A stretch of 64,000 nt of DNA from Bacteroidota bacterium (GCA_024642705.1 JAHEAQ010000007.1:14204-78203), one strand, 5' to 3'. Shown: positions 1 through 64,000, counted from the first letter of the stretch. Translations and numbers: made by a program. The notes: generated by a model not told the origin, from the sequence alone.

Positions 1-220
1 CTAAATCGACAGCCATTCCACAAAAAATAAAAATATTTACAATAGGGAAAAGCAACCACAATGCATAAATTGGTTTTCTTCCAATTAATTTGCACCACTC
101 AATAAAGTTGATTCCTGGGATAAGTCCTTTGATCGGATCGACCTCAGTTTTACGAAATAAAAGATATAAACTAATGCTAAGTAAAATGTAGGAAACAATT
201 AAAAATATTAATACACTCAC
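1..220 (-). CDS. Possible 5' portion of a membrane protein gene running off the window start; putative GTG start at 218-220
   Basis: Minus-strand frame is open from about 220 to position 1 with no stop. The translation VSVLIFLIVSYILLSISLYLLFRKTEVDPIKGLIPGINFIEWCKLIGRKPIYALWLLFPIVNIFIFCGMAVDL... is strongly hydrophobic. It is not in the supplied ORF track because there is no ATG start and it is truncated. Confidence 0.3.
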   Translation of the reverse strand, partial: MSVLIFLIVSYILLSISLYLLFRKTEVDPIKGLIPGINFIEWCKLIGRKPIYALWLLFPIVNIFIFCGMAVDL

Positions 221-310
221 GATATTTTTTTTTAGATCGCAGCAAAGATAATTTAAATTCTAAAAGTGTAGCAACAGTTTATATAGTGCAAAAATTTAAT
301 TATCGACCCA

Positions 311-350
311 AGACAAAAATAAAGGGATGAAATTTCAAATTTCATCCCTT
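311..350 (-). terminator. Rho-independent terminator for the AAA+ ATPase/vWA operon
   Basis: Perfect palindrome aagggatgaaattt-caa-atttcatccctt at 322-350, followed on the minus strand by a T-run (plus-strand gacaaaaat at 311-319). It also has T-rich sequence on the plus side, so it may be bidirectional. Confidence 0.55.
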
Positions 351-396
351 TATTTAATTTATTTTTTCATCGATTGAAAGTTACTTTCTGCCGACC

Positions 397-1872
397 TTAA
401 AAGTCATCGCCGTCCAAGTCGTCGAACATTTCAGAAAGTGGATCGTTAAATTCCATGCTTTTATCAAGGTAATCTTTAGAAATAACTTCTAATTCTGCCA
501 ATCCATGTATTGCCAATTCCTTGAACATAAGTCTATCATCTTTGTCAATTTCTAAACTATCTATTAATTTATTTAGTCCAGCAACTTGATCCAAAGTAGC
601 TTCAAATTCAGCATTTGAAGCATCATTTAATATTTCTAGGCGGTTGCCTCCACCAAACCATTCTTTGATGACACCATAAGGATCTTTCTCTTCTCCTTTG
701 GTTTTCTTTTCGGGATTAGGGAAATAATCTTGAAAAATTTCTTTCACTGATTGCCCAATAAGTTGCAAGGCTACACTATGTGGTCCTTCTTGTTCTCCTT
801 CATATACCAATTCGACTTTGCCTGTAATAGATGGAATTATTCCCCAGAAATCACTTATTCTTACTTGAGTCTTAGATTCGCCATTAATAAGCATTCTCCT
901 TTCAGCTGTGCTTACAATCATTTCGTAGGCAGTTATTGAAAGTCTTGCTGAAACCCCTGATTTTTCGTCAATAAATTCACTTTCTCGGGCATTAAAAGAA
1001 ACCATTTCCAGCATTTCTTTGAGCAAATCAGGAAATATGATATTTTCTTTTTGAATTTCAGAAATCCCAGCTTCTTGAGCAGTTATTTCCATAGCAGTCT
1101 CTATTTCTTTCGGATAATGCGTAAGAATTTGACTCTCTATCCGATCTTTTAATGGCGTAATTATACTTCCTCTATTGGTGTAGTCTTCAGGATTCGCTGT
1201 AAATACAAATTGAATATCAAGAGGTAACCTTAATTTGAAGCCTCTTATTTGCAAATCACCTTCTTGTAGAATGTTAAATAAAGAAACCTGAATTCGAGCT
1301 TGCAAGTCAGGAAGTTCATTGATTACAAAAATGGATCTATGAGATCTGGGAACTAAACCAAAATGGATGACTCTTTCATCTGAATAGGGAAGTTTTAAGG
1401 CTGCTGCTTTTATAGGATCGACATCTCCAATAAGATCAGCTACACTTACATCAGGAGTCGCCAATTTTTCAACATATCTTTCATTTCTATGGAGCCATTC
1501 TATTTCTGTGCTATCGCCATGCATAGAAATTTCCAATTTCCCTTGTCTAGTGATAGGATTCAATGGGTCATCATTCAATTCATTTCCTTTAATCACTGGA
1601 ATATATTCATCCATTAGATGCACTAGAAGTCTTGCAATTTTTGTCTTGGCTTGCCCTCTTAATCCAAGTAAAAGAATATTATGTTTCGACAAAATTGCCC
1701 TTTCAATATCAGGTATCACGGTATTTTCAAAACCTTTAATGCCTTTGAAAATCTCTTTTTTTTGCTTAATTGATTCTATTAAGTTGTCTCTTAGTTCTGT
1801 TTTTAAACTCTTGGAACTGTAACCGCTCTTTTTTAATTCGCCAAGTGTTTTAATTTCATTCAATATTGTCAT
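397..1872 (-). CDS. AAA+ ATPase, MoxR/ChlI(BchI)-like (helix-2-insert clade)
   Basis: P-loop LLLGLRGQAKTKIARLL is the GxxGxAKT variant typical of MoxR/ChlI-like proteins. The Walker-B/sensor region IFVINELPDLQARIQVSLFNILQE aligns to the MoxR pattern hhhDEINRA..Q..L...LQE. There is a 4-bp stop/start overlap (ATGA) with the upstream vWA gene. Confidence 0.7.
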   Translation of the reverse strand: MTILNEIKTLGELKKSGYSSKSLKTELRDNLIESIKQKKEIFKGIKGFENTVIPDIERAILSKHNILLLGLRGQAKTKIARLLVHLMDEYIPVIKGNELNDDPLNPITRQGKLEISMHGDSTEIEWLHRNERYVEKLATPDVSVADLIGDVDPIKAAALKLPYSDERVIHFGLVPRSHRSIFVINELPDLQARIQVSLFNILQEGDLQIRGFKLRLPLDIQFVFTANPEDYTNRGSIITPLKDRIESQILTHYPKEIETAMEITAQEAGISEIQKENIIFPDLLKEMLEMVSFNARESEFIDEKSGVSARLSITAYEMIVSTAERRMLINGESKTQVRISDFWGIIPSITGKVELVYEGEQEGPHSVALQLIGQSVKEIFQDYFPNPEKKTKGEEKDPYGVIKEWFGGGNRLEILNDASNAEFEATLDQVAGLNKLIDSLEIDKDDRLMFKELAIHGLAELEVISKDYLDKSMEFNDPLSEMFDDLDGDDF

Positions 1873-2972
1873 TTCTTTCTTCGTCTTTTATTTTGTTTGT
1901 AATCCATAAATATAAATTCTCCAAGTCCCTGAAGAGAACTGTAAAATGCTTTTCCGCTATTAGCTTTTGTAAATTGGTCCACAAAGTTTACCAAATAGGG
2001 ATCTCGTGCTATCATAAATGTAGTGATAGGAATAGATAATTTTCTGCATTTCACTGCAAGTCCGAGGGTCCTATTCAGTATTGTCCTATCTAATCCCATG
2101 CTGTTTTTATAGTATTTTTTTCCTTTTTTGATGCAAGTAGGTTTCCCATCTGTAATCATCATGATTTGTTTGTTGGGATTTTTCCTTTTTCTAAGCAAAT
2201 CCATAGCCAATTGTAAACCAGCAACGGTATTCGTATGATATGGTCCAACTTGCAAATACGGTAAATCTTTAATTTCAATTTGCCAAGCATCATTTCCGAA
2301 AACAATAATATCTAAAGTATCTTTTGGATATCTTGTGGTAATCAATTCAGAAAGTGCCATAGCTACTCTTTTTGCAGGAGTGATTCTATCTTCTCCGTAC
2401 AATATCATAGAATGTGAAATATCAATCATCAAAACTGTGCTGGTTTGACTCTGGTATAAGCTTTCATGGATTTGAAGGTCTTCTTCGGTTAACATGAAGT
2501 CATCTAAACCATGATTTATTTGAGCATTTTTGATTGATTCTGACACGGCAATTCGATCCATAGGATCGCCAAAATTATACGGCCGAAGATCTGAAGTAAA
2601 TTCATCTCCTTTACCCGTAAAATTAGTATTGTGATTTCCACTTTTCGACTTTTTTAATTGATCGAAAACATCATCAAGAGCCTTTTGTCTGAGGGCTCCT
2701 TCCATTTTTTTTGTTGGAATACTGTCTCCTCCGAGTCTATTCTTTTCTGGATCAGTAATAAATCCTTTGGCAACCAAATCCTCCACGAAATCGCCTATAC
2801 CATATTCAGGAGTAGTAAGTTTGTATTGTTTATCTAATTCAGTTAACCAAGCAATAGCTTCATTGACATCTCCAGCAGTATATAATAAAAGATCTTTGAA
2901 AATTTTCAAAAGTCTTTCAAATGGATCTTCTTTGCCACTTGGTTTAGCTTCGGAAAAAATGTAACCGATCAT
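1869..2972 (-). CDS. von Willebrand factor type A (vWA) domain protein, partner of the AAA+ ATPase
   Basis: MIDAS-type motif LMIDISHSM (DxSxS), later MMITDGKPT, and a basic C-terminal tail. Gene order vWA then ATPase, with overlapping stop/start. Confidence 0.75.
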   Translation of the reverse strand: MIGYIFSEAKPSGKEDPFERLLKIFKDLLLYTAGDVNEAIAWLTELDKQYKLTTPEYGIGDFVEDLVAKGFITDPEKNRLGGDSIPTKKMEGALRQKALDDVFDQLKKSKSGNHNTNFTGKGDEFTSDLRPYNFGDPMDRIAVSESIKNAQINHGLDDFMLTEEDLQIHESLYQSQTSTVLMIDISHSMILYGEDRITPAKRVAMALSELITTRYPKDTLDIIVFGNDAWQIEIKDLPYLQVGPYHTNTVAGLQLAMDLLRKRKNPNKQIMMITDGKPTCIKKGKKYYKNSMGLDRTILNRTLGLAVKCRKLSIPITTFMIARDPYLVNFVDQFTKANSGKAFYSSLQGLGEFIFMDYKQNKRRRKK

Positions 2973-3217
2973 AATATCTTTATTTTAAAAGTATGCTTCA
3001 TTTTAAGATCATAAGTTTTATTTTTAAAAACTTCTTTTTGAATTTTAATTCACATTATTCAAAAGACAATCTTTATAGTTTTATAAGTAATAACGGAAAA
3101 TTAGAAAATAATGAGGTAGTAGTTATTATTCAATTTGATCAAATATTACTTCTCAATTCTAATTGATTGATCATATTAACATCAATATATAATATAATGT
3201 TGAGAAAAAACTAAAAC

Positions 3218-3682
3218 TTAAGTGTAGATTAGTTGCCAAGTATGATCAGAAAGCAATTGAGCGGTATTTATAAATTCATAAGGACAGCTAGCTCCCCATT
3301 CTTTTGGACTTACCATAGAAAGCACATAACTTTGATTTGTTTTTTTCTGATATAAATGATAAACTTGACCGATCAATGGTTTGAAACCACAGTCAGCTTG
3401 ATAAATTTTTTCCGAAATTTCAATCCTTTCTTTTATTAATTTGGCTTGTTTTGCTAAAAGTTCTATTTGTTCTTTAATTTGATTGAGTTGCATGTCCGTT
3501 TGCTCGTACATTGAAGAAATTGCCAATCCTTTTATTCTTCCTTTGTCCATTGGTTTAATTAGGGCACTGCCAATAGTATGGGCATATGGCAAAGACTGTG
3601 GATTTTCTGCAATTTTATCTTTATCTATTGGATTTACTTTCATATGGGATGAAACATTTGAAAAACTAATAAAGTTGACCAA
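3218..3682 (-). CDS. Hypothetical protein (conserved DUF-type, no signal peptide)
   Basis: 154-aa ORF with a coiled-coil-like middle (QLNQIKEQIELLAKQAKLIKERIEISEKI). No motif I can assign. Confidence 0.5.
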   Translation of the reverse strand: MVNFISFSNVSSHMKVNPIDKDKIAENPQSLPYAHTIGSALIKPMDKGRIKGLAISSMYEQTDMQLNQIKEQIELLAKQAKLIKERIEISEKIYQADCGFKPLIGQVYHLYQKKTNQSYVLSMVSPKEWGASCPYEFINTAQLLSDHTWQLIYT

Positions 3683-3685
3683 TTT

Positions 3686-4636
3686 TTAAAAATCTTGAAT
3701 TAATACGATTCCATTTTGTTTGATAAAGGAACGAAAATAATAGTATTTTAAGAGCTTTTGATAATGCCCAGAAATGGAAAAAGTGGTACTTAATGCGTCT
3801 GCTACGGTGCATGTATTTGCTAATATTGAAACTTTTTTATCTTTTGTACATCCAATTTTTGTGGTTGGATCAATGATGTGGCTATATTTCTTGCCATCGT
3901 AAATTATGTGCTGAAATTGACTTCCAGAAGTCGCAATTGCGCAGTTTTTTAATTTTCTGAAGGTATTTTCCCCATCGCTTGAAATCATAATATTCCATCC
4001 TTCTCTGTCAGGTGGACAATCAGCCATTCTAAGGTCACCACCTCCATCTATTAAAAAAATAACAATCCCATTTTTCTTTAAATAATCAAAAACTTTATCT
4101 ACAGCATATCCTTTGGCAATTCCACCAAAATCTAATTTTGTATTGGCATTGATTTTAATTTTATAGTAATCTTTTGCTTTTCGGATTTTGATATTCAATT
4201 TATTTTTTTGCAAAGCCTTGATTTGGCTCGTGTCTGGGAATTTGTTCTCCTTAATGGCTTTTTTCCAAACATCAATGGACTTCCCAATTCTGATATCAAA
4301 TGCACCTTTGCTTTGCTTCCTCAATTTTTCAGAAAATATGATTAATTCTGCCATTTCTTCAGATACATATTGCCATGAAGAATTTCTATTGATCGATGAT
4401 AGTTCACTTTGGGCATCGTAATTTGAAAATATTCTATCTATTTTTTTTATCTCTTCAAATGCCTTTGCTGCATGAAAAACTGCGTCGTGTTTAGTACTGT
4501 ATATCGAAATGGTAAATGCAGTACCCATATGATTCTCGGTGAACGAATAAAGATCAGATTGAGCAGAAATAAAAATTGGCATTAGAACTACTAGAAGTTC
4601 TAATGCCAAATAAAAGCATTTTCTTTTTAAAGTCAT
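3686..4636 (-). CDS. apbE: FAD:protein FMN transferase (ApbE family), secreted/lipoprotein
   Basis: GGIAKGYAVDKV motif characteristic of ApbE. The track ORF extends to 4726, but the signal-peptide-like MTLKRKCFYLALELLVVLMPIFISAQS begins at about 4636, which abuts the upstream gene stop at 4645, so I use the shorter start. Confidence 0.8.
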   Translation of the reverse strand: MTLKRKCFYLALELLVVLMPIFISAQSDLYSFTENHMGTAFTISIYSTKHDAVFHAAKAFEEIKKIDRIFSNYDAQSELSSINRNSSWQYVSEEMAELIIFSEKLRKQSKGAFDIRIGKSIDVWKKAIKENKFPDTSQIKALQKNKLNIKIRKAKDYYKIKINANTKLDFGGIAKGYAVDKVFDYLKKNGIVIFLIDGGGDLRMADCPPDREGWNIMISSDGENTFRKLKNCAIATSGSQFQHIIYDGKKYSHIIDPTTKIGCTKDKKVSILANTCTVADALSTTFSISGHYQKLLKYYYFRSFIKQNGIVLIQDF

Positions 4637-4644
4637 TTTAGAAT

Positions 4645-5979
4645 TTAGATAATCTGAGAAACGCCAGGAATTGGAATTGCATAATATCCATCTGCATTCG
4701 GCATAACTGGAGGATTTGCATCCCAAGCAAATTCTTTAGGCATTAAACTGATTTTTGAATTTAAGGCTTCATCCCAAGTTACTAGTTTTCCGCTATAAGT
4801 TGCTGCTCTCCCCAAAAGCGAAGTCATTGTACTTTTAGCACCATTTTCAGTATCTGCAAATTTAAATTCCCCTTTTGCAATAGCAGCAAACAACATATCA
4901 TGCTCTACTTGATAAGGATTAGGATCTTTCCGATCATCGTGATTCATCATTTTGTATCCAGATTTTGTCTGTATAACTCCAGGCGCTGGTGCAGAACCAT
5001 TCGTTCCTTGGAACATTTCAGTAACTCTAGAATCCGTTCCTACTTGATGTCTGCATTGACTGAACATCACAGATCCATCGGCGTATTCAAATTGTACACT
5101 GTGATGATCAAAAATTTCACCATGATCTTTTCCAGTTCTTACTTGTCGTCCACCCATGCCATATGCGTTTATTGGGTATGCTTGTTTAACCCAGTTTCCG
5201 ACATCTAAATTGTGAATATGCTGTTCTGTGATATGATCGCCGCATAACCAATTGAAATAATACCAATTTCTCATTTGGTATTCCATTTCTGTTTGACCAG
5301 GTTTTCTTTCTCTTACCCAAACGCCATCACTATTCCAATAAACTCTCGAGGAAACGATATCGCCAATTGCCCCATTCTGAAGCATGTCTACCCAATTGGT
5401 ATACTTTTCTTGATAATGTCTTTGCAGTCCTACAACCACATTCAATTTTTTCTGCTTTGCAACTTCTGCTAATTCCAAAACTTTTCTTATTCCATTTGCA
5501 TCCGTAGCAAGCGGTTTTTCCATGAACACATGTTTATTTGCATTTATGGCTGCTTCGAAATGAATCGGTCTAAATCCAGGAGGTGTTGTAAGTATGACCA
5601 CATCAACCAACGGAATTATTTTTTTATATGCATCGAAACCTGAAAACATAGTTTCTTTGGTAACTGCTAATCTTCCAGCATCCATTTCTTCCTCCGCCAA
5701 AGACTTTTTTATATTGTTATAGCATGTTTCCACATTATCTGCAAATGCATCTCCCATGGCTACTAATTTAACATTTTGCTTGGTAGAAAGTGCTTGAAAA
5801 GCTGCTCCAGTTCCTCTACCTCCACATCCGATTAGTCCAATTTTTATGGTGTCATCACCATCAATAAATGCTCTGGCTGAAATATTTAATGGATTTAGAG
5901 CCACACCACCAGCAATGATAGTTCCTGTTTTAACAAAATTTCTTCTGGATTGATTTTTAAAAAAAGATGATTTACTCAT
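4645..5979 (-). CDS. Gfo/Idh/MocA family oxidoreductase with twin-arginine (TAT) signal
   Basis: N-terminus SRRNFVKTGTIIAGGVAL (TAT motif), Rossmann KIGLIGCGGRGTGAAF, and Gfo/Idh/MocA-like core. Confidence 0.85.
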   Translation of the reverse strand: MSKSSFFKNQSRRNFVKTGTIIAGGVALNPLNISARAFIDGDDTIKIGLIGCGGRGTGAAFQALSTKQNVKLVAMGDAFADNVETCYNNIKKSLAEEEMDAGRLAVTKETMFSGFDAYKKIIPLVDVVILTTPPGFRPIHFEAAINANKHVFMEKPLATDANGIRKVLELAEVAKQKKLNVVVGLQRHYQEKYTNWVDMLQNGAIGDIVSSRVYWNSDGVWVRERKPGQTEMEYQMRNWYYFNWLCGDHITEQHIHNLDVGNWVKQAYPINAYGMGGRQVRTGKDHGEIFDHHSVQFEYADGSVMFSQCRHQVGTDSRVTEMFQGTNGSAPAPGVIQTKSGYKMMNHDDRKDPNPYQVEHDMLFAAIAKGEFKFADTENGAKSTMTSLLGRAATYSGKLVTWDEALNSKISLMPKEFAWDANPPVMPNADGYYAIPIPGVSQII

Positions 5980-6177
5980 GAATATTAATTTACAGATTTG
6001 ATAAAATTATAAAGCTTCTAATTTAGGAAATTATATCTTAAGGAGAACTATTGTGATATTTAATTTATTATTCAAAATTTACTATTATTGAAATGACGTA
6101 CTTTTAGTAGATTCAAAATATAGCGAATGTTTGATTTCTAACCTAAAATCTTCAAATAGGCACCCTATACGAATTAT

Positions 6178-7098
6178 TTAATCTTTAATAGCTTTTACAA
6201 AAAAAGTCATTATTTCTTCTTTACTTGGCTGAATAATGGGCGATACTAACCTGAAACCAACAAAAGAACCATCTGTTAACCACCATTTACTTTTTGGAAT
6301 TTGAGGATCGCGTTGTTGCCATTTTCTTTCAGATTTGAACCTTGTAAATGGAGTGACTTCATTAGCGTTATCATGAAACGATCCACCTTTCAATACCCTA
6401 TAATTTTTTGCTACTGGCTCTACCCATGGATTTGAAATTGTTTCGGAGTCGTTATTTGCTAAGAAATCATCCTCCCAAGAGTCTAATGTCCATTCTAAAA
6501 CGTTACCAAATAAGTCGGAAATGCCATTTTTACTTGTAATTTCCCCAGTTTTATGGTATTTGTTGTTGCTGTTTTCTTTAAACCAGCCCTCCATATTGCC
6601 ATCTTTATCCAAAGTAGAGTTTAGTAATGCTGCATATGTCCATTCAGCTTCTGTTGGCAATCGATAAAAAGTTCCAGTCTTTAAATATAGCCATTCACAA
6701 AACCTCAATGCTGCTTGTTGAGTACTACTTACGGCAGGAAATCCACCTTCATCTCCCATTCCCCAAGTCATATCTTCGTAGGGTGGAGTAGGACGACTAA
6801 TTGCGTCAGGCTTATAATCATTTGATAAATTGCTCACTGGCGAATCGAATTCTTTCCTTTTGAAAAGAATAAATAAGTCATAAGTTACCTCATTGGTGCC
6901 TATATAAAATGCGTCGAGCGTTACTTTTTTACCAGATTCGGTTTCGAATTCACCAGCTTCAATTAATTTCAAATCGAAATGTTGATCTGAACCAGGAATT
7001 TTTTGAGTGATTAAATTTTTATTTGATTCCTGAGCATTTGCGCTTATTAGAATGGTTAGAAAAATAAAAATTTCAGTTATTAATATATATAATTTCAT
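6178..7098 (-). CDS. Formylglycine-generating-enzyme (FGE/SUMF1) family domain protein, secreted
   Basis: Signal peptide MKLYILITEIFIFLTILISANAQE; SUMF1 hallmarks RLPTEAEWTYAA, GNVLEWTLD, YRVLKGGSF. Confidence 0.8.
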   Translation of the reverse strand: MKLYILITEIFIFLTILISANAQESNKNLITQKIPGSDQHFDLKLIEAGEFETESGKKVTLDAFYIGTNEVTYDLFILFKRKEFDSPVSNLSNDYKPDAISRPTPPYEDMTWGMGDEGGFPAVSSTQQAALRFCEWLYLKTGTFYRLPTEAEWTYAALLNSTLDKDGNMEGWFKENSNNKYHKTGEITSKNGISDLFGNVLEWTLDSWEDDFLANNDSETISNPWVEPVAKNYRVLKGGSFHDNANEVTPFTRFKSERKWQQRDPQIPKSKWWLTDGSFVGFRLVSPIIQPSKEEIMTFFVKAIKD

Positions 7099-7241
7099 CC
7101 TTACTTTAAGATTGTTAATTAAAAATTCAATGTATCGTTTTTTTATTATTTAAAAAAATATTAGACCGATATTAAATTATGAAATGGACAACTTATAGCT
7201 ATGCTTTTAATTCTAAATTGTCAATTTAAATTAGCCTGATA

Positions 7242-7281
7242 CAAAAAAAAAGTCCCGAAAATTTTTTCAATTTTCGGGACT
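7242..7281 (-). terminator. Rho-independent terminator downstream of 7329..8318
   Basis: Hairpin agtcccgaaaatt...aattttcgggact at 7251-7281 preceded on the plus strand by an A9 run, which is a T9 run following the hairpin on the minus strand. Confidence 0.6.
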
Positions 7282-7328
7282 TGATATTAACATTTTATCA
7301 ATTTATGAAAATCGATAATTTCAAAATC

Positions 7329-8318
7329 TTACTTTAATTGGACAGTTCCTTTACCGGATAAATAGCCTTTGTTATAAACTTCAATTTCATACTTTCCTTT
7401 TGGGAAAGCAGTCCCTGGAGCCCAATCCACACATGCAGTTACTTCCTTATTTTCATATTTAAGAACTCCTTTTTTAGAATATCTCACTGATTCTCCACTT
7501 TGAGTATTAGTAATTACCCCTGAACCAGCTGCTTCAATTGCCATAGTTTCACCTTGAGGATCAATTATTCTCACATAAAATATTTCTTGTCCCTTGTCAG
7601 CAACTAAATTTGATTCTGTGTCGAAGCAAACTCTCAATTTTTCAACTGCCTTAGCTGATTTTTTCACTACTTCTTTTCCACTATCTTTTTCTTTAATTCC
7701 TTGAGCAATGATTCCTTTAATTTTAATCACTGAAGCTGCATTCACTTTTGCTGAAAGTTTTTCGTTAACGTTTTCTAATTGAGTCTTTTCGCTAACAAGA
7801 ACAGCTTGTGTATTTTGCAATTCTGCAGTAGTTTCTTTTTCTAAGTTCAAATTTTCTGTAAGAATACTCTTATCCTCCTCAAGCATTACATTTTTTTCAT
7901 TTAGCATCTTATTTTCATCTTTAAGAGTCTGAATGTCAGCAACATATTGCTCTGTAAGGGTTTGCAAATTAGCCATTTCAGCTTTAGCTTCTTTTAGTTT
8001 TTTCTCTGTCCAAAGTAAGTTGCTGATTTTCTTTTTCTGTGTACCTAATTCAATTTTTTGTTGATCAATCAGCTTATTTAATTCGATGTTGTCAGTTTTC
8101 ATACCATCGAGACTTGTCATAGCTTCTTCATATTGAATTTCTAATTCTGCTTGAATTTTTTCTACTTCAACAAGTTCTGCAGCTTGTTTGGTATTATCTT
8201 GAGAAAGTTGTGAACGATCAAATGCTAGGTAACCTGAAAGACCTGCAAGGCATACGATTACTGCAATTAGCCACGCAACAGTATTGGACTTTGTTTTGGC
8301 AGTTTTAATAGTTGTCAT
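7329..8318 (-). CDS. Membrane-anchored coiled-coil protein, hypothetical
   Basis: N-terminal TM segment VAWLIAVIVCLAGLSGYLAF, a roughly 180-aa heptad/coiled-coil region and a C-terminal globular domain. Confidence 0.5.
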   Translation of the reverse strand: MTTIKTAKTKSNTVAWLIAVIVCLAGLSGYLAFDRSQLSQDNTKQAAELVEVEKIQAELEIQYEEAMTSLDGMKTDNIELNKLIDQQKIELGTQKKKISNLLWTEKKLKEAKAEMANLQTLTEQYVADIQTLKDENKMLNEKNVMLEEDKSILTENLNLEKETTAELQNTQAVLVSEKTQLENVNEKLSAKVNAASVIKIKGIIAQGIKEKDSGKEVVKKSAKAVEKLRVCFDTESNLVADKGQEIFYVRIIDPQGETMAIEAAGSGVITNTQSGESVRYSKKGVLKYENKEVTACVDWAPGTAFPKGKYEIEVYNKGYLSGKGTVQLK

Positions 8319-8324
8319 TTTTGT

Positions 8325-8358
8325 ATTGTTAAATTGTATTATTAATTGTTAAATTGTA
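8325..8358. promoter_or_regulatory. Tandem direct repeat ATTGTTAAATTGTA x2 (20-bp spacing) in a divergent intergenic region
   Basis: Identical 14-mers at 8325-8338 and 8345-8358, between the minus-strand start at 8318 and the plus-strand start at 8475. Confidence 0.3.
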
Positions 8359-8474
8359 ATATTGTTTATAACGTAAATATTATGCAAGGATATGATATTT
8401 TCTGCATATTTATTTATTTTATATGCTGATATTGAGCTGCTACGACATAAATTGTTCAATTAATTTGTAAAAAA

Positions 8475-9221
8475 ATGACATTTCACATCCAAAATGAAAA
8501 ACTAGATAATATTTTATTCCTCGATATTGAGACCGTTTCTCAACGTGCTGAATATCAGGAACTAGATGAAGAGTTTCAAAATTTGTGGGATAAAAAAGCA
8601 AAATCTTTATTAAAATATGAAAATATTGAGTTTTCAAAAAAGGCTTCAATGGATCTTTACACACAAAAAGCAGCCATTTATGCTGAATTTGCGAAAGTAA
8701 TTTGCATTTCCATCGGATATTTGAGAAAAATGAAAAAGGGTTCTGAGCTAAGAATAAAATCATTTTATGGGGATGATGAAAAGAAATTATTGTTAGAATT
8801 TTCAGAATTAATTAGCAACCATTTTGATCATCCCACCAAATTTTTCATTAGCGGCCATAATATAAGAGAATTTGATGTGCCATTTTTAGGTCGAAGATTT
8901 ATCGTGAATGATATAAAGCTTCCCGAACTATTTAATCTGATTGGGAAAAAACCATGGGAATCTAAACATTTGTTGGACACATTAGAAATGTGGCGCTTTG
9001 GAGATTATAAAAATTATACATCACTTGAATTATTGGCCAAAATATTAGGTGTAAAAAGTCCAAAATTACTGATGGATGGATCAATGGTGGGTCAAGCATA
9101 TTGGCAAGAAAAAAGATTAATGGACATCAAAGATTATTGTGAACTGGATGTGGTCACTTCGACAAATGTTTTTTTAAAATTAAATGGCAGCGAAGAAGTT
9201 AAAGACATTATTAGAAAGTAG
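8475..9221 (+). CDS. RNase H-like 3'-5' exonuclease family protein (DEDD-type, PolB-exo-like)
   Basis: N-terminal LFLDIETVS (acidic DxE exonuclease motif I) and HNIREFDVPFL (motif II-like). Size is about 250 aa. Confidence 0.6.
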   Translation: MTFHIQNEKLDNILFLDIETVSQRAEYQELDEEFQNLWDKKAKSLLKYENIEFSKKASMDLYTQKAAIYAEFAKVICISIGYLRKMKKGSELRIKSFYGDDEKKLLLEFSELISNHFDHPTKFFISGHNIREFDVPFLGRRFIVNDIKLPELFNLIGKKPWESKHLLDTLEMWRFGDYKNYTSLELLAKILGVKSPKLLMDGSMVGQAYWQEKRLMDIKDYCELDVVTSTNVFLKLNGSEEVKDIIRK

Positions 9222-9256
9222 TAGTTTGATAAGATCGATATTCCTTCATTATTTTC

Positions 9257-9264
9257 TACATTTG
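9257..9264 (+). promoter_or_regulatory. Candidate Bacteroidetes sigmaA -7 box TAcaTTTG upstream of rpe
   Basis: Exact TAnnTTTG match 14 bp upstream of the rpe ATG. The upstream TTG (9225-9228) is farther than the canonical spacing. Confidence 0.25.
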
Positions 9265-9277
9265 CAAAAAAAATTAT

Positions 9278-9949
9278 ATGCCCATTATTGCTCCTTCGAT
9301 ATTAGCTGCAAATTTTGGTAATCTCAATGCAGAAATTGAAATGGTAAACCATAGTGAAGCGGATTGGCTTCATGTTGACGTCATGGATGGCGTATTTGTT
9401 CCTAATATTAGTTTTGGCCAATCCATAGTAAAGAAAATGGCGTCACTTTCTACAAAAATTGTGGATGTTCACTTGATGATTGTAGACCCAGATCGATATA
9501 TCAAAGAATTTAGTGATGCTGGAGCTCATAACATCAGCGTACACTATGAAGCATGCAATCATTTGCATAGGACACTTCAAGTAATCAAAGAGTGTGGAGC
9601 AAAAGCTGGTGTGGCTATTAATCCTCATACTAATGTGGAATTGTTGTCTGATGTTTTAGAGGATATTGATCTTGTTATATTAATGAGTGTAAATCCTGGA
9701 TTTGGAGGGCAAAAATTTATAAATCATACCCTTGTTAAGATTCAAAGACTAAAACAAATGATTGTTGAACGAAATCTCCAAACATTAATTGAAATTGATG
9801 GAGGAGTTGGGCTTCAGAATGCAGAAATAATTCTCAGAGCTGGAGCTGATGTGTTGGTTGCAGGAAGTAGCGTTTTTCATTCTGATAACCCTATTGAAAC
9901 GGTGCGAAAGTTTAAGGCACTTTCTAGCAAGCCTAGTTTTCAAGCCTAA
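9278..9949 (+). CDS. rpe: Ribulose-phosphate 3-epimerase
   Basis: MPIIAPSILAANFGNL...HVDVMDGVFVPNISFG, MSVNPGFGGQKF and IEIDGGV are classic Rpe motifs. Confidence 0.9.
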   Translation: MPIIAPSILAANFGNLNAEIEMVNHSEADWLHVDVMDGVFVPNISFGQSIVKKMASLSTKIVDVHLMIVDPDRYIKEFSDAGAHNISVHYEACNHLHRTLQVIKECGAKAGVAINPHTNVELLSDVLEDIDLVILMSVNPGFGGQKFINHTLVKIQRLKQMIVERNLQTLIEIDGGVGLQNAEIILRAGADVLVAGSSVFHSDNPIETVRKFKALSSKPSFQA

Positions 9950-9979
9950 ATTTCGTTGATTCGATCTTAAAGAAATTCA

Positions 9980-12496
9980 ATGAAAAAACTTTTTGGTGTT
10001 TTAGTGATGTTGGGAATTTGTGCAAGTCTTTACGCACAGAATATAACAATATTCGGGAAAGTTACTGATTTGGATTCTGGACTTCCGATTGATTTTGTTA
10101 CCATTTATATTCAGGGAGGTACTTATTCTACTGAGTCTAATCTTGAAGGGATGTATACAATGAAGGTTCCAGCGGATGAAAATTTATACCTTATTTTTTC
10201 TAGAATTGGTTATGCTGAAACGAAAGCATTTGTCGAAAAAACAAAATCGGGCTTAACTCGAAATATTAATGTTCAGATGGCACCAAAAACCTCAGAATTG
10301 GATGTGATCATTACCGAATCTAGAATTGAGGATTTGGGCATTATTAGAGAAGAGGTGGAAGCTTTAAAATACCTTCCTACAGTTTCAGGAAATTTTGAAA
10401 GTGTATTGCCAAGTATAGCTTTGGGTGTAACTTCAGGAACTGGAGGAGAATTGAGTGCTCAATACAATGTTAGAGGAGGGAATTATGATGAAAATTTGGT
10501 TTATGTAAATGACTTTGAAATTTACAGACCTCAACTAATTAGATCGAGTCAACAAGAAGGATTATCATTTCCAAATATTGATCTAATTCGGGATCTTTCG
10601 TTTTCCAGCGGCGGGTTCGAAGCAAAATATGGAGATAAATTGTCTTCCGTATTAGACATTAGTTATAAAAGACCTGAAGCATTTAAAGCTTCTGCGAGTG
10701 CTTCGTTTCTAGGATTTACAGGTCATTTAGAAGGTTCACGTCAAATAGGAAAAAAAGAGTATAACAAGTTGAGGTATCTTATTGGTGGAAGGTATAAGAC
10801 CACTCGTTACTTGCTGGGTTCATTAGATATTGATGGAGAATATCTTCCTAATTTTACTGATATTCAGACATTTGTAAGTTATGATATCAACAAAAGTTGG
10901 CAAGTCGGACTTTTAGCTAATTATAATAAAAGTGTGTATAATTTTACTCCGGTTTCTTCATCTACAGGAGTTGGATTTGTGGATTTTGCATTGCAATTGA
11001 CTACAGTGTATGAAGGCCAAGAAAAAGATGGTTTTACAAATGGAATGACAGGAATATCGTTGACCTATCTTCCAGATCGAAAGAGGAATCCAATATATAT
11101 GAAGTTTCTAGCATCAACCTATACTTCGAATGAATTAGAGACCTTTGATATTTTAGGATATTATAGGTTAAGTCAAATTGAGACTAACTTTGGAAAAGAT
11201 AATGCAGGCCAAGAAATTGCACTTTTGGGAATTGGAACGCAACATTCATTTACTAGGAATTTATTGTTTGCGAATGTCAACAACTTTCAATATAAAGGAG
11301 GAATTGAATTGCAGTCTGAGAATGGAAGCGGTAACAATCATTTTGTAGAATGGAGCATAAAATATCAATCAGAATATATTTATGACAAAATTAACGAATG
11401 GGAGAGGCTTGATTCTGCAGGATATTCCATCCCATACAATGGTGAGTCTATCCCTCTGAATTTTTCATATCAAACCAATAATACATTACTTTCTAATAGA
11501 TTAACCTCTTATGTTCAAGATGCGTATTCGGTGTACACATCCAATGCTGAATTCCGGTTTATCGGTGGATTGAGATTTTCATACTGGGATTTGAATAAAG
11601 AATTTTTTGTAAGTCCAAGAGGTCAAATTCTTTATAAACCGTTGAATAATAGAAATGATTTAACATTCAAACTTTCTGGAGGAATTTACAATCAAGCGCC
11701 TTTTTATAGAGAAATGAGAAGAGAAGATGGAAGCTTAAATACTGATTTGAGAGCTCAAAAATCCTCCCACTTAGTTGCTGGGATTGGGTATGATTTTTAT
11801 TGGAGAGCAGTGAGCCCCAAAAAATTTCGGTTGATTACGGAAGCTTATTATAAGAATATGTGGGACATCGTTTCTTATGAAATAGACAATGTAAGAATTC
11901 GATATTCTGGAGTTAATGATTCACGGGCTTATGCGACAGGAATAGACATCAGAGTAAATGGGGAATTTGTAGAAGGAGCAGAAAGTTGGGTGAATTTATC
12001 TTTTTTGAATACCAAAGAGCAAATTTTAGGGATTCAGCATTTAAAAAGAAGTATTGGAGATTCCATTGCGACGCCAGTTGATTTTGTTTCACGTCCTACC
12101 AATCAGCTGATGAGTTTGAATATGTTTTTTCAAGATTATCTGCCTTCTAATAAAAATTTCAAGATGAATTTAAATCTTGGGTTTGGAACTGGATTACCTT
12201 TTGGACTGAAAGGAAATAACATTATTTATAGGAACACTTATCGATATCCAATTTATCAGAGAGTTGATATTGGTTTTGCATATATGATTTGGGATAAATC
12301 CCGAATTGACAAAAGACCCCATCATCCATTGAGGGTTTTTCAGAAATCATGGATTAGTCTAGATGTATTAAATATGCTACAAATCCGGAATGTAGCTTCC
12401 AATACGTGGATAAAGGCGGTCAATAATCGCCAATTTGCAATTCCTAACACACTAACTTCCAGAAGAATTAATCTGAGATTCAAAATTGAGATATAA
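9980..12496 (+). CDS. Outer-membrane beta-barrel protein with N-terminal carboxypeptidase-regulatory-like domain (TonB-dependent-receptor-like)
   Basis: Signal peptide, then ITIFGKVTD...GMYTMKV (CarboxypepD_reg fold), then a long segment rich in Gly/Tyr beta-strand alternation, 838 aa. No SusD partner follows, so it is not a SusC-type receptor. Confidence 0.6.
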   Translation: MKKLFGVLVMLGICASLYAQNITIFGKVTDLDSGLPIDFVTIYIQGGTYSTESNLEGMYTMKVPADENLYLIFSRIGYAETKAFVEKTKSGLTRNINVQMAPKTSELDVIITESRIEDLGIIREEVEALKYLPTVSGNFESVLPSIALGVTSGTGGELSAQYNVRGGNYDENLVYVNDFEIYRPQLIRSSQQEGLSFPNIDLIRDLSFSSGGFEAKYGDKLSSVLDISYKRPEAFKASASASFLGFTGHLEGSRQIGKKEYNKLRYLIGGRYKTTRYLLGSLDIDGEYLPNFTDIQTFVSYDINKSWQVGLLANYNKSVYNFTPVSSSTGVGFVDFALQLTTVYEGQEKDGFTNGMTGISLTYLPDRKRNPIYMKFLASTYTSNELETFDILGYYRLSQIETNFGKDNAGQEIALLGIGTQHSFTRNLLFANVNNFQYKGGIELQSENGSGNNHFVEWSIKYQSEYIYDKINEWERLDSAGYSIPYNGESIPLNFSYQTNNTLLSNRLTSYVQDAYSVYTSNAEFRFIGGLRFSYWDLNKEFFVSPRGQILYKPLNNRNDLTFKLSGGIYNQAPFYREMRREDGSLNTDLRAQKSSHLVAGIGYDFYWRAVSPKKFRLITEAYYKNMWDIVSYEIDNVRIRYSGVNDSRAYATGIDIRVNGEFVEGAESWVNLSFLNTKEQILGIQHLKRSIGDSIATPVDFVSRPTNQLMSLNMFFQDYLPSNKNFKMNLNLGFGTGLPFGLKGNNIIYRNTYRYPIYQRVDIGFAYMIWDKSRIDKRPHHPLRVFQKSWISLDVLNMLQIRNVASNTWIKAVNNRQFAIPNTLTSRRINLRFKIEI

Positions 12497-12509
12497 ATCT
12501 GAGGATTTT

Positions 12510-12759
12510 GGTTTAACCCGCATTATTCATTAGACATTCTATTCCTACTAGAAATGACTGCAAAATATTCCGCCGCACTAAGTTTTGGTCATGCACCATA
12601 GTGGTAACTATGATTTAATCAGGCCATCCCTTCCGACAGGTTTTCTGTCGGTTCTCTCCCTATTTTAATTTCATTAAAATTGCTTTGCATCGTTTGTTCA
12701 TTTTTTGTTGTTATTTCAAGTCTCATTGCGAAGCCCCAATGCAATATGCGGGTTTAAGG
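12510..12759 (-). repeat. Copy A of a roughly 250-bp MITE-like or structured element with about 21-bp terminal inverted repeats (TTTAAACCCGCAT..TTGCATT), orientation opposite to copy B
   Basis: The reverse complement of 12510-12759 aligns at about 90% identity over the full length with 36980-37227. The termini ggtttaacccgcattattcatt and caatgcaatatgcgggtttaagg are inverted repeats of each other. Internal hairpins ccgacag-aaaacc-ctgtcgg and catagt-tacc-actatg are present. Confidence 0.8.
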
Positions 12760-12763
12760 ATAT

Positions 12764-12801
12764 TACAAAAAAAATAGACTTAAAATAATAAATTTTAAGT
12801 C
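12764..12801 (-). terminator. Rho-independent terminator of the giant T9SS adhesin gene
   Basis: Perfect 10-bp stem gacttaaaat / attttaagtc (12777-12801, loop aataa), followed on the minus strand by a T8 run (plus-strand A-run 12766-12774). Confidence 0.6.
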
Positions 12802-12842
12802 CATTCTTTAATATATATCTTAAAATATAAATTTTAAAAAAG

Positions 12843-15800
12843 CTATCTTAACAATGTTACATCCCCTTTGAAATTTAATTTGTCGCCATTAGCTATTTCT
12901 ACTTGAACTCCATAAATGTAAACACCTGCGGGAGCTAAGACATTGTTAATTCTGCCATCCCAACCTTCATCCAATGCGCATTGTTTGTCTTCACAACTAA
13001 ATACTTTTTCGCCCCATCTATTGAAAATATCAAACCTTGTTAATTCCCAATTGTCTAAATCTGCTTTTTTTAATGGTACTAACCTGAAAAAATCATTCAA
13101 CTCATCACCATTTGGTGTAAAAGCATTTGGCAATCCAAAGGTTGGAAATGCCCCAATTGCTTTATTTGTTGCCGACCAAATACATCCATTCTCATCCGTA
13201 ATGGTAACTCTATATATAGTAAAGACAGTATCGTTCTGTGTAGTTATAAAGGAAGATTCTTTCAATCCTTGTGAAACATCATTTATAAACCATTCATAAG
13301 TGGTATTTGGTCCAAAAGAAGGTTCTGGAACAACTATTAGTGTGATTTCGCCACCAGCAGGTACGGTATCATTAGGCTCTATGGCAAGCATCGCTGTTCT
13401 TATGTTATTATCAATTACAAGCGTATTTGACGTTCCATATTCACACCCATCAATCTTTGCTGTAACTTCAAGATTAGTAGAAACATCAGTGACTGCAATA
13501 GGTGATAGGCAATCCCCACAACTTAGAATATTTTTTGGTTTCCAATCAATATCCGTAATTGTCCCATTCGATTGTAAGGTTAATTGAACAGGAGATCCGG
13601 GGCAAACAAAAGGTTCGCTGAATCCAATTGCTAAGAATAATTCAGCAACTTTTATTTCTGCAGAAGCTGTGACTGGGCATCCATCTGCCATCATCGAAAC
13701 ACTGACGGTAGTAGTTGCACCTACAGTTGCAATAGGATTTGGACAATCGTCACAAGAAAGCTCGGGAGATCCTGGCTCCCATTTGATATCTTCTAACTTA
13801 CTTTCTGAAGTAAGCAATAATTGTACAGGTGTAAATGGGCACAAGACCGAAGTGTCAGAAACCATTATTTCTGCTAATGGGTTTTTTACAATAATTTCTC
13901 TTTCTATGGTATCCACGCAAGCACCATTTGTCGTAATTCTTCTAAATATTGCGGTATCTGCTGCAACAATAGCCAAATTCCAATTATCAAGATCTGATAT
14001 AATCCCAGGTGCAGGATCCCATTGGAATTCAATATTTGGGAAATGCTCATCATCATAACCTGGAGATACTATAGTAATTACTTCTCCAATGCAGTAATCA
14101 GGCTTATCTTGGATTATTTCAAACTTCATTGATGGTAGAGAATCCACTTGCATCCAAACTGAATCATGAGCTATGCATCCGTCATAATCCATTGTTACAT
14201 ATGCATATTGTGAAAATGTTGGATAATAAGTAACAATTGAGCTGTCCGGAACATTAACGATTTCTTGCGGTGCCCAAGATAAATTTAGACCCTCAGAAGT
14301 GCTATTGGTAGCAAAACTAATAGAATCTCCTAAACACATAAATACGGTATCTTGACCTATTATTTCTACTTTATTTGCTTGGACTACAAGATTGATTTCA
14401 ATTGAATCACTACAAATTTCTGTTGCGCTTGTTGCTACCAATTGGTAGGTAATATCTTCTGTGGCTGTTGCGATTGGATTTGCAATATTAGCATCGCTCA
14501 AATAATCTGATGGAGTCCATTCATAGGTAGTTAAAGGATCTCCAGGACCAGCTAATAATAATGGGTAACCTTCACAAATCGTGGTATCGGTAACCAGAAT
14601 TTCTGGGAAAAGATATGGATCAACCCTTAAAAATAAAGTGTCAGATGCAGCGCATCCATTGAGGGTAATATTAGCAACATATGGTATTAAATCCAAAGAA
14701 CTTATTGTCGGTTTAATCACAGTAAGATTGCTATTTGGGTTTTGCACGCCAATGTTTAGATTTTCCCAATTAATATTTGTATTTCCAACATTGTTTATTA
14801 TTTCAACGTTTATGCTATCGCCAAAGCAAAACATTAATTCATCGCTAGATGAAATAACAATTTCAGGATCTACAGGGATGATAGTTATGGTATCCACATC
14901 CATGCATTCAGCATTTGTAAATGGATCAATAGAACCAGTAACAATATAAGTTTGCTGAATTTGAGGATCTAATATTATTGGGTTATTAATATTCGAATCA
15001 CTTAAATTTGTAGCAGGAGTCCAGCTATAACTTGTGGCTCCTTCAGCAAAAAGTTCGAATGGAGTTCCTTTGCAAATATAAACCACATCCTCTCCACCTT
15101 GAGCAACAACTTCAATATCTTCTCTAATCTCAATAGTTATTGATGTGATGTCAACGACTTCGCATCCAAAATCATTTTGAAATAAAATTTCTATCGTTTC
15201 TGTGCCTTCTGAAATATTATCGGAAAGTACAGTAATCGGAAAAGTGAGTAAGGTTTGTCCTGGTTCAAAGGTTATCGTATCTGGAAGGTCTAATATATAA
15301 TCTACACCGTTAATTGCTGTTCCCCCTAATTGAGGCACAAATTGTAAAGGTTTTTCTTGTGGATTATCAATATTGATTACTATCAATTCCTGACCATCCG
15401 TGCATTTTTCCAAAAGGTAATCAAACCCAAAGGAAGTTGCCAATGAAATCTCAGGTACATTATTTCTTAATTCTGAAATAAAAACACCAGAGTCAAAAAT
15501 AAAATCATTTCTATCCGCAATTGCGAATTTTAATTTATAAGTGTTACAAGGGATAACTTGTGCCGAGGCAGTCAGACTTTTTTTAGAACCTAAATAATCA
15601 ACCACATAGCCATCGTACTCGCTGCTTAATCCACTTTGGTTGTTTCTAAAATATTCCCAGTTTGATTTGCTATTTACGCTATTGATTTCTATTGGAATGT
15701 TGGATTTAGGAATTAATGCAAGATTCTTTTTTCCATTTAATTCGGGAATTCCATCTGTAATTCCTGGACCTTCAATGAACAAAGCAAAAATATCATTGAA

Positions 15801-17090
15801 ATCATCAGATTCATATTCAGGATATTCTTCAGAACCAAATAAAAATTGAAAATTTAATTCATTTGCTTTGACAAAAGCTTCCACTTCAATAACGCATGCA
15901 TCATTTGACAAAAGATCTGATCCATAAAGTTGAGATAAAATATCTAAATCACTATCTCCGTCAGAAATGTGGGCAAATCCAGCTCCAACAGAAGTATTAG
16001 GCCCTAAAGCTAATTCTGCTTTTCCGGTTGTGATTAAAATACCTTTGTCAAGTCCTAAATCCGAATTATTCCCTTTACTAAATACTCCTACAGCTCCTTT
16101 ATCGCATGAAATTCCTGTAACTTTAATATCGACCAATGAGGATGAAAGATTATTAACAATACTTTTTTCATTAATAATTGAGTCTATTTGAATAGTTTCT
16201 GGCAATTCACATTTAACATTACTACAATTCCATGATGCCTTGAAGCCATCTAAATTTACGTTGTTATCTGTAATCATTCGAACAGTCAAACATTTTTCAC
16301 CATATATCGTATAACACACGCTTCCGTTACCGTTAATTCCGTTTCCTGCAATTTGATTAATGACGGGTGCATTAACATTTTCGCCATTATAGAAGATTAT
16401 TTTATCTCCAGTATTACCAATGCCCTGTTCAATGTTATAATATTCTATATTAAATTCAATGCATTGATTGTTTGACCCAGGGCATATTGTAAATGTATTA
16501 TCTTCATTTGATCCGTAATCACCATTGGGACCTCCAGTGTCATAAAGCACACCAGTACATTCCGTTGACCCATCGTTGCTTAATGTATATTCAATATCTT
16601 GTTCACTAATGCATACATTGAATTCTCCTTCAAAATTACTTCCTGAATAATTATCAATTCTAATATAATAAAGGTCATTAGGGGTCAGATTTGATACATC
16701 AAAGCTCAATGAAGTGGCTCCAAATTCGCCTTTTGCGCAAGTATTTAAAGCAAAAATATTATCTGGACAATATCCTCTATAAAGTCCTGCTTGAATATTA
16801 GTTAATGGATTTCCATTGCTGTTGTCACCTTCAATAGTTATGGTATAGTTAATTATTTTGGAATCTGCGATAAAACTGAACCAAACATCGCTAGAAGGTG
16901 AATCTTCGAAACACTCAGGAATATTATTGGTTCCTATATCAGACGCAGTTGCACCTATATTGGAAAACTTAATGTCCTGACAAAGAGGAGCAGTTCCAAG
17001 ATTTACTGTTCCTGCACAATCATCGTTAAAAACTTGAGATTGAGCAAGGTAAGAAAAACTTATTAATAGGATTGTTATTAGGTTCTTCAT
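12843..17090 (-). CDS. Giant secreted cell-surface protein with T9SS type-B C-terminal sorting domain (gliding-motility-associated CTD) and repeated Ig/PKD-like modules
   Basis: Signal peptide MKNLITILLISFSYLAQSQ. C-terminus GLPNAFTPNGDELNDFF...WDGRINNVLAPAGVYIYGVQV matches the type-B CTD consensus (PNAFTPNGDG.ND). Internal repeats of the YxWTPxxxLSDxNIxNP type. 1415 aa. Confidence 0.8.
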   Translation of the reverse strand: MKNLITILLISFSYLAQSQVFNDDCAGTVNLGTAPLCQDIKFSNIGATASDIGTNNIPECFEDSPSSDVWFSFIADSKIINYTITIEGDNSNGNPLTNIQAGLYRGYCPDNIFALNTCAKGEFGATSLSFDVSNLTPNDLYYIRIDNYSGSNFEGEFNVCISEQDIEYTLSNDGSTECTGVLYDTGGPNGDYGSNEDNTFTICPGSNNQCIEFNIEYYNIEQGIGNTGDKIIFYNGENVNAPVINQIAGNGINGNGSVCYTIYGEKCLTVRMITDNNVNLDGFKASWNCSNVKCELPETIQIDSIINEKSIVNNLSSSLVDIKVTGISCDKGAVGVFSKGNNSDLGLDKGILITTGKAELALGPNTSVGAGFAHISDGDSDLDILSQLYGSDLLSNDACVIEVEAFVKANELNFQFLFGSEEYPEYESDDFNDIFALFIEGPGITDGIPELNGKKNLALIPKSNIPIEINSVNSKSNWEYFRNNQSGLSSEYDGYVVDYLGSKKSLTASAQVIPCNTYKLKFAIADRNDFIFDSGVFISELRNNVPEISLATSFGFDYLLEKCTDGQELIVINIDNPQEKPLQFVPQLGGTAINGVDYILDLPDTITFEPGQTLLTFPITVLSDNISEGTETIEILFQNDFGCEVVDITSITIEIREDIEVVAQGGEDVVYICKGTPFELFAEGATSYSWTPATNLSDSNINNPIILDPQIQQTYIVTGSIDPFTNAECMDVDTITIIPVDPEIVISSSDELMFCFGDSINVEIINNVGNTNINWENLNIGVQNPNSNLTVIKPTISSLDLIPYVANITLNGCAASDTLFLRVDPYLFPEILVTDTTICEGYPLLLAGPGDPLTTYEWTPSDYLSDANIANPIATATEDITYQLVATSATEICSDSIEINLVVQANKVEIIGQDTVFMCLGDSISFATNSTSEGLNLSWAPQEIVNVPDSSIVTYYPTFSQYAYVTMDYDGCIAHDSVWMQVDSLPSMKFEIIQDKPDYCIGEVITIVSPGYDDEHFPNIEFQWDPAPGIISDLDNWNLAIVAADTAIFRRITTNGACVDTIEREIIVKNPLAEIMVSDTSVLCPFTPVQLLLTSESKLEDIKWEPGSPELSCDDCPNPIATVGATTTVSVSMMADGCPVTASAEIKVAELFLAIGFSEPFVCPGSPVQLTLQSNGTITDIDWKPKNILSCGDCLSPIAVTDVSTNLEVTAKIDGCEYGTSNTLVIDNNIRTAMLAIEPNDTVPAGGEITLIVVPEPSFGPNTTYEWFINDVSQGLKESSFITTQNDTVFTIYRVTITDENGCIWSATNKAIGAFPTFGLPNAFTPNGDELNDFFRLVPLKKADLDNWELTRFDIFNRWGEKVFSCEDKQCALDEGWDGRINNVLAPAGVYIYGVQVEIANGDKLNFKGDVTLLR

Positions 17091-17193
17091 ATATTTTGAA
17101 GCAATAATTTATTTATTTAATGTAATTATACAATGCATAACGTTTATGCCACTGCTTCCAAGTGACAAAATACAGAATTAATTTCAATTCTAA

Positions 17194-17586
17194 TTATTCT
17201 GGACATTTCTCTAAACTCTCCTTAACTTTTACAATTGTAGTTTCAGGCAATTTATTTTCCCAGGCGGTGTTTATATAATTGATCAAATTCGTTATATCAA
17301 CATCTGTAAGATTTGAGAATCCCGCCATTGGCATCATGAAATTTTTTCCATTTACTTGAATTTCATCTTCTAATCCATGCAAAATAATACACGGCACCTT
17401 TTCATAATTTGCGGCATAAAAATCACTTTTATTCAATGGAGGGTATAAGTTTTTCAAACCGTTCCCATCTTTTCCATGACAATTGAGGCAATAGGTAGTA
17501 TATATTCTTTCGCCTTGAGCATAAATATTGCCTTGGCAATAAATAAAAATAAAAGCAATAAAAATTAATACAATTTTACTTTTCAT
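17194..17586 (-). CDS. Class I c-type cytochrome (mono-heme)
   Basis: Signal peptide, single CxxCH (CLNCHGKDGNG), and a distal Met ligand region MMPMAGF. Confidence 0.75.
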   Translation of the reverse strand: MKSKIVLIFIAFIFIYCQGNIYAQGERIYTTYCLNCHGKDGNGLKNLYPPLNKSDFYAANYEKVPCIILHGLEDEIQVNGKNFMMPMAGFSNLTDVDITNLINYINTAWENKLPETTIVKVKESLEKCPE

Positions 17587-18181
17587 CTTCTGCTAATAGT
17601 TTTTTTATATCCTTAATAAATTCTGTTACTTCATCTTCATCTGTTCCAATACAAAATGATCGGATATGTCTATTTTTATCCACCAATAGTAAATATCCAG
17701 AATGATTAAAACCTCCGGGTGCTTCATCATCTTCTATTACGATACTGAAATAATCTGCAGCTATTTCGTGTAATTTATCCTTTTCGCCAGTTAAGAATTG
17801 CCATTTAGGAGCACTAACTTCAAGTTTTTCGGCATAGGACTTAAGCTTAGCAGGTATGTCTCTTTTAGGATCCATCGTATATGAAACTAAATTAACATTC
17901 TGATTTTGAAAAGTTTCGTAAATTCTTAGCATTTGTTTGGTTACAACAGGACAAATAGAAGGACAAGAGGTGAAAAAGAAATCTGCTACGTAAATGTTTC
18001 CTGCAAAATTTTCATTGGTTATTATAACGCTATCTTGATTGAAGAAAGAAAAATCACGAATAGCATGAGGCACTTCTAATCCATTAACTACTTCAGTTTC
18101 TCCCAAAATCGGAAGTGGCGCATTGTCTTCACAGGAGCTTAACAGAATCAAAATAAAAAGAAATAAAATATATCTATTCAT
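17576..18181 (-). CDS. SCO1/SenC family copper chaperone / thiol-disulfide oxidoreductase
   Basis: FFFTSCPSICPVV (CxxxC in a thioredoxin-like fold) and lipoprotein-like signal LLSSCEDN. Overlaps the downstream cytochrome c by 11 bp. Confidence 0.8.
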   Translation of the reverse strand: MNRYILFLFILILLSSCEDNAPLPILGETEVVNGLEVPHAIRDFSFFNQDSVIITNENFAGNIYVADFFFTSCPSICPVVTKQMLRIYETFQNQNVNLVSYTMDPKRDIPAKLKSYAEKLEVSAPKWQFLTGEKDKLHEIAADYFSIVIEDDEAPGGFNHSGYLLLVDKNRHIRSFCIGTDEDEVTEFIKDIKKLLAEDEK

Positions 18182-18569
18182 TTAAATATTTTTTGGATTC
18201 ATTAATGCTTATGAAAATTTTCTCTGCGACAAGGGTAATCTTATTTTTTTGGTCTTTATAAAATGCTGATAGCTCTGATTGGTCGGGTTCTTTGTAATTT
18301 GCCATCCAAAGCATCATTTCTTCTTCAGCTTCATTCAAATTAACAATCAGTTCAGAAATTTTTAAACTATCAGGGTTTTGTACCCTCATAGTATCAAGAC
18401 TTGTTCTGTATTTTATAATGTTTCCAATTTCAGCCATAGATTTATCATGTATCTCCATTACTTCTTTTCTTGCCATTTCCAACTCTGATACCTTCTCTTT
18501 ACAAGCTGTAAAGCCAATCAGAAGGAGCATAAAAAAAATAGTTTTAACAACAAATATTTTCATTTCCAT
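18174..18569 (-). CDS. Hypothetical small lipoprotein (first gene of the lipoprotein–SCO1–cytochrome c operon)
   Basis: Lipobox LLIGFTAC, charged helical body. 8-bp overlap with the SCO1 start. Confidence 0.45.
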   Translation of the reverse strand: MEMKIFVVKTIFFMLLLIGFTACKEKVSELEMARKEVMEIHDKSMAEIGNIIKYRTSLDTMRVQNPDSLKISELIVNLNEAEEEMMLWMANYKEPDQSELSAFYKDQKNKITLVAEKIFISINESKKYLNE

Positions 18570-18619
18570 TCGATTTCAAACTGCTAAAATATAAACTATA
18601 TTTATTATTAAGCTGTTAT

Positions 18620-20068
18620 ATGAACTTAAATAATCTAGAAATGGTGTCAAAAGCAATCGTATGGTTTCGCTCGGACCTTAGGCTGCATGATAATGAAGCA
18701 ATTCTGCAAGCATCGAAGCTTTTCGATAGCCTTATATTCGTATATGTATTCGATGAAAGAGTTTTTGAAGGAAAAACAAAATTTGGTTTTCGTAAAACGG
18801 ATAAATTTAGGGCTCAATTTATAATCGACAGTGTTGCAGATCTTAGAAGAAATTTAAAGAAAAAAGGATCCGAATTAATTGTGAGATATGGCAAACCAGA
18901 AGAAATATTGTTCGAAATTTGTCAAAAGACAAAATCTTCTAGAATTTTTTGCAATAGAGAAAGAACTTTTGAAGAAGTAAAAGTTCAGGATGCACTTGAA
19001 TCAAAATTATGGAGCATTGGACGTGAAATCCAATTCACCAGAGGAAAAATGTTATATTATACTTCAGATCTCCCATTTCCAATATCACAAGCGCCAGATA
19101 CTTTTATCCATTTCAAAAAAGAGGTGGAGAAAATAATCAAAATTAGAGTTCCACTAGTTTCTGAAGAAATTGATTTTAAATATTTACCAATCGATATGGA
19201 AATAGGATCAATTCCAACCCTTCAAGATTTGGGCTTTTCAACTGAAGAATGTAATTTCCAAAAAGTACAAGAAGGAGGTGAAACTTTTGCTTTGAATCAA
19301 TTGAAATATTTTCTTTGGGATTCGGATGGCATAAGCAATTATAAAAATACTAAATGTGAAATGGTAGGTAGAAATTATTCATCTAAACTTTCAGCTTATT
19401 TATCACAAGGTTGCATTTCTCCCAAAAAAATAGCAAATGAAGTATTCAAATATGAAAATTCCAGAAAAAAGAATGATTCTACAAAGGGTTTGATCACAGA
19501 ATTATTATGGAGAGATTTTTTTAGGCTTTTGGCAAAAAAGCATGGAAGCAATTTTTTTAATTTTAATGGAATACTGAATGATTCAAAAGTTATTTCAAGT
19601 AACAATTTAAATCTTTTCGAAAAATGGGCAAATGGCCTAACGGGTATACCATTCATTGATGCAAATATGAGAGAATTGAATTCGACTGGATTTATGTCAA
19701 ATACAGGAAGGCAAGTTGTAGCAAATTTTTTGGTAAACGAACTTAAATTAAATTGGTTATTGGGAGCAGAATATTTTGAATCCAAATTAATAGATTATGA
19801 CCCATGTAGTAATTATGGAAATTGGAATTATGCTGCCGGATTGGGGAACAACACTAAATATGAAAAGAGTATTAATGTGTTGAATCAAGCCAAAAAATAT
19901 GATCCAAATGGAGATTATGTGAGAAAATGGATTCCAGAATTAAACAAAATTCCAGGAGGATTAATTCACTGTCCGTCAGAAATTTCTGTGGTTGAATTAA
20001 ATGATTATGGAATTAGCGATATGAATTTATATCCAAATTCAATAATTGACATAGGTAAATGGAATTAA
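18620..20068 (+). CDS. Cryptochrome DASH / deoxyribodipyrimidine photolyase family protein
   Basis: IVWFRSDLRLHDNEAL N-terminal photolyase alpha/beta domain; FAD-binding region with WRDFF, NWNYAAGLG and YDPNGDYVRKWIPEL motifs. About 480 aa, typical of Cry-DASH. Confidence 0.85.
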   Translation: MNLNNLEMVSKAIVWFRSDLRLHDNEAILQASKLFDSLIFVYVFDERVFEGKTKFGFRKTDKFRAQFIIDSVADLRRNLKKKGSELIVRYGKPEEILFEICQKTKSSRIFCNRERTFEEVKVQDALESKLWSIGREIQFTRGKMLYYTSDLPFPISQAPDTFIHFKKEVEKIIKIRVPLVSEEIDFKYLPIDMEIGSIPTLQDLGFSTEECNFQKVQEGGETFALNQLKYFLWDSDGISNYKNTKCEMVGRNYSSKLSAYLSQGCISPKKIANEVFKYENSRKKNDSTKGLITELLWRDFFRLLAKKHGSNFFNFNGILNDSKVISSNNLNLFEKWANGLTGIPFIDANMRELNSTGFMSNTGRQVVANFLVNELKLNWLLGAEYFESKLIDYDPCSNYGNWNYAAGLGNNTKYEKSINVLNQAKKYDPNGDYVRKWIPELNKIPGGLIHCPSEISVVELNDYGISDMNLYPNSIIDIGKWN

Positions 20069-20305
20069 GTTATTATTTCTAATAGAGACCATTATTTTAT
20101 TTTAGGCCGATCTTATTATGGCTAATTTTAAATCAACTTACTAGATTCAAATTGCTCTGATACTTTCATTTGTAGTAGGATTAAGGCCATTGTAAGGATT
20201 GCATGAAAATATTTCAGAAAAGATTCGAGCACAGAACTGGCATTGCAATTAGATTGCTAATTGATTTTCAAATTTGATGGATAGATTTTCTTGTGAATAA
20301 TTGGA

Positions 20306-20989
20306 TTATGGATGAGCTTTTTGGCGAAAAATTTTGAAAATTTGGTGGAAAAAGAAATTATTAGTGGACGGAAGTCGGTAAGGAGGAAGAATTTTGAAAC
20401 AATCTCCGAGGTTAGATGAACGAGCATTTAAATATCCTTGTAATTTTGCTGTTTCTCCCTTGAAAATATGGCTATACATCCAATTGCTTGTCATAGCTCT
20501 TTTTTCTTTCATAATCTCATTAACCCAAATTCCAGAATAATGAGCTTGCTCCAAACCTTTATTTAATTTTTCAACCAATTCATTCATCTCTATTTCATTT
20601 TCTATCAACTTTCGGCCAAATCGGCTTGCTACCAATGTGCCAGATCTCTTGTGTGTAAAATTAAAATGTTTAACAAAACTAACTTGCAAGTTAGCCATAG
20701 CTTGTGAAAAAATATAAGTGGATTCTGGAATCTCTTCGTCTAGAATTGTATTTTTTTGGTTCGATAAATAATGAGAACGAAAATCATCTCTTTTTTTCAA
20801 TTTAACAAGTATTTGAAATTCATTGTCAATAAAATTGTAGGCTATAATTTCAGATATGGGTAATAAGTATTTCTCCATCTTCAATTTAAAAAAGTTTTGC
20901 ATTGAAAGAGAAGAGAACATCGGGTTTCTAGCAACTGAATGGTTACTTATTAAATAAATACTTTCCTCAAATAAATGTATCGTTTTCAT
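20306..20989 (-). CDS. Hypothetical protein, paralog of 30319..31065; weak IS200/RAYT-like (Y1-transposase fold) resemblance with a degenerate HuH motif
   Basis: Shares conserved blocks with 30319..31065: ISNxxVARNPxF, EIxAYxFxxNxFQILhxh, and a C-terminal FxxLPP. The HuH position reads EFQ instead of HxH. Confidence 0.5.
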   Translation of the reverse strand: MKTIHLFEESIYLISNHSVARNPMFSSLSMQNFFKLKMEKYLLPISEIIAYNFIDNEFQILVKLKKRDDFRSHYLSNQKNTILDEEIPESTYIFSQAMANLQVSFVKHFNFTHKRSGTLVASRFGRKLIENEIEMNELVEKLNKGLEQAHYSGIWVNEIMKEKRAMTSNWMYSHIFKGETAKLQGYLNARSSNLGDCFKILPPYRLPSTNNFFFHQIFKIFRQKAHP

Positions 20990-21143
20990 ACTAATCCAAT
21001 TTTTTAGTTAAATCACTTCTATTGTATTAGTGTCGAAAAATCTAATTCTGTTACCTTTTTTTAAATTTTTTTTTAAAAAATATGCAAATGCCTTGTTTTT
21101 GATAAATTAATTAGAGCCTTTATTTAAATCTGAAACAGTTTTT

Positions 21144-22286
21144 TTATTTTATATTGCTTATCAAACCCAACCGTTTTTTTGCCTCCATTATTCTGTCAAA
21201 AGATTCTTTAATTCTTGATTCGCTGATTTCTCCATTTTGCACCATTCTTGTCATGGCCTCAACTATTTTGGTAGGAATCATTTCATCATGCTCTAAGTTA
21301 TTTCCGAAAACCAAAATATCAGCTCCAGCTAGAACTGATTTTTTAATAATAGTATCAAAATCAAACATTGCATTTACAGCTTTCATATGCAAATCGTCTG
21401 AAAATACAATTCCATTAAAATTCCATTCATCCCTGAGAATGCCTTTTATAATTTTTTTAGACAAAGTAGCAGGAAAAGAGTCTAAATTATTATTTATCAC
21501 ATGGGCCGTCATAATTGCTACTTCGTATTTGCTGCTAATTTCATGAAAAGGTAATAATTCATCTTTACTCCAATATTTTGTAATATCTGTAACTCCAAGG
21601 TGCGAATCAGCATCAGAACTACCATGGCCTGGAAAATGTTTTAATGTAGAAAGAATGCCTTTTTCATTATGTGCTTTGATCCATTCGGAAGCATGTTTTA
21701 TAACAATTTTTGGATCTGAAGAATAGCTTCGTTCTACTTTTCCAATTACTGGATTTTCACTATTGATATCAACATCGACAGAGGGCGCAAAATTTACATT
21801 AAATCCTAAATCATGCAAAGTGGTCGCATTGATCTCGGCATAAAATTTAGTTGTGTCAATATTGTCAAGTGTTCCTAAGTATTTTGCAGATACACTTTTC
21901 GGGAAACCATATTTTTCTTTCAACCTATTTACTTTCCCACCTTCTTGATCTACAGCCATTAACAAAGGTGTGCGAGCATGGGATTGAAGACTCTTTATTA
22001 ACATTTTTACTTGTGAAGGGGATGAAATATTTCTCACATATTCCTTGTTAATCACATCATAATCGAATAATACAATACTGCCTATATACCCTTTTTCAAT
22101 TTGGTCAATAAATTTTTTATCCACATCATCAATTGTTATACCGCGAAAACCTGCCATTATCATTTGGCCAATCATTTGATCTAGTGGGACTTCAGCATTT
22201 TCGATAGTTTCATTTTTAACATTGCAGGACAAGAGTCCAAAAAATATAAATAATAATAAGGTTGAGATTTTGATATGATTATTCAT
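21144..22286 (-). CDS. Glycoside hydrolase family 3 N-terminal-domain protein (beta-N-acetylhexosaminidase, NagZ-like), lipoprotein
   Basis: KHFPGHGSSDADSHLG (GH3 catalytic-region motif), LMAVDQEGG, signal peptide plus LSC lipobox. Confidence 0.85.
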   Translation of the reverse strand: MNNHIKISTLLLFIFFGLLSCNVKNETIENAEVPLDQMIGQMIMAGFRGITIDDVDKKFIDQIEKGYIGSIVLFDYDVINKEYVRNISSPSQVKMLIKSLQSHARTPLLMAVDQEGGKVNRLKEKYGFPKSVSAKYLGTLDNIDTTKFYAEINATTLHDLGFNVNFAPSVDVDINSENPVIGKVERSYSSDPKIVIKHASEWIKAHNEKGILSTLKHFPGHGSSDADSHLGVTDITKYWSKDELLPFHEISSKYEVAIMTAHVINNNLDSFPATLSKKIIKGILRDEWNFNGIVFSDDLHMKAVNAMFDFDTIIKKSVLAGADILVFGNNLEHDEMIPTKIVEAMTRMVQNGEISESRIKESFDRIMEAKKRLGLISNIK

Positions 22287-22307
22287 TTAATTGATGTTTA
22301 AAAAAAT

Positions 22308-23738
22308 TTATTGGCGGATGAGAATAATAGAATCTTTATTAAGCCAACCTTCAATATATAAAGAAAGTTTTTCTTCAAGGTTACTATAATTATTAGCGTT
22401 TAAATTGCTGTTCCATTTAATAATTAAAATATCTTTATCTATCTCTGATTTAGTCTCAAAATCTTTAAATGGTAGTTTGCCAATTGCAATTTCATCTAGT
22501 TCAGGGAATTTTTCTTTTGTTTTTATATATACATTTTTGATAAAAGTACTATCGCTCGAACTTTTATTGTTTTTTAGTTGAAACGCAAGTAGATTGGCAT
22601 CATATACAGACTTGATATTTTCTACAGAATCGATTAGGTTATATATTTTGTCAACTTCGTCTATTTGAGATTCAATACTAGAAATTCTTTCCAGATTTAA
22701 TTCAGAAGTAGGCAAAATTGTGACACGCCAATCTTTAAGACCAAGACTATCTAATTTTTTTTCGTAGGAAGTTTTAAACTTTTTTTTATCTGAATTACCA
22801 TAAACTTTCAAAAACAATTCATTGATTGAATCTGATTCTATTGTGATATAATCTTCTAAATATTTTTTTTGAGTTCCAAATTCTGAAGTCAGAAAAGCTT
22901 CAATTTTTTGCTTTGTTTGAATTTCATAAATGAGTTTTTTTAGGATAAAAAAACTTGGAATGGTCACAATTAGACTGAAAAACATGACAACAATTCTGTT
23001 TCTGGTCATATCTTTTTTGACCGGATATTTTCTAAATGGGAATTTAAGAAGTCTTACTATCAAATAAGTTGAAAGTGAAATAAAAAAAGTATTGGAGAAA
23101 AAAAGATAAAATGAAGAGAGGACAATATTCAAATCCAAATTTGCTATTCCATATCCAGTGACACAAAGAGGCGGCATCAAGGCGGTGGCAATAGCCACAC
23201 CAGGAATTGTTGTAGAAATATCTTTTCTTGCCATAGAAATAATACCTGCGATACCTCCAAAAAATGCTATGAGTACATCCAAAATTGTCGGATGAGTTCT
23301 TGCTTCAATTTCAGGAGTGAAATTCCCTAATGGGGTTAGCGCAAAATAAATGGTGCTTACCAAAATAGCAATCATTATTGCAACTGAAAAATGCAAGAAT
23401 GAGTTCTTGACTACCCTTAAATCATTGATCCCAACTCCTAGTCCCATCCCAAGTATCGGAGACATTAAAGGTGAAATCAACATTGCACCAATGATTACGG
23501 CTGGAGAATTATTATCCAATCCCAATGAGGCAATCATAATAGAACACATAAGCATCCAAGCATTAGCTCCAGACATGCTTCTTTTATTCTTGATTTCTTC
23601 TATTGTCCCTAACTTGTCAACTCCTTTTCTTAGATCAATTAAATCACTAACAAATGAGGAAAAAAAAGTCCTTACTTGCGAGAAATTTATTTGCTCAGGT
23701 TCTTGATTGTTGGTATTTGGTAATTTTTCAGGACTCAT
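22308..23738 (-). CDS. DUF389-family integral membrane protein with a roughly 170-aa soluble C-terminal extension
   Basis: GLDNNSPAVIIGAMLISPLMSPILG block typical of DUF389 (TIGR00341-like), multiple TM segments, then a hydrophilic C-terminal domain. Confidence 0.7.
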   Translation of the reverse strand: MSPEKLPNTNNQEPEQINFSQVRTFFSSFVSDLIDLRKGVDKLGTIEEIKNKRSMSGANAWMLMCSIMIASLGLDNNSPAVIIGAMLISPLMSPILGMGLGVGINDLRVVKNSFLHFSVAIMIAILVSTIYFALTPLGNFTPEIEARTHPTILDVLIAFFGGIAGIISMARKDISTTIPGVAIATALMPPLCVTGYGIANLDLNIVLSSFYLFFSNTFFISLSTYLIVRLLKFPFRKYPVKKDMTRNRIVVMFFSLIVTIPSFFILKKLIYEIQTKQKIEAFLTSEFGTQKKYLEDYITIESDSINELFLKVYGNSDKKKFKTSYEKKLDSLGLKDWRVTILPTSELNLERISSIESQIDEVDKIYNLIDSVENIKSVYDANLLAFQLKNNKSSSDSTFIKNVYIKTKEKFPELDEIAIGKLPFKDFETKSEIDKDILIIKWNSNLNANNYSNLEEKLSLYIEGWLNKDSIILIRQ

Positions 23739-23742
23739 TGGA

Positions 23743-24399
23743 TCAATCTAATCTTATTAAACCATCCTCCATTGTCAAACTTCTATCACTCATTTTTGCT
23801 AATTCATTATTATGCGTCACAATTACAAAGCTTTGTTGGAAATCTGATCGCAGCTGAAATATTAAATGATGCAATTCTTCTGAGGTCACATTGTCTAAAT
23901 TACCTGAAGGTTCATCAGCAAATATTATTTCGGGATCATTTATTAATGCCCGTGCTACAGCAACTCTTTGCTGCTCCCCACCTGATAATTGGTTTGGTTT
24001 GTGGTCAAGCCGATTTTTCAATCCTAAATAAGCGAGTAAATCTTCAGATTTTTTAATTAGCTCTTTTTTGTTTTTTTTGGCAATCAAACCAGGAATCATA
24101 ACATTTTCAAGTGCAGTGAATTCATTTAGTAAATGGTGGAATTGGAAAATAAATCCAATTTTTTCATTTCTAAATTTAGCTAATTGATTGGCATTTAATT
24201 TACTTATTTCTTTTCCAGCAATTACTAAAGTTCCTTCGTCCGAAGCATCTAAGGTTCCTAAAATGTGAAGTAAAGTACTTTTCCCTGTCCCACTTTTTCC
24301 TATAATACTTACCACTTCTGCTTTACTAATTTCTATATCAATTCCTTTTAGCACTTGGAGATCACCATAAGATTTTTTTATATTACTTGCTTTAAGCAT
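23743..24399 (-). CDS. ABC transporter ATP-binding protein, LolD/MacB-ATPase-like
   Basis: Walker [10 protein letters not shown], signature [15 protein letters not shown], Walker [13 protein letters not shown]. 218 aa. 4-bp gap to the downstream DUF389 gene. Confidence 0.85.
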
Positions 24400-24684
24400 T
24401 TGAGTTGTTTTTTTTTGAAAAAAGTAAGTTCATGAGTGCAAAAAAATGGTTGTTTTGAGATGGAAATATAAACATTTAAAAAATATTGTCTGAAATAATT
24501 GGTAATCATTAGTGATTATTTGAGAATTTTTTTTTCTTTAAATACAGAAAAAAGTGGAATTTATGTTTGTTAATACTACTTTTATCTTTATTAAGTGCTA
24601 ATTACAATAACTTTGTTCTTAATTAATAATTATTCTTTTATTTTTGAGTAAAGATCATAATATTTTAAGTTCTTATCAACCTAT

Positions 24685-25899
24685 ATGAAAATTCTTCAAT
24701 TGTGTAAAAAGTTTCCTTATCCCCTTAAAGATGGGGAAACCATTGCGGTAACTTATCTTAGTAAAGCATTATCAGAATTAGGGGCAGAGATCACTTTGTT
24801 GTGTATGAATACAACAAAACATTACACAGATGTAGAATTAATACCTGATGATTATGATCATTACAAAGCAATTCATTTTGTAGATTTGGATAATTCAATT
24901 ACTGCAATTGGAGCATTTTCAAATTTATTTAGCAAAGAATCATACCACGTTTCAAGATTTATAAGTGAAGATTTTAAAACTGCGATTTCAAATTTGTTGG
25001 CAAAAGAAAAATTTGATGTTGTTCAATTGGAGACTCTATATTTAGCACCATACGTTGATTTAATTAGAGAACATTCTGATGCTATTATAACGATGAGAGC
25101 ACATAATGTAGAGCATGAAATTTGGGAAAGAATTACAAAGAACACTTCATTTTTACCTAAGAAAATGTATTTGAATTATTTGACCAAAAAGTTAAAACGC
25201 TTTGAACTTGAGCATTTAAATGCTTATGATTATTTGATTGCAGTTACAAAAAAAGACCTTAAAACATTCAAGTCTCTTGGTTACAAAAATGGTGCTATTG
25301 CCTCACCTATTGGAATAGAAACAAAATCGTATAAAATTGCACCAAGTAATCAAAAGGAAAATGAATTCTCTCTTTGTTTTATAGGATCTCTTGATTGGAT
25401 GCCAAATATTGAAGGACTTGATTGGTTTCTTCAAGAAGTTTGGCCAAGCATGAATGTTAAGTTCCCGGATTTAAAATTACATATTGCCGGAAGGAATACA
25501 CCATTTAATATAATGGAATTAAACTTACCAAATGTAATTATTCATGGAGAAGTTGAAAGCGCAATTGGATTTTTGGGAAACCATTCAGCACTTGTAGTTC
25601 CTTTATTTTCAGGTTCTGGAATGCGTGTAAAAATTCTTGAAGGGATGGCATTAGGAAATGTTGTAATTACAACAAAACTAGGTCTTGAAGGTATTGATGC
25701 AACTCATGGGAAAGAAGTTTTGATTGCAGATACAACTGAAGATTTTATTGAATGCGTAAATATTTGTATTAATAATAGCAAACTTGTTAAAGAAATTGGC
25801 TTTAATGCAAAAACTTTTGTAACAAATACTTATGACAATATTGATAATGCAAAAGATCTTCTAGATACCTATAATGATTTAATTGTTAAATACAAATAA
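24685..25899 (+). CDS. Glycosyltransferase family 4 (GT-B)
   Basis: N-terminal GT4 donor-binding region (KKFPYPLKDGETIAV) and C-terminal EGMALGNVVITT (the E-x7-E region of GT4). Confidence 0.8.
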   Translation: MKILQLCKKFPYPLKDGETIAVTYLSKALSELGAEITLLCMNTTKHYTDVELIPDDYDHYKAIHFVDLDNSITAIGAFSNLFSKESYHVSRFISEDFKTAISNLLAKEKFDVVQLETLYLAPYVDLIREHSDAIITMRAHNVEHEIWERITKNTSFLPKKMYLNYLTKKLKRFELEHLNAYDYLIAVTKKDLKTFKSLGYKNGAIASPIGIETKSYKIAPSNQKENEFSLCFIGSLDWMPNIEGLDWFLQEVWPSMNVKFPDLKLHIAGRNTPFNIMELNLPNVIIHGEVESAIGFLGNHSALVVPLFSGSGMRVKILEGMALGNVVITTKLGLEGIDATHGKEVLIADTTEDFIECVNICINNSKLVKEIGFNAKTFVTNTYDNIDNAKDLLDTYNDLIVKYK

Positions 25900-25901
25900 A
25901 C

Positions 25902-27314
25902 TCAATCAACATTTCCAGGAGGGCGTGTCCCATTTCCAATTCTTTTTGTAAGATTATCACCAAGATCAGTCCTTGCTTGTTCAGCTAACGTTTCTATTTC
26001 CTTAACAATTTCTATGTTTTCATGGTAAACATTAAATTGCTCTTCAGGATCATTGGATAAATCATACAGTTCACTTTGCTCCAAATCAATAAAAGCATAT
26101 TCTCCTGGAAGTCCATCTTTTCCTGGTTCTTGACCATTCATCGTTCGATAATTATGAGGGAAAACCATCTTCCAGTTTTTATACCTTATGGCATGCAGTT
26201 CATTTACTTTGTAATAATAATAGAAAACTTGATGCGGACTCATTGTATTTTCACCATTAATTAAAGTCCAACTATCTAAGCCGTCAATTTTATTAGTAGG
26301 GAGTTTTGAAGATGTCAATTGAGCTATTGTTGGCAAGATATCCATTGCATAAAAAGGAGTACTAACAATCGTTCCTGGTTTTAATTTGCCAGGGTACCAA
26401 GCAATAAAGGGTTCTCTTTGACCACCTTCCCAAGCAGTGCCTTTTCCTTCCCTAAAAGGTCCAGAGCTTCCTGCATGATTTCCATACGCGAGCCAAGGGC
26501 CATTATCTGATGTGAAAATAACAAGTGTATTCTTATCAATTTTCAACTCTTTCAAAGTTTTCAATATTTCACCAACACTCCAGTCTATTTCCATAATTAC
26601 ATCACCATAAAGCCCATTTTTGGATTTGCCTTTAAATTTATCTGAAACAAAAAGAGGAACGTGGGGTTGGGGGTGAGCAACATAAAGGAAAAAAGGTTTG
26701 TCTTTATTTCGTTTTATAAATTCTACACTATGGTTTGTAATTTCAGTAGTTAAATTGGATTGATCTTCTAGCGTATCTATCACAGAATTGTTTTGATATA
26801 ATGGTAAAGGACCAAAATTAAACACCGGACCTTGCTGTGGATGATATGGCCACATATCGTTAGAATATGGAATTCCAAAATATTCATCAAATCCGTGAGA
26901 TAAAGGTAAATAATCAGGATGATCTCCTAAATGCCATTTACCAAAAATGGCTGTTGCATAATTTTGCTCTTTGAGCATTTCTGCAATAGTAATTTCATTA
27001 TGATTTAGTCCTTTTTTAGAATTTGGCATCATCGCATTATGTATTCCTATCCTATTTGGGTAACAACCAGTTAAAATTGCAGCTCTGGAGGCAGAGCAAA
27101 CAGCTTGTGCAGCATAATAATTTGTGGCTTTAGATCCTTCAGAAACCATTTGATCTAAATTTGGAGTTTCATTTAAGGCAGAACCGAAGCTTTTTAAATC
27201 CCCATAACCAAGGTCGTCAGCTAAAATTACAATAATGTTTGTAGCCGGTATTTTTTGTTCTTTGCAAGATAACAAAAGTAAAAATGGCAAAATAATAATC
27301 AAGGGGAATCTCAT
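25902..27314 (-). CDS. Cys-type sulfatase (arylsulfatase/N-acetylgalactosamine-6-sulfatase-like)
   Basis: Signal peptide, sulfatase signature CSASRAAILTG (C-x-A-x-R), GKWHLG, and DNGPW metal-site residues. Confidence 0.85.
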   Translation of the reverse strand: MRFPLIIILPFLLLLSCKEQKIPATNIIVILADDLGYGDLKSFGSALNETPNLDQMVSEGSKATNYYAAQAVCSASRAAILTGCYPNRIGIHNAMMPNSKKGLNHNEITIAEMLKEQNYATAIFGKWHLGDHPDYLPLSHGFDEYFGIPYSNDMWPYHPQQGPVFNFGPLPLYQNNSVIDTLEDQSNLTTEITNHSVEFIKRNKDKPFFLYVAHPQPHVPLFVSDKFKGKSKNGLYGDVIMEIDWSVGEILKTLKELKIDKNTLVIFTSDNGPWLAYGNHAGSSGPFREGKGTAWEGGQREPFIAWYPGKLKPGTIVSTPFYAMDILPTIAQLTSSKLPTNKIDGLDSWTLINGENTMSPHQVFYYYYKVNELHAIRYKNWKMVFPHNYRTMNGQEPGKDGLPGEYAFIDLEQSELYDLSNDPEEQFNVYHENIEIVKEIETLAEQARTDLGDNLTKRIGNGTRPPGNVD

Positions 27315-27455
27315 ATTTTGAAATATTTAATTAAATAGAAATTTAATATAATTTATTTTCGGTTAAATTCAGACAATTGAAAAAGAATTTACACTTAAAC
27401 TGGCCCTTTATAGTTGTTTGTTTAATTTAGCGGCGAAATTGAGAAAAATTTATTA

Positions 27456-28634
27456 GTGAAGATACTTATTCTTTCCTCCAGGTTTCCGTTCCCTATTGAA
27501 AAAGGAGATAAACTACGTCTTTATCATCAGATGAAGGGTCTGTCGGCAGAGCATGAAATATTCTTGATTTCCCTAGATGAAGAAAATGTAAATTTGGAAT
27601 CTCTTGATCACATAAAGTCATTTTGCAATTATGTTAAGATATTTAAATTAAATAGATGGATTTCTATTTTGAATGTAGCGTTAGGACTTTTCAATAGGAA
27701 ACCTTTTCAAGTAAGTTATTTTTATAGAAAGGACATAAAAAAGCAAATTAGTGATATCGTTAACGAGATCAAACCAGATGTTATATATTGCCAATTAGTC
27801 AGAATGGCTGAATATGCCAAAGGCTTAGAGTATCCTAAAATACTGGATTATATGGATGCATTTTCACTTAGTGCATTAAGAAGATCAGAACATGAAAAAG
27901 GTATAGTAAAATGGTTTTTTCAATTAGAAGCAAAAAGATTAGCTAAATATGAATTAAGAGCTAATGATTTTTTTGACCAAATGACAATAATATCCAGTCA
28001 AGACAAATCTCATATGGTAAATGTAGTTGGTTTGAAATCGGACGATATTAGCATTATTTCAAATGGGTTGGACACAGAATATTTTTCAAGCAATAATACT
28101 GAATCGAAAAATACTATTTTATTCGTCGGAAATATGGGTTACCATCCTAACATTTTAGCTGCCAAATATTTAATTCGAGAAATAGCCCCATTACTGAGCA
28201 AAAATTGCAATTTTCAAATCGCCGGTACTCGACCAATAGCATCTATAAAGTCCTTGTCTTCAGAAAAAGTGGAAGTAACTGGCTGGCTAAATGATATCAG
28301 AGATGCATATAATAATTCTATTATTTTTGTTGCGCCAATATTTAGCGGTGCGGGACAACAGAACAAAATATTAGAAGCCATGTCAATGGGTTTGCCTTGT
28401 GTTACAACTTCAATAGTGAACGAAGGAATTGGTGCTATAGATGGAGAACAAATTTTTATTGCAAATTCAAAAGAAGATTTTGCTGAAAAAATAAACCTGT
28501 TACTTAAAAACAAAAAATTAAGAGATGATGTAATTATTGCTGGAAGAAGTTTTATTGAAGAACATTATTCTTGGCAAAATGAAAACAAAAACCTTTTAAA
28601 AATTATTCATAGTTTAAAGATTGAAAATAAATGA
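27456..28634 (+). CDS. Glycosyltransferase family 4 (GT-B), GTG start
   Basis: ILSSRFPFPIEKGDKLR N-terminus, C-terminal EAMSMGLPCVTT GT4 motif. The start codon at 27456 is GTG. Confidence 0.75.
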   Translation: MKILILSSRFPFPIEKGDKLRLYHQMKGLSAEHEIFLISLDEENVNLESLDHIKSFCNYVKIFKLNRWISILNVALGLFNRKPFQVSYFYRKDIKKQISDIVNEIKPDVIYCQLVRMAEYAKGLEYPKILDYMDAFSLSALRRSEHEKGIVKWFFQLEAKRLAKYELRANDFFDQMTIISSQDKSHMVNVVGLKSDDISIISNGLDTEYFSSNNTESKNTILFVGNMGYHPNILAAKYLIREIAPLLSKNCNFQIAGTRPIASIKSLSSEKVEVTGWLNDIRDAYNNSIIFVAPIFSGAGQQNKILEAMSMGLPCVTTSIVNEGIGAIDGEQIFIANSKEDFAEKINLLLKNKKLRDDVIIAGRSFIEEHYSWQNENKNLLKIIHSLKIENK

Positions 28635-29743
28635 GTCATAAATTGAATACAATTGAGGAGGCAATTCAAGAAATCAAACAAGGAAAAATAATAATTGTTG
28701 TGGATGACGAGGATAGAGAAAATGAAGGTGATTTTATATGTGCTGCCGAAATAGTAACGCCTGAGATGATCAATTTCATGGCTACCCATGGAAGAGGATT
28801 GATTTGCACTCCAATTGATGAAGACAGAGCCGACGAACTAGGACTTAAAATGATGGTGGGAGATAATACAGCATTGCATGAAACTGCATTTACTGTTTCT
28901 ATTGATTTAATTGGACAGGGTTGCACCACAGGAATATCTGCTTATGATAGAGCCACTGGGATTAGGGCAATTGTGAATCCAGCAACCAAGGCGACAGATT
29001 TTGCTAGGCCAGGGCATATTTTTCCTTTAAGAGCGAAAAAAGGAGGTGTTTTAAGACGGACTGGTCATACTGAAGCTGCTATTGACTTGGCAAAGCTAGC
29101 TGGTTACGCTCCTGCTGGCGTTCTAGTCGAGATATTAAATGCTGATGGAACAATGGCCAGATTACCTCAATTAATGGAGATAGCTCAATTGCATAATTTA
29201 AAAATAATTGCAATCAAAGATCTTGTTGAATATAGAATGCGTAATGAACGTATTATCACAAAAGAAATTGAGTTGGATGTGCCTTCAAAATTGGGTAATT
29301 TCAAAGTTGCTGTGTATTCACAGATAACGACTGGAGATAGGCATTTGGCTATTTATAAAGGGGATATAAAAGAAAATGAACCAGTGCTTGTAAGAGTTCA
29401 TTCTCAAACTGAAACAGGGGATATTCTAGGTACTTTATTTGGAGAATATGGCACGCAATTGCAGGCTAGTTTGAAATTGATTGAGAAAGAGGGTGTCGGC
29501 GTTTTGTTGTATATTAGGCATGGTGAGAAAGGAGATTCACTCATTTCAAAATTGAAGGAATTGGATAATAATCCTACAAATGACCCTCTAAAAAAGGTAG
29601 AACAGAGAGATTTTGGTGTTGGAGCTCAGATTTTGAGAGATTTGGATGTAAAATTGATTAAGTTGATTACAAATAATCCAAAAAAGAGGATTGGTTTGAT
29701 TGGATATGGTTTGGAAATAGTAGAAAATGTTCCTTTGGATTAA
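28631..29743 (+). CDS. ribBA: 3,4-dihydroxy-2-butanone-4-phosphate synthase fused to a GTP-cyclohydrolase-II-like C-terminal domain
   Basis: RibB core [20 protein letters not shown]...[10 protein letters not shown]. The C-terminal half is GCHII-like but lacks the CxxGHxxECxC zinc-binding cysteines. ATGA overlap with the upstream GT4 gene. Confidence 0.85.
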
Positions 29744-30318
29744 TTTTTAAATGTTGACTATTTTTAAAATAGAAATCATTAAAGTAATTAATGAATATAT
29801 ACAAGAAAAAGATGCAGCTAAAAAGGGTAGATGTTAAAAATGTGATTGTAAAACATCCGTTTTGAGCTATCTCAAAATTATGTATCAATTTGTATATTCT
29901 GCGTCACGGAGAGATTTCACATTATAAAATGAATAACTTTTCCTTCTCAAAATTACTAAGAGAATTTCTTTTTTTAGAGATTGAGACTTACAATTTAATG
30001 ATCATTGAGATTTTGAGGTTCTACAATCGAAAATAACTTAAATGTTATTTCTAAGCATATTCAAATCAAAATTGGGCTATAAAATATAGGATTTAAAGAA
30101 TCAATAAAATCTGATTTTACGATTTGCAAATTTTATTACAATTGATAAGAAACTAAAATTTTTTAGATTTAAAAAATTGGAATTTATAATTAAGATAAAG
30201 AAGTGGATAGGAATTTAAAAGATGGGACTTGAACAATTAATTAAGACATAGGAATTGTGTTTTTTTTGGATAAAAAAGTTCAAAAATTGAAAAGACAACA
30301 TTTTTTTAGGCATTTTGA

Positions 30319-31065
30319 TTACCAAGGAGGAAAATATCCATTGGAATGCAGGAATTTCAGTTGAAAAAGAAGATAATTCTGCTTTCTAATGTTTGCCGGC
30401 GGCAAGAAGTTGAAACAACCTCGCAAGTCTATTCTGAAGTAAGGCCAGAAATTTGAAAATATTGTATGGAAATTTCTAAATCCTTTTTCCCCATAGAAAA
30501 TTAAACTACTACATTCACCTTCATTATTTCTAAAGTTGCATTTTTTTTCAGCTTGCCAATCCGATTCGAAGCAAAACAAAGGTTCCTGATTATTTAATTT
30601 ATTAATCCAATTTTTTAAATCTACTTCAGATTCTAATAGAATTTTTAAATACCTCCTTCCAAAAAGGCTACCACATCTTTTGTATTTGTAATTAAAATAT
30701 TTAGCATAACTATTTAGCATGTTAGAAACTTCCTGAGAAAAAATTTCGTAAGTTTCAGGATACACACTATGGACAATTCCATTTTGAAAATCATTCATTC
30801 GTTGCTGATATTTAACATTTTTTGATTCTATCATTTTAGTTTCAAAAAATTTCTCAATTATATTTCTGCTATTTACGCGTATTAATATTTGAAATTGATT
30901 GTGCAAAAATGAATAGGCATAGATTTCGCAAATTCCAGAAAGATATTTTTCAATGTTTGATTGAAAAAATTCTACATCTGATTGTTCAAAAAAAATTGGA
31001 TTTCGAGCAACACCAAAATTTGAAATTACGTAAACATGTCCTCCACATACATGATCGATTTTCAT
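30319..31065 (-). CDS. Hypothetical protein, paralog of 20306..20989; degenerate IS200/RAYT-like fold (HuH replaced by QFQ)
   Basis: GHVYVISNFGVARNPIFF aligns to RAYT/IS200 N-terminal strands; AYSFLHNQFQILIRV occupies the HuH position with Q-F-Q. Confidence 0.5.
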   Translation of the reverse strand: MKIDHVCGGHVYVISNFGVARNPIFFEQSDVEFFQSNIEKYLSGICEIYAYSFLHNQFQILIRVNSRNIIEKFFETKMIESKNVKYQQRMNDFQNGIVHSVYPETYEIFSQEVSNMLNSYAKYFNYKYKRCGSLFGRRYLKILLESEVDLKNWINKLNNQEPLFCFESDWQAEKKCNFRNNEGECSSLIFYGEKGFRNFHTIFSNFWPYFRIDLRGCFNFLPPANIRKQNYLLFQLKFLHSNGYFPPW

Positions 31066-31225
31066 AATAATTTTTATTTATCTATAACCCAAATAATAAA
31101 CTTATTTAGGAGGCAAAAAAAAGGTCACCTATGTATTAGTGTTTTTTATGTTGAATTCGTTACCTATTTTTTGATTTTTTTTAGAATTTTATTTTTTTCT
31201 ATTTTGAACTAAATACATATTCAGC

Positions 31226-31266
31226 AAAAAAAAAAAGGAAACTGCAAAATGCAATTTCCTTTTTTG
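31226..31266. terminator. Bidirectional rho-independent terminator after the NfeD–flotillin operon
   Basis: aaaaaaaaaaa-ggaaactgcaaaatgcaatttcc-tttttt: an imperfect hairpin flanked by an A-run and a T-run. Confidence 0.5.
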
Positions 31267-31289
31267 ATGGTAATATCTTGTAAACAAGC

Positions 31290-32711
31290 CTAAGCTTCTT
31301 TTTTAATTTGAGCAGCGGGTTTTAACTGGATAGGTTCCTTTTCTTTTTTACTTTTTATTAAAGCTTCAGGAAGGCTCATTCCTGATTGTTCAAGAAAATC
31401 ATTCAATTGCGGAAGCATTCCGTAAAGTCCTTGAACAAAATTACCCATGCCATCTCCTGAACCATTATCATAAACAACAATTTTGTCAATTTTCAAATCC
31501 TTTATTGCTTCTACTTGTATTTTAGCTATGTCTGCTAATTTATCTACCATTAAATATCCAATCGCACTTTGCGCATCTCCACCAGCTGCATCAACTAATT
31601 TTTTGAATCCTTCAGCCTGACTAGATAATAATTCTTGAATACCTTCTGCTTGAGCTCTATATTTTGCTAAAACAGCAGTTGCTTCGCCATTTGCAATTTC
31701 AATATTTGTTTCAGCTTGTGCTTTAGCTTTAATAACAGCTTTTTCTTTTTCGATATCTGCCTCAACAACTTCATCAGCCTGCTTTCTAGCTTTTTCCATA
31801 TCAAATCGCGCCATTTCTGACTCCTTTTCAGCAAGATATGCCTCTTGAAGTGCCTTCGCAGATGCTACTTTTCGTGCAGCTGTTGCCTTTCTTTCTGACT
31901 CAGCAATTTGAATATCCCTTTCTGCATCTGAAATTGCCACTTTTATTGCTGCCTCATTTTTTCCTGCCTTGGCTTGCCCTTCAGCATCCGCTTCTCCAAT
32001 TTCAGCTTTTGAATTTGCGTCAGAAACCTTTATTCTCTGCTCCCTTTGGGCTTCAGCTTCACCTATAGATCCAGTTTTTAATTCTTGAGCTACTTTTACT
32101 TTTGCATCATTAATGGCCTTGGCAGCAGCTTCCTTACCTAATGCTTGTATATATCCTGATTCATCATGGATGTCAGTAACATTCACGTTGATCAATTCTA
32201 GACCTATTTTATTTAACTCATCCCCAACATGAGCATAAACAGACTCTACAAATTTATCTCTATCAGAATTTAATTCTTCAATTCTCATATTTGCTATTAC
32301 GAGCCTCATCTGACCCATTATAATATCCTGAGACAATGCTGCAATACTATTTCTTTCTAAACCAAGAAGTCGTTCTGCAGCTGAAACCATCAAATTTGGC
32401 TTGTTGCTTATACCAACTGTAAATTGTGCTGGGACAGAAACTCTAATATTTTGATTGGATAATGCGTCCTTCAAGTTGACATCTATGGATAATGGAGTCA
32501 AGTCCATATAGCGGTAATCTTGAATAACTGGCCACACAAAAGCCGCACCACCTGCATAACATTTAGCGCTTGCTCCACCACCTGTTTTTCCGTAAACAAC
32601 TAGTATTTTATCACTGGGACACCTTTTATACCTGCTAATTATGAAAATTAGAAATAAAAAGATAAGGCCAACTATGGCCCCAAAAACAATTAGTAAATTA
32701 TTCTCCATCAT
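31290..32711 (-). CDS. Flotillin / SPFH (band-7) family protein
   Basis: N-terminal TM, SPFH domain, and a long Ala/Glu-rich coiled coil (EAAAKAINDAKVKVAQELKTGSIGEAEAQREQRIK...) typical of flotillin (YqiK/FloA-like). Confidence 0.85.
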   Translation of the reverse strand: MMENNLLIVFGAIVGLIFLFLIFIISRYKRCPSDKILVVYGKTGGGASAKCYAGGAAFVWPVIQDYRYMDLTPLSIDVNLKDALSNQNIRVSVPAQFTVGISNKPNLMVSAAERLLGLERNSIAALSQDIIMGQMRLVIANMRIEELNSDRDKFVESVYAHVGDELNKIGLELINVNVTDIHDESGYIQALGKEAAAKAINDAKVKVAQELKTGSIGEAEAQREQRIKVSDANSKAEIGEADAEGQAKAGKNEAAIKVAISDAERDIQIAESERKATAARKVASAKALQEAYLAEKESEMARFDMEKARKQADEVVEADIEKEKAVIKAKAQAETNIEIANGEATAVLAKYRAQAEGIQELLSSQAEGFKKLVDAAGGDAQSAIGYLMVDKLADIAKIQVEAIKDLKIDKIVVYDNGSGDGMGNFVQGLYGMLPQLNDFLEQSGMSLPEALIKSKKEKEPIQLKPAAQIKKEA

Positions 32712-32728
32712 ATTGGTTTTTTTAATTT

Positions 32729-33262
32729 TTATTTATAAAGCGTTACTTTGGCAATCTCTTCAGCTACTTGATGAACAAGAATTTCAGACCCAGATGGTAT
32801 TTCAACTTCATCCAAAGAAACAGCCTTTAGTTCTCTATTCACTCCATTAATTTCAATATTCACGATTCCAGTTCCTTTTTCAGGTATTTTTAAATATACT
32901 TTTCCAGTTTTTCCTTCAGCTTCGTGAAATTCCCAATTCACATTTGATTGCATTCTTAGAAAAAATCTAAGTACCCAAGCTAAAATTAATACTGTTCCTA
33001 TTCCTACTCCTATTGAAACAAGTAAGGTTAAAATTGGATTTACTGCTGCATTTAACAAAATGTAAGCAACCCATGAGAAAAATGTAAGAAAAGTTAAAAT
33101 AGATTTCACAATTCCTAAGCCTCCAGCATCTATGTCTATGTTTCCTACATCAATATCCATTTCCATGTCTATTCCACCAATCAAAGAAAGTAACAATAAT
33201 AATGTTAGCAACCCTCCTGAAAAAATAGCCACGTAATAACTTATTTGGATTAACAATTCCAT
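32729..33262 (-). CDS. NfeD-like (YqiJ-like) membrane protein, flotillin partner
   Basis: Three or four TM helices followed by a C-terminal OB-fold-like beta domain (GKVYLKIPEKGTGIVNIEINGV...). 17 bp upstream of flotillin. Confidence 0.6.
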   Translation of the reverse strand: MELLIQISYYVAIFSGGLLTLLLLLSLIGGIDMEMDIDVGNIDIDAGGLGIVKSILTFLTFFSWVAYILLNAAVNPILTLLVSIGVGIGTVLILAWVLRFFLRMQSNVNWEFHEAEGKTGKVYLKIPEKGTGIVNIEINGVNRELKAVSLDEVEIPSGSEILVHQVAEEIAKVTLYK

Positions 33263-33519
33263 AATGAAATATTAAGTACGATTAGATTATTACACTAATA
33301 AATGAAAATTATTTTAATCTGGTTCCAAATTAAATTTAAGTTAGTCGAATATTTTCAAAATACCATAGAAATTTAATAAGAATCGTTTACTAACTTTTAT
33401 CCTACCTATTTTTAAATAAAAAACATTTTCAAAAAACGTGTTTTGGTTTTGCATTATTTCTTTTAAAGAAAGGAATTCTGTATCTTTTTTTTTTATTTAA
33501 AAATTGTAAAACAAAGACT

Positions 33520-36500
33520 ATGAATACAAAAACAATTCTATTATTAGTTGGATTTTTATTTCTGAGTTATACTGCTTTCCCGCAAAGAAGAGCTCAAGTA
33601 ATGCAGGATGATTCAACAAATAATAAGAAAGATTCAAAAGAACTTAATCTTTCTGGACTAAAAATGCGAAACATCACGCCTGGTTATTTTTCAGGAAGGA
33701 TTTCTGATATTGCAATTCATCCCAAAAATGGCAATGTTTGGTATGTTACTGCTGGTTCTGGGGGAGTATGGAAAACTGAAAATGCTGGAACTACCTTTAC
33801 CTCTATTTTCGATGGAGAAAAATCTTATTCCATTGGTTGCATTACCATAGATCCGAATAACAATCATACGGTATGGGTTGGCACTGGGGAAAATGTTGGT
33901 GGTCGACATGTTGCATTTGGTGACGGGGTATATAAAAGTGAAGATGATGGGAAATCTTGGAAAAATATGGGTCTTGAAAAATCTGAGCATATTTCAAAAA
34001 TATTAGTCCATCCGGGAAATTCTGATGTTATTTATGTGGCTGCTCAAGGACCATTATGGACAAAAGGAGGAGAAAGAGGCTTTTATAAATCCTCAGATGG
34101 CGGAAAAACTTGGAAAAGAACACTCGGAAATGAAGAATGGACTGGTGTGACAGACATCGTTTTAGATCCTACGAATCCTATGGTGATTTATGCAGCTACT
34201 TGGGATAGGCACCGGACAATAGCAGCATATATGGGTGGAGGCCCTGGGTCAGGGATTCACAGGAGCCTTGATGGAGGTGAAACATGGGAAAAATTGACTT
34301 CTGGTATTCCTGGTTCCAATCTTGGAAAAATTGGATTAGCAATTAACCCTTTCAACCATGAAATGGTATATGCGGCTATAGAATTGGATAGAAAAAAAGG
34401 TGGCTTATACATGTCCGAAAATATGGGGAAATCATGGAAAAAACAATCCGATGCTGTATCTGGGGGAACTGGTCCACATTATTATCAAGAACTATATGCT
34501 TCGCCACATCAAGAAGGTAAATTATACTTGATGGATGTGAGAATTCAAGTATCTGATAATCATGGTAAATCATTCAGAAATATGACTGAGAATGACAAAC
34601 ATTCTGATAATCATGCAATTGCATTCAAAGAAAATGAACCTGATTATTTATTGGTAGGAACAGACGCTGGCTTATACCAAAGTTATGACAACGCAGAAAA
34701 TTGGTCTTTTTTTGAAAATTTACCTTTAACGCAATATTATAAAGTTGCAGTAGACGATGCAGAACCTTTTTATTGGGTATATGGTGGAACCCAAGATAAT
34801 GGTTCGCATGGTGGACCTTCAAGAACAGATACGGATCATGGGGTTCGAAATTCTGACTGGATAAAAACCCTTGGAGCTGATGGCCATCAATCCGCAACAG
34901 AACCTGGAAATCCAAATATTATTTATGCGGAAACGCAGCAGGGTGGTATGCACAGAATTGATAGAATAACTGGAGAACAAACACCAATTCAACCTGAATC
35001 AAAACCGGGTGAAAAATTTGAAAGATTCAATTGGGACGCTCCTATAGTCGTTAGTCCTCATAATCCTCAAAGGTTATATTTTGCTTCCTATAGGGTTTGG
35101 AAATCAGATGATAGAGGGGATAGTTGGACTGCAATTTCAGGAGATTTAACAAAAGACCAAGAAAGAATGTCACTACCTATTATGGGAAGGCAGCAAAGTT
35201 GGGATAACGCTTGGGATGTGAACGCAATGAGTGATTACAATACCATTTCTTCCTTAGCAGAATCTCCTTTAAAAGCAGGGTTGATTTTCGCAGGAACAGA
35301 TGATGGTATTTTTCAAATGACAGAAAATGATGGAAAATCCTGGACAAAAAAAGAATTGAGTTCTATTCAAGGTATTGCTCCAACAGCTTTTATTAATAAT
35401 ATTTACCCAGATTTATTTGACGAAAATACAGTTTATTTTGCCGCTGATAATCATAAATATGGAGATTTTAAGCCCTATTTATTTAAAAGTACGGACAAAG
35501 GCAAAACTTGGAATTCTATGGTGGGTAATCTGCCTGATAAATTATTGGTCTGGAGAATGGTTCAAGATCATGTAAATCCAAAATTGATGTTTATTGCAAC
35601 AGAATTTGGAATTTATTTTACAATTGATGGAGGAACAAAATGGACTAAAATTAAAGCTGGCGTTCCAAATATTTCATTTAGAGATATCACTATTCAAAGA
35701 AGAGAGAATGATTTAGTAGCTGCATCTTTTGGCAGAGGATTTTTTATCCTTGATGACTATACGCCACTAAGAACCATAAGCGATGAAATTTTAGCTAAAG
35801 AAACGCATCTCTTTGAAATCAAAGATGCAAATTGGTATTCTCCAAAAAATGTAGAGGGGGATCTTGGGACAACTCGATATTCTGGTCAAAATCCTGAGGA
35901 AGGTGCTACTTTTACCTATTATGTTAAAGATGATTATACTTCCTCCGCAAGCGAAAGAAAAAAAGCAGAAAAAAAGTTAAATAAAGATGGCAAAGACATT
36001 CCTTTTCCAGGTTGGGATGCCTTGGAAAGTGAAGCACGAGAAGAAGGTGTTATGTTGGTATTTACAATTAAAGATGCAGAAGGTGAAATCGTTAATATTC
36101 TTGAACAGAAACCTTCAAAAGGTATAAATCGAATGAATTGGAATATGCGATATATGTCGAAAAATGGAGTGCAAATTCCACAAGGAAGCCAAGGAGGTCA
36201 GGGAGGCAGAGGATTTAGACGTGGAGGCGGCGGATTTTTAGCCCAACCTGGAGTTTATTCCGTAAATATTGCAAAAAAACAAAATGGTGAAATAGTTGAT
36301 TTAGGTGAAACCAGAACATTTAATTTAGTTCCTTTGAGAGAAGGTGCTTTGAAAGGTATGGATTCCCAAGATGTAATTGCATTCAGAAAAGATTTTGAAA
36401 AATTCCAACAAGACATTACAGCAACTTCAACCATATTGAACAATTCTGGGAGAAAGTTGGAAGCATTAAAAATTGCTTCTGGAAGAGTGGATAGTGATTA

Positions 36501-36831
36501 TGCAGCCATCACAAAGTTAATTTATGATGCCAATTTAGCTTTAAAGGATATTGAAAAGAAGTTAAATGGAGATGCAATAAAAGATGAGATTGGTGAAAGA
36601 TATGCTCCAACACCAAGGTCTTCGATGTTTGCTGGTTATAGAGCTTTAAATTCAACCTATGGACCAACAAAAAATCAGATTGAAATAATAAATGGAGCTA
36701 AGGGTCAATTAGAAGGTATTAAAAGAGAAATCACTTCTTTTAATGATAATTTGGACGCAATTGAAAAGGCCTTAATTGCTGCAGGTGCTCCGTGGATAGA
36801 AGGACAAGGATTGATAAGTACTAAATCATAG
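33520..36831 (+). CDS. Sortilin/VPS10-type BNR-repeat beta-propeller protein (secreted, glycoside-hydrolase-like)
   Basis: Signal peptide; repeated BNR/Asp-box-like SxDxGxTW motifs (SEDDGKSW, SSDGGKTW, SLDGGETW, STDKGKTW, TIDGGTKW). 1103 aa. Confidence 0.8.
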   Translation: MNTKTILLLVGFLFLSYTAFPQRRAQVMQDDSTNNKKDSKELNLSGLKMRNITPGYFSGRISDIAIHPKNGNVWYVTAGSGGVWKTENAGTTFTSIFDGEKSYSIGCITIDPNNNHTVWVGTGENVGGRHVAFGDGVYKSEDDGKSWKNMGLEKSEHISKILVHPGNSDVIYVAAQGPLWTKGGERGFYKSSDGGKTWKRTLGNEEWTGVTDIVLDPTNPMVIYAATWDRHRTIAAYMGGGPGSGIHRSLDGGETWEKLTSGIPGSNLGKIGLAINPFNHEMVYAAIELDRKKGGLYMSENMGKSWKKQSDAVSGGTGPHYYQELYASPHQEGKLYLMDVRIQVSDNHGKSFRNMTENDKHSDNHAIAFKENEPDYLLVGTDAGLYQSYDNAENWSFFENLPLTQYYKVAVDDAEPFYWVYGGTQDNGSHGGPSRTDTDHGVRNSDWIKTLGADGHQSATEPGNPNIIYAETQQGGMHRIDRITGEQTPIQPESKPGEKFERFNWDAPIVVSPHNPQRLYFASYRVWKSDDRGDSWTAISGDLTKDQERMSLPIMGRQQSWDNAWDVNAMSDYNTISSLAESPLKAGLIFAGTDDGIFQMTENDGKSWTKKELSSIQGIAPTAFINNIYPDLFDENTVYFAADNHKYGDFKPYLFKSTDKGKTWNSMVGNLPDKLLVWRMVQDHVNPKLMFIATEFGIYFTIDGGTKWTKIKAGVPNISFRDITIQRRENDLVAASFGRGFFILDDYTPLRTISDEILAKETHLFEIKDANWYSPKNVEGDLGTTRYSGQNPEEGATFTYYVKDDYTSSASERKKAEKKLNKDGKDIPFPGWDALESEAREEGVMLVFTIKDAEGEIVNILEQKPSKGINRMNWNMRYMSKNGVQIPQGSQGGQGGRGFRRGGGGFLAQPGVYSVNIAKKQNGEIVDLGETRTFNLVPLREGALKGMDSQDVIAFRKDFEKFQQDITATSTILNNSGRKLEALKIASGRVDSDYAAITKLIYDANLALKDIEKKLNGDAIKDEIGERYAPTPRSSMFAGYRALNSTYGPTKNQIEIINGAKGQLEGIKREITSFNDNLDAIEKALIAAGAPWIEGQGLISTKS

Positions 36832-36864
36832 CTAATAATCCTGGTTATTCTTTTTAGATTCCTA

Positions 36865-36907
36865 TTCTTAAGTTAATCATTCAACTTAAGAATGGGAATT
36901 TTTTTTT
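36865..36907 (+). terminator. Rho-independent terminator after the VPS10-like gene
   Basis: Perfect 10-bp stem ttcttaagtt / aacttaagaa (loop aatcattc) followed by tgggaa and a T9 run. Confidence 0.5.
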
Positions 36908-36979
36908 AAGGTGCTTTCTTTTGGGCTAAACCATTCAGCTAAAAATTGAAAAAATGCCAATTTCTTGAACCACCTGTTT

Positions 36980-37227
36980 TTTAAACCCTCATTTTGCATT
37001 GGGGCTTCGCAATGAAACTTGAAATGACCATAAAAAATGAACAAACGATACAAAGCAATTTTAATGAAATTAAAATAGGCAGAGAACCGATAGAAAACCT
37101 GTCGAAAGGGATGGCCTGACTAAATCATAGTTACCACTATGGTGCATGACTAAAACTTATTGCAGCGGTATATTTTGTATTCATTTCCAGTAGGAATAGA
37201 ATGTCTAATGCAAAATGCGGGTTTAAA
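36980..37227 (+). repeat. Copy B of the roughly 250-bp MITE-like or structured element with 21-bp terminal inverted repeats
   Basis: Left end tttaaaccctcattttgcatt and right end aatgcaaaatgcgggtttaaa are inverted repeats with one mismatch. About 90% identical to the reverse complement of copy A. Internal hairpins are retained, including a G·U-compatible change ccgatag/ctgtcga versus ccgacag/ctgtcgg. Confidence 0.8.
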
Positions 37228-37339
37228 TTGGGAATCCTTTCTTTTTGGAATTCTACTAAGTTCAATATTTTTCTACTTTAACTTTTTTGATTGGTAAATT
37301 AATCTATTATATTAACACCTCAGAATTAAATACAACTGA

Positions 37340-37597
37340 ATGGAAGAGCATACGCACAAGAAATATTGGCAGAGGAATCTAAAATACTTAGCCCTTTTAT
37401 TACTAATTTGGTTTATTGTCTCTTATGGTTGCGGCATTTTATTTGCTGATCAACTAAATGAAATAAATTTTATTGGTTTTCCTCTTGGATTTTGGTTCGC
37501 CCAGCAAGGATCAATTTATGTATTTGTAATTTTAATATTCATATATGTAAGGTTGATGAATAAACTTGATCATGAATTTGATGTCGACGAAATATAA
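37340..37597 (+). CDS. DUF4212-type small membrane protein (accessory subunit of sodium:solute symporter)
   Basis: 85 aa with two TM segments, immediately upstream (7 bp) of an SSS-family permease, the conserved genomic arrangement for this family. Confidence 0.7.
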   Translation: MEEHTHKKYWQRNLKYLALLLLIWFIVSYGCGILFADQLNEINFIGFPLGFWFAQQGSIYVFVILIFIYVRLMNKLDHEFDVDEI

Positions 37598-37604
37598 ATA
37601 AATT

Positions 37605-39329
37605 ATGAGTATTCAAATTTGGTCATATATTATAGTAGGTCTTTCATTTGCACTTTACATTGGTATTGCTATTTGGGCAAGAGCCGGAACAACTAAAGAA
37701 TTTTATGTAGCAGGAGGAGGAGTTCATCCAGTACTTAATGGAATGGCAACAGCAGCGGATTGGATGTCTGCAGCATCTTTTCTTTCAATGGCAGGTCTAA
37801 TCTCATTTATGGGTTATGATGGTTCTCAGTATTTAATGGGCTGGACAGGTGGATATGTATTATTAGCTTTAATGCTCGCGCCATATTTAAGAAAATTTGG
37901 ACAATTTACAGTCCCAGATTTTATTGGAGAAAGATATTATACGCAGACAGCTAGGATCGTCGCAGTTGTGTGTGCTTTATTTGTTTCTTTCACCTATGTA
38001 GTAGGCCAAATGAAGGGAGTTGGAGTTGCCTTTTCTAGATTTCTTGATGTTGATTTTGGAACTGGAGTATTAATTGGTTCTGGAATTGTCTTTTTTTATG
38101 CAGTGTTAGGAGGTATGAAAGGGATTACTTATACCCAAGTAGCACAGTTCTGTGTGTTGATATTTGCGTTTACCATTCCAGCAATATTTGTTTCAATTCA
38201 AATGGTTAACAACCCTATTCCTCAATTGGGAATGGGAGGTAATCTTGCCGATGGGACAGCTATGCTTGCTAAACTTAATCAACTTTCTACGGATTTAGGC
38301 TTTCATGAATATACCTCAGGAAATAAACCTAGAATCGATCTTTTCTGTGTTACTGCTGCATTGATGCTAGGCACCGCAGGATTGCCTCATGTTATTGTAA
38401 GATTTTTTACTGTTCCAAAAGTCAAAGACGCAAGAAAATCAGCAGGTTGGGCACTACTTTTTATAGCTATATTATATACTACTGCTCCAGCAGTGGCTGT
38501 TTTTGCTCGTACCAATTTAATAACTAGCATTGATAATGTGCCATATGATAATGTCCCTTCTTGGTTTAAAAGTTGGGAAACGACTGGATTGTTGGCTTTT
38601 GAAGATAAAAATGGAGACGGCAAAATTCAATATTACAATGACAGCAATTCTGATTTTGTTAACAGTATTGCTGACTCTAAAGGTTGGCAAGGTAATGAAT
38701 TGGTTACATTTGATCAAGATATTGTTGTATTAGCAAGTCCTGAAATTGCTAATTTACCTGCATGGGTAATTGCTTTGGTTGTTGCAGGTGGCCTTGCAGC
38801 AGCTTTATCAACAGCAGCAGGTTTATTATTAGTGATTTCAACCTCCATTTCGCATGATTTATTGAAAAAATGGTTGATTCCTAAAATATCTGAAAAAAAT
38901 GAACTAAGAGCTGCCAGAATTTCCATTGCTGTTGCGGTGGTGGTTGCAGGATATGCTGGTTATAATCCACCAGATTATGTAGCGGCAATCGTCGCTTTTG
39001 CTTTTGGTTTAGCTGCTTCATCCTTCTTCCCAGCAATAATAATGGGAATTTTTGACAAGAGGATGAACATGCAAGGCGCAATTGCAGGAATGATTATTGG
39101 TTTAATATTCACAGCATCTTATATTATTTATTTTAAATTTGGAGGAGGAACTCCAGATCAATATTTTTTACAAATTTCACCAGAAGGGATTGGCACTGTT
39201 GGTATGATTATCAATTGGACTGTCTCAATGATTATTAGTAGATTGACACCACCGCCTCCTTCTGATGTGCAAGAAATGGTGGAAAGTATAAGAATTCCTC
39301 GTGGAGCAACAGGTCCAAGTTTACATTAA
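37605..39329 (+). CDS. Sodium:solute symporter family permease (acetate permease ActP-like)
   Basis: 13–14 TM helices, SSS-family signature regions, and an embedded hydrophilic loop. It sits upstream of acs. Confidence 0.85.
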   Translation: MSIQIWSYIIVGLSFALYIGIAIWARAGTTKEFYVAGGGVHPVLNGMATAADWMSAASFLSMAGLISFMGYDGSQYLMGWTGGYVLLALMLAPYLRKFGQFTVPDFIGERYYTQTARIVAVVCALFVSFTYVVGQMKGVGVAFSRFLDVDFGTGVLIGSGIVFFYAVLGGMKGITYTQVAQFCVLIFAFTIPAIFVSIQMVNNPIPQLGMGGNLADGTAMLAKLNQLSTDLGFHEYTSGNKPRIDLFCVTAALMLGTAGLPHVIVRFFTVPKVKDARKSAGWALLFIAILYTTAPAVAVFARTNLITSIDNVPYDNVPSWFKSWETTGLLAFEDKNGDGKIQYYNDSNSDFVNSIADSKGWQGNELVTFDQDIVVLASPEIANLPAWVIALVVAGGLAAALSTAAGLLLVISTSISHDLLKKWLIPKISEKNELRAARISIAVAVVVAGYAGYNPPDYVAAIVAFAFGLAASSFFPAIIMGIFDKRMNMQGAIAGMIIGLIFTASYIIYFKFGGGTPDQYFLQISPEGIGTVGMIINWTVSMIISRLTPPPPSDVQEMVESIRIPRGATGPSLH

Positions 39330-39340
39330 AAATTTAAAAA

Positions 39341-41236
39341 ATGACCCATCAATTAAAAGATTTACAAGATTACAAAGAAACTTATGCAAGGAGTATCAAG
39401 GACCCCGAAGGCTTCTGGGCTGATGAAGCAGCAACTTTCAAATGGCATAAAAAGTGGGATAATGTTTTATCCTGGGATTTTGTAAAACCTGATGTTAAAT
39501 GGTTTGAAGGAGGTAAACTAAATATTACAGAAAATTGCTTGGACAGACACATTGCGGAAAGAGGAAATCACACTGCATTTTTATGGGAACCCAATGATCC
39601 AGCTTCTCCTTCAGTTCATATTTCCTATCGTGAATTGCTAGAAAAAGTATGTCAATGTGCCAATGCGTTGAAAGAACTTGGAATTAAAAAAGGGGATCGT
39701 GTAGTTTTTTATATGCCAATGGTACCCGAACTTGCAATTGGAATTTTAGCTTGTGCTAGAATTGGCGCCGTTCATTCCGTAGTATTTGCAGGGTTCTCAG
39801 CCCAAGCATTAGCCGATAGGGTAGATGATGCACAAGCAAAAATGATTATTTGTTCTGATGGAAATAATAGAGGAAACAAATTAATTCCAGTGAAACAAAT
39901 TGTGGATGATGCATTAGAAATTTCTTGTCAGTCCATTGAACATGTTTTAGTTCACAAGAATACTAGGACCGATGTTAATTGGAACAATCAGATCGATATT
40001 TGGTGGCATTCAGCTGTAGACAAACAATCCGTAACCTGCAAGCCGGAAATTATGGATGCCGAAGATCTACTTTTTATACTTTATACTTCAGGTTCAACTG
40101 GAAAACCGAAAGGAGTTGTTCACACCTGCGGTGGTTATATGGTATATGCATGTTCTACTTTTAGGAATGTTTTTCAATATCAGGATGGGGACATTTATTG
40201 GTGCACAGCGGATATTGGTTGGATAACAGGACATTCCTATATAATTTATGGTCCGCTTTTATCTGGAGCAACAAGTCTTATGTTTGAAGGAGTGCCCACT
40301 TATCCTGATGCAGGAAGATTTTGGCAAATTTGCGAAAAACATAAAGTCAATCAATTTTATACAGCTCCAACGGCAATTAGAGCCTTAATGGCTCAAGGAA
40401 ATGAATGGCCTGATAAATATGATTTATCTTCAATCAAGTTGCTTGGTTCTGTAGGAGAACCAATAAATGAGGAAGCTTGGCACTGGTATGATGAACACAT
40501 TGGAAAAAAGAATTCACCATTAATTGATACATGGTGGCAAACTGAAACTGGAGGAATTATGATTACTCCTTTGCCTGGTATTACAGATACAAAACCTACA
40601 TTCGCGTCTTACCCATTACCTGGAATCCAACCTGTGCTGATGAACGCAGATGGAACAGAAGAGAAAAATAATAATGCGGAAGGTTTGTTATGCATTAAGT
40701 TTCCATGGCCTGGAATATTAAGAACTACTTATGGAGATCATGAAAGGTGTAAATTAACATATTTTTCAGCATTTAAAAATATGTATTTCACTGGTGATGG
40801 CGCTAGGAGAGATTCAGATGGAAGGATTCGAGTTATAGGAAGAGTTGACGATGTGATTAATGTTTCCGGCCACAGAATGGGTACAGCGGAAGTCGAAAAT
40901 GCAATAGATGAGCACCCAGAAGTTATCGAGTCAGCAGTAGTAGGTTATCCCCACGATATAAAAGGTCAAGGAATATATGCTTATGTTATAGTTAGCCATA
41001 ATGCAAGTAATGATATCATTAATGAAATTAGAAAAGTAGTTACCAAAGAAATTGGTCCAATTGCTAAGCCAGACAAAATCCAAATCGTCAGTGAATTGCC
41101 AAAAACCAGATCAGGTAAAATCATGAGAAGAATATTAAGAAAAATTGCCTCTAATGAATTGGACACTATTGGAGATGTTTCTACTTTAGTAAATCCAGAT
41201 GTCGTAGACGAAATTATAAAAGGTGCTCCAATATAA
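39341..41236 (+). CDS. acs: Acetyl-CoA synthetase (acetate–CoA ligase, AMP-forming)
   Basis: YTSGSTGKPKGV AMP-binding motif, WWQTETGG, lysine-containing PKTRSGKIMRR C-terminal motif. 631 aa. Confidence 0.95.
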   Translation: MTHQLKDLQDYKETYARSIKDPEGFWADEAATFKWHKKWDNVLSWDFVKPDVKWFEGGKLNITENCLDRHIAERGNHTAFLWEPNDPASPSVHISYRELLEKVCQCANALKELGIKKGDRVVFYMPMVPELAIGILACARIGAVHSVVFAGFSAQALADRVDDAQAKMIICSDGNNRGNKLIPVKQIVDDALEISCQSIEHVLVHKNTRTDVNWNNQIDIWWHSAVDKQSVTCKPEIMDAEDLLFILYTSGSTGKPKGVVHTCGGYMVYACSTFRNVFQYQDGDIYWCTADIGWITGHSYIIYGPLLSGATSLMFEGVPTYPDAGRFWQICEKHKVNQFYTAPTAIRALMAQGNEWPDKYDLSSIKLLGSVGEPINEEAWHWYDEHIGKKNSPLIDTWWQTETGGIMITPLPGITDTKPTFASYPLPGIQPVLMNADGTEEKNNNAEGLLCIKFPWPGILRTTYGDHERCKLTYFSAFKNMYFTGDGARRDSDGRIRVIGRVDDVINVSGHRMGTAEVENAIDEHPEVIESAVVGYPHDIKGQGIYAYVIVSHNASNDIINEIRKVVTKEIGPIAKPDKIQIVSELPKTRSGKIMRRILRKIASNELDTIGDVSTLVNPDVVDEIIKGAPI

Positions 41237-41398
41237 AGGAATATGAAATGAAACTTTGCAAATAAAAATTAGGTTTTGGTAGAATAGACTTTAATTTTTA
41301 TATTTAACCTTGTGGACTTTTGAATTCAGATAATTTTGTTGAAGCAATTCCATCATAAAGATACTTTTGACTTTTCATTATTATATATAATGAAAAAT

Positions 41399-41435
41399 AA
41401 GCGTGAGGGATGAGGGTCCTTTACGCTTTTTTTTT
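41399..41435. terminator. Terminator between the convergent acs operon and plsC
   Basis: Stem aagcgtgaggga / tcctttacgctt (two mismatches) followed by a T9 run on the plus strand, with a T-rich stretch on the minus side as well. Confidence 0.5.
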
Positions 41436-41455
41436 AAATTTTTCTTTTTACTGAA

Positions 41456-42196
41456 TTAGCTAAGCCCTAATTCTGTATTAATTGCATCTTTTGCTGCTTG
41501 CACGATTTCCTCATTGTTCATATTTTCGGTTTTAATAGGTTCGAGGCAAGTCCAAGATAATTTACTAAAACTTGTGAGAGGGAAAATTCCTTGAGGATTA
41601 AATGCCCCAGTATTGCGTATTGCAATTGGAACAATTATAGCTTCAGGGCATTTTTTAATTAAAATAGAAATGCCGCCAACTGCAAACTCTTTTAATTTGC
41701 CATCTCTACTTCGTGTTCCTTCGGGGAAAATAGTAGCAGAAAAATTATTTTCACAAATATAACTTCCGAAACGGCTTATTTCAGTTATGGCTTGTTTCCT
41801 ATCCTTTCTATCTATCAAAGCTGCGCCAGCTTTTCTTAGATTATAAGAAATACTGGGGATTCCTTTTGAAAGTTCTATTTTGGAGACAAATAAAGGCGTA
41901 TGTTTTCTTAAATACCAAATAATTCCAGGTATGTCAAACATGCTCTGATGATTTGCAATAAAAATTATGCTTTTGTTTATTGGCAATTTTTCCTTTTGAT
42001 TGAACCTGATTGTTGTTCCTGTTAGTAACCAACCATAACAAATGCAAAAGTTTAGGGCATTTACTGTTTTTTGGTGGGCTTTTTTGCCAAATAAATTAAA
42101 TGCAAGAAATTGAATCCCGTGGAAAACAACTAGGATCAATCCAAAATAGACAAGGTATACACCACTCAAAAAATAATCTAGAATTTTCTTCATCAA
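41456..42196 (-). CDS. plsC: 1-acyl-sn-glycerol-3-phosphate acyltransferase (lysophospholipid acyltransferase)
   Basis: HX4D motif NHQSMFD, FPEGTRS motif, N-terminal TM. Confidence 0.75.
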   Translation of the reverse strand: MMKKILDYFLSGVYLVYFGLILVVFHGIQFLAFNLFGKKAHQKTVNALNFCICYGWLLTGTTIRFNQKEKLPINKSIIFIANHQSMFDIPGIIWYLRKHTPLFVSKIELSKGIPSISYNLRKAGAALIDRKDRKQAITEISRFGSYICENNFSATIFPEGTRSRDGKLKEFAVGGISILIKKCPEAIIVPIAIRNTGAFNPQGIFPLTSFSKLSWTCLEPIKTENMNNEEIVQAAKDAINTELGLS

Positions 42197-42444
42197 GCTG
42201 TTTATATATTTAAATAATTCCCAAAAATACCATAAAAATGATAGTGTTATTACCGAATGAGTAATTTAAAATCCCTTTATTTATCGCGAAAGTTAGAACT
42301 TTATCAAATTATTTTCGGAAAATATTTTTATATATTAAACATATTTAATATATTTACACTTCTATATCCCAATAGATTATAAACTTCCTGAGAAAATAAA
42401 GATATTAAAACTGATTTATTTTCATTCCAAAAACTGATTTTAAG

Positions 42445-45400
42445 ATGAAAGCACTATGCCTTCAACTAAAGGTTGCTATTTATGCAATCTTCACTCTCAA
42501 AGTAGAATTTTGCAATTTATTATTTGCAAATTCTTTTCATATAAATGCCATTTTAAAGAATGAAGCTTGGCTTAGAAGCAAAAAGACGTGCAGTAATTTT
42601 GTAATTTTTCTAATTTTCTTTTCTGTCAATCTAACCCAATCCATCGCTCAACCAACTCATCCTTGCTATTCTGAAGACAAACAGCCAAATTGCACAGCAA
42701 ACGAATTCACTGTACAAAGTGTATTTTTAGCAATTGATGAAAATGGAACGCCTTTATCTCAAAGCGCTTGCGATAACGTTTCTTCAGTTTTAACTTATTT
42801 GTGCGTAAAGGTTAAGAATGAATCTAATAGCGATAGGGAAGGATTTTATATTGCTGGAGAATTTACGACTGGCAATTCAATTCACACTTTGGATTATTGT
42901 TTTGAAGAAACAATGATTTCTTATACTGAGATAACTTTATGCACTCCATATCCCTCAGCATTTGTTTGGAACTGTTCGAATAATATTGAGCTGACAGGAT
43001 CTCTAGCAATTTGGCCAACAGCTTCTGGAGAATTATGTCCAGGCAATGTAATGGATTGCGATGTTACAAATAAAGCGAAATGTAAAAAAGAGTCGGCGAT
43101 AATCGTTGATATGAATCCTTTAAATGCTGAATTTGAAGGGGAATGTGACCAAAATAATGAATTACAAGTTAATTTTACAAACACTACCGCAGGAGGAACC
43201 CTTCCTTATATTGATTTTGCATGGGATTTTGGGGATTGTGAAGGAACATCAAATGAAGAGAACCCAAGTTATACATATGCAAGTGAAGGCATTTATTACG
43301 TCCAATTGATTGTAACGGATTCAAATGAAAATAAAGATACCACCATTCAATTACTTGATCTTTCAAATTGTTCTATTTCCAACGATTTTCCAATTGATTT
43401 TGAATGTAACCCTAACATCACCGTTAATTTAGAACCTTGTGTTTGTGAAGATGTTGTGGAATTTAGGGATCCTATAATTCCAGATTTTTGCGGTGATTTG
43501 AATGATATTACTATAAATAGAACAGATAATAGTGGTTTGAATTCGGGCGATATTTTTCCTGCTGGAACCACAACTATTTCATATGAAGCAATCGATATTT
43601 TTGGAAATACAGCCAATTGTTCTTTTAACATTATACTAAAATCAAGCGATCCAGGGAGTCTTTTTTGCAATGGAGATCAAAACATTTCTCTAGATGAAAA
43701 CTGTCAAGCAGAAATTTCACCGGATATGGTTGTAAAATCGCCCAAATGTGATATTGAAACTTACGTTATTACACTGTTCGATGAATTTGGAAATGAACTT
43801 CCTGACAATATCATTCCAAGTGAATTTTTAGGTAAAGTAGTTACTGCGCGGGCAACTTATGGATGTTTTAATACATATTGTGAAGTATTCCTAACCATTG
43901 AAGACAAAATGCCGCCTACTTTTGATTGTACAGATATGACGGTAAGTTGTGGAGAGGCGATAAATTTCCAATTGCCAGAAATAAAAGACAATTGCGATAA
44001 TGCAAGCATTGTTTTGTTAAATGAAGTTATCACGGATGTTTCTTGTGAGAATGAATTTATTGATAAAATAGTAACTAGAACCTATGGCATAAAAAATGGG
44101 TTTGGAATGCAGATTGGATCATGTGATCAAAAACTCAATGTGATGAAGTTTGATATTGAAGATGTAGATGCGCCTGAGCAAAATGTTTCTGTCTATTGTG
44201 GTTTAGATTATCCTACAGATGAAAATGGACATCCTGATCCAGCATTAACTGGAGCACCATCATTAGATGGGGTTGACCTGTGGCCACAGCAAGATATTCT
44301 ATGTAATGTAGCTCTTTCTTATACAGATAGGGTATTACCTAGTTCGCCATGTTCAAAACAAATTATAAGAGAATGGACTGTATTAAATTGGTATTGTGGT
44401 TCTGATGGCATGGAAAATTACATTCAGAAAATTACTTTAATTGATACGGTTCCCCCAATGATTTCTTGTCCATCAAATGTTACCATTTCAAGCGCATCAA
44501 TGAGCTGTGAAACAACTTATTCAATCCCAACCATTCAAGGACAAGATGCTTGTCAGTCTGAAATCTTTGTTGATATTGCATATCCAGGCGGATTTGCACA
44601 AAATTCGAATGGACTTGATGTCGAATTACCCCTTGGAGAAAATGAAATAACATATAGAGTGAGGGATATTTGCGGTAAACAAAGCTCTTGTTCTTTTATT
44701 GTTACGGTCAATGATAACGTTCAACCAGTGGCAATATGCGAAAGCGGGCTTAGTTTTAGTTTAGGGGGCGATGGATTAGCAATACTCAAGGCAACAACTT
44801 TTGATAACGGCAGTTTAGATGAATGCGGTTTAGCTACTGTGGAAATAGCAAAAATGACTGACAATTGTGGAATAGAAGGGAATACTGAATTCGGCTCAGA
44901 AATAATATTATGTTGTGAAGATGTTGGAAAAGAAGTAATGGTCATTCTAAAAGTAACAGATGAGTCAGGAAATTCCAGCCAATGCATGTCAAGCATTACT
45001 GTAATTGATCTTGCAATTCCAGTTGTTCTTACTGATTTGCCAGATATTACTGTAAGCAATGATTTGCAAATTGATACAGCTAATTTGTCGGTCTTTGGAT
45101 TTGTAGAAATAAATACAGATGAACCAGAGCCAATTGTAATTGATGCAATAAGTGTTAATTTTAGTTCTAGTGCTCAAAATGGAGTAGTTTTAGATAATTG
45201 CGATAATGCCATTGTGTTCGAGACACAAACTTCTTCTTTTGACATGTGCGGTCTCGGAACAATCTACAGAAATTTTGAAATTACAGATGCATATGGGAAT
45301 TCCACGACAATAGATCAAAAAATTACTGTGGTATTAGCAATACCCTTCACTGAAGAAAACATCACATGGCCCGATGACATTACTTTAAATAATGTTTGTT

Positions 45401-47430
45401 CGCCTGATTTAGATCCAATTTCTCTCAATTCAATCCCACTGTATGATGAATCTTTTAATTATAGAGTAAGTTATACCAATGAGGACGATACATTGTCTGC
45501 AAGCAATAATGGTTGTTTCGTAGTTGAAAGAAAATGGTTTGTCTCTGACTGGTGTAATCGAGTCAATGGAGCATCCTTTATAGTTTTTAAAGACACTCAA
45601 CTAATCCATATTGTCAATAACATATCTCCGGTAATTATTTCAAGTTGTCAAGATTCGGTGATTTGTTCTTACATTTCAAATTGTGGACCTCATCCGATAT
45701 TACTTTCAGCAGAAGCCATGGATGATTGTACTTCAGAAGAAAATTTAATATGGACCGTTCAAGTTGATTTTGGAGATGATGCTACGATAGATTTTGAAGG
45801 TTATTCTAATCAGATTGCTTTAGATTTACCAGTTGGGTTAAATAAAATTACATGGATTGTAGATGATGGATGCGGGAACATTACCCGATGTTCGTATCAT
45901 ATAGAAGTAGAAAGCTGTTTGAATCCTCAACCTTTTTGCTTAACAGGTCAAGAGTTTTATATTAACCCTATAGATACTTCTGGAGACGAAATTGCAGATA
46001 TTGAAGGCGTTCGATTAACAACAGATATGATAGATGGAGGTAGCAAACATCCATGTGGTAAAGAAATAAGTCTTAGTTTTTCGGCAGATGTGAATGACAC
46101 AGTCAAAATATTTGAATGCTTAAATATTGGGTCAAATCCAGTTATGTTGTGGGCTACAGATTCTGATGGAAGATCTGATTTTTGCAATGTTTTTGTAACC
46201 ATTTTGGACACTAGTTCCATGGCTTTTTGTCAAGGTGTTAACATCAATGGAATTATTTTTGGCAACCAAGTTGACTTTGTTAAAGAGGTCAATGTTGAAT
46301 TGTTTGGGGCTGATGCTTTAAGCACAACAGATGAAAATGGATTCTTTTCATTCCCAAGTATGCCACTAGGAGGTTCATATAATATTGTTCCGAAGAAAAC
46401 AGACGAAGCAATTAACGGAGTTACTACATCAGATTTGGTTTTGATTCAAAGACATATTTTGAATATAGATCCTTTCGAATCACCCTACAAGCTAATTGCA
46501 GCGGATGTAAATCAATCCCAAAGTGTAACAGCTGCGGATCTTATAAGCATCAGAAAATTGCTTTTGGGAAGAATCAATAATTTTGATAATAACAAAACTT
46601 GGGCTTTTATTCCAGGTGACTTTATTTTCATTGATCCGGATGATCCTTGGGCATCTGAGGTGCCAGAAATTTATGAGATTCCAATATTAGAAAACAATAT
46701 GGAAGTAGATTTTATTGGGGTAAAATTAGGTGACGTCAATGAAAGCATAGATTTGAACAGTATCTACAATGCTTCAAGATCAGTTGAGTCATTGATTTAC
46801 ACCAGAGATAAAGAACATAAAAACAAAGTAAATATTATTGTGGACGAAGAAATGAAGATTGCCAATATGTTATTAGAATTGGAGTTTGATTCTAACCAAT
46901 ATTTATTACTTGGTGCTGAAAATAAAATTATAAATATGGAATTTGATTATTATCAATTGAATCCAAATACTGTCAGAATATTACTTAGTGATTATCAAAA
47001 CAGAAAAATCGAGAAAGGAGAAATTCTCTTTAGTTTAGAATTTAAGGATGAAGTAAAATTTGAAGATTTCAAATCTTTTAATTTGAATTCTAAAGTTTCA
47101 GAAATTGCATATGAAGATGGATCCTCATCTGAAATTAAATTGCGTTTCCAAAGTAGTGAGAATCAAATTCAAATATTTCAAAACAGTCCAAATCCTTGGA
47201 TTGAGTACACTAATTTTGAGGTTTATGTCCCAGATTATGATTTAGCTAGATTCAAAATAACAGATGTTTCAGGAAAGCAAATTATTTCGAAAAATTTAGA
47301 ATTAAAAGCTGGGTACAATACGGTCAAAATTCTGAAAAATGAGTTGCCTTCAAATGGTGGTTTATTCTTTTATGAAATAAGCGGCAAATTTGGACATCAG
47401 ACTATGAAGATGATGCTTCTAAATCATTAA
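42445..47430 (+). CDS. Giant secreted multi-domain protein: PKD plus several HYR (hyalin-repeat) domains, carboxypeptidase-regulatory-like domain, dockerin-like module and T9SS type-A C-terminal sorting domain
   Basis: PKD block FAWDFGDCEGTSNEENPSYTYASEGIYYVQLIVTD; HYR-type blocks D.VPP.I.CP...; GFFSF prealbumin-like; dockerin-like DVNQSQSVTAADLISIRKLLLG; C-terminus FQNSPNP...KITDVSGKQI...GGLFFYEI is a Por_Secre_tail-type CTD. The N-terminus is atypical: a signal-peptide-like segment KKTCSNFVIFLIFFSVNLTQSIAQ lies about 50 codons after the first ATG, so the true start is uncertain. Confidence 0.8.
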   Translation: MKALCLQLKVAIYAIFTLKVEFCNLLFANSFHINAILKNEAWLRSKKTCSNFVIFLIFFSVNLTQSIAQPTHPCYSEDKQPNCTANEFTVQSVFLAIDENGTPLSQSACDNVSSVLTYLCVKVKNESNSDREGFYIAGEFTTGNSIHTLDYCFEETMISYTEITLCTPYPSAFVWNCSNNIELTGSLAIWPTASGELCPGNVMDCDVTNKAKCKKESAIIVDMNPLNAEFEGECDQNNELQVNFTNTTAGGTLPYIDFAWDFGDCEGTSNEENPSYTYASEGIYYVQLIVTDSNENKDTTIQLLDLSNCSISNDFPIDFECNPNITVNLEPCVCEDVVEFRDPIIPDFCGDLNDITINRTDNSGLNSGDIFPAGTTTISYEAIDIFGNTANCSFNIILKSSDPGSLFCNGDQNISLDENCQAEISPDMVVKSPKCDIETYVITLFDEFGNELPDNIIPSEFLGKVVTARATYGCFNTYCEVFLTIEDKMPPTFDCTDMTVSCGEAINFQLPEIKDNCDNASIVLLNEVITDVSCENEFIDKIVTRTYGIKNGFGMQIGSCDQKLNVMKFDIEDVDAPEQNVSVYCGLDYPTDENGHPDPALTGAPSLDGVDLWPQQDILCNVALSYTDRVLPSSPCSKQIIREWTVLNWYCGSDGMENYIQKITLIDTVPPMISCPSNVTISSASMSCETTYSIPTIQGQDACQSEIFVDIAYPGGFAQNSNGLDVELPLGENEITYRVRDICGKQSSCSFIVTVNDNVQPVAICESGLSFSLGGDGLAILKATTFDNGSLDECGLATVEIAKMTDNCGIEGNTEFGSEIILCCEDVGKEVMVILKVTDESGNSSQCMSSITVIDLAIPVVLTDLPDITVSNDLQIDTANLSVFGFVEINTDEPEPIVIDAISVNFSSSAQNGVVLDNCDNAIVFETQTSSFDMCGLGTIYRNFEITDAYGNSTTIDQKITVVLAIPFTEENITWPDDITLNNVCSPDLDPISLNSIPLYDESFNYRVSYTNEDDTLSASNNGCFVVERKWFVSDWCNRVNGASFIVFKDTQLIHIVNNISPVIISSCQDSVICSYISNCGPHPILLSAEAMDDCTSEENLIWTVQVDFGDDATIDFEGYSNQIALDLPVGLNKITWIVDDGCGNITRCSYHIEVESCLNPQPFCLTGQEFYINPIDTSGDEIADIEGVRLTTDMIDGGSKHPCGKEISLSFSADVNDTVKIFECLNIGSNPVMLWATDSDGRSDFCNVFVTILDTSSMAFCQGVNINGIIFGNQVDFVKEVNVELFGADALSTTDENGFFSFPSMPLGGSYNIVPKKTDEAINGVTTSDLVLIQRHILNIDPFESPYKLIAADVNQSQSVTAADLISIRKLLLGRINNFDNNKTWAFIPGDFIFIDPDDPWASEVPEIYEIPILENNMEVDFIGVKLGDVNESIDLNSIYNASRSVESLIYTRDKEHKNKVNIIVDEEMKIANMLLELEFDSNQYLLLGAENKIINMEFDYYQLNPNTVRILLSDYQNRKIEKGEILFSLEFKDEVKFEDFKSFNLNSKVSEIAYEDGSSSEIKLRFQSSENQIQIFQNSPNPWIEYTNFEVYVPDYDLARFKITDVSGKQIISKNLELKAGYNTVKILKNELPSNGGLFFYEISGKFGHQTMKMMLLNH

Positions 47431-48325
47431 GTTTTAAAGAAAATAAATAATATCTATAAAAATCAAACAAGTACAGATTAGGATTCTTAGAATTAAGATT
47501 CTTCAGAATGTAGTCTTTTTTTCGTTCAACAATTTTGTGTAAAAAGCTGTTAAAACCAATTTTTTTTATTTTTTCATGAAATTGAATCATTCTTGTATCA
47601 TTAAGTTGACCTTGATGGTATAAAATTGCCAGATTTTCTGTCGCAAGCTTAGTCTTTTGAAGAAAATCTTTATTGGATTCTAACCCTTTATGAATGAGAG
47701 GATTCTCAATGTGATCAATGGGAATTCTCTCATTTTTAAGGGCTTCTGCAAAAACCAAATCTTCATAACCATAATTCAATATTTTCTCATCAAATGGGAA
47801 TTTTAACAAAATGTTCCTTGGGGCCATAAAATTGTTGGTCTGAAATGATCTGTATGGATGATTTTTCCTTTTTGTCAATGAAATAGATTCTCTTTTCTTT
47901 CCAAAATTCCAATGCAAATTGTGTTCTATATTGTCAGGAGGATAAGCATAATATAATCTACCGCCAAATACTATTTTTGTTTTCGAAATCTTTTCGACAT
48001 ATTTCTTGATGTAATCTTTTGTGATCACTTCGCTATCGCAATCTAGAAAGATTAAACTGTCATATCGCGCATTTCGTGCCAACAAATTCCTGATTTTAGA
48101 TCTTCCTTTGTTTTCACTCAATTCAATATAGGAAATGCCAAATTCTTGAGAGATGATTCGATTTAAATCCTTGTATTCTAATTCTGAACCATCATCATAA
48201 CAGACAATTTCAAAAACTATCTTTAAATCTTCACATTGTTTTTTGAGTTCAAAAACTAATGAAGTAATATCATAATTGTAAATCGGAATAAGTATTGAAA
48301 TCATATTTTGACAATAGGATGCCAA
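47402..48325 (-). CDS. Glycosyltransferase family 2
   Basis: ISILIPIYNYD N-terminal GT2 motif, DxD (FLDCDS). The 3' end overlaps the end of the giant gene by 29 bp (convergent). Confidence 0.7.
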   Translation of the reverse strand: MASYCQNMISILIPIYNYDITSLVFELKKQCEDLKIVFEIVCYDDGSELEYKDLNRIISQEFGISYIELSENKGRSKIRNLLARNARYDSLIFLDCDSEVITKDYIKKYVEKISKTKIVFGGRLYYAYPPDNIEHNLHWNFGKKRESISLTKRKNHPYRSFQTNNFMAPRNILLKFPFDEKILNYGYEDLVFAEALKNERIPIDHIENPLIHKGLESNKDFLQKTKLATENLAILYHQGQLNDTRMIQFHEKIKKIGFNSFLHKIVERKKDYILKNLNSKNPNLYLFDFYRYYLFSLKLNDLEASSS

Positions 48326-48469
48326 TTTACAAACTATTTTAAGGTCTGCAACAGAAGCTAAAATATATTCTTTGTTCCATATTCAAGTTTTCTAATAAAT
48401 TATAAGACAGGTTTCTAGATTAAAAATTCCATTTTATACCAATTCCATGGCAATTGTTAATTTTGCATT

Positions 48470-49087
48470 ATGGAAAAGGAAATTTATATTATTAGGCATG
48501 GAAGAACCGAATACAACAAATTGGGTATTTGGCAAGGTAGCAGTGTGGATATGCCTTTAGATGAAGTTGGAAGAAAAGAGGCCTTGGCATTTTATAAAGC
48601 ATATAATCATGTTGAATTCGATTTAATCATACATTCCACCTTAAAAAGATCTAAAGAAACAGTGGCCTTATTTAATGCCTCAGGCGCCAAATATGTAGAA
48701 GCTCCAGATATTAATGAAATATCATGGGGTATTTATGAAGGGAAGCCACATAACAAAAAATCTTTAGCAGAGTATAAAAGTGTGATTGCAGCTTGGGCAG
48801 AAGAGAATTATGAAGTGGCTTTTAAAGGAGGGGAAAGCGCAAAAGATTTAGGAGATAGGATTAGCCGTTTTATTGGGTGGCTCAAATCGGTCGAACATAA
48901 AAAAATATTAATTTGCAGCCACGGTAGAGCAATTCGGGGGCTTATATGCTTGATGAATAATGAAGCTTTAAAAGAAATGGAAAAATATGATCACGCCAAT
49001 ACTGGTCTTTTCAAAGCAATTTTGAAAGATGATGAGTTTAAATTTAGTATTTACAACAATGTTGATCATTTAAATGGTGGTGTTTAA
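48470..49087 (+). CDS. Histidine phosphatase family protein (phosphoglycerate-mutase-like)
   Basis: IYIIRHGRTEYN (RHG catalytic motif), later CSHGRAIRG. Confidence 0.75.
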   Translation: MEKEIYIIRHGRTEYNKLGIWQGSSVDMPLDEVGRKEALAFYKAYNHVEFDLIIHSTLKRSKETVALFNASGAKYVEAPDINEISWGIYEGKPHNKKSLAEYKSVIAAWAEENYEVAFKGGESAKDLGDRISRFIGWLKSVEHKKILICSHGRAIRGLICLMNNEALKEMEKYDHANTGLFKAILKDDEFKFSIYNNVDHLNGGV

Positions 49088-49135
49088 GTTGCTCTAAAAA
49101 ATAATTATATCACTTCAACTGAAAAATTAAGTTTT

Positions 49136-49978
49136 ATGAAATTTTTTCAAGATTTAGAAATCCTTATAGCGTCTTATTATGAGCTTTTTATTGACTTTTT
49201 ACCAAAATTTGTCATCGCAATTATCGCATGCACTCTAATTATTATTAGTGTGCGATTCATTAGGAAAAAAATCGTAAAAGTCATCAGCATTAAAGCTGAA
49301 GATAAGTTGCTGGCGAATTTTGTGGATCAAGTACTTTGGATAATTTCAATTACGATAGTTTTTTTACTTTTCTTGTATATGATGGGGATGAAAACAATGG
49401 CTGGAAGTATATTAGGCGCGGCAGGGGTTTCTGCTTTCATTCTTGGATTTGCTTTCAAAGATATTGGAGAAAATTTCTTAGCTGGAATTATTTTAGCATT
49501 CAAAAGACCTTTTCGTTTAGGAGATATCATCAAAACTGGGGATGTCGAAGGCACAATTTTAGAAATGAACCTAAGGGATACGCACATCAAAACTGCGGAC
49601 GGGAAAGATGTATATGTTCCAAATGGTCTTTTCCTTAAAAATCCATTGTTTAATTATACTATTGATGGTTTTCTAAGGGGTAATTTTACTATCGGAATCG
49701 ATTATGGTTCTGATGTGGAAAAAGTAAGAGGAATAATCCAAAAGGTATTAAATGACATTCCAGGAATTTTGAAAGAAGCAAAACCGCCCCGAACACATGT
49801 GAAAATGTTGAATGTAAGCACAATCGATATTGAGGTATTTTATTGGATTGATACTTTTGATAATACTTATTCATCTTTAGAATTAAAGTCTGTTGCCCAA
49901 ACTAAAATTATAGATGCTCTAACTTTGGAAAATATAGTTTTACCTGCAAGCATTGTTGAAGTGGTGAATAGAACGTAA
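49136..49978 (+). CDS. Mechanosensitive ion channel, MscS family
   Basis: Three TM helices, then the MscS beta-domain GDIIKTGDVEGTILEMNLRDTHIKTADGKDVYVPNG. Confidence 0.8.
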   Translation: MKFFQDLEILIASYYELFIDFLPKFVIAIIACTLIIISVRFIRKKIVKVISIKAEDKLLANFVDQVLWIISITIVFLLFLYMMGMKTMAGSILGAAGVSAFILGFAFKDIGENFLAGIILAFKRPFRLGDIIKTGDVEGTILEMNLRDTHIKTADGKDVYVPNGLFLKNPLFNYTIDGFLRGNFTIGIDYGSDVEKVRGIIQKVLNDIPGILKEAKPPRTHVKMLNVSTIDIEVFYWIDTFDNTYSSLELKSVAQTKIIDALTLENIVLPASIVEVVNRT

Positions 49979-49997
49979 TAAATTGTATGATTTTGTC

Positions 49998-50513
49998 CTA
50001 AATCCAATTTCCAGCATATGAAAAATTGGTATTTGGGAAAACGGAGACCAAAAAATCATATTTCAATTTTGTTATTTGCCTAATATGAAGATAGTCATGC
50101 GCCAACCAATTGTTTAAAAAATGCATAGCACTTAATGACCCCAATGTTTTATGGGTATATTGGTTGTCCCAATTTGGCATTTCTAATGTTTTTAAAATGG
50201 AAATAGATTTGGTCCTTTCGAAAATGAATTCTTCTATTTTATTTTTAAAATTTTGATCCATATATTTTCTTTCGGTTACCCATAATAAAGGATTTATAGC
50301 TGGTGGACTACTATTTGGATTATGCAACAAATGCAGTACTCGAGTCCTGAAATCTTCTCGTTCTTCATCAATAAGATGACAAATGATTTCCAGCATACAC
50401 CATTGATTAGGGTTGGGTTTCCAAAGTGCTTTAGATTGTTCCAATTTCAACAATGATAATGATATTGTTTGGCAATTTGCTTCAAGTTGTTGAATGACGA
50501 ATTCGGGTGTCAT
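49998..50513 (-). CDS. DinB/YfiT-like (DinB_2) putative metal-dependent hydrolase family protein
   Basis: Four-helix-bundle family pattern with conserved His residues (HLIDEE, H...HDYLH). 171 aa. Confidence 0.6.
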   Translation of the reverse strand: MTPEFVIQQLEANCQTISLSLLKLEQSKALWKPNPNQWCMLEIICHLIDEEREDFRTRVLHLLHNPNSSPPAINPLLWVTERKYMDQNFKNKIEEFIFERTKSISILKTLEMPNWDNQYTHKTLGSLSAMHFLNNWLAHDYLHIRQITKLKYDFLVSVFPNTNFSYAGNWI

Positions 50514-50536
50514 TTGGTTTTTTTTTAGGAAAGTTA

Positions 50537-52579
50537 ATGAAAATGAATTTTATTGTCCATAAAAACAAAGCTACTTCATATATTCGCGTTGTGATAATTA
50601 AACCCAAAAAATATCTAGGTGTCGTTTTATGCTTATTAATGAGCTTTCCTTTTATTGTACTTGGGCAGGCATTGTCTCCTCGTACTGCCAATTATAAGAT
50701 GGATATTTCATTGGATGTTGAAAACAAAATGATTTCTGGAATTACTGAATTGGTTTGGAATAATCCTTCTACAAATGAAGTAAACGACATGCAATTTCAT
50801 TTGTATTATAATGCTTTTAAGAATTCGGAGTCTACTTTTTTTAAAAACGGCAATTCATTGGGTTTTATTGGTAAAAATATCGAGGAAGAATGTGGTTGGT
50901 CATATTCTGAAATTTTGAGTATAAAGGATGAAGAAGATCATGAACTGATAAATTCAAGTAAATTTATTGCTCCTGATGATGGAAATACAAAAGATCAAAC
51001 TGTTCTTTGGGTTCCATTGGATAAAGCAGTAAGTCCAATGGGTTCTGTCAAATTGAAAATTCTTTGGAAAGCAAAGATTCCTAAAGCCATGATTAGAACT
51101 GGCTATAATCAAGACTATTACTTTTTTGCACAATGGTTTCCAAAATTGGGCGTATATGAGCCTGCTGGCATGAGATATGAAAAAAATGGAGCTTGGAATT
51201 GCCATCAATACCATTCTTCTGGCGAGTATTATGGCGAATTTGGTAATTATGATGTTTCTTTAACTATTCCTGATAATTTCATTGTTGCTGCTACAGGCTA
51301 TTTGGTCGATGAAAAAAATATTGAAAATAAAAAGATTTACAGATTCAAAGCAGAAGATGTCATTGATTTTACATGGTCTGTATCTCCTCAATTTCTAAAA
51401 TTTGAGAAAAAGTGGAAAGATGTAAATTTGCAACTTTATACATATCCTGGACATGAGATTTTCGTGGATAGATATTTCAATAGTGCAATCCAATCTTTGG
51501 AATATTTAGACGAACATGTTGGAAAATATCCCTACTCGACTTTAAGCATTGTAGATCCACCTATCCATGGATTGTTTACAGGTGGGATGGAATATCCAAC
51601 TTTAATATCTTCTGTCAGTTTCACTTTTTTTCCTTCGGGCGTTAAAACACCAGAAACACTCGTTGTTCATGAATTCGTTCATCAGTATTTTATGCAGATG
51701 GTTTCGAATCATGAACAGGACGAACCTTGGATGGATGAGGGTTTTACCACCTATTACGAAGGAAGAATTTTAGACCATTATTATGGTTCAAAGACATCAT
51801 TGATCGATACTTGGGGAATTCAAATTGGTAATGGAGAGTTCAATAGATTAGAATTTTGGTCAAAAGCAAATCCGAAAATTGCGGACAACAGCTATAAAGC
51901 AAGAGATTTCAAACATGGAGGATATAGCCCAATTGCCTACAATAAGACTGCAATGATGCTGAAGACTTTAGAGGGATTACTTGGAGTGGAGAAAATGGAT
52001 GAATTGATGAAGAAGTATTTTGAAGAATGGAAATTCAAGCATCCATGTGGGTTGGATTTTATAAGCATTTTCAAAGACAATCTAAGTGCAGAGTTCCTAG
52101 CACAAAAGAAATTAAACTTATCCAGATTTTTTGATCAGGTGTTATATGGTTCTTTTGTTTGCGATTATAAAGTGGAAAGCATAGACAATTATTCGGTTGG
52201 AGGAAGTAAAGGGTATCTAAATGGTATTGATGACTGTGAGATAGAAAACCTTATTAAAGAGGATAGTTCATACAAATCGGTGGTTGTAATTAATCGATTG
52301 GGTGAATTGATTTTACCAGTTGATGTTTTGATAAGTTATGAAGATGGAAGTCAAACAAATTATATTTGGGATGGAGAAAAAAGAAGTACTGAATTTGTTT
52401 CTTTTGGAACAAATAAAATAGTTAAAGTGCAACTTGATGAGGATAGGAAGTTGAATTTGGAACAGAATTTTATCAATAATACTTTGAACACAAAAAAGTC
52501 TAGATCTTATAGGAAATATACTTCGAAATTCAAAGTAGGGATGCAGCATTTATTGGATTTTTTAAACTACCTAAGTTAA
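50537..52579 (+). CDS. M1-family zinc metallopeptidase (aminopeptidase-N-like), secreted
   Basis: HEFVHQYF (HExxH) with the downstream E in WMDEGFTTY, and a signal peptide KKYLGVVLCLLMSFPFIVLGQA. The track ORF begins at 50507, overlapping the divergent gene; I prefer the ATG at about 50537. Confidence 0.75.
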   Translation: MKMNFIVHKNKATSYIRVVIIKPKKYLGVVLCLLMSFPFIVLGQALSPRTANYKMDISLDVENKMISGITELVWNNPSTNEVNDMQFHLYYNAFKNSESTFFKNGNSLGFIGKNIEEECGWSYSEILSIKDEEDHELINSSKFIAPDDGNTKDQTVLWVPLDKAVSPMGSVKLKILWKAKIPKAMIRTGYNQDYYFFAQWFPKLGVYEPAGMRYEKNGAWNCHQYHSSGEYYGEFGNYDVSLTIPDNFIVAATGYLVDEKNIENKKIYRFKAEDVIDFTWSVSPQFLKFEKKWKDVNLQLYTYPGHEIFVDRYFNSAIQSLEYLDEHVGKYPYSTLSIVDPPIHGLFTGGMEYPTLISSVSFTFFPSGVKTPETLVVHEFVHQYFMQMVSNHEQDEPWMDEGFTTYYEGRILDHYYGSKTSLIDTWGIQIGNGEFNRLEFWSKANPKIADNSYKARDFKHGGYSPIAYNKTAMMLKTLEGLLGVEKMDELMKKYFEEWKFKHPCGLDFISIFKDNLSAEFLAQKKLNLSRFFDQVLYGSFVCDYKVESIDNYSVGGSKGYLNGIDDCEIENLIKEDSSYKSVVVINRLGELILPVDVLISYEDGSQTNYIWDGEKRSTEFVSFGTNKIVKVQLDEDRKLNLEQNFINNTLNTKKSRSYRKYTSKFKVGMQHLLDFLNYLS

Positions 52580-52583
52580 GCCA

Positions 52584-53438
52584 ATGAATGCGATTAAATC
52601 TTATATTGCGGCTTGGAAAGATATTGCCAAATACAGGTATCCCATCATTTTTCTTTTTCTAGCTAATATTATATTTACATTCATAGTTACTTCTCCATTT
52701 ACTTTATTTTTTAAGAAAAAGCATTTATTTTCTGATGCACTGGATATATATGATGGATATGATATAAGTGCTGTAATGGAATTTGTCAATAATTATGGGC
52801 AGGTGATTCAGCCCTTTAATGTTTTATTCGTTCAGATTGTATTGGCGTATTTTATTTTTGGAATTTTTACAAATTCAGGTGTTATTTACGCTGTAATAAG
52901 CCAAAATAGGGTTATTGCTTTGAGATCTTTTTGGAATGGAGGATTAAATTATTTTTGGAAAATATTGAGGTTGAGCATTTATTATTTATTAGGAATAGGA
53001 GTGGTAATATTTCTTATAATTCAACTTTTATTTTTATTAGGGATTAATATTTTGGAAGTCCAAGATGATAGAGAATTAACAAATAAATTTCTTTTAGGTA
53101 TTTTCCTTGGTTTTTTTATAATATCTTTCTTTTCTACCGTAAAACAATATGCCAAAGTTTTTATAGCAATAGATAAAAAACCACTTATTGGTGCTGCAAT
53201 TTTTAAATCTTCTAAATTTATTGTTAAAAATTTTGTGCCAACAATGTTCTTATATCTTATAAATATTGGAAGCGTAATATTGTTTTTTACAGCATATTTC
53301 TTGATTAAAAACTCACTGAATGTGAATGCTTGGGTCATATTGTTTATTGTTTCCCAAGCTTTAATCTTATTCAAAATTATTGCACGTATTATTCATTTAG
53401 ATAGTACGTATCAATTATACAAAGCATTAAAAAAATAA
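52584..53438 (+). CDS. Hypothetical polytopic membrane protein
   Basis: Six or seven hydrophobic helices, no recognizable motif. 4 bp after the M1 peptidase stop. Confidence 0.5.
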   Translation: MNAIKSYIAAWKDIAKYRYPIIFLFLANIIFTFIVTSPFTLFFKKKHLFSDALDIYDGYDISAVMEFVNNYGQVIQPFNVLFVQIVLAYFIFGIFTNSGVIYAVISQNRVIALRSFWNGGLNYFWKILRLSIYYLLGIGVVIFLIIQLLFLLGINILEVQDDRELTNKFLLGIFLGFFIISFFSTVKQYAKVFIAIDKKPLIGAAIFKSSKFIVKNFVPTMFLYLINIGSVILFFTAYFLIKNSLNVNAWVILFIVSQALILFKIIARIIHLDSTYQLYKALKK

Positions 53439-53467
53439 AATTGTAAATCGACCATTTCGAGCAGATA

Positions 53468-53872
53468 TTAGACTTTTCTTAGTTCCTTTCTAATCACTAG
53501 TTTTAATCCCGACCAATCTTCATTTACTGAACAAACTTTAATATCAACTAACTTAAGTGCTAATGCTGTATCTCTGATAATATCTTCATTCAATTCTGAA
53601 GCCTTTTTTGAAGCTTTTTTATACCACGAAACCCAAATCATACCATTTTCAAAGATACTATTCTGAAAAAAAGGCAACTTTTCTTCAAGTTCACTTACTT
53701 TGTTTGTGAAAAAATGAATAAAATCTGCTTTTTGAAATTCTAAACTTTCTATTATTGAGGTGTCTTTAGGGTATTCGTTTTCAAGAAGTTCATTGTAATT
53801 TTGTGGTGCATTGTATAAATAAATACAGAAACTTTGTTTTATGCCTAATTTTTGTAAAAGTGGGGTGGGCAT
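53468..53872 (-). CDS. Hypothetical protein
   Basis: 134-aa soluble ORF abutting the TerB-like gene. Confidence 0.45.
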   Translation of the reverse strand: MPTPLLQKLGIKQSFCIYLYNAPQNYNELLENEYPKDTSIIESLEFQKADFIHFFTNKVSELEEKLPFFQNSIFENGMIWVSWYKKASKKASELNEDIIRDTALALKLVDIKVCSVNEDWSGLKLVIRKELRKV

Positions 53873-53881
53873 TAATATTTT

Positions 53882-54328
53882 TTAGTTTAAATATTTTCTA
53901 AGATTATCTAATAATTGCTCTGGAGGTAGTTTTTTATCGGCATGCATTTTTACGGATTGAATTAAGTCTTCTGTCAATTGCTCTCTGAATCCCAATCTGA
54001 ATCCAATTTTTTGTACCAATCTAACTTCTTCATCTGTTACTTTCCCATCAGATTTCATACAGAAAAGCAAGTAATAAAGTACTGTCATTCTTTCAGATTC
54101 AGTTTTAGGAGGAGTGAAATTATACTTATTAAGATTCAATTGAATATCTCGCATTTCTTCTGATGAAATGCCCATATAATTTGAAACTTGCAAAATATAC
54201 ACGAATTCTTTTTCATCATAATATTGATCCTTCTTTGCCAACTTAAGCATTAAAGCTATTATTTCTCGACCCAGTTTTTCTTTATTTGAATGTTGCATAG
54301 AAATAAAAGTAAGATGTTTTTTTATCAT
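53882..54328 (-). CDS. TerB-like (tellurite-resistance TerB domain) protein
   Basis: KSDGKVTDEEVRLVQKIGFRLGF matches the TerB-domain acidic loop pattern. Confidence 0.55.
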   Translation of the reverse strand: MIKKHLTFISMQHSNKEKLGREIIALMLKLAKKDQYYDEKEFVYILQVSNYMGISSEEMRDIQLNLNKYNFTPPKTESERMTVLYYLLFCMKSDGKVTDEEVRLVQKIGFRLGFREQLTEDLIQSVKMHADKKLPPEQLLDNLRKYLN

Positions 54329-54462
54329 TTTGTAAAATATTAGTTTGAAATGATACTAAAAGAAAATAATCTGACAAATAATTGTTTTGTATAAGATAGT
54401 TTTGAAATCACTTCAATTATAACATTAGAATAATTAAATTGTAATTCATTCAAAAAGAGCAT

Positions 54463-55518
54463 ATGTATACTACAAAAATTTCAGGTATTGGTAAGTATTT
54501 GCCAGAATTAGAGGTTAGTAATGATGATTTGTCAAAATTTATGGATACTTCTGACGAATGGATTCAAGAAAGAACAGGAATAGTTACCAGAAGATATGGG
54601 AATAAGCACAAGGAGACCACTACCACAATGGGCACAAGAGCCGCTGAAATAGCCATCGAAAGAGCTGGAATAAATAAAGAGGACATTGATTTTATAATAT
54701 TTGCAACTTTGAGTCCGGATTACTATTTTCCTGGATGCGGAGTACTTTTACAAAGAGAGTTGGGAATTACAAAAACTGAAATTGGAGCTTTAGATATCAG
54801 AAATCAATGCACAGGTTTTGTTTATGGGCTAACCGTGGCTGACCAATTTATTAAATCTGGAATGTATAAAAACATTTTATTGGTCGGTGCTGAAATGCAT
54901 TCTATGGGCTTAGATTTTACTACGGAAGGCAGGGGGGTGACAGTTATTTTTGGTGACGGTGCGGGAGCGGTCGTTCTGCAGCGGAATGAAGAAGGCAAAG
55001 AAGGTATTTTAACATCTAATTTACATTCAGATGGAACGCACGCTGAAGAATTAGCAATGATTAATCCTGGTTCGCACGGTGGATACCATTTAGGAAAAGA
55101 AAAGTTCGGCTATCCTGATCAAGAATTTGGCGGCATTTTCTTAACCCAAAAAATGATGGATGACGGACTGATTTATCCAAATATGACGGGTCAATTGGTA
55201 TTTAAGACAGCAATTCAAAAATTTCCTGAATCAATAATGGAAAATTTAAATGCCGCGGGTTTGAACACTTCAGATATTAAAATGTTAATTCCACACCAAG
55301 CTAATCTCAGAATTTCTCAATTCGTTCAAAGAATTTTGAAATTGAGAGATGATCAGGTTTACAATAATATTCAAAAATACGGGAATACTACTGCCGCTTC
55401 TATTCCAATTGCTCTTTGTGAAGCATGGGAAGGAGGTTTGATTGAAGAAGGTGATTTAGTTTGTTTGGCAGCATTTGGAAGTGGATTTACTTGGGGAAGT
55501 GTATTATTGAGATGGTAA
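54463..55518 (+). CDS. fabH: 3-oxoacyl-[ACP] synthase III
   Basis: Active-site Cys in NQCTGFVYGL, His/Asn region LIPHQANLRI and GNTTAASIP, C-terminal FGSGFTWG. Confidence 0.9.
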   Translation: MYTTKISGIGKYLPELEVSNDDLSKFMDTSDEWIQERTGIVTRRYGNKHKETTTTMGTRAAEIAIERAGINKEDIDFIIFATLSPDYYFPGCGVLLQRELGITKTEIGALDIRNQCTGFVYGLTVADQFIKSGMYKNILLVGAEMHSMGLDFTTEGRGVTVIFGDGAGAVVLQRNEEGKEGILTSNLHSDGTHAEELAMINPGSHGGYHLGKEKFGYPDQEFGGIFLTQKMMDDGLIYPNMTGQLVFKTAIQKFPESIMENLNAAGLNTSDIKMLIPHQANLRISQFVQRILKLRDDQVYNNIQKYGNTTAASIPIALCEAWEGGLIEEGDLVCLAAFGSGFTWGSVLLRW

Positions 55519-55586
55519 TAGTTGATTTGCCAATAGAAATTTTCATTAAGTCATTCAAAAAATAGGAGTGTTTAAAATAAAGAAGT

Positions 55587-56300
55587 ATGGTTGATATTTT
55601 GGCTATTGGAGTGCATCCGGACGATGTGGAATTGAGTTGTTCAGGTACTTTATTGAAACATATTGGGTTGGGATATAGTGTTGGTCTGGTGGATCTAACG
55701 AGAGGTGAGTTAGGAACGAGAGGTACAGCAAAAATTAGACTTGAAGAAGCTGAAGATGCGGCAAGAATAATGGGAGCTCAATTTCGAGACAATCTTGAAA
55801 TGAGAGATGGTTTATTTGAAATATCTGAAGAAAATTTATTAAAAGTAGTGAGGTCAATTAGGACTTATCAGCCTAAAATATTATTTGCGAATGCAATTGA
55901 AGATAGACATCCAGATCATGGTAGGGCAGCTCAATTGGTCCATCAAGCAAGCTTTCTTGCAGGATTAAGAAGAATAGAAACTTCTCAAAACGGAAAATCT
56001 CAAATTCCATGGAGACCTAAAAATGTGTATCATTATATTCAAGATCGTAATATTGTTCCCGATTTTGTTACTGATATAACAGGGTATATCGAAAAAAAGA
56101 TGGAAGTGATTGCAGCTTTCAAATCCCAGTTTTATGATCCTAATTCAAAAGAACCCTCTTCACCTATTTCAGGTAAAGACTTTATGGAATTTATAGTCTC
56201 AAAGTCTAGAGCTTTTGGCAGAGAAGCGGGTTTTGAATATGGAGAAGGATTTACATCCTACAAGAAAATTGGAATACAAAATCTTTTTAATTTGACTTAA
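55587..56300 (+). CDS. bshB1: PIG-L/LmbE family deacetylase, BshB1-like (bacillithiol biosynthesis)
   Basis: LAIGVHPDDVELSCSGT (HxDD zinc motif), HPDH motif. 237 aa, matching BshB1 size. Confidence 0.75.
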   Translation: MVDILAIGVHPDDVELSCSGTLLKHIGLGYSVGLVDLTRGELGTRGTAKIRLEEAEDAARIMGAQFRDNLEMRDGLFEISEENLLKVVRSIRTYQPKILFANAIEDRHPDHGRAAQLVHQASFLAGLRRIETSQNGKSQIPWRPKNVYHYIQDRNIVPDFVTDITGYIEKKMEVIAAFKSQFYDPNSKEPSSPISGKDFMEFIVSKSRAFGREAGFEYGEGFTSYKKIGIQNLFNLT

Positions 56301-56401
56301 TAATACAATTATATTTTAAGCCAAGATACTTGTAATAAATCTTGCCAGCATAAATACCATCAGTGAATGAATTTGATTTTGAAATCTGTAATCTAACCTA
56401 T

Positions 56402-56929
56402 CTATTGTTTTGATGCATTTATTTCACAAGTAAGAGTTTGACCAAAGATATTAATCAATACTCTCAATTCTCCACTAAGATCAATTCCGTTAGGACTCAA
56501 AGTAGCTTCACCAGAAAATGTAAGGTCAGTTTTTAAATTTGGTAAATTTGGATCTAATGCAACACTTGTTGATGTAGGATCAATTATAATTTTGTCTCCA
56601 TCTACCCGACCAATCAATACAGGTATAGGAGTAGCTGTATTTTGGAATGAAACCTCAACCTCAGCATTGTTGGTTAGCCCTTCTGAAAAAGTAATTGTAA
56701 AAGCTTCTGCATTGGGTAATGGTGCTTGACAAGTTAAGTCTCCGACAAAAGTTCCTAAAAATTTATCTCGAGCAAAAACACAAATTCCGCTATCTACATT
56801 GGCATCTGGATTATAATTTTCTGCCTCTGCATCTAAACAACCTTCAATGTCCTTTTTACACGAACTTGTCAAGGTCATCATTGAAAATAAAACTATAGAA
56901 TAAAAAGTAAATTTGAAGAATTGTTTCAT
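56402..56929 (-). CDS. Hypothetical lipoprotein
   Basis: Signal peptide plus TSSCKKD lipobox. Beta-rich, no motif. Confidence 0.45.
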   Translation of the reverse strand: MKQFFKFTFYSIVLFSMMTLTSSCKKDIEGCLDAEAENYNPDANVDSGICVFARDKFLGTFVGDLTCQAPLPNAEAFTITFSEGLTNNAEVEVSFQNTATPIPVLIGRVDGDKIIIDPTSTSVALDPNLPNLKTDLTFSGEATLSPNGIDLSGELRVLINIFGQTLTCEINASKQ

Positions 56930-57270
56930 TTTTTTGTAGTTGTGTATGGTTTGTTTTCTAATAAGTCAACGTAATCAAGTGATCCTAATCTAAACCGCAT
57001 TGCAATTTTTGAGTTTTGTGCTACTCTTTCTTCAAATTTGCAGAAAAGGGCCAAATTATCAAACTGATACAAATATTTTGGGTTTATACTGAAATCATCA
57101 CTTTCTCTAAACGTATGTCGAGGTAAAAATTGCATATTTTTGGTTTCAAAATCATATTTTTTTTTTACGAAATCAATTTTATCGAATTGAAGGGGGCCAA
57201 TTTGATTTTGGCCAAAACCGCTAATTGAAAAAACAACCATCAGCCCTAATATCAAAATCGCTTTTGCCAT
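56926..57270 (-). CDS. Hypothetical small secreted protein
   Basis: Signal peptide MAKAILILGLMVVFSISGFGQ. Start chosen at the internal ATG (57270) because the track start at 57330 overlaps the upstream gene. Confidence 0.4.
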   Translation of the reverse strand: MAKAILILGLMVVFSISGFGQNQIGPLQFDKIDFVKKKYDFETKNMQFLPRHTFRESDDFSINPKYLYQFDNLALFCKFEERVAQNSKIAMRFRLGSLDYVDLLENKPYTTTKK

Positions 57271-57271
57271 T

Positions 57272-58402
57272 TTATTTTCTGCTTCCTTCATACAGCTCAA
57301 ATTTATGAAATTTTGCAGGGTTTGGTCCATTGAATAAGCTGAATTTTTTACTTGGTCTCAAACCCAATAGTTTCAAAGCTTGAATATTTGAAGAAATTAT
57401 CCAAACTGTAGTCCCAGGCATATTTTTCTTCATATGATCGCCTATTTTTTTGAAGAATTCTATAATATTATCTTCTTTGAGTCTGATGTCATATGGCGGA
57501 TTAATGATAACAAAAGAGCCAGGTTTTATTTCATGATTTTCAAAAAAATCTTTTTCTTCAACTTCCACCAAGCCGTCAAGTCCAGCTTCAGCAATATTGT
57601 GTCTGCTAGCTCTTATAGCCTCGGCATCCATATCAAAGCCTTTGATTTTTATCTCTAATTTTTTTTCATTTGCCTTGCAATTTTCAACCACTGAATTCCA
57701 AATAGTTTCGTCAAAGTTTTTCCAATTCATAAAACAGAATTTTTTCTCATATGAATGTGGTGGTTGATTCATTGCCATTTTAGCAGCTTCACACACAAAA
57801 CTGCCTGACCCGCACATTGGATCAAAGAGGTCTGTTTTCTTATCCCAATCACTAAGCAACAACAATCCAGCTGCCAAAACTTCATTAATCGGAGCTTCGA
57901 CAGACGAAATTCTATAACCTCGTTTGTGTAATGAATTTCCACTACTATCTAGCGAAATGGTTACTTTTTCTCGATGAATATGAGTGTTGATTCTAATATC
58001 CGCTTCATCTACATCTACATCTGGTCTAACACCCCATTTATCTCTAAGTTGATCGACAATAGCATCTTTTGTTTTTAAAGCGACATAATGAGAATGATTG
58101 AAATGATCCGAAGAAACAGATGAATTTACAGCTATAGTATTTCCTTTGGAAATGTATTTATGCCAATACAATTTTTTTACACCATTATATAATTCATGCT
58201 CATTTTGGGCTTTAAATCGAGTTATGGGAATAAGGATTCTTAATGCTGTTCTCAATTCAAGATTCGATCGATAAATTAATCTTTCATCCCCTTCATACTT
58301 GACTGCTCTATGCATGATCTCTATTTCTCTAGCTCCTATATTTCTCAGTTCATCTGCAAGAGTCTCTTCAAGACCTGCCATTGTTTTTGCTACTATTTCC
58401 AC
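57272..58402 (-). CDS. THUMP-domain class I SAM-dependent RNA methyltransferase (RlmL N-terminal-half-like)
   Basis: THUMP N-terminus MEIVAKTMAGLEETLADEL, SAM-binding DPMCGSGSF, and the amino-methyltransferase motif IINPPYD. Confidence 0.8.
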   Translation of the reverse strand: MEIVAKTMAGLEETLADELRNIGAREIEIMHRAVKYEGDERLIYRSNLELRTALRILIPITRFKAQNEHELYNGVKKLYWHKYISKGNTIAVNSSVSSDHFNHSHYVALKTKDAIVDQLRDKWGVRPDVDVDEADIRINTHIHREKVTISLDSSGNSLHKRGYRISSVEAPINEVLAAGLLLLSDWDKKTDLFDPMCGSGSFVCEAAKMAMNQPPHSYEKKFCFMNWKNFDETIWNSVVENCKANEKKLEIKIKGFDMDAEAIRASRHNIAEAGLDGLVEVEEKDFFENHEIKPGSFVIINPPYDIRLKEDNIIEFFKKIGDHMKKNMPGTTVWIISSNIQALKLLGLRPSKKFSLFNGPNPAKFHKFELYEGSRK

Positions 58403-58412
58403 ATTATGAATT

Positions 58413-60047
58413 TTAGGTCTGAATTACTCCAACATTAAATTTTTTGATTTTTGCATTATCACAAGCACTTAGGCAATTGGATATGAAATTTCTGGTATCT
58501 AAAGGGTTTATTATGCTATCGACCCAAAGTCTTGAAGCAGCATAATAAGGTTCAGTTTGTTTTTCGTACTTAGCTTTAATTTCATTGATCATTTCTTCTT
58601 GAGCTTTTTCATCAAGATTTTGACCTTTTGCTTTTATTGAACTTATTTGGATCTGAGCCAAAACTTGTGAAGCTTGATCTCCCCCCATAACTGCAATTTT
58701 TGCAGTTGGCCAAGCAGCAATAAACCTAGGATCGTATGCTTTCCCACACATTGCATAATTTCCAGCTCCATAAGAATTGCCAATGATCACCGTAATCTTG
58801 GGAACAGTTGAATTTGCAACTGCATTTACCATTTTTGCTCCATCTTTAATTATTCCTCCATGTTCAGATCTAGTTCCAACCATAAACCCCGTGACATCAT
58901 GAAAGAAGATGAGGGGGATTTTCTTTTGATTACAATTCAAGATGAATCTCGTTGCTTTATCTGCGGAATCAGAATAAATTACGCCTCCAAATTGCATTTC
59001 GCCTCTACCATTTTTGACCACTAATCTATTGTTTATTACAATTCCAACTGACCAACCATCAATTCTTGCGTATGCACAAATAATAGTTTGACCGTATTCA
59101 TCCTTATAGTATGTAAGGCTCTCTCTATCTACTATGCACTCAAGCAAAGATTTAGTATCGTAAGGTTTTGCTCTATTGGAAGGCATTATTCCAATAATAT
59201 CTCTGGGATTTCTAGATGGATTTTTTGATTCAATTCTATTGATTCCAGATTTTTTTCTTTCTCCGATTTTTGAAACAATGTCTTTAATCGTGTCAAGACA
59301 GGATTTATCATCTGGAACATTATAATCTGTAACTCCAGAAATTTGATTGGTAGTTTTAGCACCTCCTAATGTTTCTTTGTCTACGTTTTCACCAATTGCA
59401 GCTTTTACAAGATATGGACCCGCTAAAAAGATAGAACCCGTGCCGTCAACTATAATAGATTCGTCGGACATTATTGGCAAGTAAGCACCTCCTGCGACAC
59501 AACTTCCCATAATGGCAGAGATCTGAGGTATACCTTTACTTGAAAGTTTAGCATTGTTTCTAAATATTCGACCAAAATGTTCTTTATCCGGGAAAATCTC
59601 ATCCTGAAGTGGTAGAAAAACACCAGCGCTATCTACTAAATATATAATTGGAAGTTTATTTTCTAATGCAATTTCCTGAGCGCGTAAATTCTTTTTTCCA
59701 GTGATAGGGAACCATGCACCTGCTTTAACAGTGGCATCATTAGCCACAATTACGCATTGTCGATTTTGAATGAAACCGATGACTACTACAACCCCTCCTG
59801 AAGGGCATCCTCCATATTCCTCATACATTCCATCTCCAGCAAAAGCTCCTATTTCTATTAGCGCAGTATTATTGTCTATAAGATATTCAATTCTTTCTCT
59901 TGCTGTTAGTTTCCCCTGCGCATGTTGCTTTTCAATTTTTTTATTCCCACCACCCAAATAGACTTTTTCAAGTTTTCGATCTAGTCTGGCTAGCGAAAGC
60001 ATCATTTCATCTTCATTTATATTAAAATCTAAATCAATTTTTGACAT
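58413..60047 (-). CDS. Acyl-CoA carboxylase carboxyltransferase subunit (propionyl-CoA carboxylase beta / methylmalonyl-CoA carboxyltransferase family)
   Basis: Two crotonase-like carboxyltransferase halves, GGAY...AGPYLV and GNSYGAGNYAM motifs. 544 aa. Confidence 0.85.
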   Translation of the reverse strand: MSKIDLDFNINEDEMMLSLARLDRKLEKVYLGGGNKKIEKQHAQGKLTARERIEYLIDNNTALIEIGAFAGDGMYEEYGGCPSGGVVVVIGFIQNRQCVIVANDATVKAGAWFPITGKKNLRAQEIALENKLPIIYLVDSAGVFLPLQDEIFPDKEHFGRIFRNNAKLSSKGIPQISAIMGSCVAGGAYLPIMSDESIIVDGTGSIFLAGPYLVKAAIGENVDKETLGGAKTTNQISGVTDYNVPDDKSCLDTIKDIVSKIGERKKSGINRIESKNPSRNPRDIIGIMPSNRAKPYDTKSLLECIVDRESLTYYKDEYGQTIICAYARIDGWSVGIVINNRLVVKNGRGEMQFGGVIYSDSADKATRFILNCNQKKIPLIFFHDVTGFMVGTRSEHGGIIKDGAKMVNAVANSTVPKITVIIGNSYGAGNYAMCGKAYDPRFIAAWPTAKIAVMGGDQASQVLAQIQISSIKAKGQNLDEKAQEEMINEIKAKYEKQTEPYYAASRLWVDSIINPLDTRNFISNCLSACDNAKIKKFNVGVIQT

Positions 60048-60293
60048 TTGTCTGAAGTTAATAAGCTATTTATTTGTATTTCCTCTGCCAAAAATAAAGT
60101 TTAATAGCTGACTTCCATCATTAACATGTTTAAATTATTGAAATCCAATGTTTTTAAAGATTGAAGTATCTCCAATGCATGAAAACTAATTAACAAAATT
60201 GTTGAATTCTTTTATTGACTTTGTTTATAAAAGACCAATTAATAAATATAAACGCGCCAATCTGGAATAAAAAAATAGTTTCTAATTCAAAAA

Positions 60294-61718
60294 TTAGTCA
60301 ATGATAAAAGCATAAGGAAACTCACCAGGATAATTTTCATAAAATCCTTCAAGGACAACCATCCCTTTATGATTTTCAAGTTCTTTAATGAATTCTTGCA
60401 CGTTTCCAATGGGTTTTTCATTGATTTTCGTAATGATATAGCCAGGATCCATATTGGTGCGCTCAATTTTACTGCCTCGTGAAACACTTACGACATAAAT
60501 TCCATCTGTTTCAAGTCTACGTTTTTCATTTTTATCCAAATCCCTTAACTCAAAGCCTAAATCTGTAAGTATTTTATCTTTTCTTACTGCAACATAATCC
60601 GTGGAATTAATTTGATTTCTCAAGGTTACTTCTGCAGTTTTTAATTTGCCGTCTCTGTAATAATTCAATTTTAATTTATCACCAGGACGATATCTTCCTA
60701 CTTGCTCCATAAATTCTGGAGTTGAAAGTGTTGCAATATTATCAACACTCACGACAACATCTCCCTTTTTTAACCCTGCTTGACCAGCAGCTTCACCACT
60801 ATTCACGCGTTCGAGAAAGACGCCCCCAACAGTTTCTAAACCTAATTCTTTGGCTTTGTTATCATCAACATTTAATATAGTAACTCCTAACCAACCTCTT
60901 TGAACAGCACCAAATTCTATAATATCAAAAACAACTTTTTGGGCCAAGTTTGATGGTATTGCAAATGAAAAACCCTCATATCTGCCAGAATAAGTCATTA
61001 TTGCAGTATTGATACCTACTAGATTACCCATAGTATTTACTAATGCACCTCCACTATTACCAGGATTCACAGCGGCATCAGTCTGAATGAAAGATTCAAT
61101 ACCCTGCTGTTCCAAAATATTTATATTTCTTGCTTTGGCGCTTACAATTCCGGCAGTTACTGTAGATTGAAGTCGAAACGGATTACCTATGGCAACCACC
61201 CATTCCCCAACTCTCAAAGAATCAGAATTTCCAAATTCAAGAAAAGGTAAACCTTCATTTTCAATTTTTAATATTGCGATGTCAGTCGTGGGGTCCGTCC
61301 CTACTAAGGTAGCTTTAAATTCCCTATTATCATTCAGCATCACTTCTATACTAGATGCGTCCGCAATGACATGATTATTGGTTACAATATATCCATCAGA
61401 AGAAATAATTACTCCTGAACCACTTGACCCACCCGGCTTGTCGCTCATAATTTTTGCTTTATTCGATTTTTGAAGTGCTCGAATAAAAACAACAGCTGGC
61501 CGGCCTTTATCTGCGGCCTGAATGAAATTAGTTGGTGATGAGGAAATGAAATTTCTTTTGGTTAAAGTTTCATGTAATCCAATATTTTGAGAAGCTAGAA
61601 TTGGAGTTGGCTTATATTCAATAATTGTTTTTGAAGGTGTCAAAAACTTGTTATTAATGTAAACTGCAGTCAAAGCACTTAAAAAACAAAGGAATAGTAT
61701 TGGAATATTTTTATTCAT
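60294..61718 (-). CDS. htrA: Do/HtrA family periplasmic serine endopeptidase with two PDZ domains
   Basis: Catalytic-triad context TNNHV (His), D, GNSGGALVN (Ser), followed by two PDZ-like segments. Signal peptide. Confidence 0.9.
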   Translation of the reverse strand: MNKNIPILFLCFLSALTAVYINNKFLTPSKTIIEYKPTPILASQNIGLHETLTKRNFISSSPTNFIQAADKGRPAVVFIRALQKSNKAKIMSDKPGGSSGSGVIISSDGYIVTNNHVIADASSIEVMLNDNREFKATLVGTDPTTDIAILKIENEGLPFLEFGNSDSLRVGEWVVAIGNPFRLQSTVTAGIVSAKARNINILEQQGIESFIQTDAAVNPGNSGGALVNTMGNLVGINTAIMTYSGRYEGFSFAIPSNLAQKVVFDIIEFGAVQRGWLGVTILNVDDNKAKELGLETVGGVFLERVNSGEAAGQAGLKKGDVVVSVDNIATLSTPEFMEQVGRYRPGDKLKLNYYRDGKLKTAEVTLRNQINSTDYVAVRKDKILTDLGFELRDLDKNEKRRLETDGIYVVSVSRGSKIERTNMDPGYIITKINEKPIGNVQEFIKELENHKGMVVLEGFYENYPGEFPYAFIID

Positions 61719-61876
61719 ATATATTTATTGCTTTCAGAAATTCACATGGATCCGTGAACTAACTATTTATTAACGCTTTAATTTAAGTATTATTGAACTT
61801 ATTAGCACAGCAAAATTAGTTATATTTTTGTTAATACATTAGATAAAAGTGTAATATGTATTACGAAAGCCTTATT

Positions 61877-63154
61877 TTATCCTAATATGAATCTTTTTTT
61901 TTCGAAAACAACGAGCATCAAAAGTAAAGATGTAAATAAAGGAACCATCATTAAATAGATATAGGGAATCTGAATAAAATAATAGAAAAAACAAAAATAT
62001 ATTTTTAAAGCTGCTAAAGCATAAATGTAGACATCAATTGCATGCTTTTTAAAAAAGTAAAACCAACTCAGGCCAATCACACTGCATATTATACTTCCCA
62101 AATGCCAAACTTGTAAAGTTTTAATTCTTGATAAAACGTCTCCAGAAACATATTCAAAAAAGAAAGCCGCAAAACCTACACCTCTAAATAAATGATATGG
62201 ATTATCTCCTGGTTTTTGCCAATATGGTTGCCATTCTCCAACCGCTGCTTTTGTATGATGTGACATTCCATTAAGGAAAATGTGCCAATCTTTACTCAGA
62301 AAAGGAATAATGTAAATTATCAGGAGTGCTAAAGAAACAACGCCTATTATTTTTAACAAATCTCTCCAATTATGGAGCAACAGTAGCAATCCAAAAATTG
62401 GTAACCAAAGAATTAAACTAAATCTGGAAAGCAGGCACAAGCTGATACCAATACCTATAAAAAAGGGCTTTTTTGAAAGTAGACTAAGGCCTAGTATTAA
62501 ATAATACCCTGCAATTAAATTTTCAATGGTGTAGGCAAATACTTTGGGCTCATCATTTATAATCATCAACCACATCAACCAAGGAATTGCTGAAAATACT
62601 ATCAAATACAACGGGTTTTTGAAATTTTTAAATATCCTAAACTGATACAATAAAAATGAAAGGGATAAAACAGAGAAAGGGATCCATCGATAATCGATAT
62701 TGGTTAATTTTGCTATAGAAAAAGGCATCCATTGTAGTGGTAAATAAGTTGGATTCAAAGTATAACCCCAATCATTAATTGGACTATATGGAAATTCACC
62801 ATTCAAGAATCGATTCACCATAATACCTATCTGTGGAATTACATCAGATTCGCTAACGTCCAAAATATCAATTGGAAATTCAATAAATATAGCATGGAAT
62901 CTAAACCCCAAAATAAAAACACCTGCTATTGGGACTAAAATTGATATTATTAAATTTAATTTTTCATTAGAAATTATAGCATCTGATAAATTAATCGATT
63001 GCTTGAAAGAACAAGTAATACCAATGATTCCAATACCAAATGAAGCACAAAATAGGATTATTGGACTAGCGAAGGGACCAAACTTTCCATTCCAATAAGT
63101 CAATAAAAGAAATTCTATGAAGAAGAAAATTATGAATGCAATTTTTTTGCTCAA
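61877..63154 (-). CDS. Hypothetical polytopic membrane protein (about 11 TM, possibly GT-C-like)
   Basis: Many hydrophobic helices, a periplasmic-loop-like segment with aromatic residues. No definitive motif. Confidence 0.45.
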   Translation of the reverse strand: MSKKIAFIIFFFIEFLLLTYWNGKFGPFASPIILFCASFGIGIIGITCSFKQSINLSDAIISNEKLNLIISILVPIAGVFILGFRFHAIFIEFPIDILDVSESDVIPQIGIMVNRFLNGEFPYSPINDWGYTLNPTYLPLQWMPFSIAKLTNIDYRWIPFSVLSLSFLLYQFRIFKNFKNPLYLIVFSAIPWLMWLMIINDEPKVFAYTIENLIAGYYLILGLSLLSKKPFFIGIGISLCLLSRFSLILWLPIFGLLLLLHNWRDLLKIIGVVSLALLIIYIIPFLSKDWHIFLNGMSHHTKAAVGEWQPYWQKPGDNPYHLFRGVGFAAFFFEYVSGDVLSRIKTLQVWHLGSIICSVIGLSWFYFFKKHAIDVYIYALAALKIYFCFFYYFIQIPYIYLMMVPLFTSLLLMLVVFEKKRFILG

Positions 63155-63957
63155 TTTTTATTTTTATGATTGTTTAATTTAAAATTATTAAAAAGCAGCT
63201 CATTTCGTGCATTATTTAACTTAATCAAAGTTGATTCTATTTTTCGGATACAAAGTTCATCTATTAAAAAGTTCTGATTTACTCCGCTAATATCTATTTT
63301 GATGGATTTCATTTGTTCATTTATGTTAAAATTCTTTGAAACTCTGACCCAAGAATCTTGATTGTCCTTTGACTGAGTAGGAGAAAAAGAATCTGCCCAA
63401 ATTTCTTCGTTATTTACCCCCAAAAGTTTTAATGTAAAATTTGGCATTCCATACATTTTATGATCTAATTTCACATAAATTGAGCATTCAAAATCACCGG
63501 ACACATTCAATGGTAATTCTTCGTTGATCAATTCCAAATTTTCTGAAAATTCCATTGCTCCGTTACCTGCAAAGGACGATGGAGAAGGTAATTCATCAAA
63601 ACTTTTGTAGATGTAAAAAGAGTTTTGTGTTTCAAATGTAGTGTCAATACCTAGATCATATTTTTTTAAAATGCTATCTCTGACTGGGTAGTTATTAATT
63701 TCATTAGGATAAATAGAAAATAATTTGTAATCATTTGTTTCGGCCAAAAAGGTGCCTTTATTTATTAAAAATTCTTCTCCTAATGTTAATTTTTCTGCAC
63801 CATTTCCCAAAACTAGAAGCAATGGTTTTTCTGCATCGAGTGTTGAAACCAAAGCCTTTTCAATCAATGGATTGGAACTTAATTGAATAGCTCTACTTGC
63901 ATCCGTTATTCCAATTCTAGACAGCATTCCATTAACCATGGGCAACCCGGTAGCCAT
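63151..63957 (-). CDS. Hypothetical protein, translationally coupled (ATGA) to the downstream membrane protein
   Basis: 268-aa soluble ORF; the stop/start overlap with 61877..63154 suggests an operon. Confidence 0.45.
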   Translation of the reverse strand: MATGLPMVNGMLSRIGITDASRAIQLSSNPLIEKALVSTLDAEKPLLLVLGNGAEKLTLGEEFLINKGTFLAETNDYKLFSIYPNEINNYPVRDSILKKYDLGIDTTFETQNSFYIYKSFDELPSPSSFAGNGAMEFSENLELINEELPLNVSGDFECSIYVKLDHKMYGMPNFTLKLLGVNNEEIWADSFSPTQSKDNQDSWVRVSKNFNINEQMKSIKIDISGVNQNFLIDELCIRKIESTLIKLNNARNELLFNNFKLNNHKNKN

Positions 63958-64000
63958 GGAAATTAGGATAGAATTGAATTCTGAATTGAAATGTGGAACG

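Follow-up and report, generated by a model that had tools for sequence, protein, structure and literature searches.

Two inverted copies of a short repeat bracket about 24 kb of the Bacteroidota DNA presented above, the whole stretch of which (64,000 nucleotides) is called here the window, and the question arises as to whether these copies are mobile elements, genes for a structured RNA, or the two ends of a larger unit. The explanation we favor, with a probability of roughly 0.6, is that the two repeats arose by separate insertion events of a DNA transposon that is non-autonomous (a MITE) and belongs to a new family, in which a single-stranded fold is under selection.

The only inverted pair reported by a repeat search of the window consists of arms 12512-12757 (minus strand, copy A) and 36981-37226 (plus strand, copy B), which are 246 nt long each, 91% complementary and separated by 24,223 nt. 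Ungapped comparison gave 21 differences over the 246 positions (91.5% identity), and in the alignment the similarity stops directly beyond these limits. The original prediction of two inverted copies of about 250 bp, about 90% identical and 24.2 kb apart, is therefore borne out. It also described near-perfect terminal inverted repeats: when up to 3 mismatches are allowed, the consensus TTAAACCCGCATTTTGCATT is matched four times in the window, against 0.03 expected by chance, and these matches are precisely the four ends, but those of copy A (1 and 3 mismatches) are poorer than those of copy B. For the internal hairpin core AATCATAGTTACCACTATGGTG, there are two occurrences in the window, versus 0.00 expected. 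The predicted C-to-T change retaining a G.U pair was found at the 111/121 pair, and the 70/198 pair shows one fully compensatory change between the two copies (G-C to A-U). Both window copies belong to a long subfamily, which has itself been duplicated at least once and carries about 70 extra interior nucleotides. The features of the two copies are as follows:

12517..12752, minus strand: copy A, mobile core of the long subfamily, CCCG...CGGG (236 nt; covariance model R1, 64.5 bits, E ~5e-13)
12753..12757, minus strand: copy A, 5' target-site duplication TTAAA in the orientation of the element, identical to the 3' one
12512..12516, minus strand: copy A, 3' target-site duplication TTAAA in the orientation of the element, identical to the 5' one
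12594..12615, minus strand: copy A, conserved apical hairpin P6
12618..12700, minus strand: copy A, interior expansion, the same as that of copy B
36986..37221, plus strand: copy B, mobile core of the long subfamily, CCCT...CGGG (236 nt; model R1, 69.7 bits, E ~3.5e-14)
36981..36985, plus strand: copy B, 5' flanking pentamer TTAAA
37222..37226, plus strand: copy B, 3' flanking pentamer TTTAA, one base off the 5' pentamer
37123..37144, plus strand: copy B, conserved apical hairpin P6, AATCATAGTTACCACTATGGTG, a Saprospiraceae variant also present in MAG loci L002 and L003
37038..37120, plus strand: copy B, subfamily-specific interior expansion, about 70 nt beyond the canonical unit of about 176 nt, with small hairpins of its own

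The TTAA motif that had been placed within the termini lies outside the inverted repeat, the outermost TTAAA/TTTAA being the duplicated 5-bp target. The sole open reading frame in the window copies is a 41-codon frame starting with TTG, in which 8 nucleotide differences give 6 amino acid changes; this frame is missing from the canonical copies, and the element is thus devoid of coding capacity.

Both copies are intergenic and located near a gene stop or a terminator, as had been noted. Copy A begins 15 nt past the stop of the gene at 9980-12496 and also comes after the terminator hairpin of the gene at 12843-17090, while copy B lies about 75 nt past a terminator. The terminators preceding the two copies are:

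12769..12809, minus strand: hairpin with a T-run after it, lying outside the element, 9 nt upstream of copy A; probable terminator of the T9SS adhesin gene
36856..36901, plus strand: intrinsic terminator belonging to the Sortilin/BNR gene, outside the element and upstream of copy B

Further members of the family were identified in two Saprospiraceae MAGs (the 2 genome matches obtained on scanning the genome collection with a lineage-specific 20-mer), in 15 metagenome contigs, and in one copy on the Microscilla plasmid pSD15. Since the metagenome copies were retrieved using a right-end pattern, ascertainment accounts in part for the constancy of this end. The family is spread across Bacteroidota, including at least Saprospiraceae and Microscillaceae. 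The canonical unit is about 176 nt long (175-177 nt in most copies), with a core of 165-167 nt in all but one of the 13 canonical copies, the exception being L009, in which an insertion brings it to 189 nt; the core measures 236 nt in the window. Model R1 gave 158-199 bits on 12 canonical training copies and 110 bits on L009, which carries the insertion. For the Microscilla copy, kept outside the training set, the score was 106 bits, and the two copies in the window reached 70 and 64 bits. Identity among the copies ranges from 56 to 98%. Three copies from a single metagenome (L016, L017, and L018) are 98% alike and have different flanks, and contig L008 carries one copy at each boundary. Several contigs terminate within a copy, which fits assembly breaks occurring there. 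No occurrence of the conserved terminal sequences was found in the literature searched. Model R1, together with the termini, offers a means of recognizing and annotating such repeats in genomes and MAGs of Bacteroidota.

The mobile core is bounded by terminal inverted repeats of about 20 bp, CCCGnATTATGCATTAG and CTAATGCATAATGCGGG, begins with CCCG and ends with CGGG; the helices P1a and P1b are 96-99% paired over the family. Identical pentamers flank the core in 13 of 17 copies, the flanks being imperfect in the other four: TTAAA was found in eight copies, its reverse complement TTTAA in four, and ATAAT, on both sides, in the Microscilla copy. Complementary flanks occur in only one of the 17 copies, namely copy B. 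The identity is confined to the exact register (12 copies at (0,0), plus L005, versus 0-2 in other registers), and the TTAAA and TTTAA classes are associated from left to right (Fisher p = 0.007). The class switches between near-identical copies, such as L005 and L006 (94%) or L016 and L017 (98%). The consensus of the target is the AT-rich TTWAA, used in either orientation. The sites occupied are intergenic and unrelated to one another, near-identical copies were found in unrelated flanks, none of the neighboring genes recurs among the different copies, and no linked gene was detected.

Sites devoid of the element were found in relatives. The Sortilin-DUF4212-SSF-ACS locus, which carries copy B, has no copy in GCA_020357715.1 or P. 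marinus, and the epimerase-TonB receptor/adhesin locus, which carries copy A, has none in three relatives; in P. marinus, two stop codons lie just 10 nt apart at the copy A site. These relatives show the same gene order and are only 68-81% identical at the protein level, and the empty sites are therefore not base-exact. An element shorter than about 500 bp, non-coding, with terminal inverted repeats and a fixed 5-bp duplication, present at unrelated sites, and present or absent at orthologous ones, has the features by which MITEs are recognized. The MITE reading, which was part of the original prediction, is thus supported by multiple unrelated loci, 5-bp target duplications, empty orthologous sites and the lack of coding capacity; the further copies, target-site duplications and empty sites that had been proposed as checks were all found. 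No autonomous element with matching termini was detected among the 29 loci, pSD15 and PLSDB, and no transposase recurs near the copies.

MITEs able to form hairpins are known in other bacteria, such as the Correia elements of Neisseria, ERIC/IRU in enterobacteria and RUP/BOX in pneumococci. The present element resembles them in being short, non-coding and intergenic, with terminal inverted repeats, a short target duplication and many dispersed copies, and in that a transcript of it could form a long hairpin. Its sequence, however, appears to be unrelated, judging from the absence of matches in Rfam and in the literature, it occurs in a different phylum, and it duplicates 5 bp (TTWAA) instead of TA. 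It also has an irregular multi-helix fold showing covariation and G.U tolerance among copies 56-75% identical from two bacterial classes, and fold conservation of this sort has not, to our knowledge, been documented in the case of Correia, ERIC, RUP or BOX. As regards the ends, those of the IS1380 family begin with CC, those of piggyBac with CCC and those of the Tn3 family with GGGG, and piggyBac duplicates TTAA. This eukaryotic relative of IS1380 differs from the element, the ends of which begin with CCCG, in the length of the duplication (4-bp TTAA versus 5-bp TTWAA). Duplications of 5 bp that are AT-rich have been reported in ISEcp1 (IS1380 family) and Tn3-like elements, the ends of the Tn3 family consisting of 38-bp repeats (PMC2887853). 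The likeness to the IS1380 family (ISEcp1) lies in the 5-bp AT-rich duplication and may extend to the CC at the start of the ends. The Tn3-family miniature elements (TIMEs) share with the present one both this type of duplication and a non-autonomous design. The element was nevertheless found not to be a TIME, since its repeats measure about 20 bp and start with CCCG, versus about 38 bp and GGGG.

The canonical unit can be folded into one long irregular hairpin of 55 pairs forming helices P1 to P6. Covariation analysis supported this fold: double (compensatory) changes occur at 21 of the 55 pairs, none of 500 shuffles attained the observed values, and 93.8% of the alignment cells are paired, versus 32-45% when the partners are slid. 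G.U pairs outnumber A.C mismatches both overall (57 versus 7) and in the inner helices, which are free of any constraint from the search pattern (40 versus 5). The consensus fold energy is -44.4 kcal/mol on the forward strand and -11.0 kcal/mol on the reverse one, and, in terms of single-sequence energies, the forward strand is favored in each of the 13 copies. The fold is thus kept by compensatory substitutions among copies down to 56% identical, which is unusual for a MITE. Since G.U is tolerated and A.C is not, it has been selected in the single-stranded form of one strand. The helices lack typical RNA tetraloops, and the RNA and single-stranded DNA forms are therefore not distinguishable on this basis. 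There is no evident promoter directed into the element, and the orientation relative to the upstream gene is mixed (nine copies co-oriented, seven not).

MITEs are usually viewed as insertion sequences that have undergone deletion and are decaying and short-lived, and those searching for RNA motifs usually discard them as repeats. Here, the length, the ends and the multi-helix fold have been preserved in at least two classes of Bacteroidota. Since the length, the ends and the strand-specific fold have been kept despite extensive sequence turnover, something beyond the terminal repeats is under selection, and since the contexts and orientations are mixed and no neighboring gene recurs, this selection most likely acts on the lineage of the element itself. 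We suggest that a DDE-type transposase, the gene for which lies elsewhere, mobilizes the element in trans; this enzyme would bind to the terminal repeats and cut with a stagger of 5 bp. With less confidence, the fold might be part of what keeps a copy mobilizable or tolerated, acting either as the hairpin of a transcript or as the fold-back of a single-stranded DNA intermediate, the fold drawing the two ends of this very short element close to each other. We know of no DDE transposon that requires a single-stranded fold. If the fold serves mobility, it would amount to an unrecognized structural requirement in the way very short elements transpose; in the event of a role for the host or as RNA, the element would be a portable RNA module dispersed by transposition. 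A bolder version, which we put forward only tentatively and consider rather unlikely, is that this is an ancient lineage of tiny transposons whose single-stranded form, whether transcript or DNA, needs a specific six-helix hairpin in order to be mobilized. The enzyme would then be of the cut-and-paste or copy-out type, and an RNA or DNA cofactor might synapse the ends of a unit too short for duplex bending; alternatively, the RNA might recruit or regulate the partner transposase. Should this be so, there would be a structure-dependent step in the 5-bp-duplication class of transposition, where none is known.

That the element moves as folded single-stranded DNA, the fold being the substrate of a structure-recognizing recombinase, is an unlikely explanation. 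The candidates would be an HUH transposase of the type known for IS200/IS605 and REPINs, or else a tyrosine recombinase like the one acting on integron attC sites. A fold formed by one strand only and conserved more than the sequence is a hallmark of attC sites and IS200/IS605 ends, also resembles REPINs, and is what was observed here; the AAC...GTT adjoining the core is superficially like the attC R''/R' boxes. These systems, however, involve no target duplication and have a fixed insertion polarity, whereas the pentamer is duplicated here in both orientations, and the long terminal inverted repeats (20 bp) are atypical of IS200/IS605. PATEs and REPINs have neither terminal inverted repeats nor target duplications and lie with fixed polarity beside a target tetra- or pentanucleotide, so that the element does not fit an IS200/IS605-type miniature element (PATE) or a REPIN. 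An integron attC site was also rejected, as AAC/GTT is lost in the Microscilla copy and the window contains two inverted copies 24 kb apart, without any integrase or cassette array.

It is less probable still that the repeats are a multi-copy gene for a structured non-coding RNA, immobile as DNA, with a closing helix that is purely an RNA structure and flanking pentamers that are a part of the gene or a coincidence due to AT-rich surroundings. The strong strand-specific covariation, the conserved unpaired blocks and the constant length would be in keeping with such a gene. Its pentamers, however, are direct repeats, not complementary, and their class varies between copies 94-98% identical; the flanks are unrelated, with no recurrent neighbor, and syntenic sites in relatives lack the element. 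As the 5' end of the unit is the first base of the helix, an upstream promoter could not travel along with it. No match with Rfam 15 was obtained in the window or in 14 loci at the gathering thresholds, and at E values up to 10 only chance matches appeared (RAGATH-6, for example, at 18 bits versus a threshold of 170). The structured fold with a long closing helix that had been suggested as an alternative therefore stands as regards covariation and strand specificity, but not as 6S RNA or any other Rfam 15 family, no match coming near a gathering score.

An RNA-mediated, SINE-like retro-element, the transcript of which would be recognized by a reverse transcriptase through its fold and copied into AT-rich nicked sites, would account for the selection on one strand and for the AT-rich, TTAAA-like target, but is very improbable in view of the fixed 5-bp duplication, the precise terminal inverted repeats, the absence of an A-tail and internal promoter and of any reverse transcriptase recurring nearby, and we know of no such system in bacteria.

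Equally hard to credit is that the pair and the intervening DNA form a functional unit, either a composite transposon or a segment switched by recombination, although the copies are inverted and 91.5% identical over 246 nt. The intervening DNA is as follows:

12758..36980, no strand: bracketed 24.2-kb block of chromosomal genes, in the ancestral orientation

The block includes genes encoding a CHU_C adhesin, cytochrome c, SCO1, photolyase, GH3, DUF389, an ABC ATPase, glycosyltransferases, a sulfatase, RibBA, Band_7 and Sortilin/BNR, some of which are housekeeping genes; neither a transposase nor a compositional island or break was detected within 12758..36980, and the block carries no cargo. 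Copy A has an intact duplication of its own, and since the longest run of perfect identity between copies A and B is only 30 nt, the pair is a poor substrate for homologous recombination. In Portibacter relatives devoid of the element, the genes adjoining each other at both junctions are the same, as is the order within the block, and the window has therefore kept the ancestral arrangement. A composite transposon or invertible segment, in which the DNA moves or flips as a unit, was accordingly rejected, no sign of the predicted inversion was seen, and there is no longer reason to regard the 24-kb block as a unit that moves or has been inverted: this interval is plain chromosome, not inverted, lying between two insertions.

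A repeat search of the window yielded exactly one long inverted repeat pair, consisting of two arms of 246 nt each, 91% complementary and separated by 24,223 nt:

12512-12757, minus strand, copy A of the element
36981-37226, plus strand, copy B of the element

In an ungapped comparison, the two copies differ at 21 positions (91.5% identity), and when they are aligned together with their flanks, the likeness begins and ends abruptly at these boundaries. The terminal-repeat consensus has four matches in the window, where 0.03 are expected, all of them at the four ends of the copies, and the 22-nt core of the internal hairpin occurs nowhere in the window except in copies A and B. The original prediction of two inverted copies of about 250 bp with terminal inverted repeats was therefore confirmed by the repeat search, the alignment and the pattern counts.

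When a genome collection was scanned with a 20-mer from the internal hairpin, matches were found only in two Saprospiraceae MAGs, the copies of which are just ~176 nt long and have the same ends and hairpin as the window copies. The Saprospiraceae hairpin 19-mer gave no match in the first metagenome scan; a degenerate right-end pattern retrieved 15 metagenome contigs harboring the element, and the patterns CCYGNATTATGYAWTAG and GGAATAGANNNTCTANTGNNNNNNGCGGG can serve as search patterns for the family as an alternative to R1, the covariance model of the canonical copies. The element was not found in three scans of viral contigs, and when several family members and the terminal repeat by itself were used as BLAST queries, PLSDB plasmids and a phage collection returned the Microscilla copy alone, the other matches being due to chance. 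This copy (L023 5927-6100, or NC_002806.1 55487-55660) is carried by pSD15, the complete 101-kb plasmid of Microscilla sp. PRE1; it is unannotated in the RefSeq record, has ATAAT on both flanks and is the only copy in the plasmid, where no second copy of the termini was detected. A group II intron is also present on pSD15, together with transposases of the IS256, IS200/IS605, IS1182 and IS21 types.

The pairwise identity among the family copies ranges from 56 to 98%. R1 was built from 13 canonical copies, and the Microscilla copy, kept outside the training set, scored 106 bits; the window copies scored 69.7 and 64.5 bits (E ~1e-13). The latter retain the outer scaffold P1–P3 and the apical hairpin, their interior being ~70 nt longer than the canonical one, and constitute a long subfamily. 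Since the interior expansion is common to A and B, which then diverged by 8.5%, the long form itself has been duplicated. The two copies share an open frame of 41 codons starting with TTG (36994-37119, plus strand, and 12619-12744, minus strand), with 8 nucleotide differences resulting in 6 amino-acid changes; this frame is absent from the canonical copies and is probably not coding. The same organism has also been assembled independently, and a Logan contig of that assembly, L001 (SRR12825370), breaks off 57 nt into copy A (window ~12568) despite the fact that the runs identical between A and B do not exceed 30 nt, which may point to further, more similar copies in the genome.

The consensus fold obtained with RNAalifold on the 13 canonical copies is a single, irregular long hairpin with 55 pairs; both partners have changed in 21 of them. 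Paired cells amount to 93.8%, vs. 32–45% when the partners are slid by 1–3 columns, and none of 500 shuffles reached any of the five pairing measures. Helix P1 is conserved in sequence, and the compensatory changes are located in P2–P6. G.U cells outnumber A.C cells by 57 to 7 over all helices and by 40 to 5 in the inner helices, which are unconstrained by the search pattern. The structured fold, which the original prediction had put forward as an alternative to be checked by covariation, is thus upheld. It belongs to one strand: the consensus energy is −44.4 kcal/mol for the forward strand and −11.0 kcal/mol for the reverse complement folded independently, and the forward strand folds better in 13/13 copies, by a margin of 9–27 kcal/mol. 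A purely double-stranded palindrome or cruciform would lack such an asymmetry. Copies A and B differ by a compensatory change in one pair and by the replacement of one C-G pair by U.G, the remaining differences being at positions unpaired in the two-copy consensus fold. Conserved unpaired blocks are present on the 5' side (CUUCGUAAUGAG) and the 3' side (CGGAAUAGAUUUU). In the 3' segment treated as 'unpaired', a further small hairpin, which would be the seventh (ACAC...GTGT, AACT...AGTT), is plausible in some copies, is not general and is not claimed here.

Directly outside the core CCCG...CGGG, the left and right pentamers are identical in 13 of 17 copies (TTAAA in eight, TTTAA in four, and ATAAT in the Microscilla copy), and only one copy has complementary flanks, as an RNA helix would require. 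The identity is restricted to the exact register at the core edge, and the left class is associated with the right class (Fisher p = 0.007). The fact that the class differs within near-identical pairs of copies (L005/L006, 94%; L016/L017, 98%) indicates that the pentamer comes from the insertion site and not from descent. TTAAA and TTTAA being mutually reverse-complementary, a single asymmetric AT-rich target was used both ways round, which is what a staggered cut of 5 bp should produce. An HUH- or integrase-driven single-stranded element would account for the fold, but these systems produce no target duplication and have a fixed polarity. The possibility that the copies are retro-elements is contradicted by the fixed 5-bp length of the duplication and the precise inverted ends. 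The copies are located in unrelated intergenic contexts without any recurrence of neighboring genes, and several assemblies end within the element.

The source organism is close to Portibacter (Saprospiraceae). At the right junction, the order of the genes (Band_7, a 177-aa gene, Sortilin/BNR, DUF4212, SSF symporter, acetyl-CoA synthetase) is the same in GCA_020357715.1 and P. marinus as in the window, and no element is present in the corresponding gaps of 126 and 260 nt, respectively. At the left junction, three relatives share the order of the window (epimerase, TonB-type receptor, convergent CHU_C adhesin, cytochrome c, SCO1, photolyase, GH3), likewise without the element, the two stop codons in P. 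marinus being only 10 nt apart. In Portibacter lacus, the Logan contig L028 (DRR240129) ends at 10610, 93 nt past the TonB-type receptor stop; the gap after this gene is 656 nt long in the NCBI assembly and has no R1 match. The same gene order without the element indicates that both window copies are lineage-specific insertions. The MITE reading proposed in the original prediction, for which further copies, target duplications and empty sites were sought, is therefore supported by all three. The flanks, being direct repeats, contradict a non-mobile ncRNA gene, as do the empty sites and the lack of relation among the contexts.

From this synteny it also follows that the block is ancestral at its two junctions as well as inside, with neither inversion nor import in the assembled order, and a composite or invertible unit formed by the copies and the block is contradicted. 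The 24-kb block carries housekeeping genes, with neither a transposase nor a compositional break. As the longest run identical between A and B is 30 nt, the pair is a weak substrate for recombination, and the idea that it is ready for inversion is not supported by the assembled order. Two other inversion signals were discarded: GC skew merely tracks gene orientation, and the target duplications are uninformative because the 5' pentamer is equal in both copies. The SSF symporter and adhesin proteins had no record in the contig index.

The orientation of the copies is mixed (9 versus 7), and both window copies are situated behind terminators. In the light of these mixed contexts and orientations and of the upstream terminators, a host RNA role depending on read-through seems less probable than selection acting inside the lineage of the element. 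We favor, with modest confidence, the possibility that the fold is needed for mobilization or tolerance, in the form of either a transcript or a fold-back of single-stranded DNA, which sequence alone cannot separate.

No partner transposase or recurrent neighbor was detected in an all-against-all BLASTP comparison of 91 flanking ORFs or an NCBIfam scan of 67 ORFs. The element is most likely non-autonomous and would be mobilized in trans by an enzyme making 5-bp staggered cuts at AT-rich sites. AT-rich duplications of 5 bp have been documented in ISEcp1 (IS1380 family) and Tn3-like elements (PMC2887853). Tn3-type ends are 38 bp long and do not fit those of this element. IS1380 ends begin with CC, and piggyBac, which is related to IS1380, uses TTAA and has CCC ends; the likeness of the ends and target to IS1380/piggyBac provides a lead.

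The right end of the family carries a block, TTTG-N19-TAGATTTT, which faces outward and is invariant, partly as a result of ascertainment by the right-end search pattern. It resembles the Bacteroidota −33/−7 promoter, and a predicted role as an outward promoter is put forward only as an idea. In the window copies (37160-37205; 12533-12578), TAGAATGT replaces TAGATTTT, and patterns of this type do not mark the intergenic regions within the window. Copy B has its right end facing the DUF4212-SSF-acetyl-CoA synthetase operon, which lies at a distance of 108 nt.

Rfam 15 gave no match at gathering thresholds in the window or in 14 related loci, and only chance matches at E up to 5–10 for the window and canonical copies; no tRNA or tmRNA was detected by ARAGORN. 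The alternative of a known RNA family is thus not borne out. In locus L014 (970-1002), a DUF805b RNA motif unrelated to the element was found below threshold (30.3 bits vs. a gathering value of 35.6, E 1e-5). The conserved terminal sequences occur in no paper of the literature searched, in which a Cardinium MITE is described as ISCca4-derived (PMC9769881). MITEs are a known kind of element; this family appears to be undescribed, given its absence from Rfam and the searched literature, and among MITEs, strand-specific covariation over copies this divergent makes it an unusual variant.

The 1.55-kb metagenome contig L008 has a directly oriented copy at each boundary (1-184 and 1411-1554) with a single ORF between them, and where P2 joins P3, both copies have acquired an additional hairpin rich in GC. 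In L009, TTTAA and then an element come after each of two paralogous genes that share a C-terminus (...KIKG[S/L]N stop): the first element (2226-2424) has a 19-nt GC-rich insertion on its 3' side, and the second (5466-5526) is a derivative of 61 nt in which only the terminal repeats and the duplication are left. The degenerate copy in L013 (9767-9919; 26 bits) has a good right end with a TTAAA flank, and at the left it extends into the beginning of an ATPase-like ORF on the minus strand. In the window, a perfect hairpin at 4569-4615 (TTGGCATTAGAACT-actag-AAGTTCTAATGCCAA) has a stem similar to the P1b helix of the element (ATGCATTAGAAC...TTCTAATGCAT; R1 18 bits, E 0.06) and could be either a relic mini-derivative such as that in L009 or a mere terminator between two minus-strand genes.
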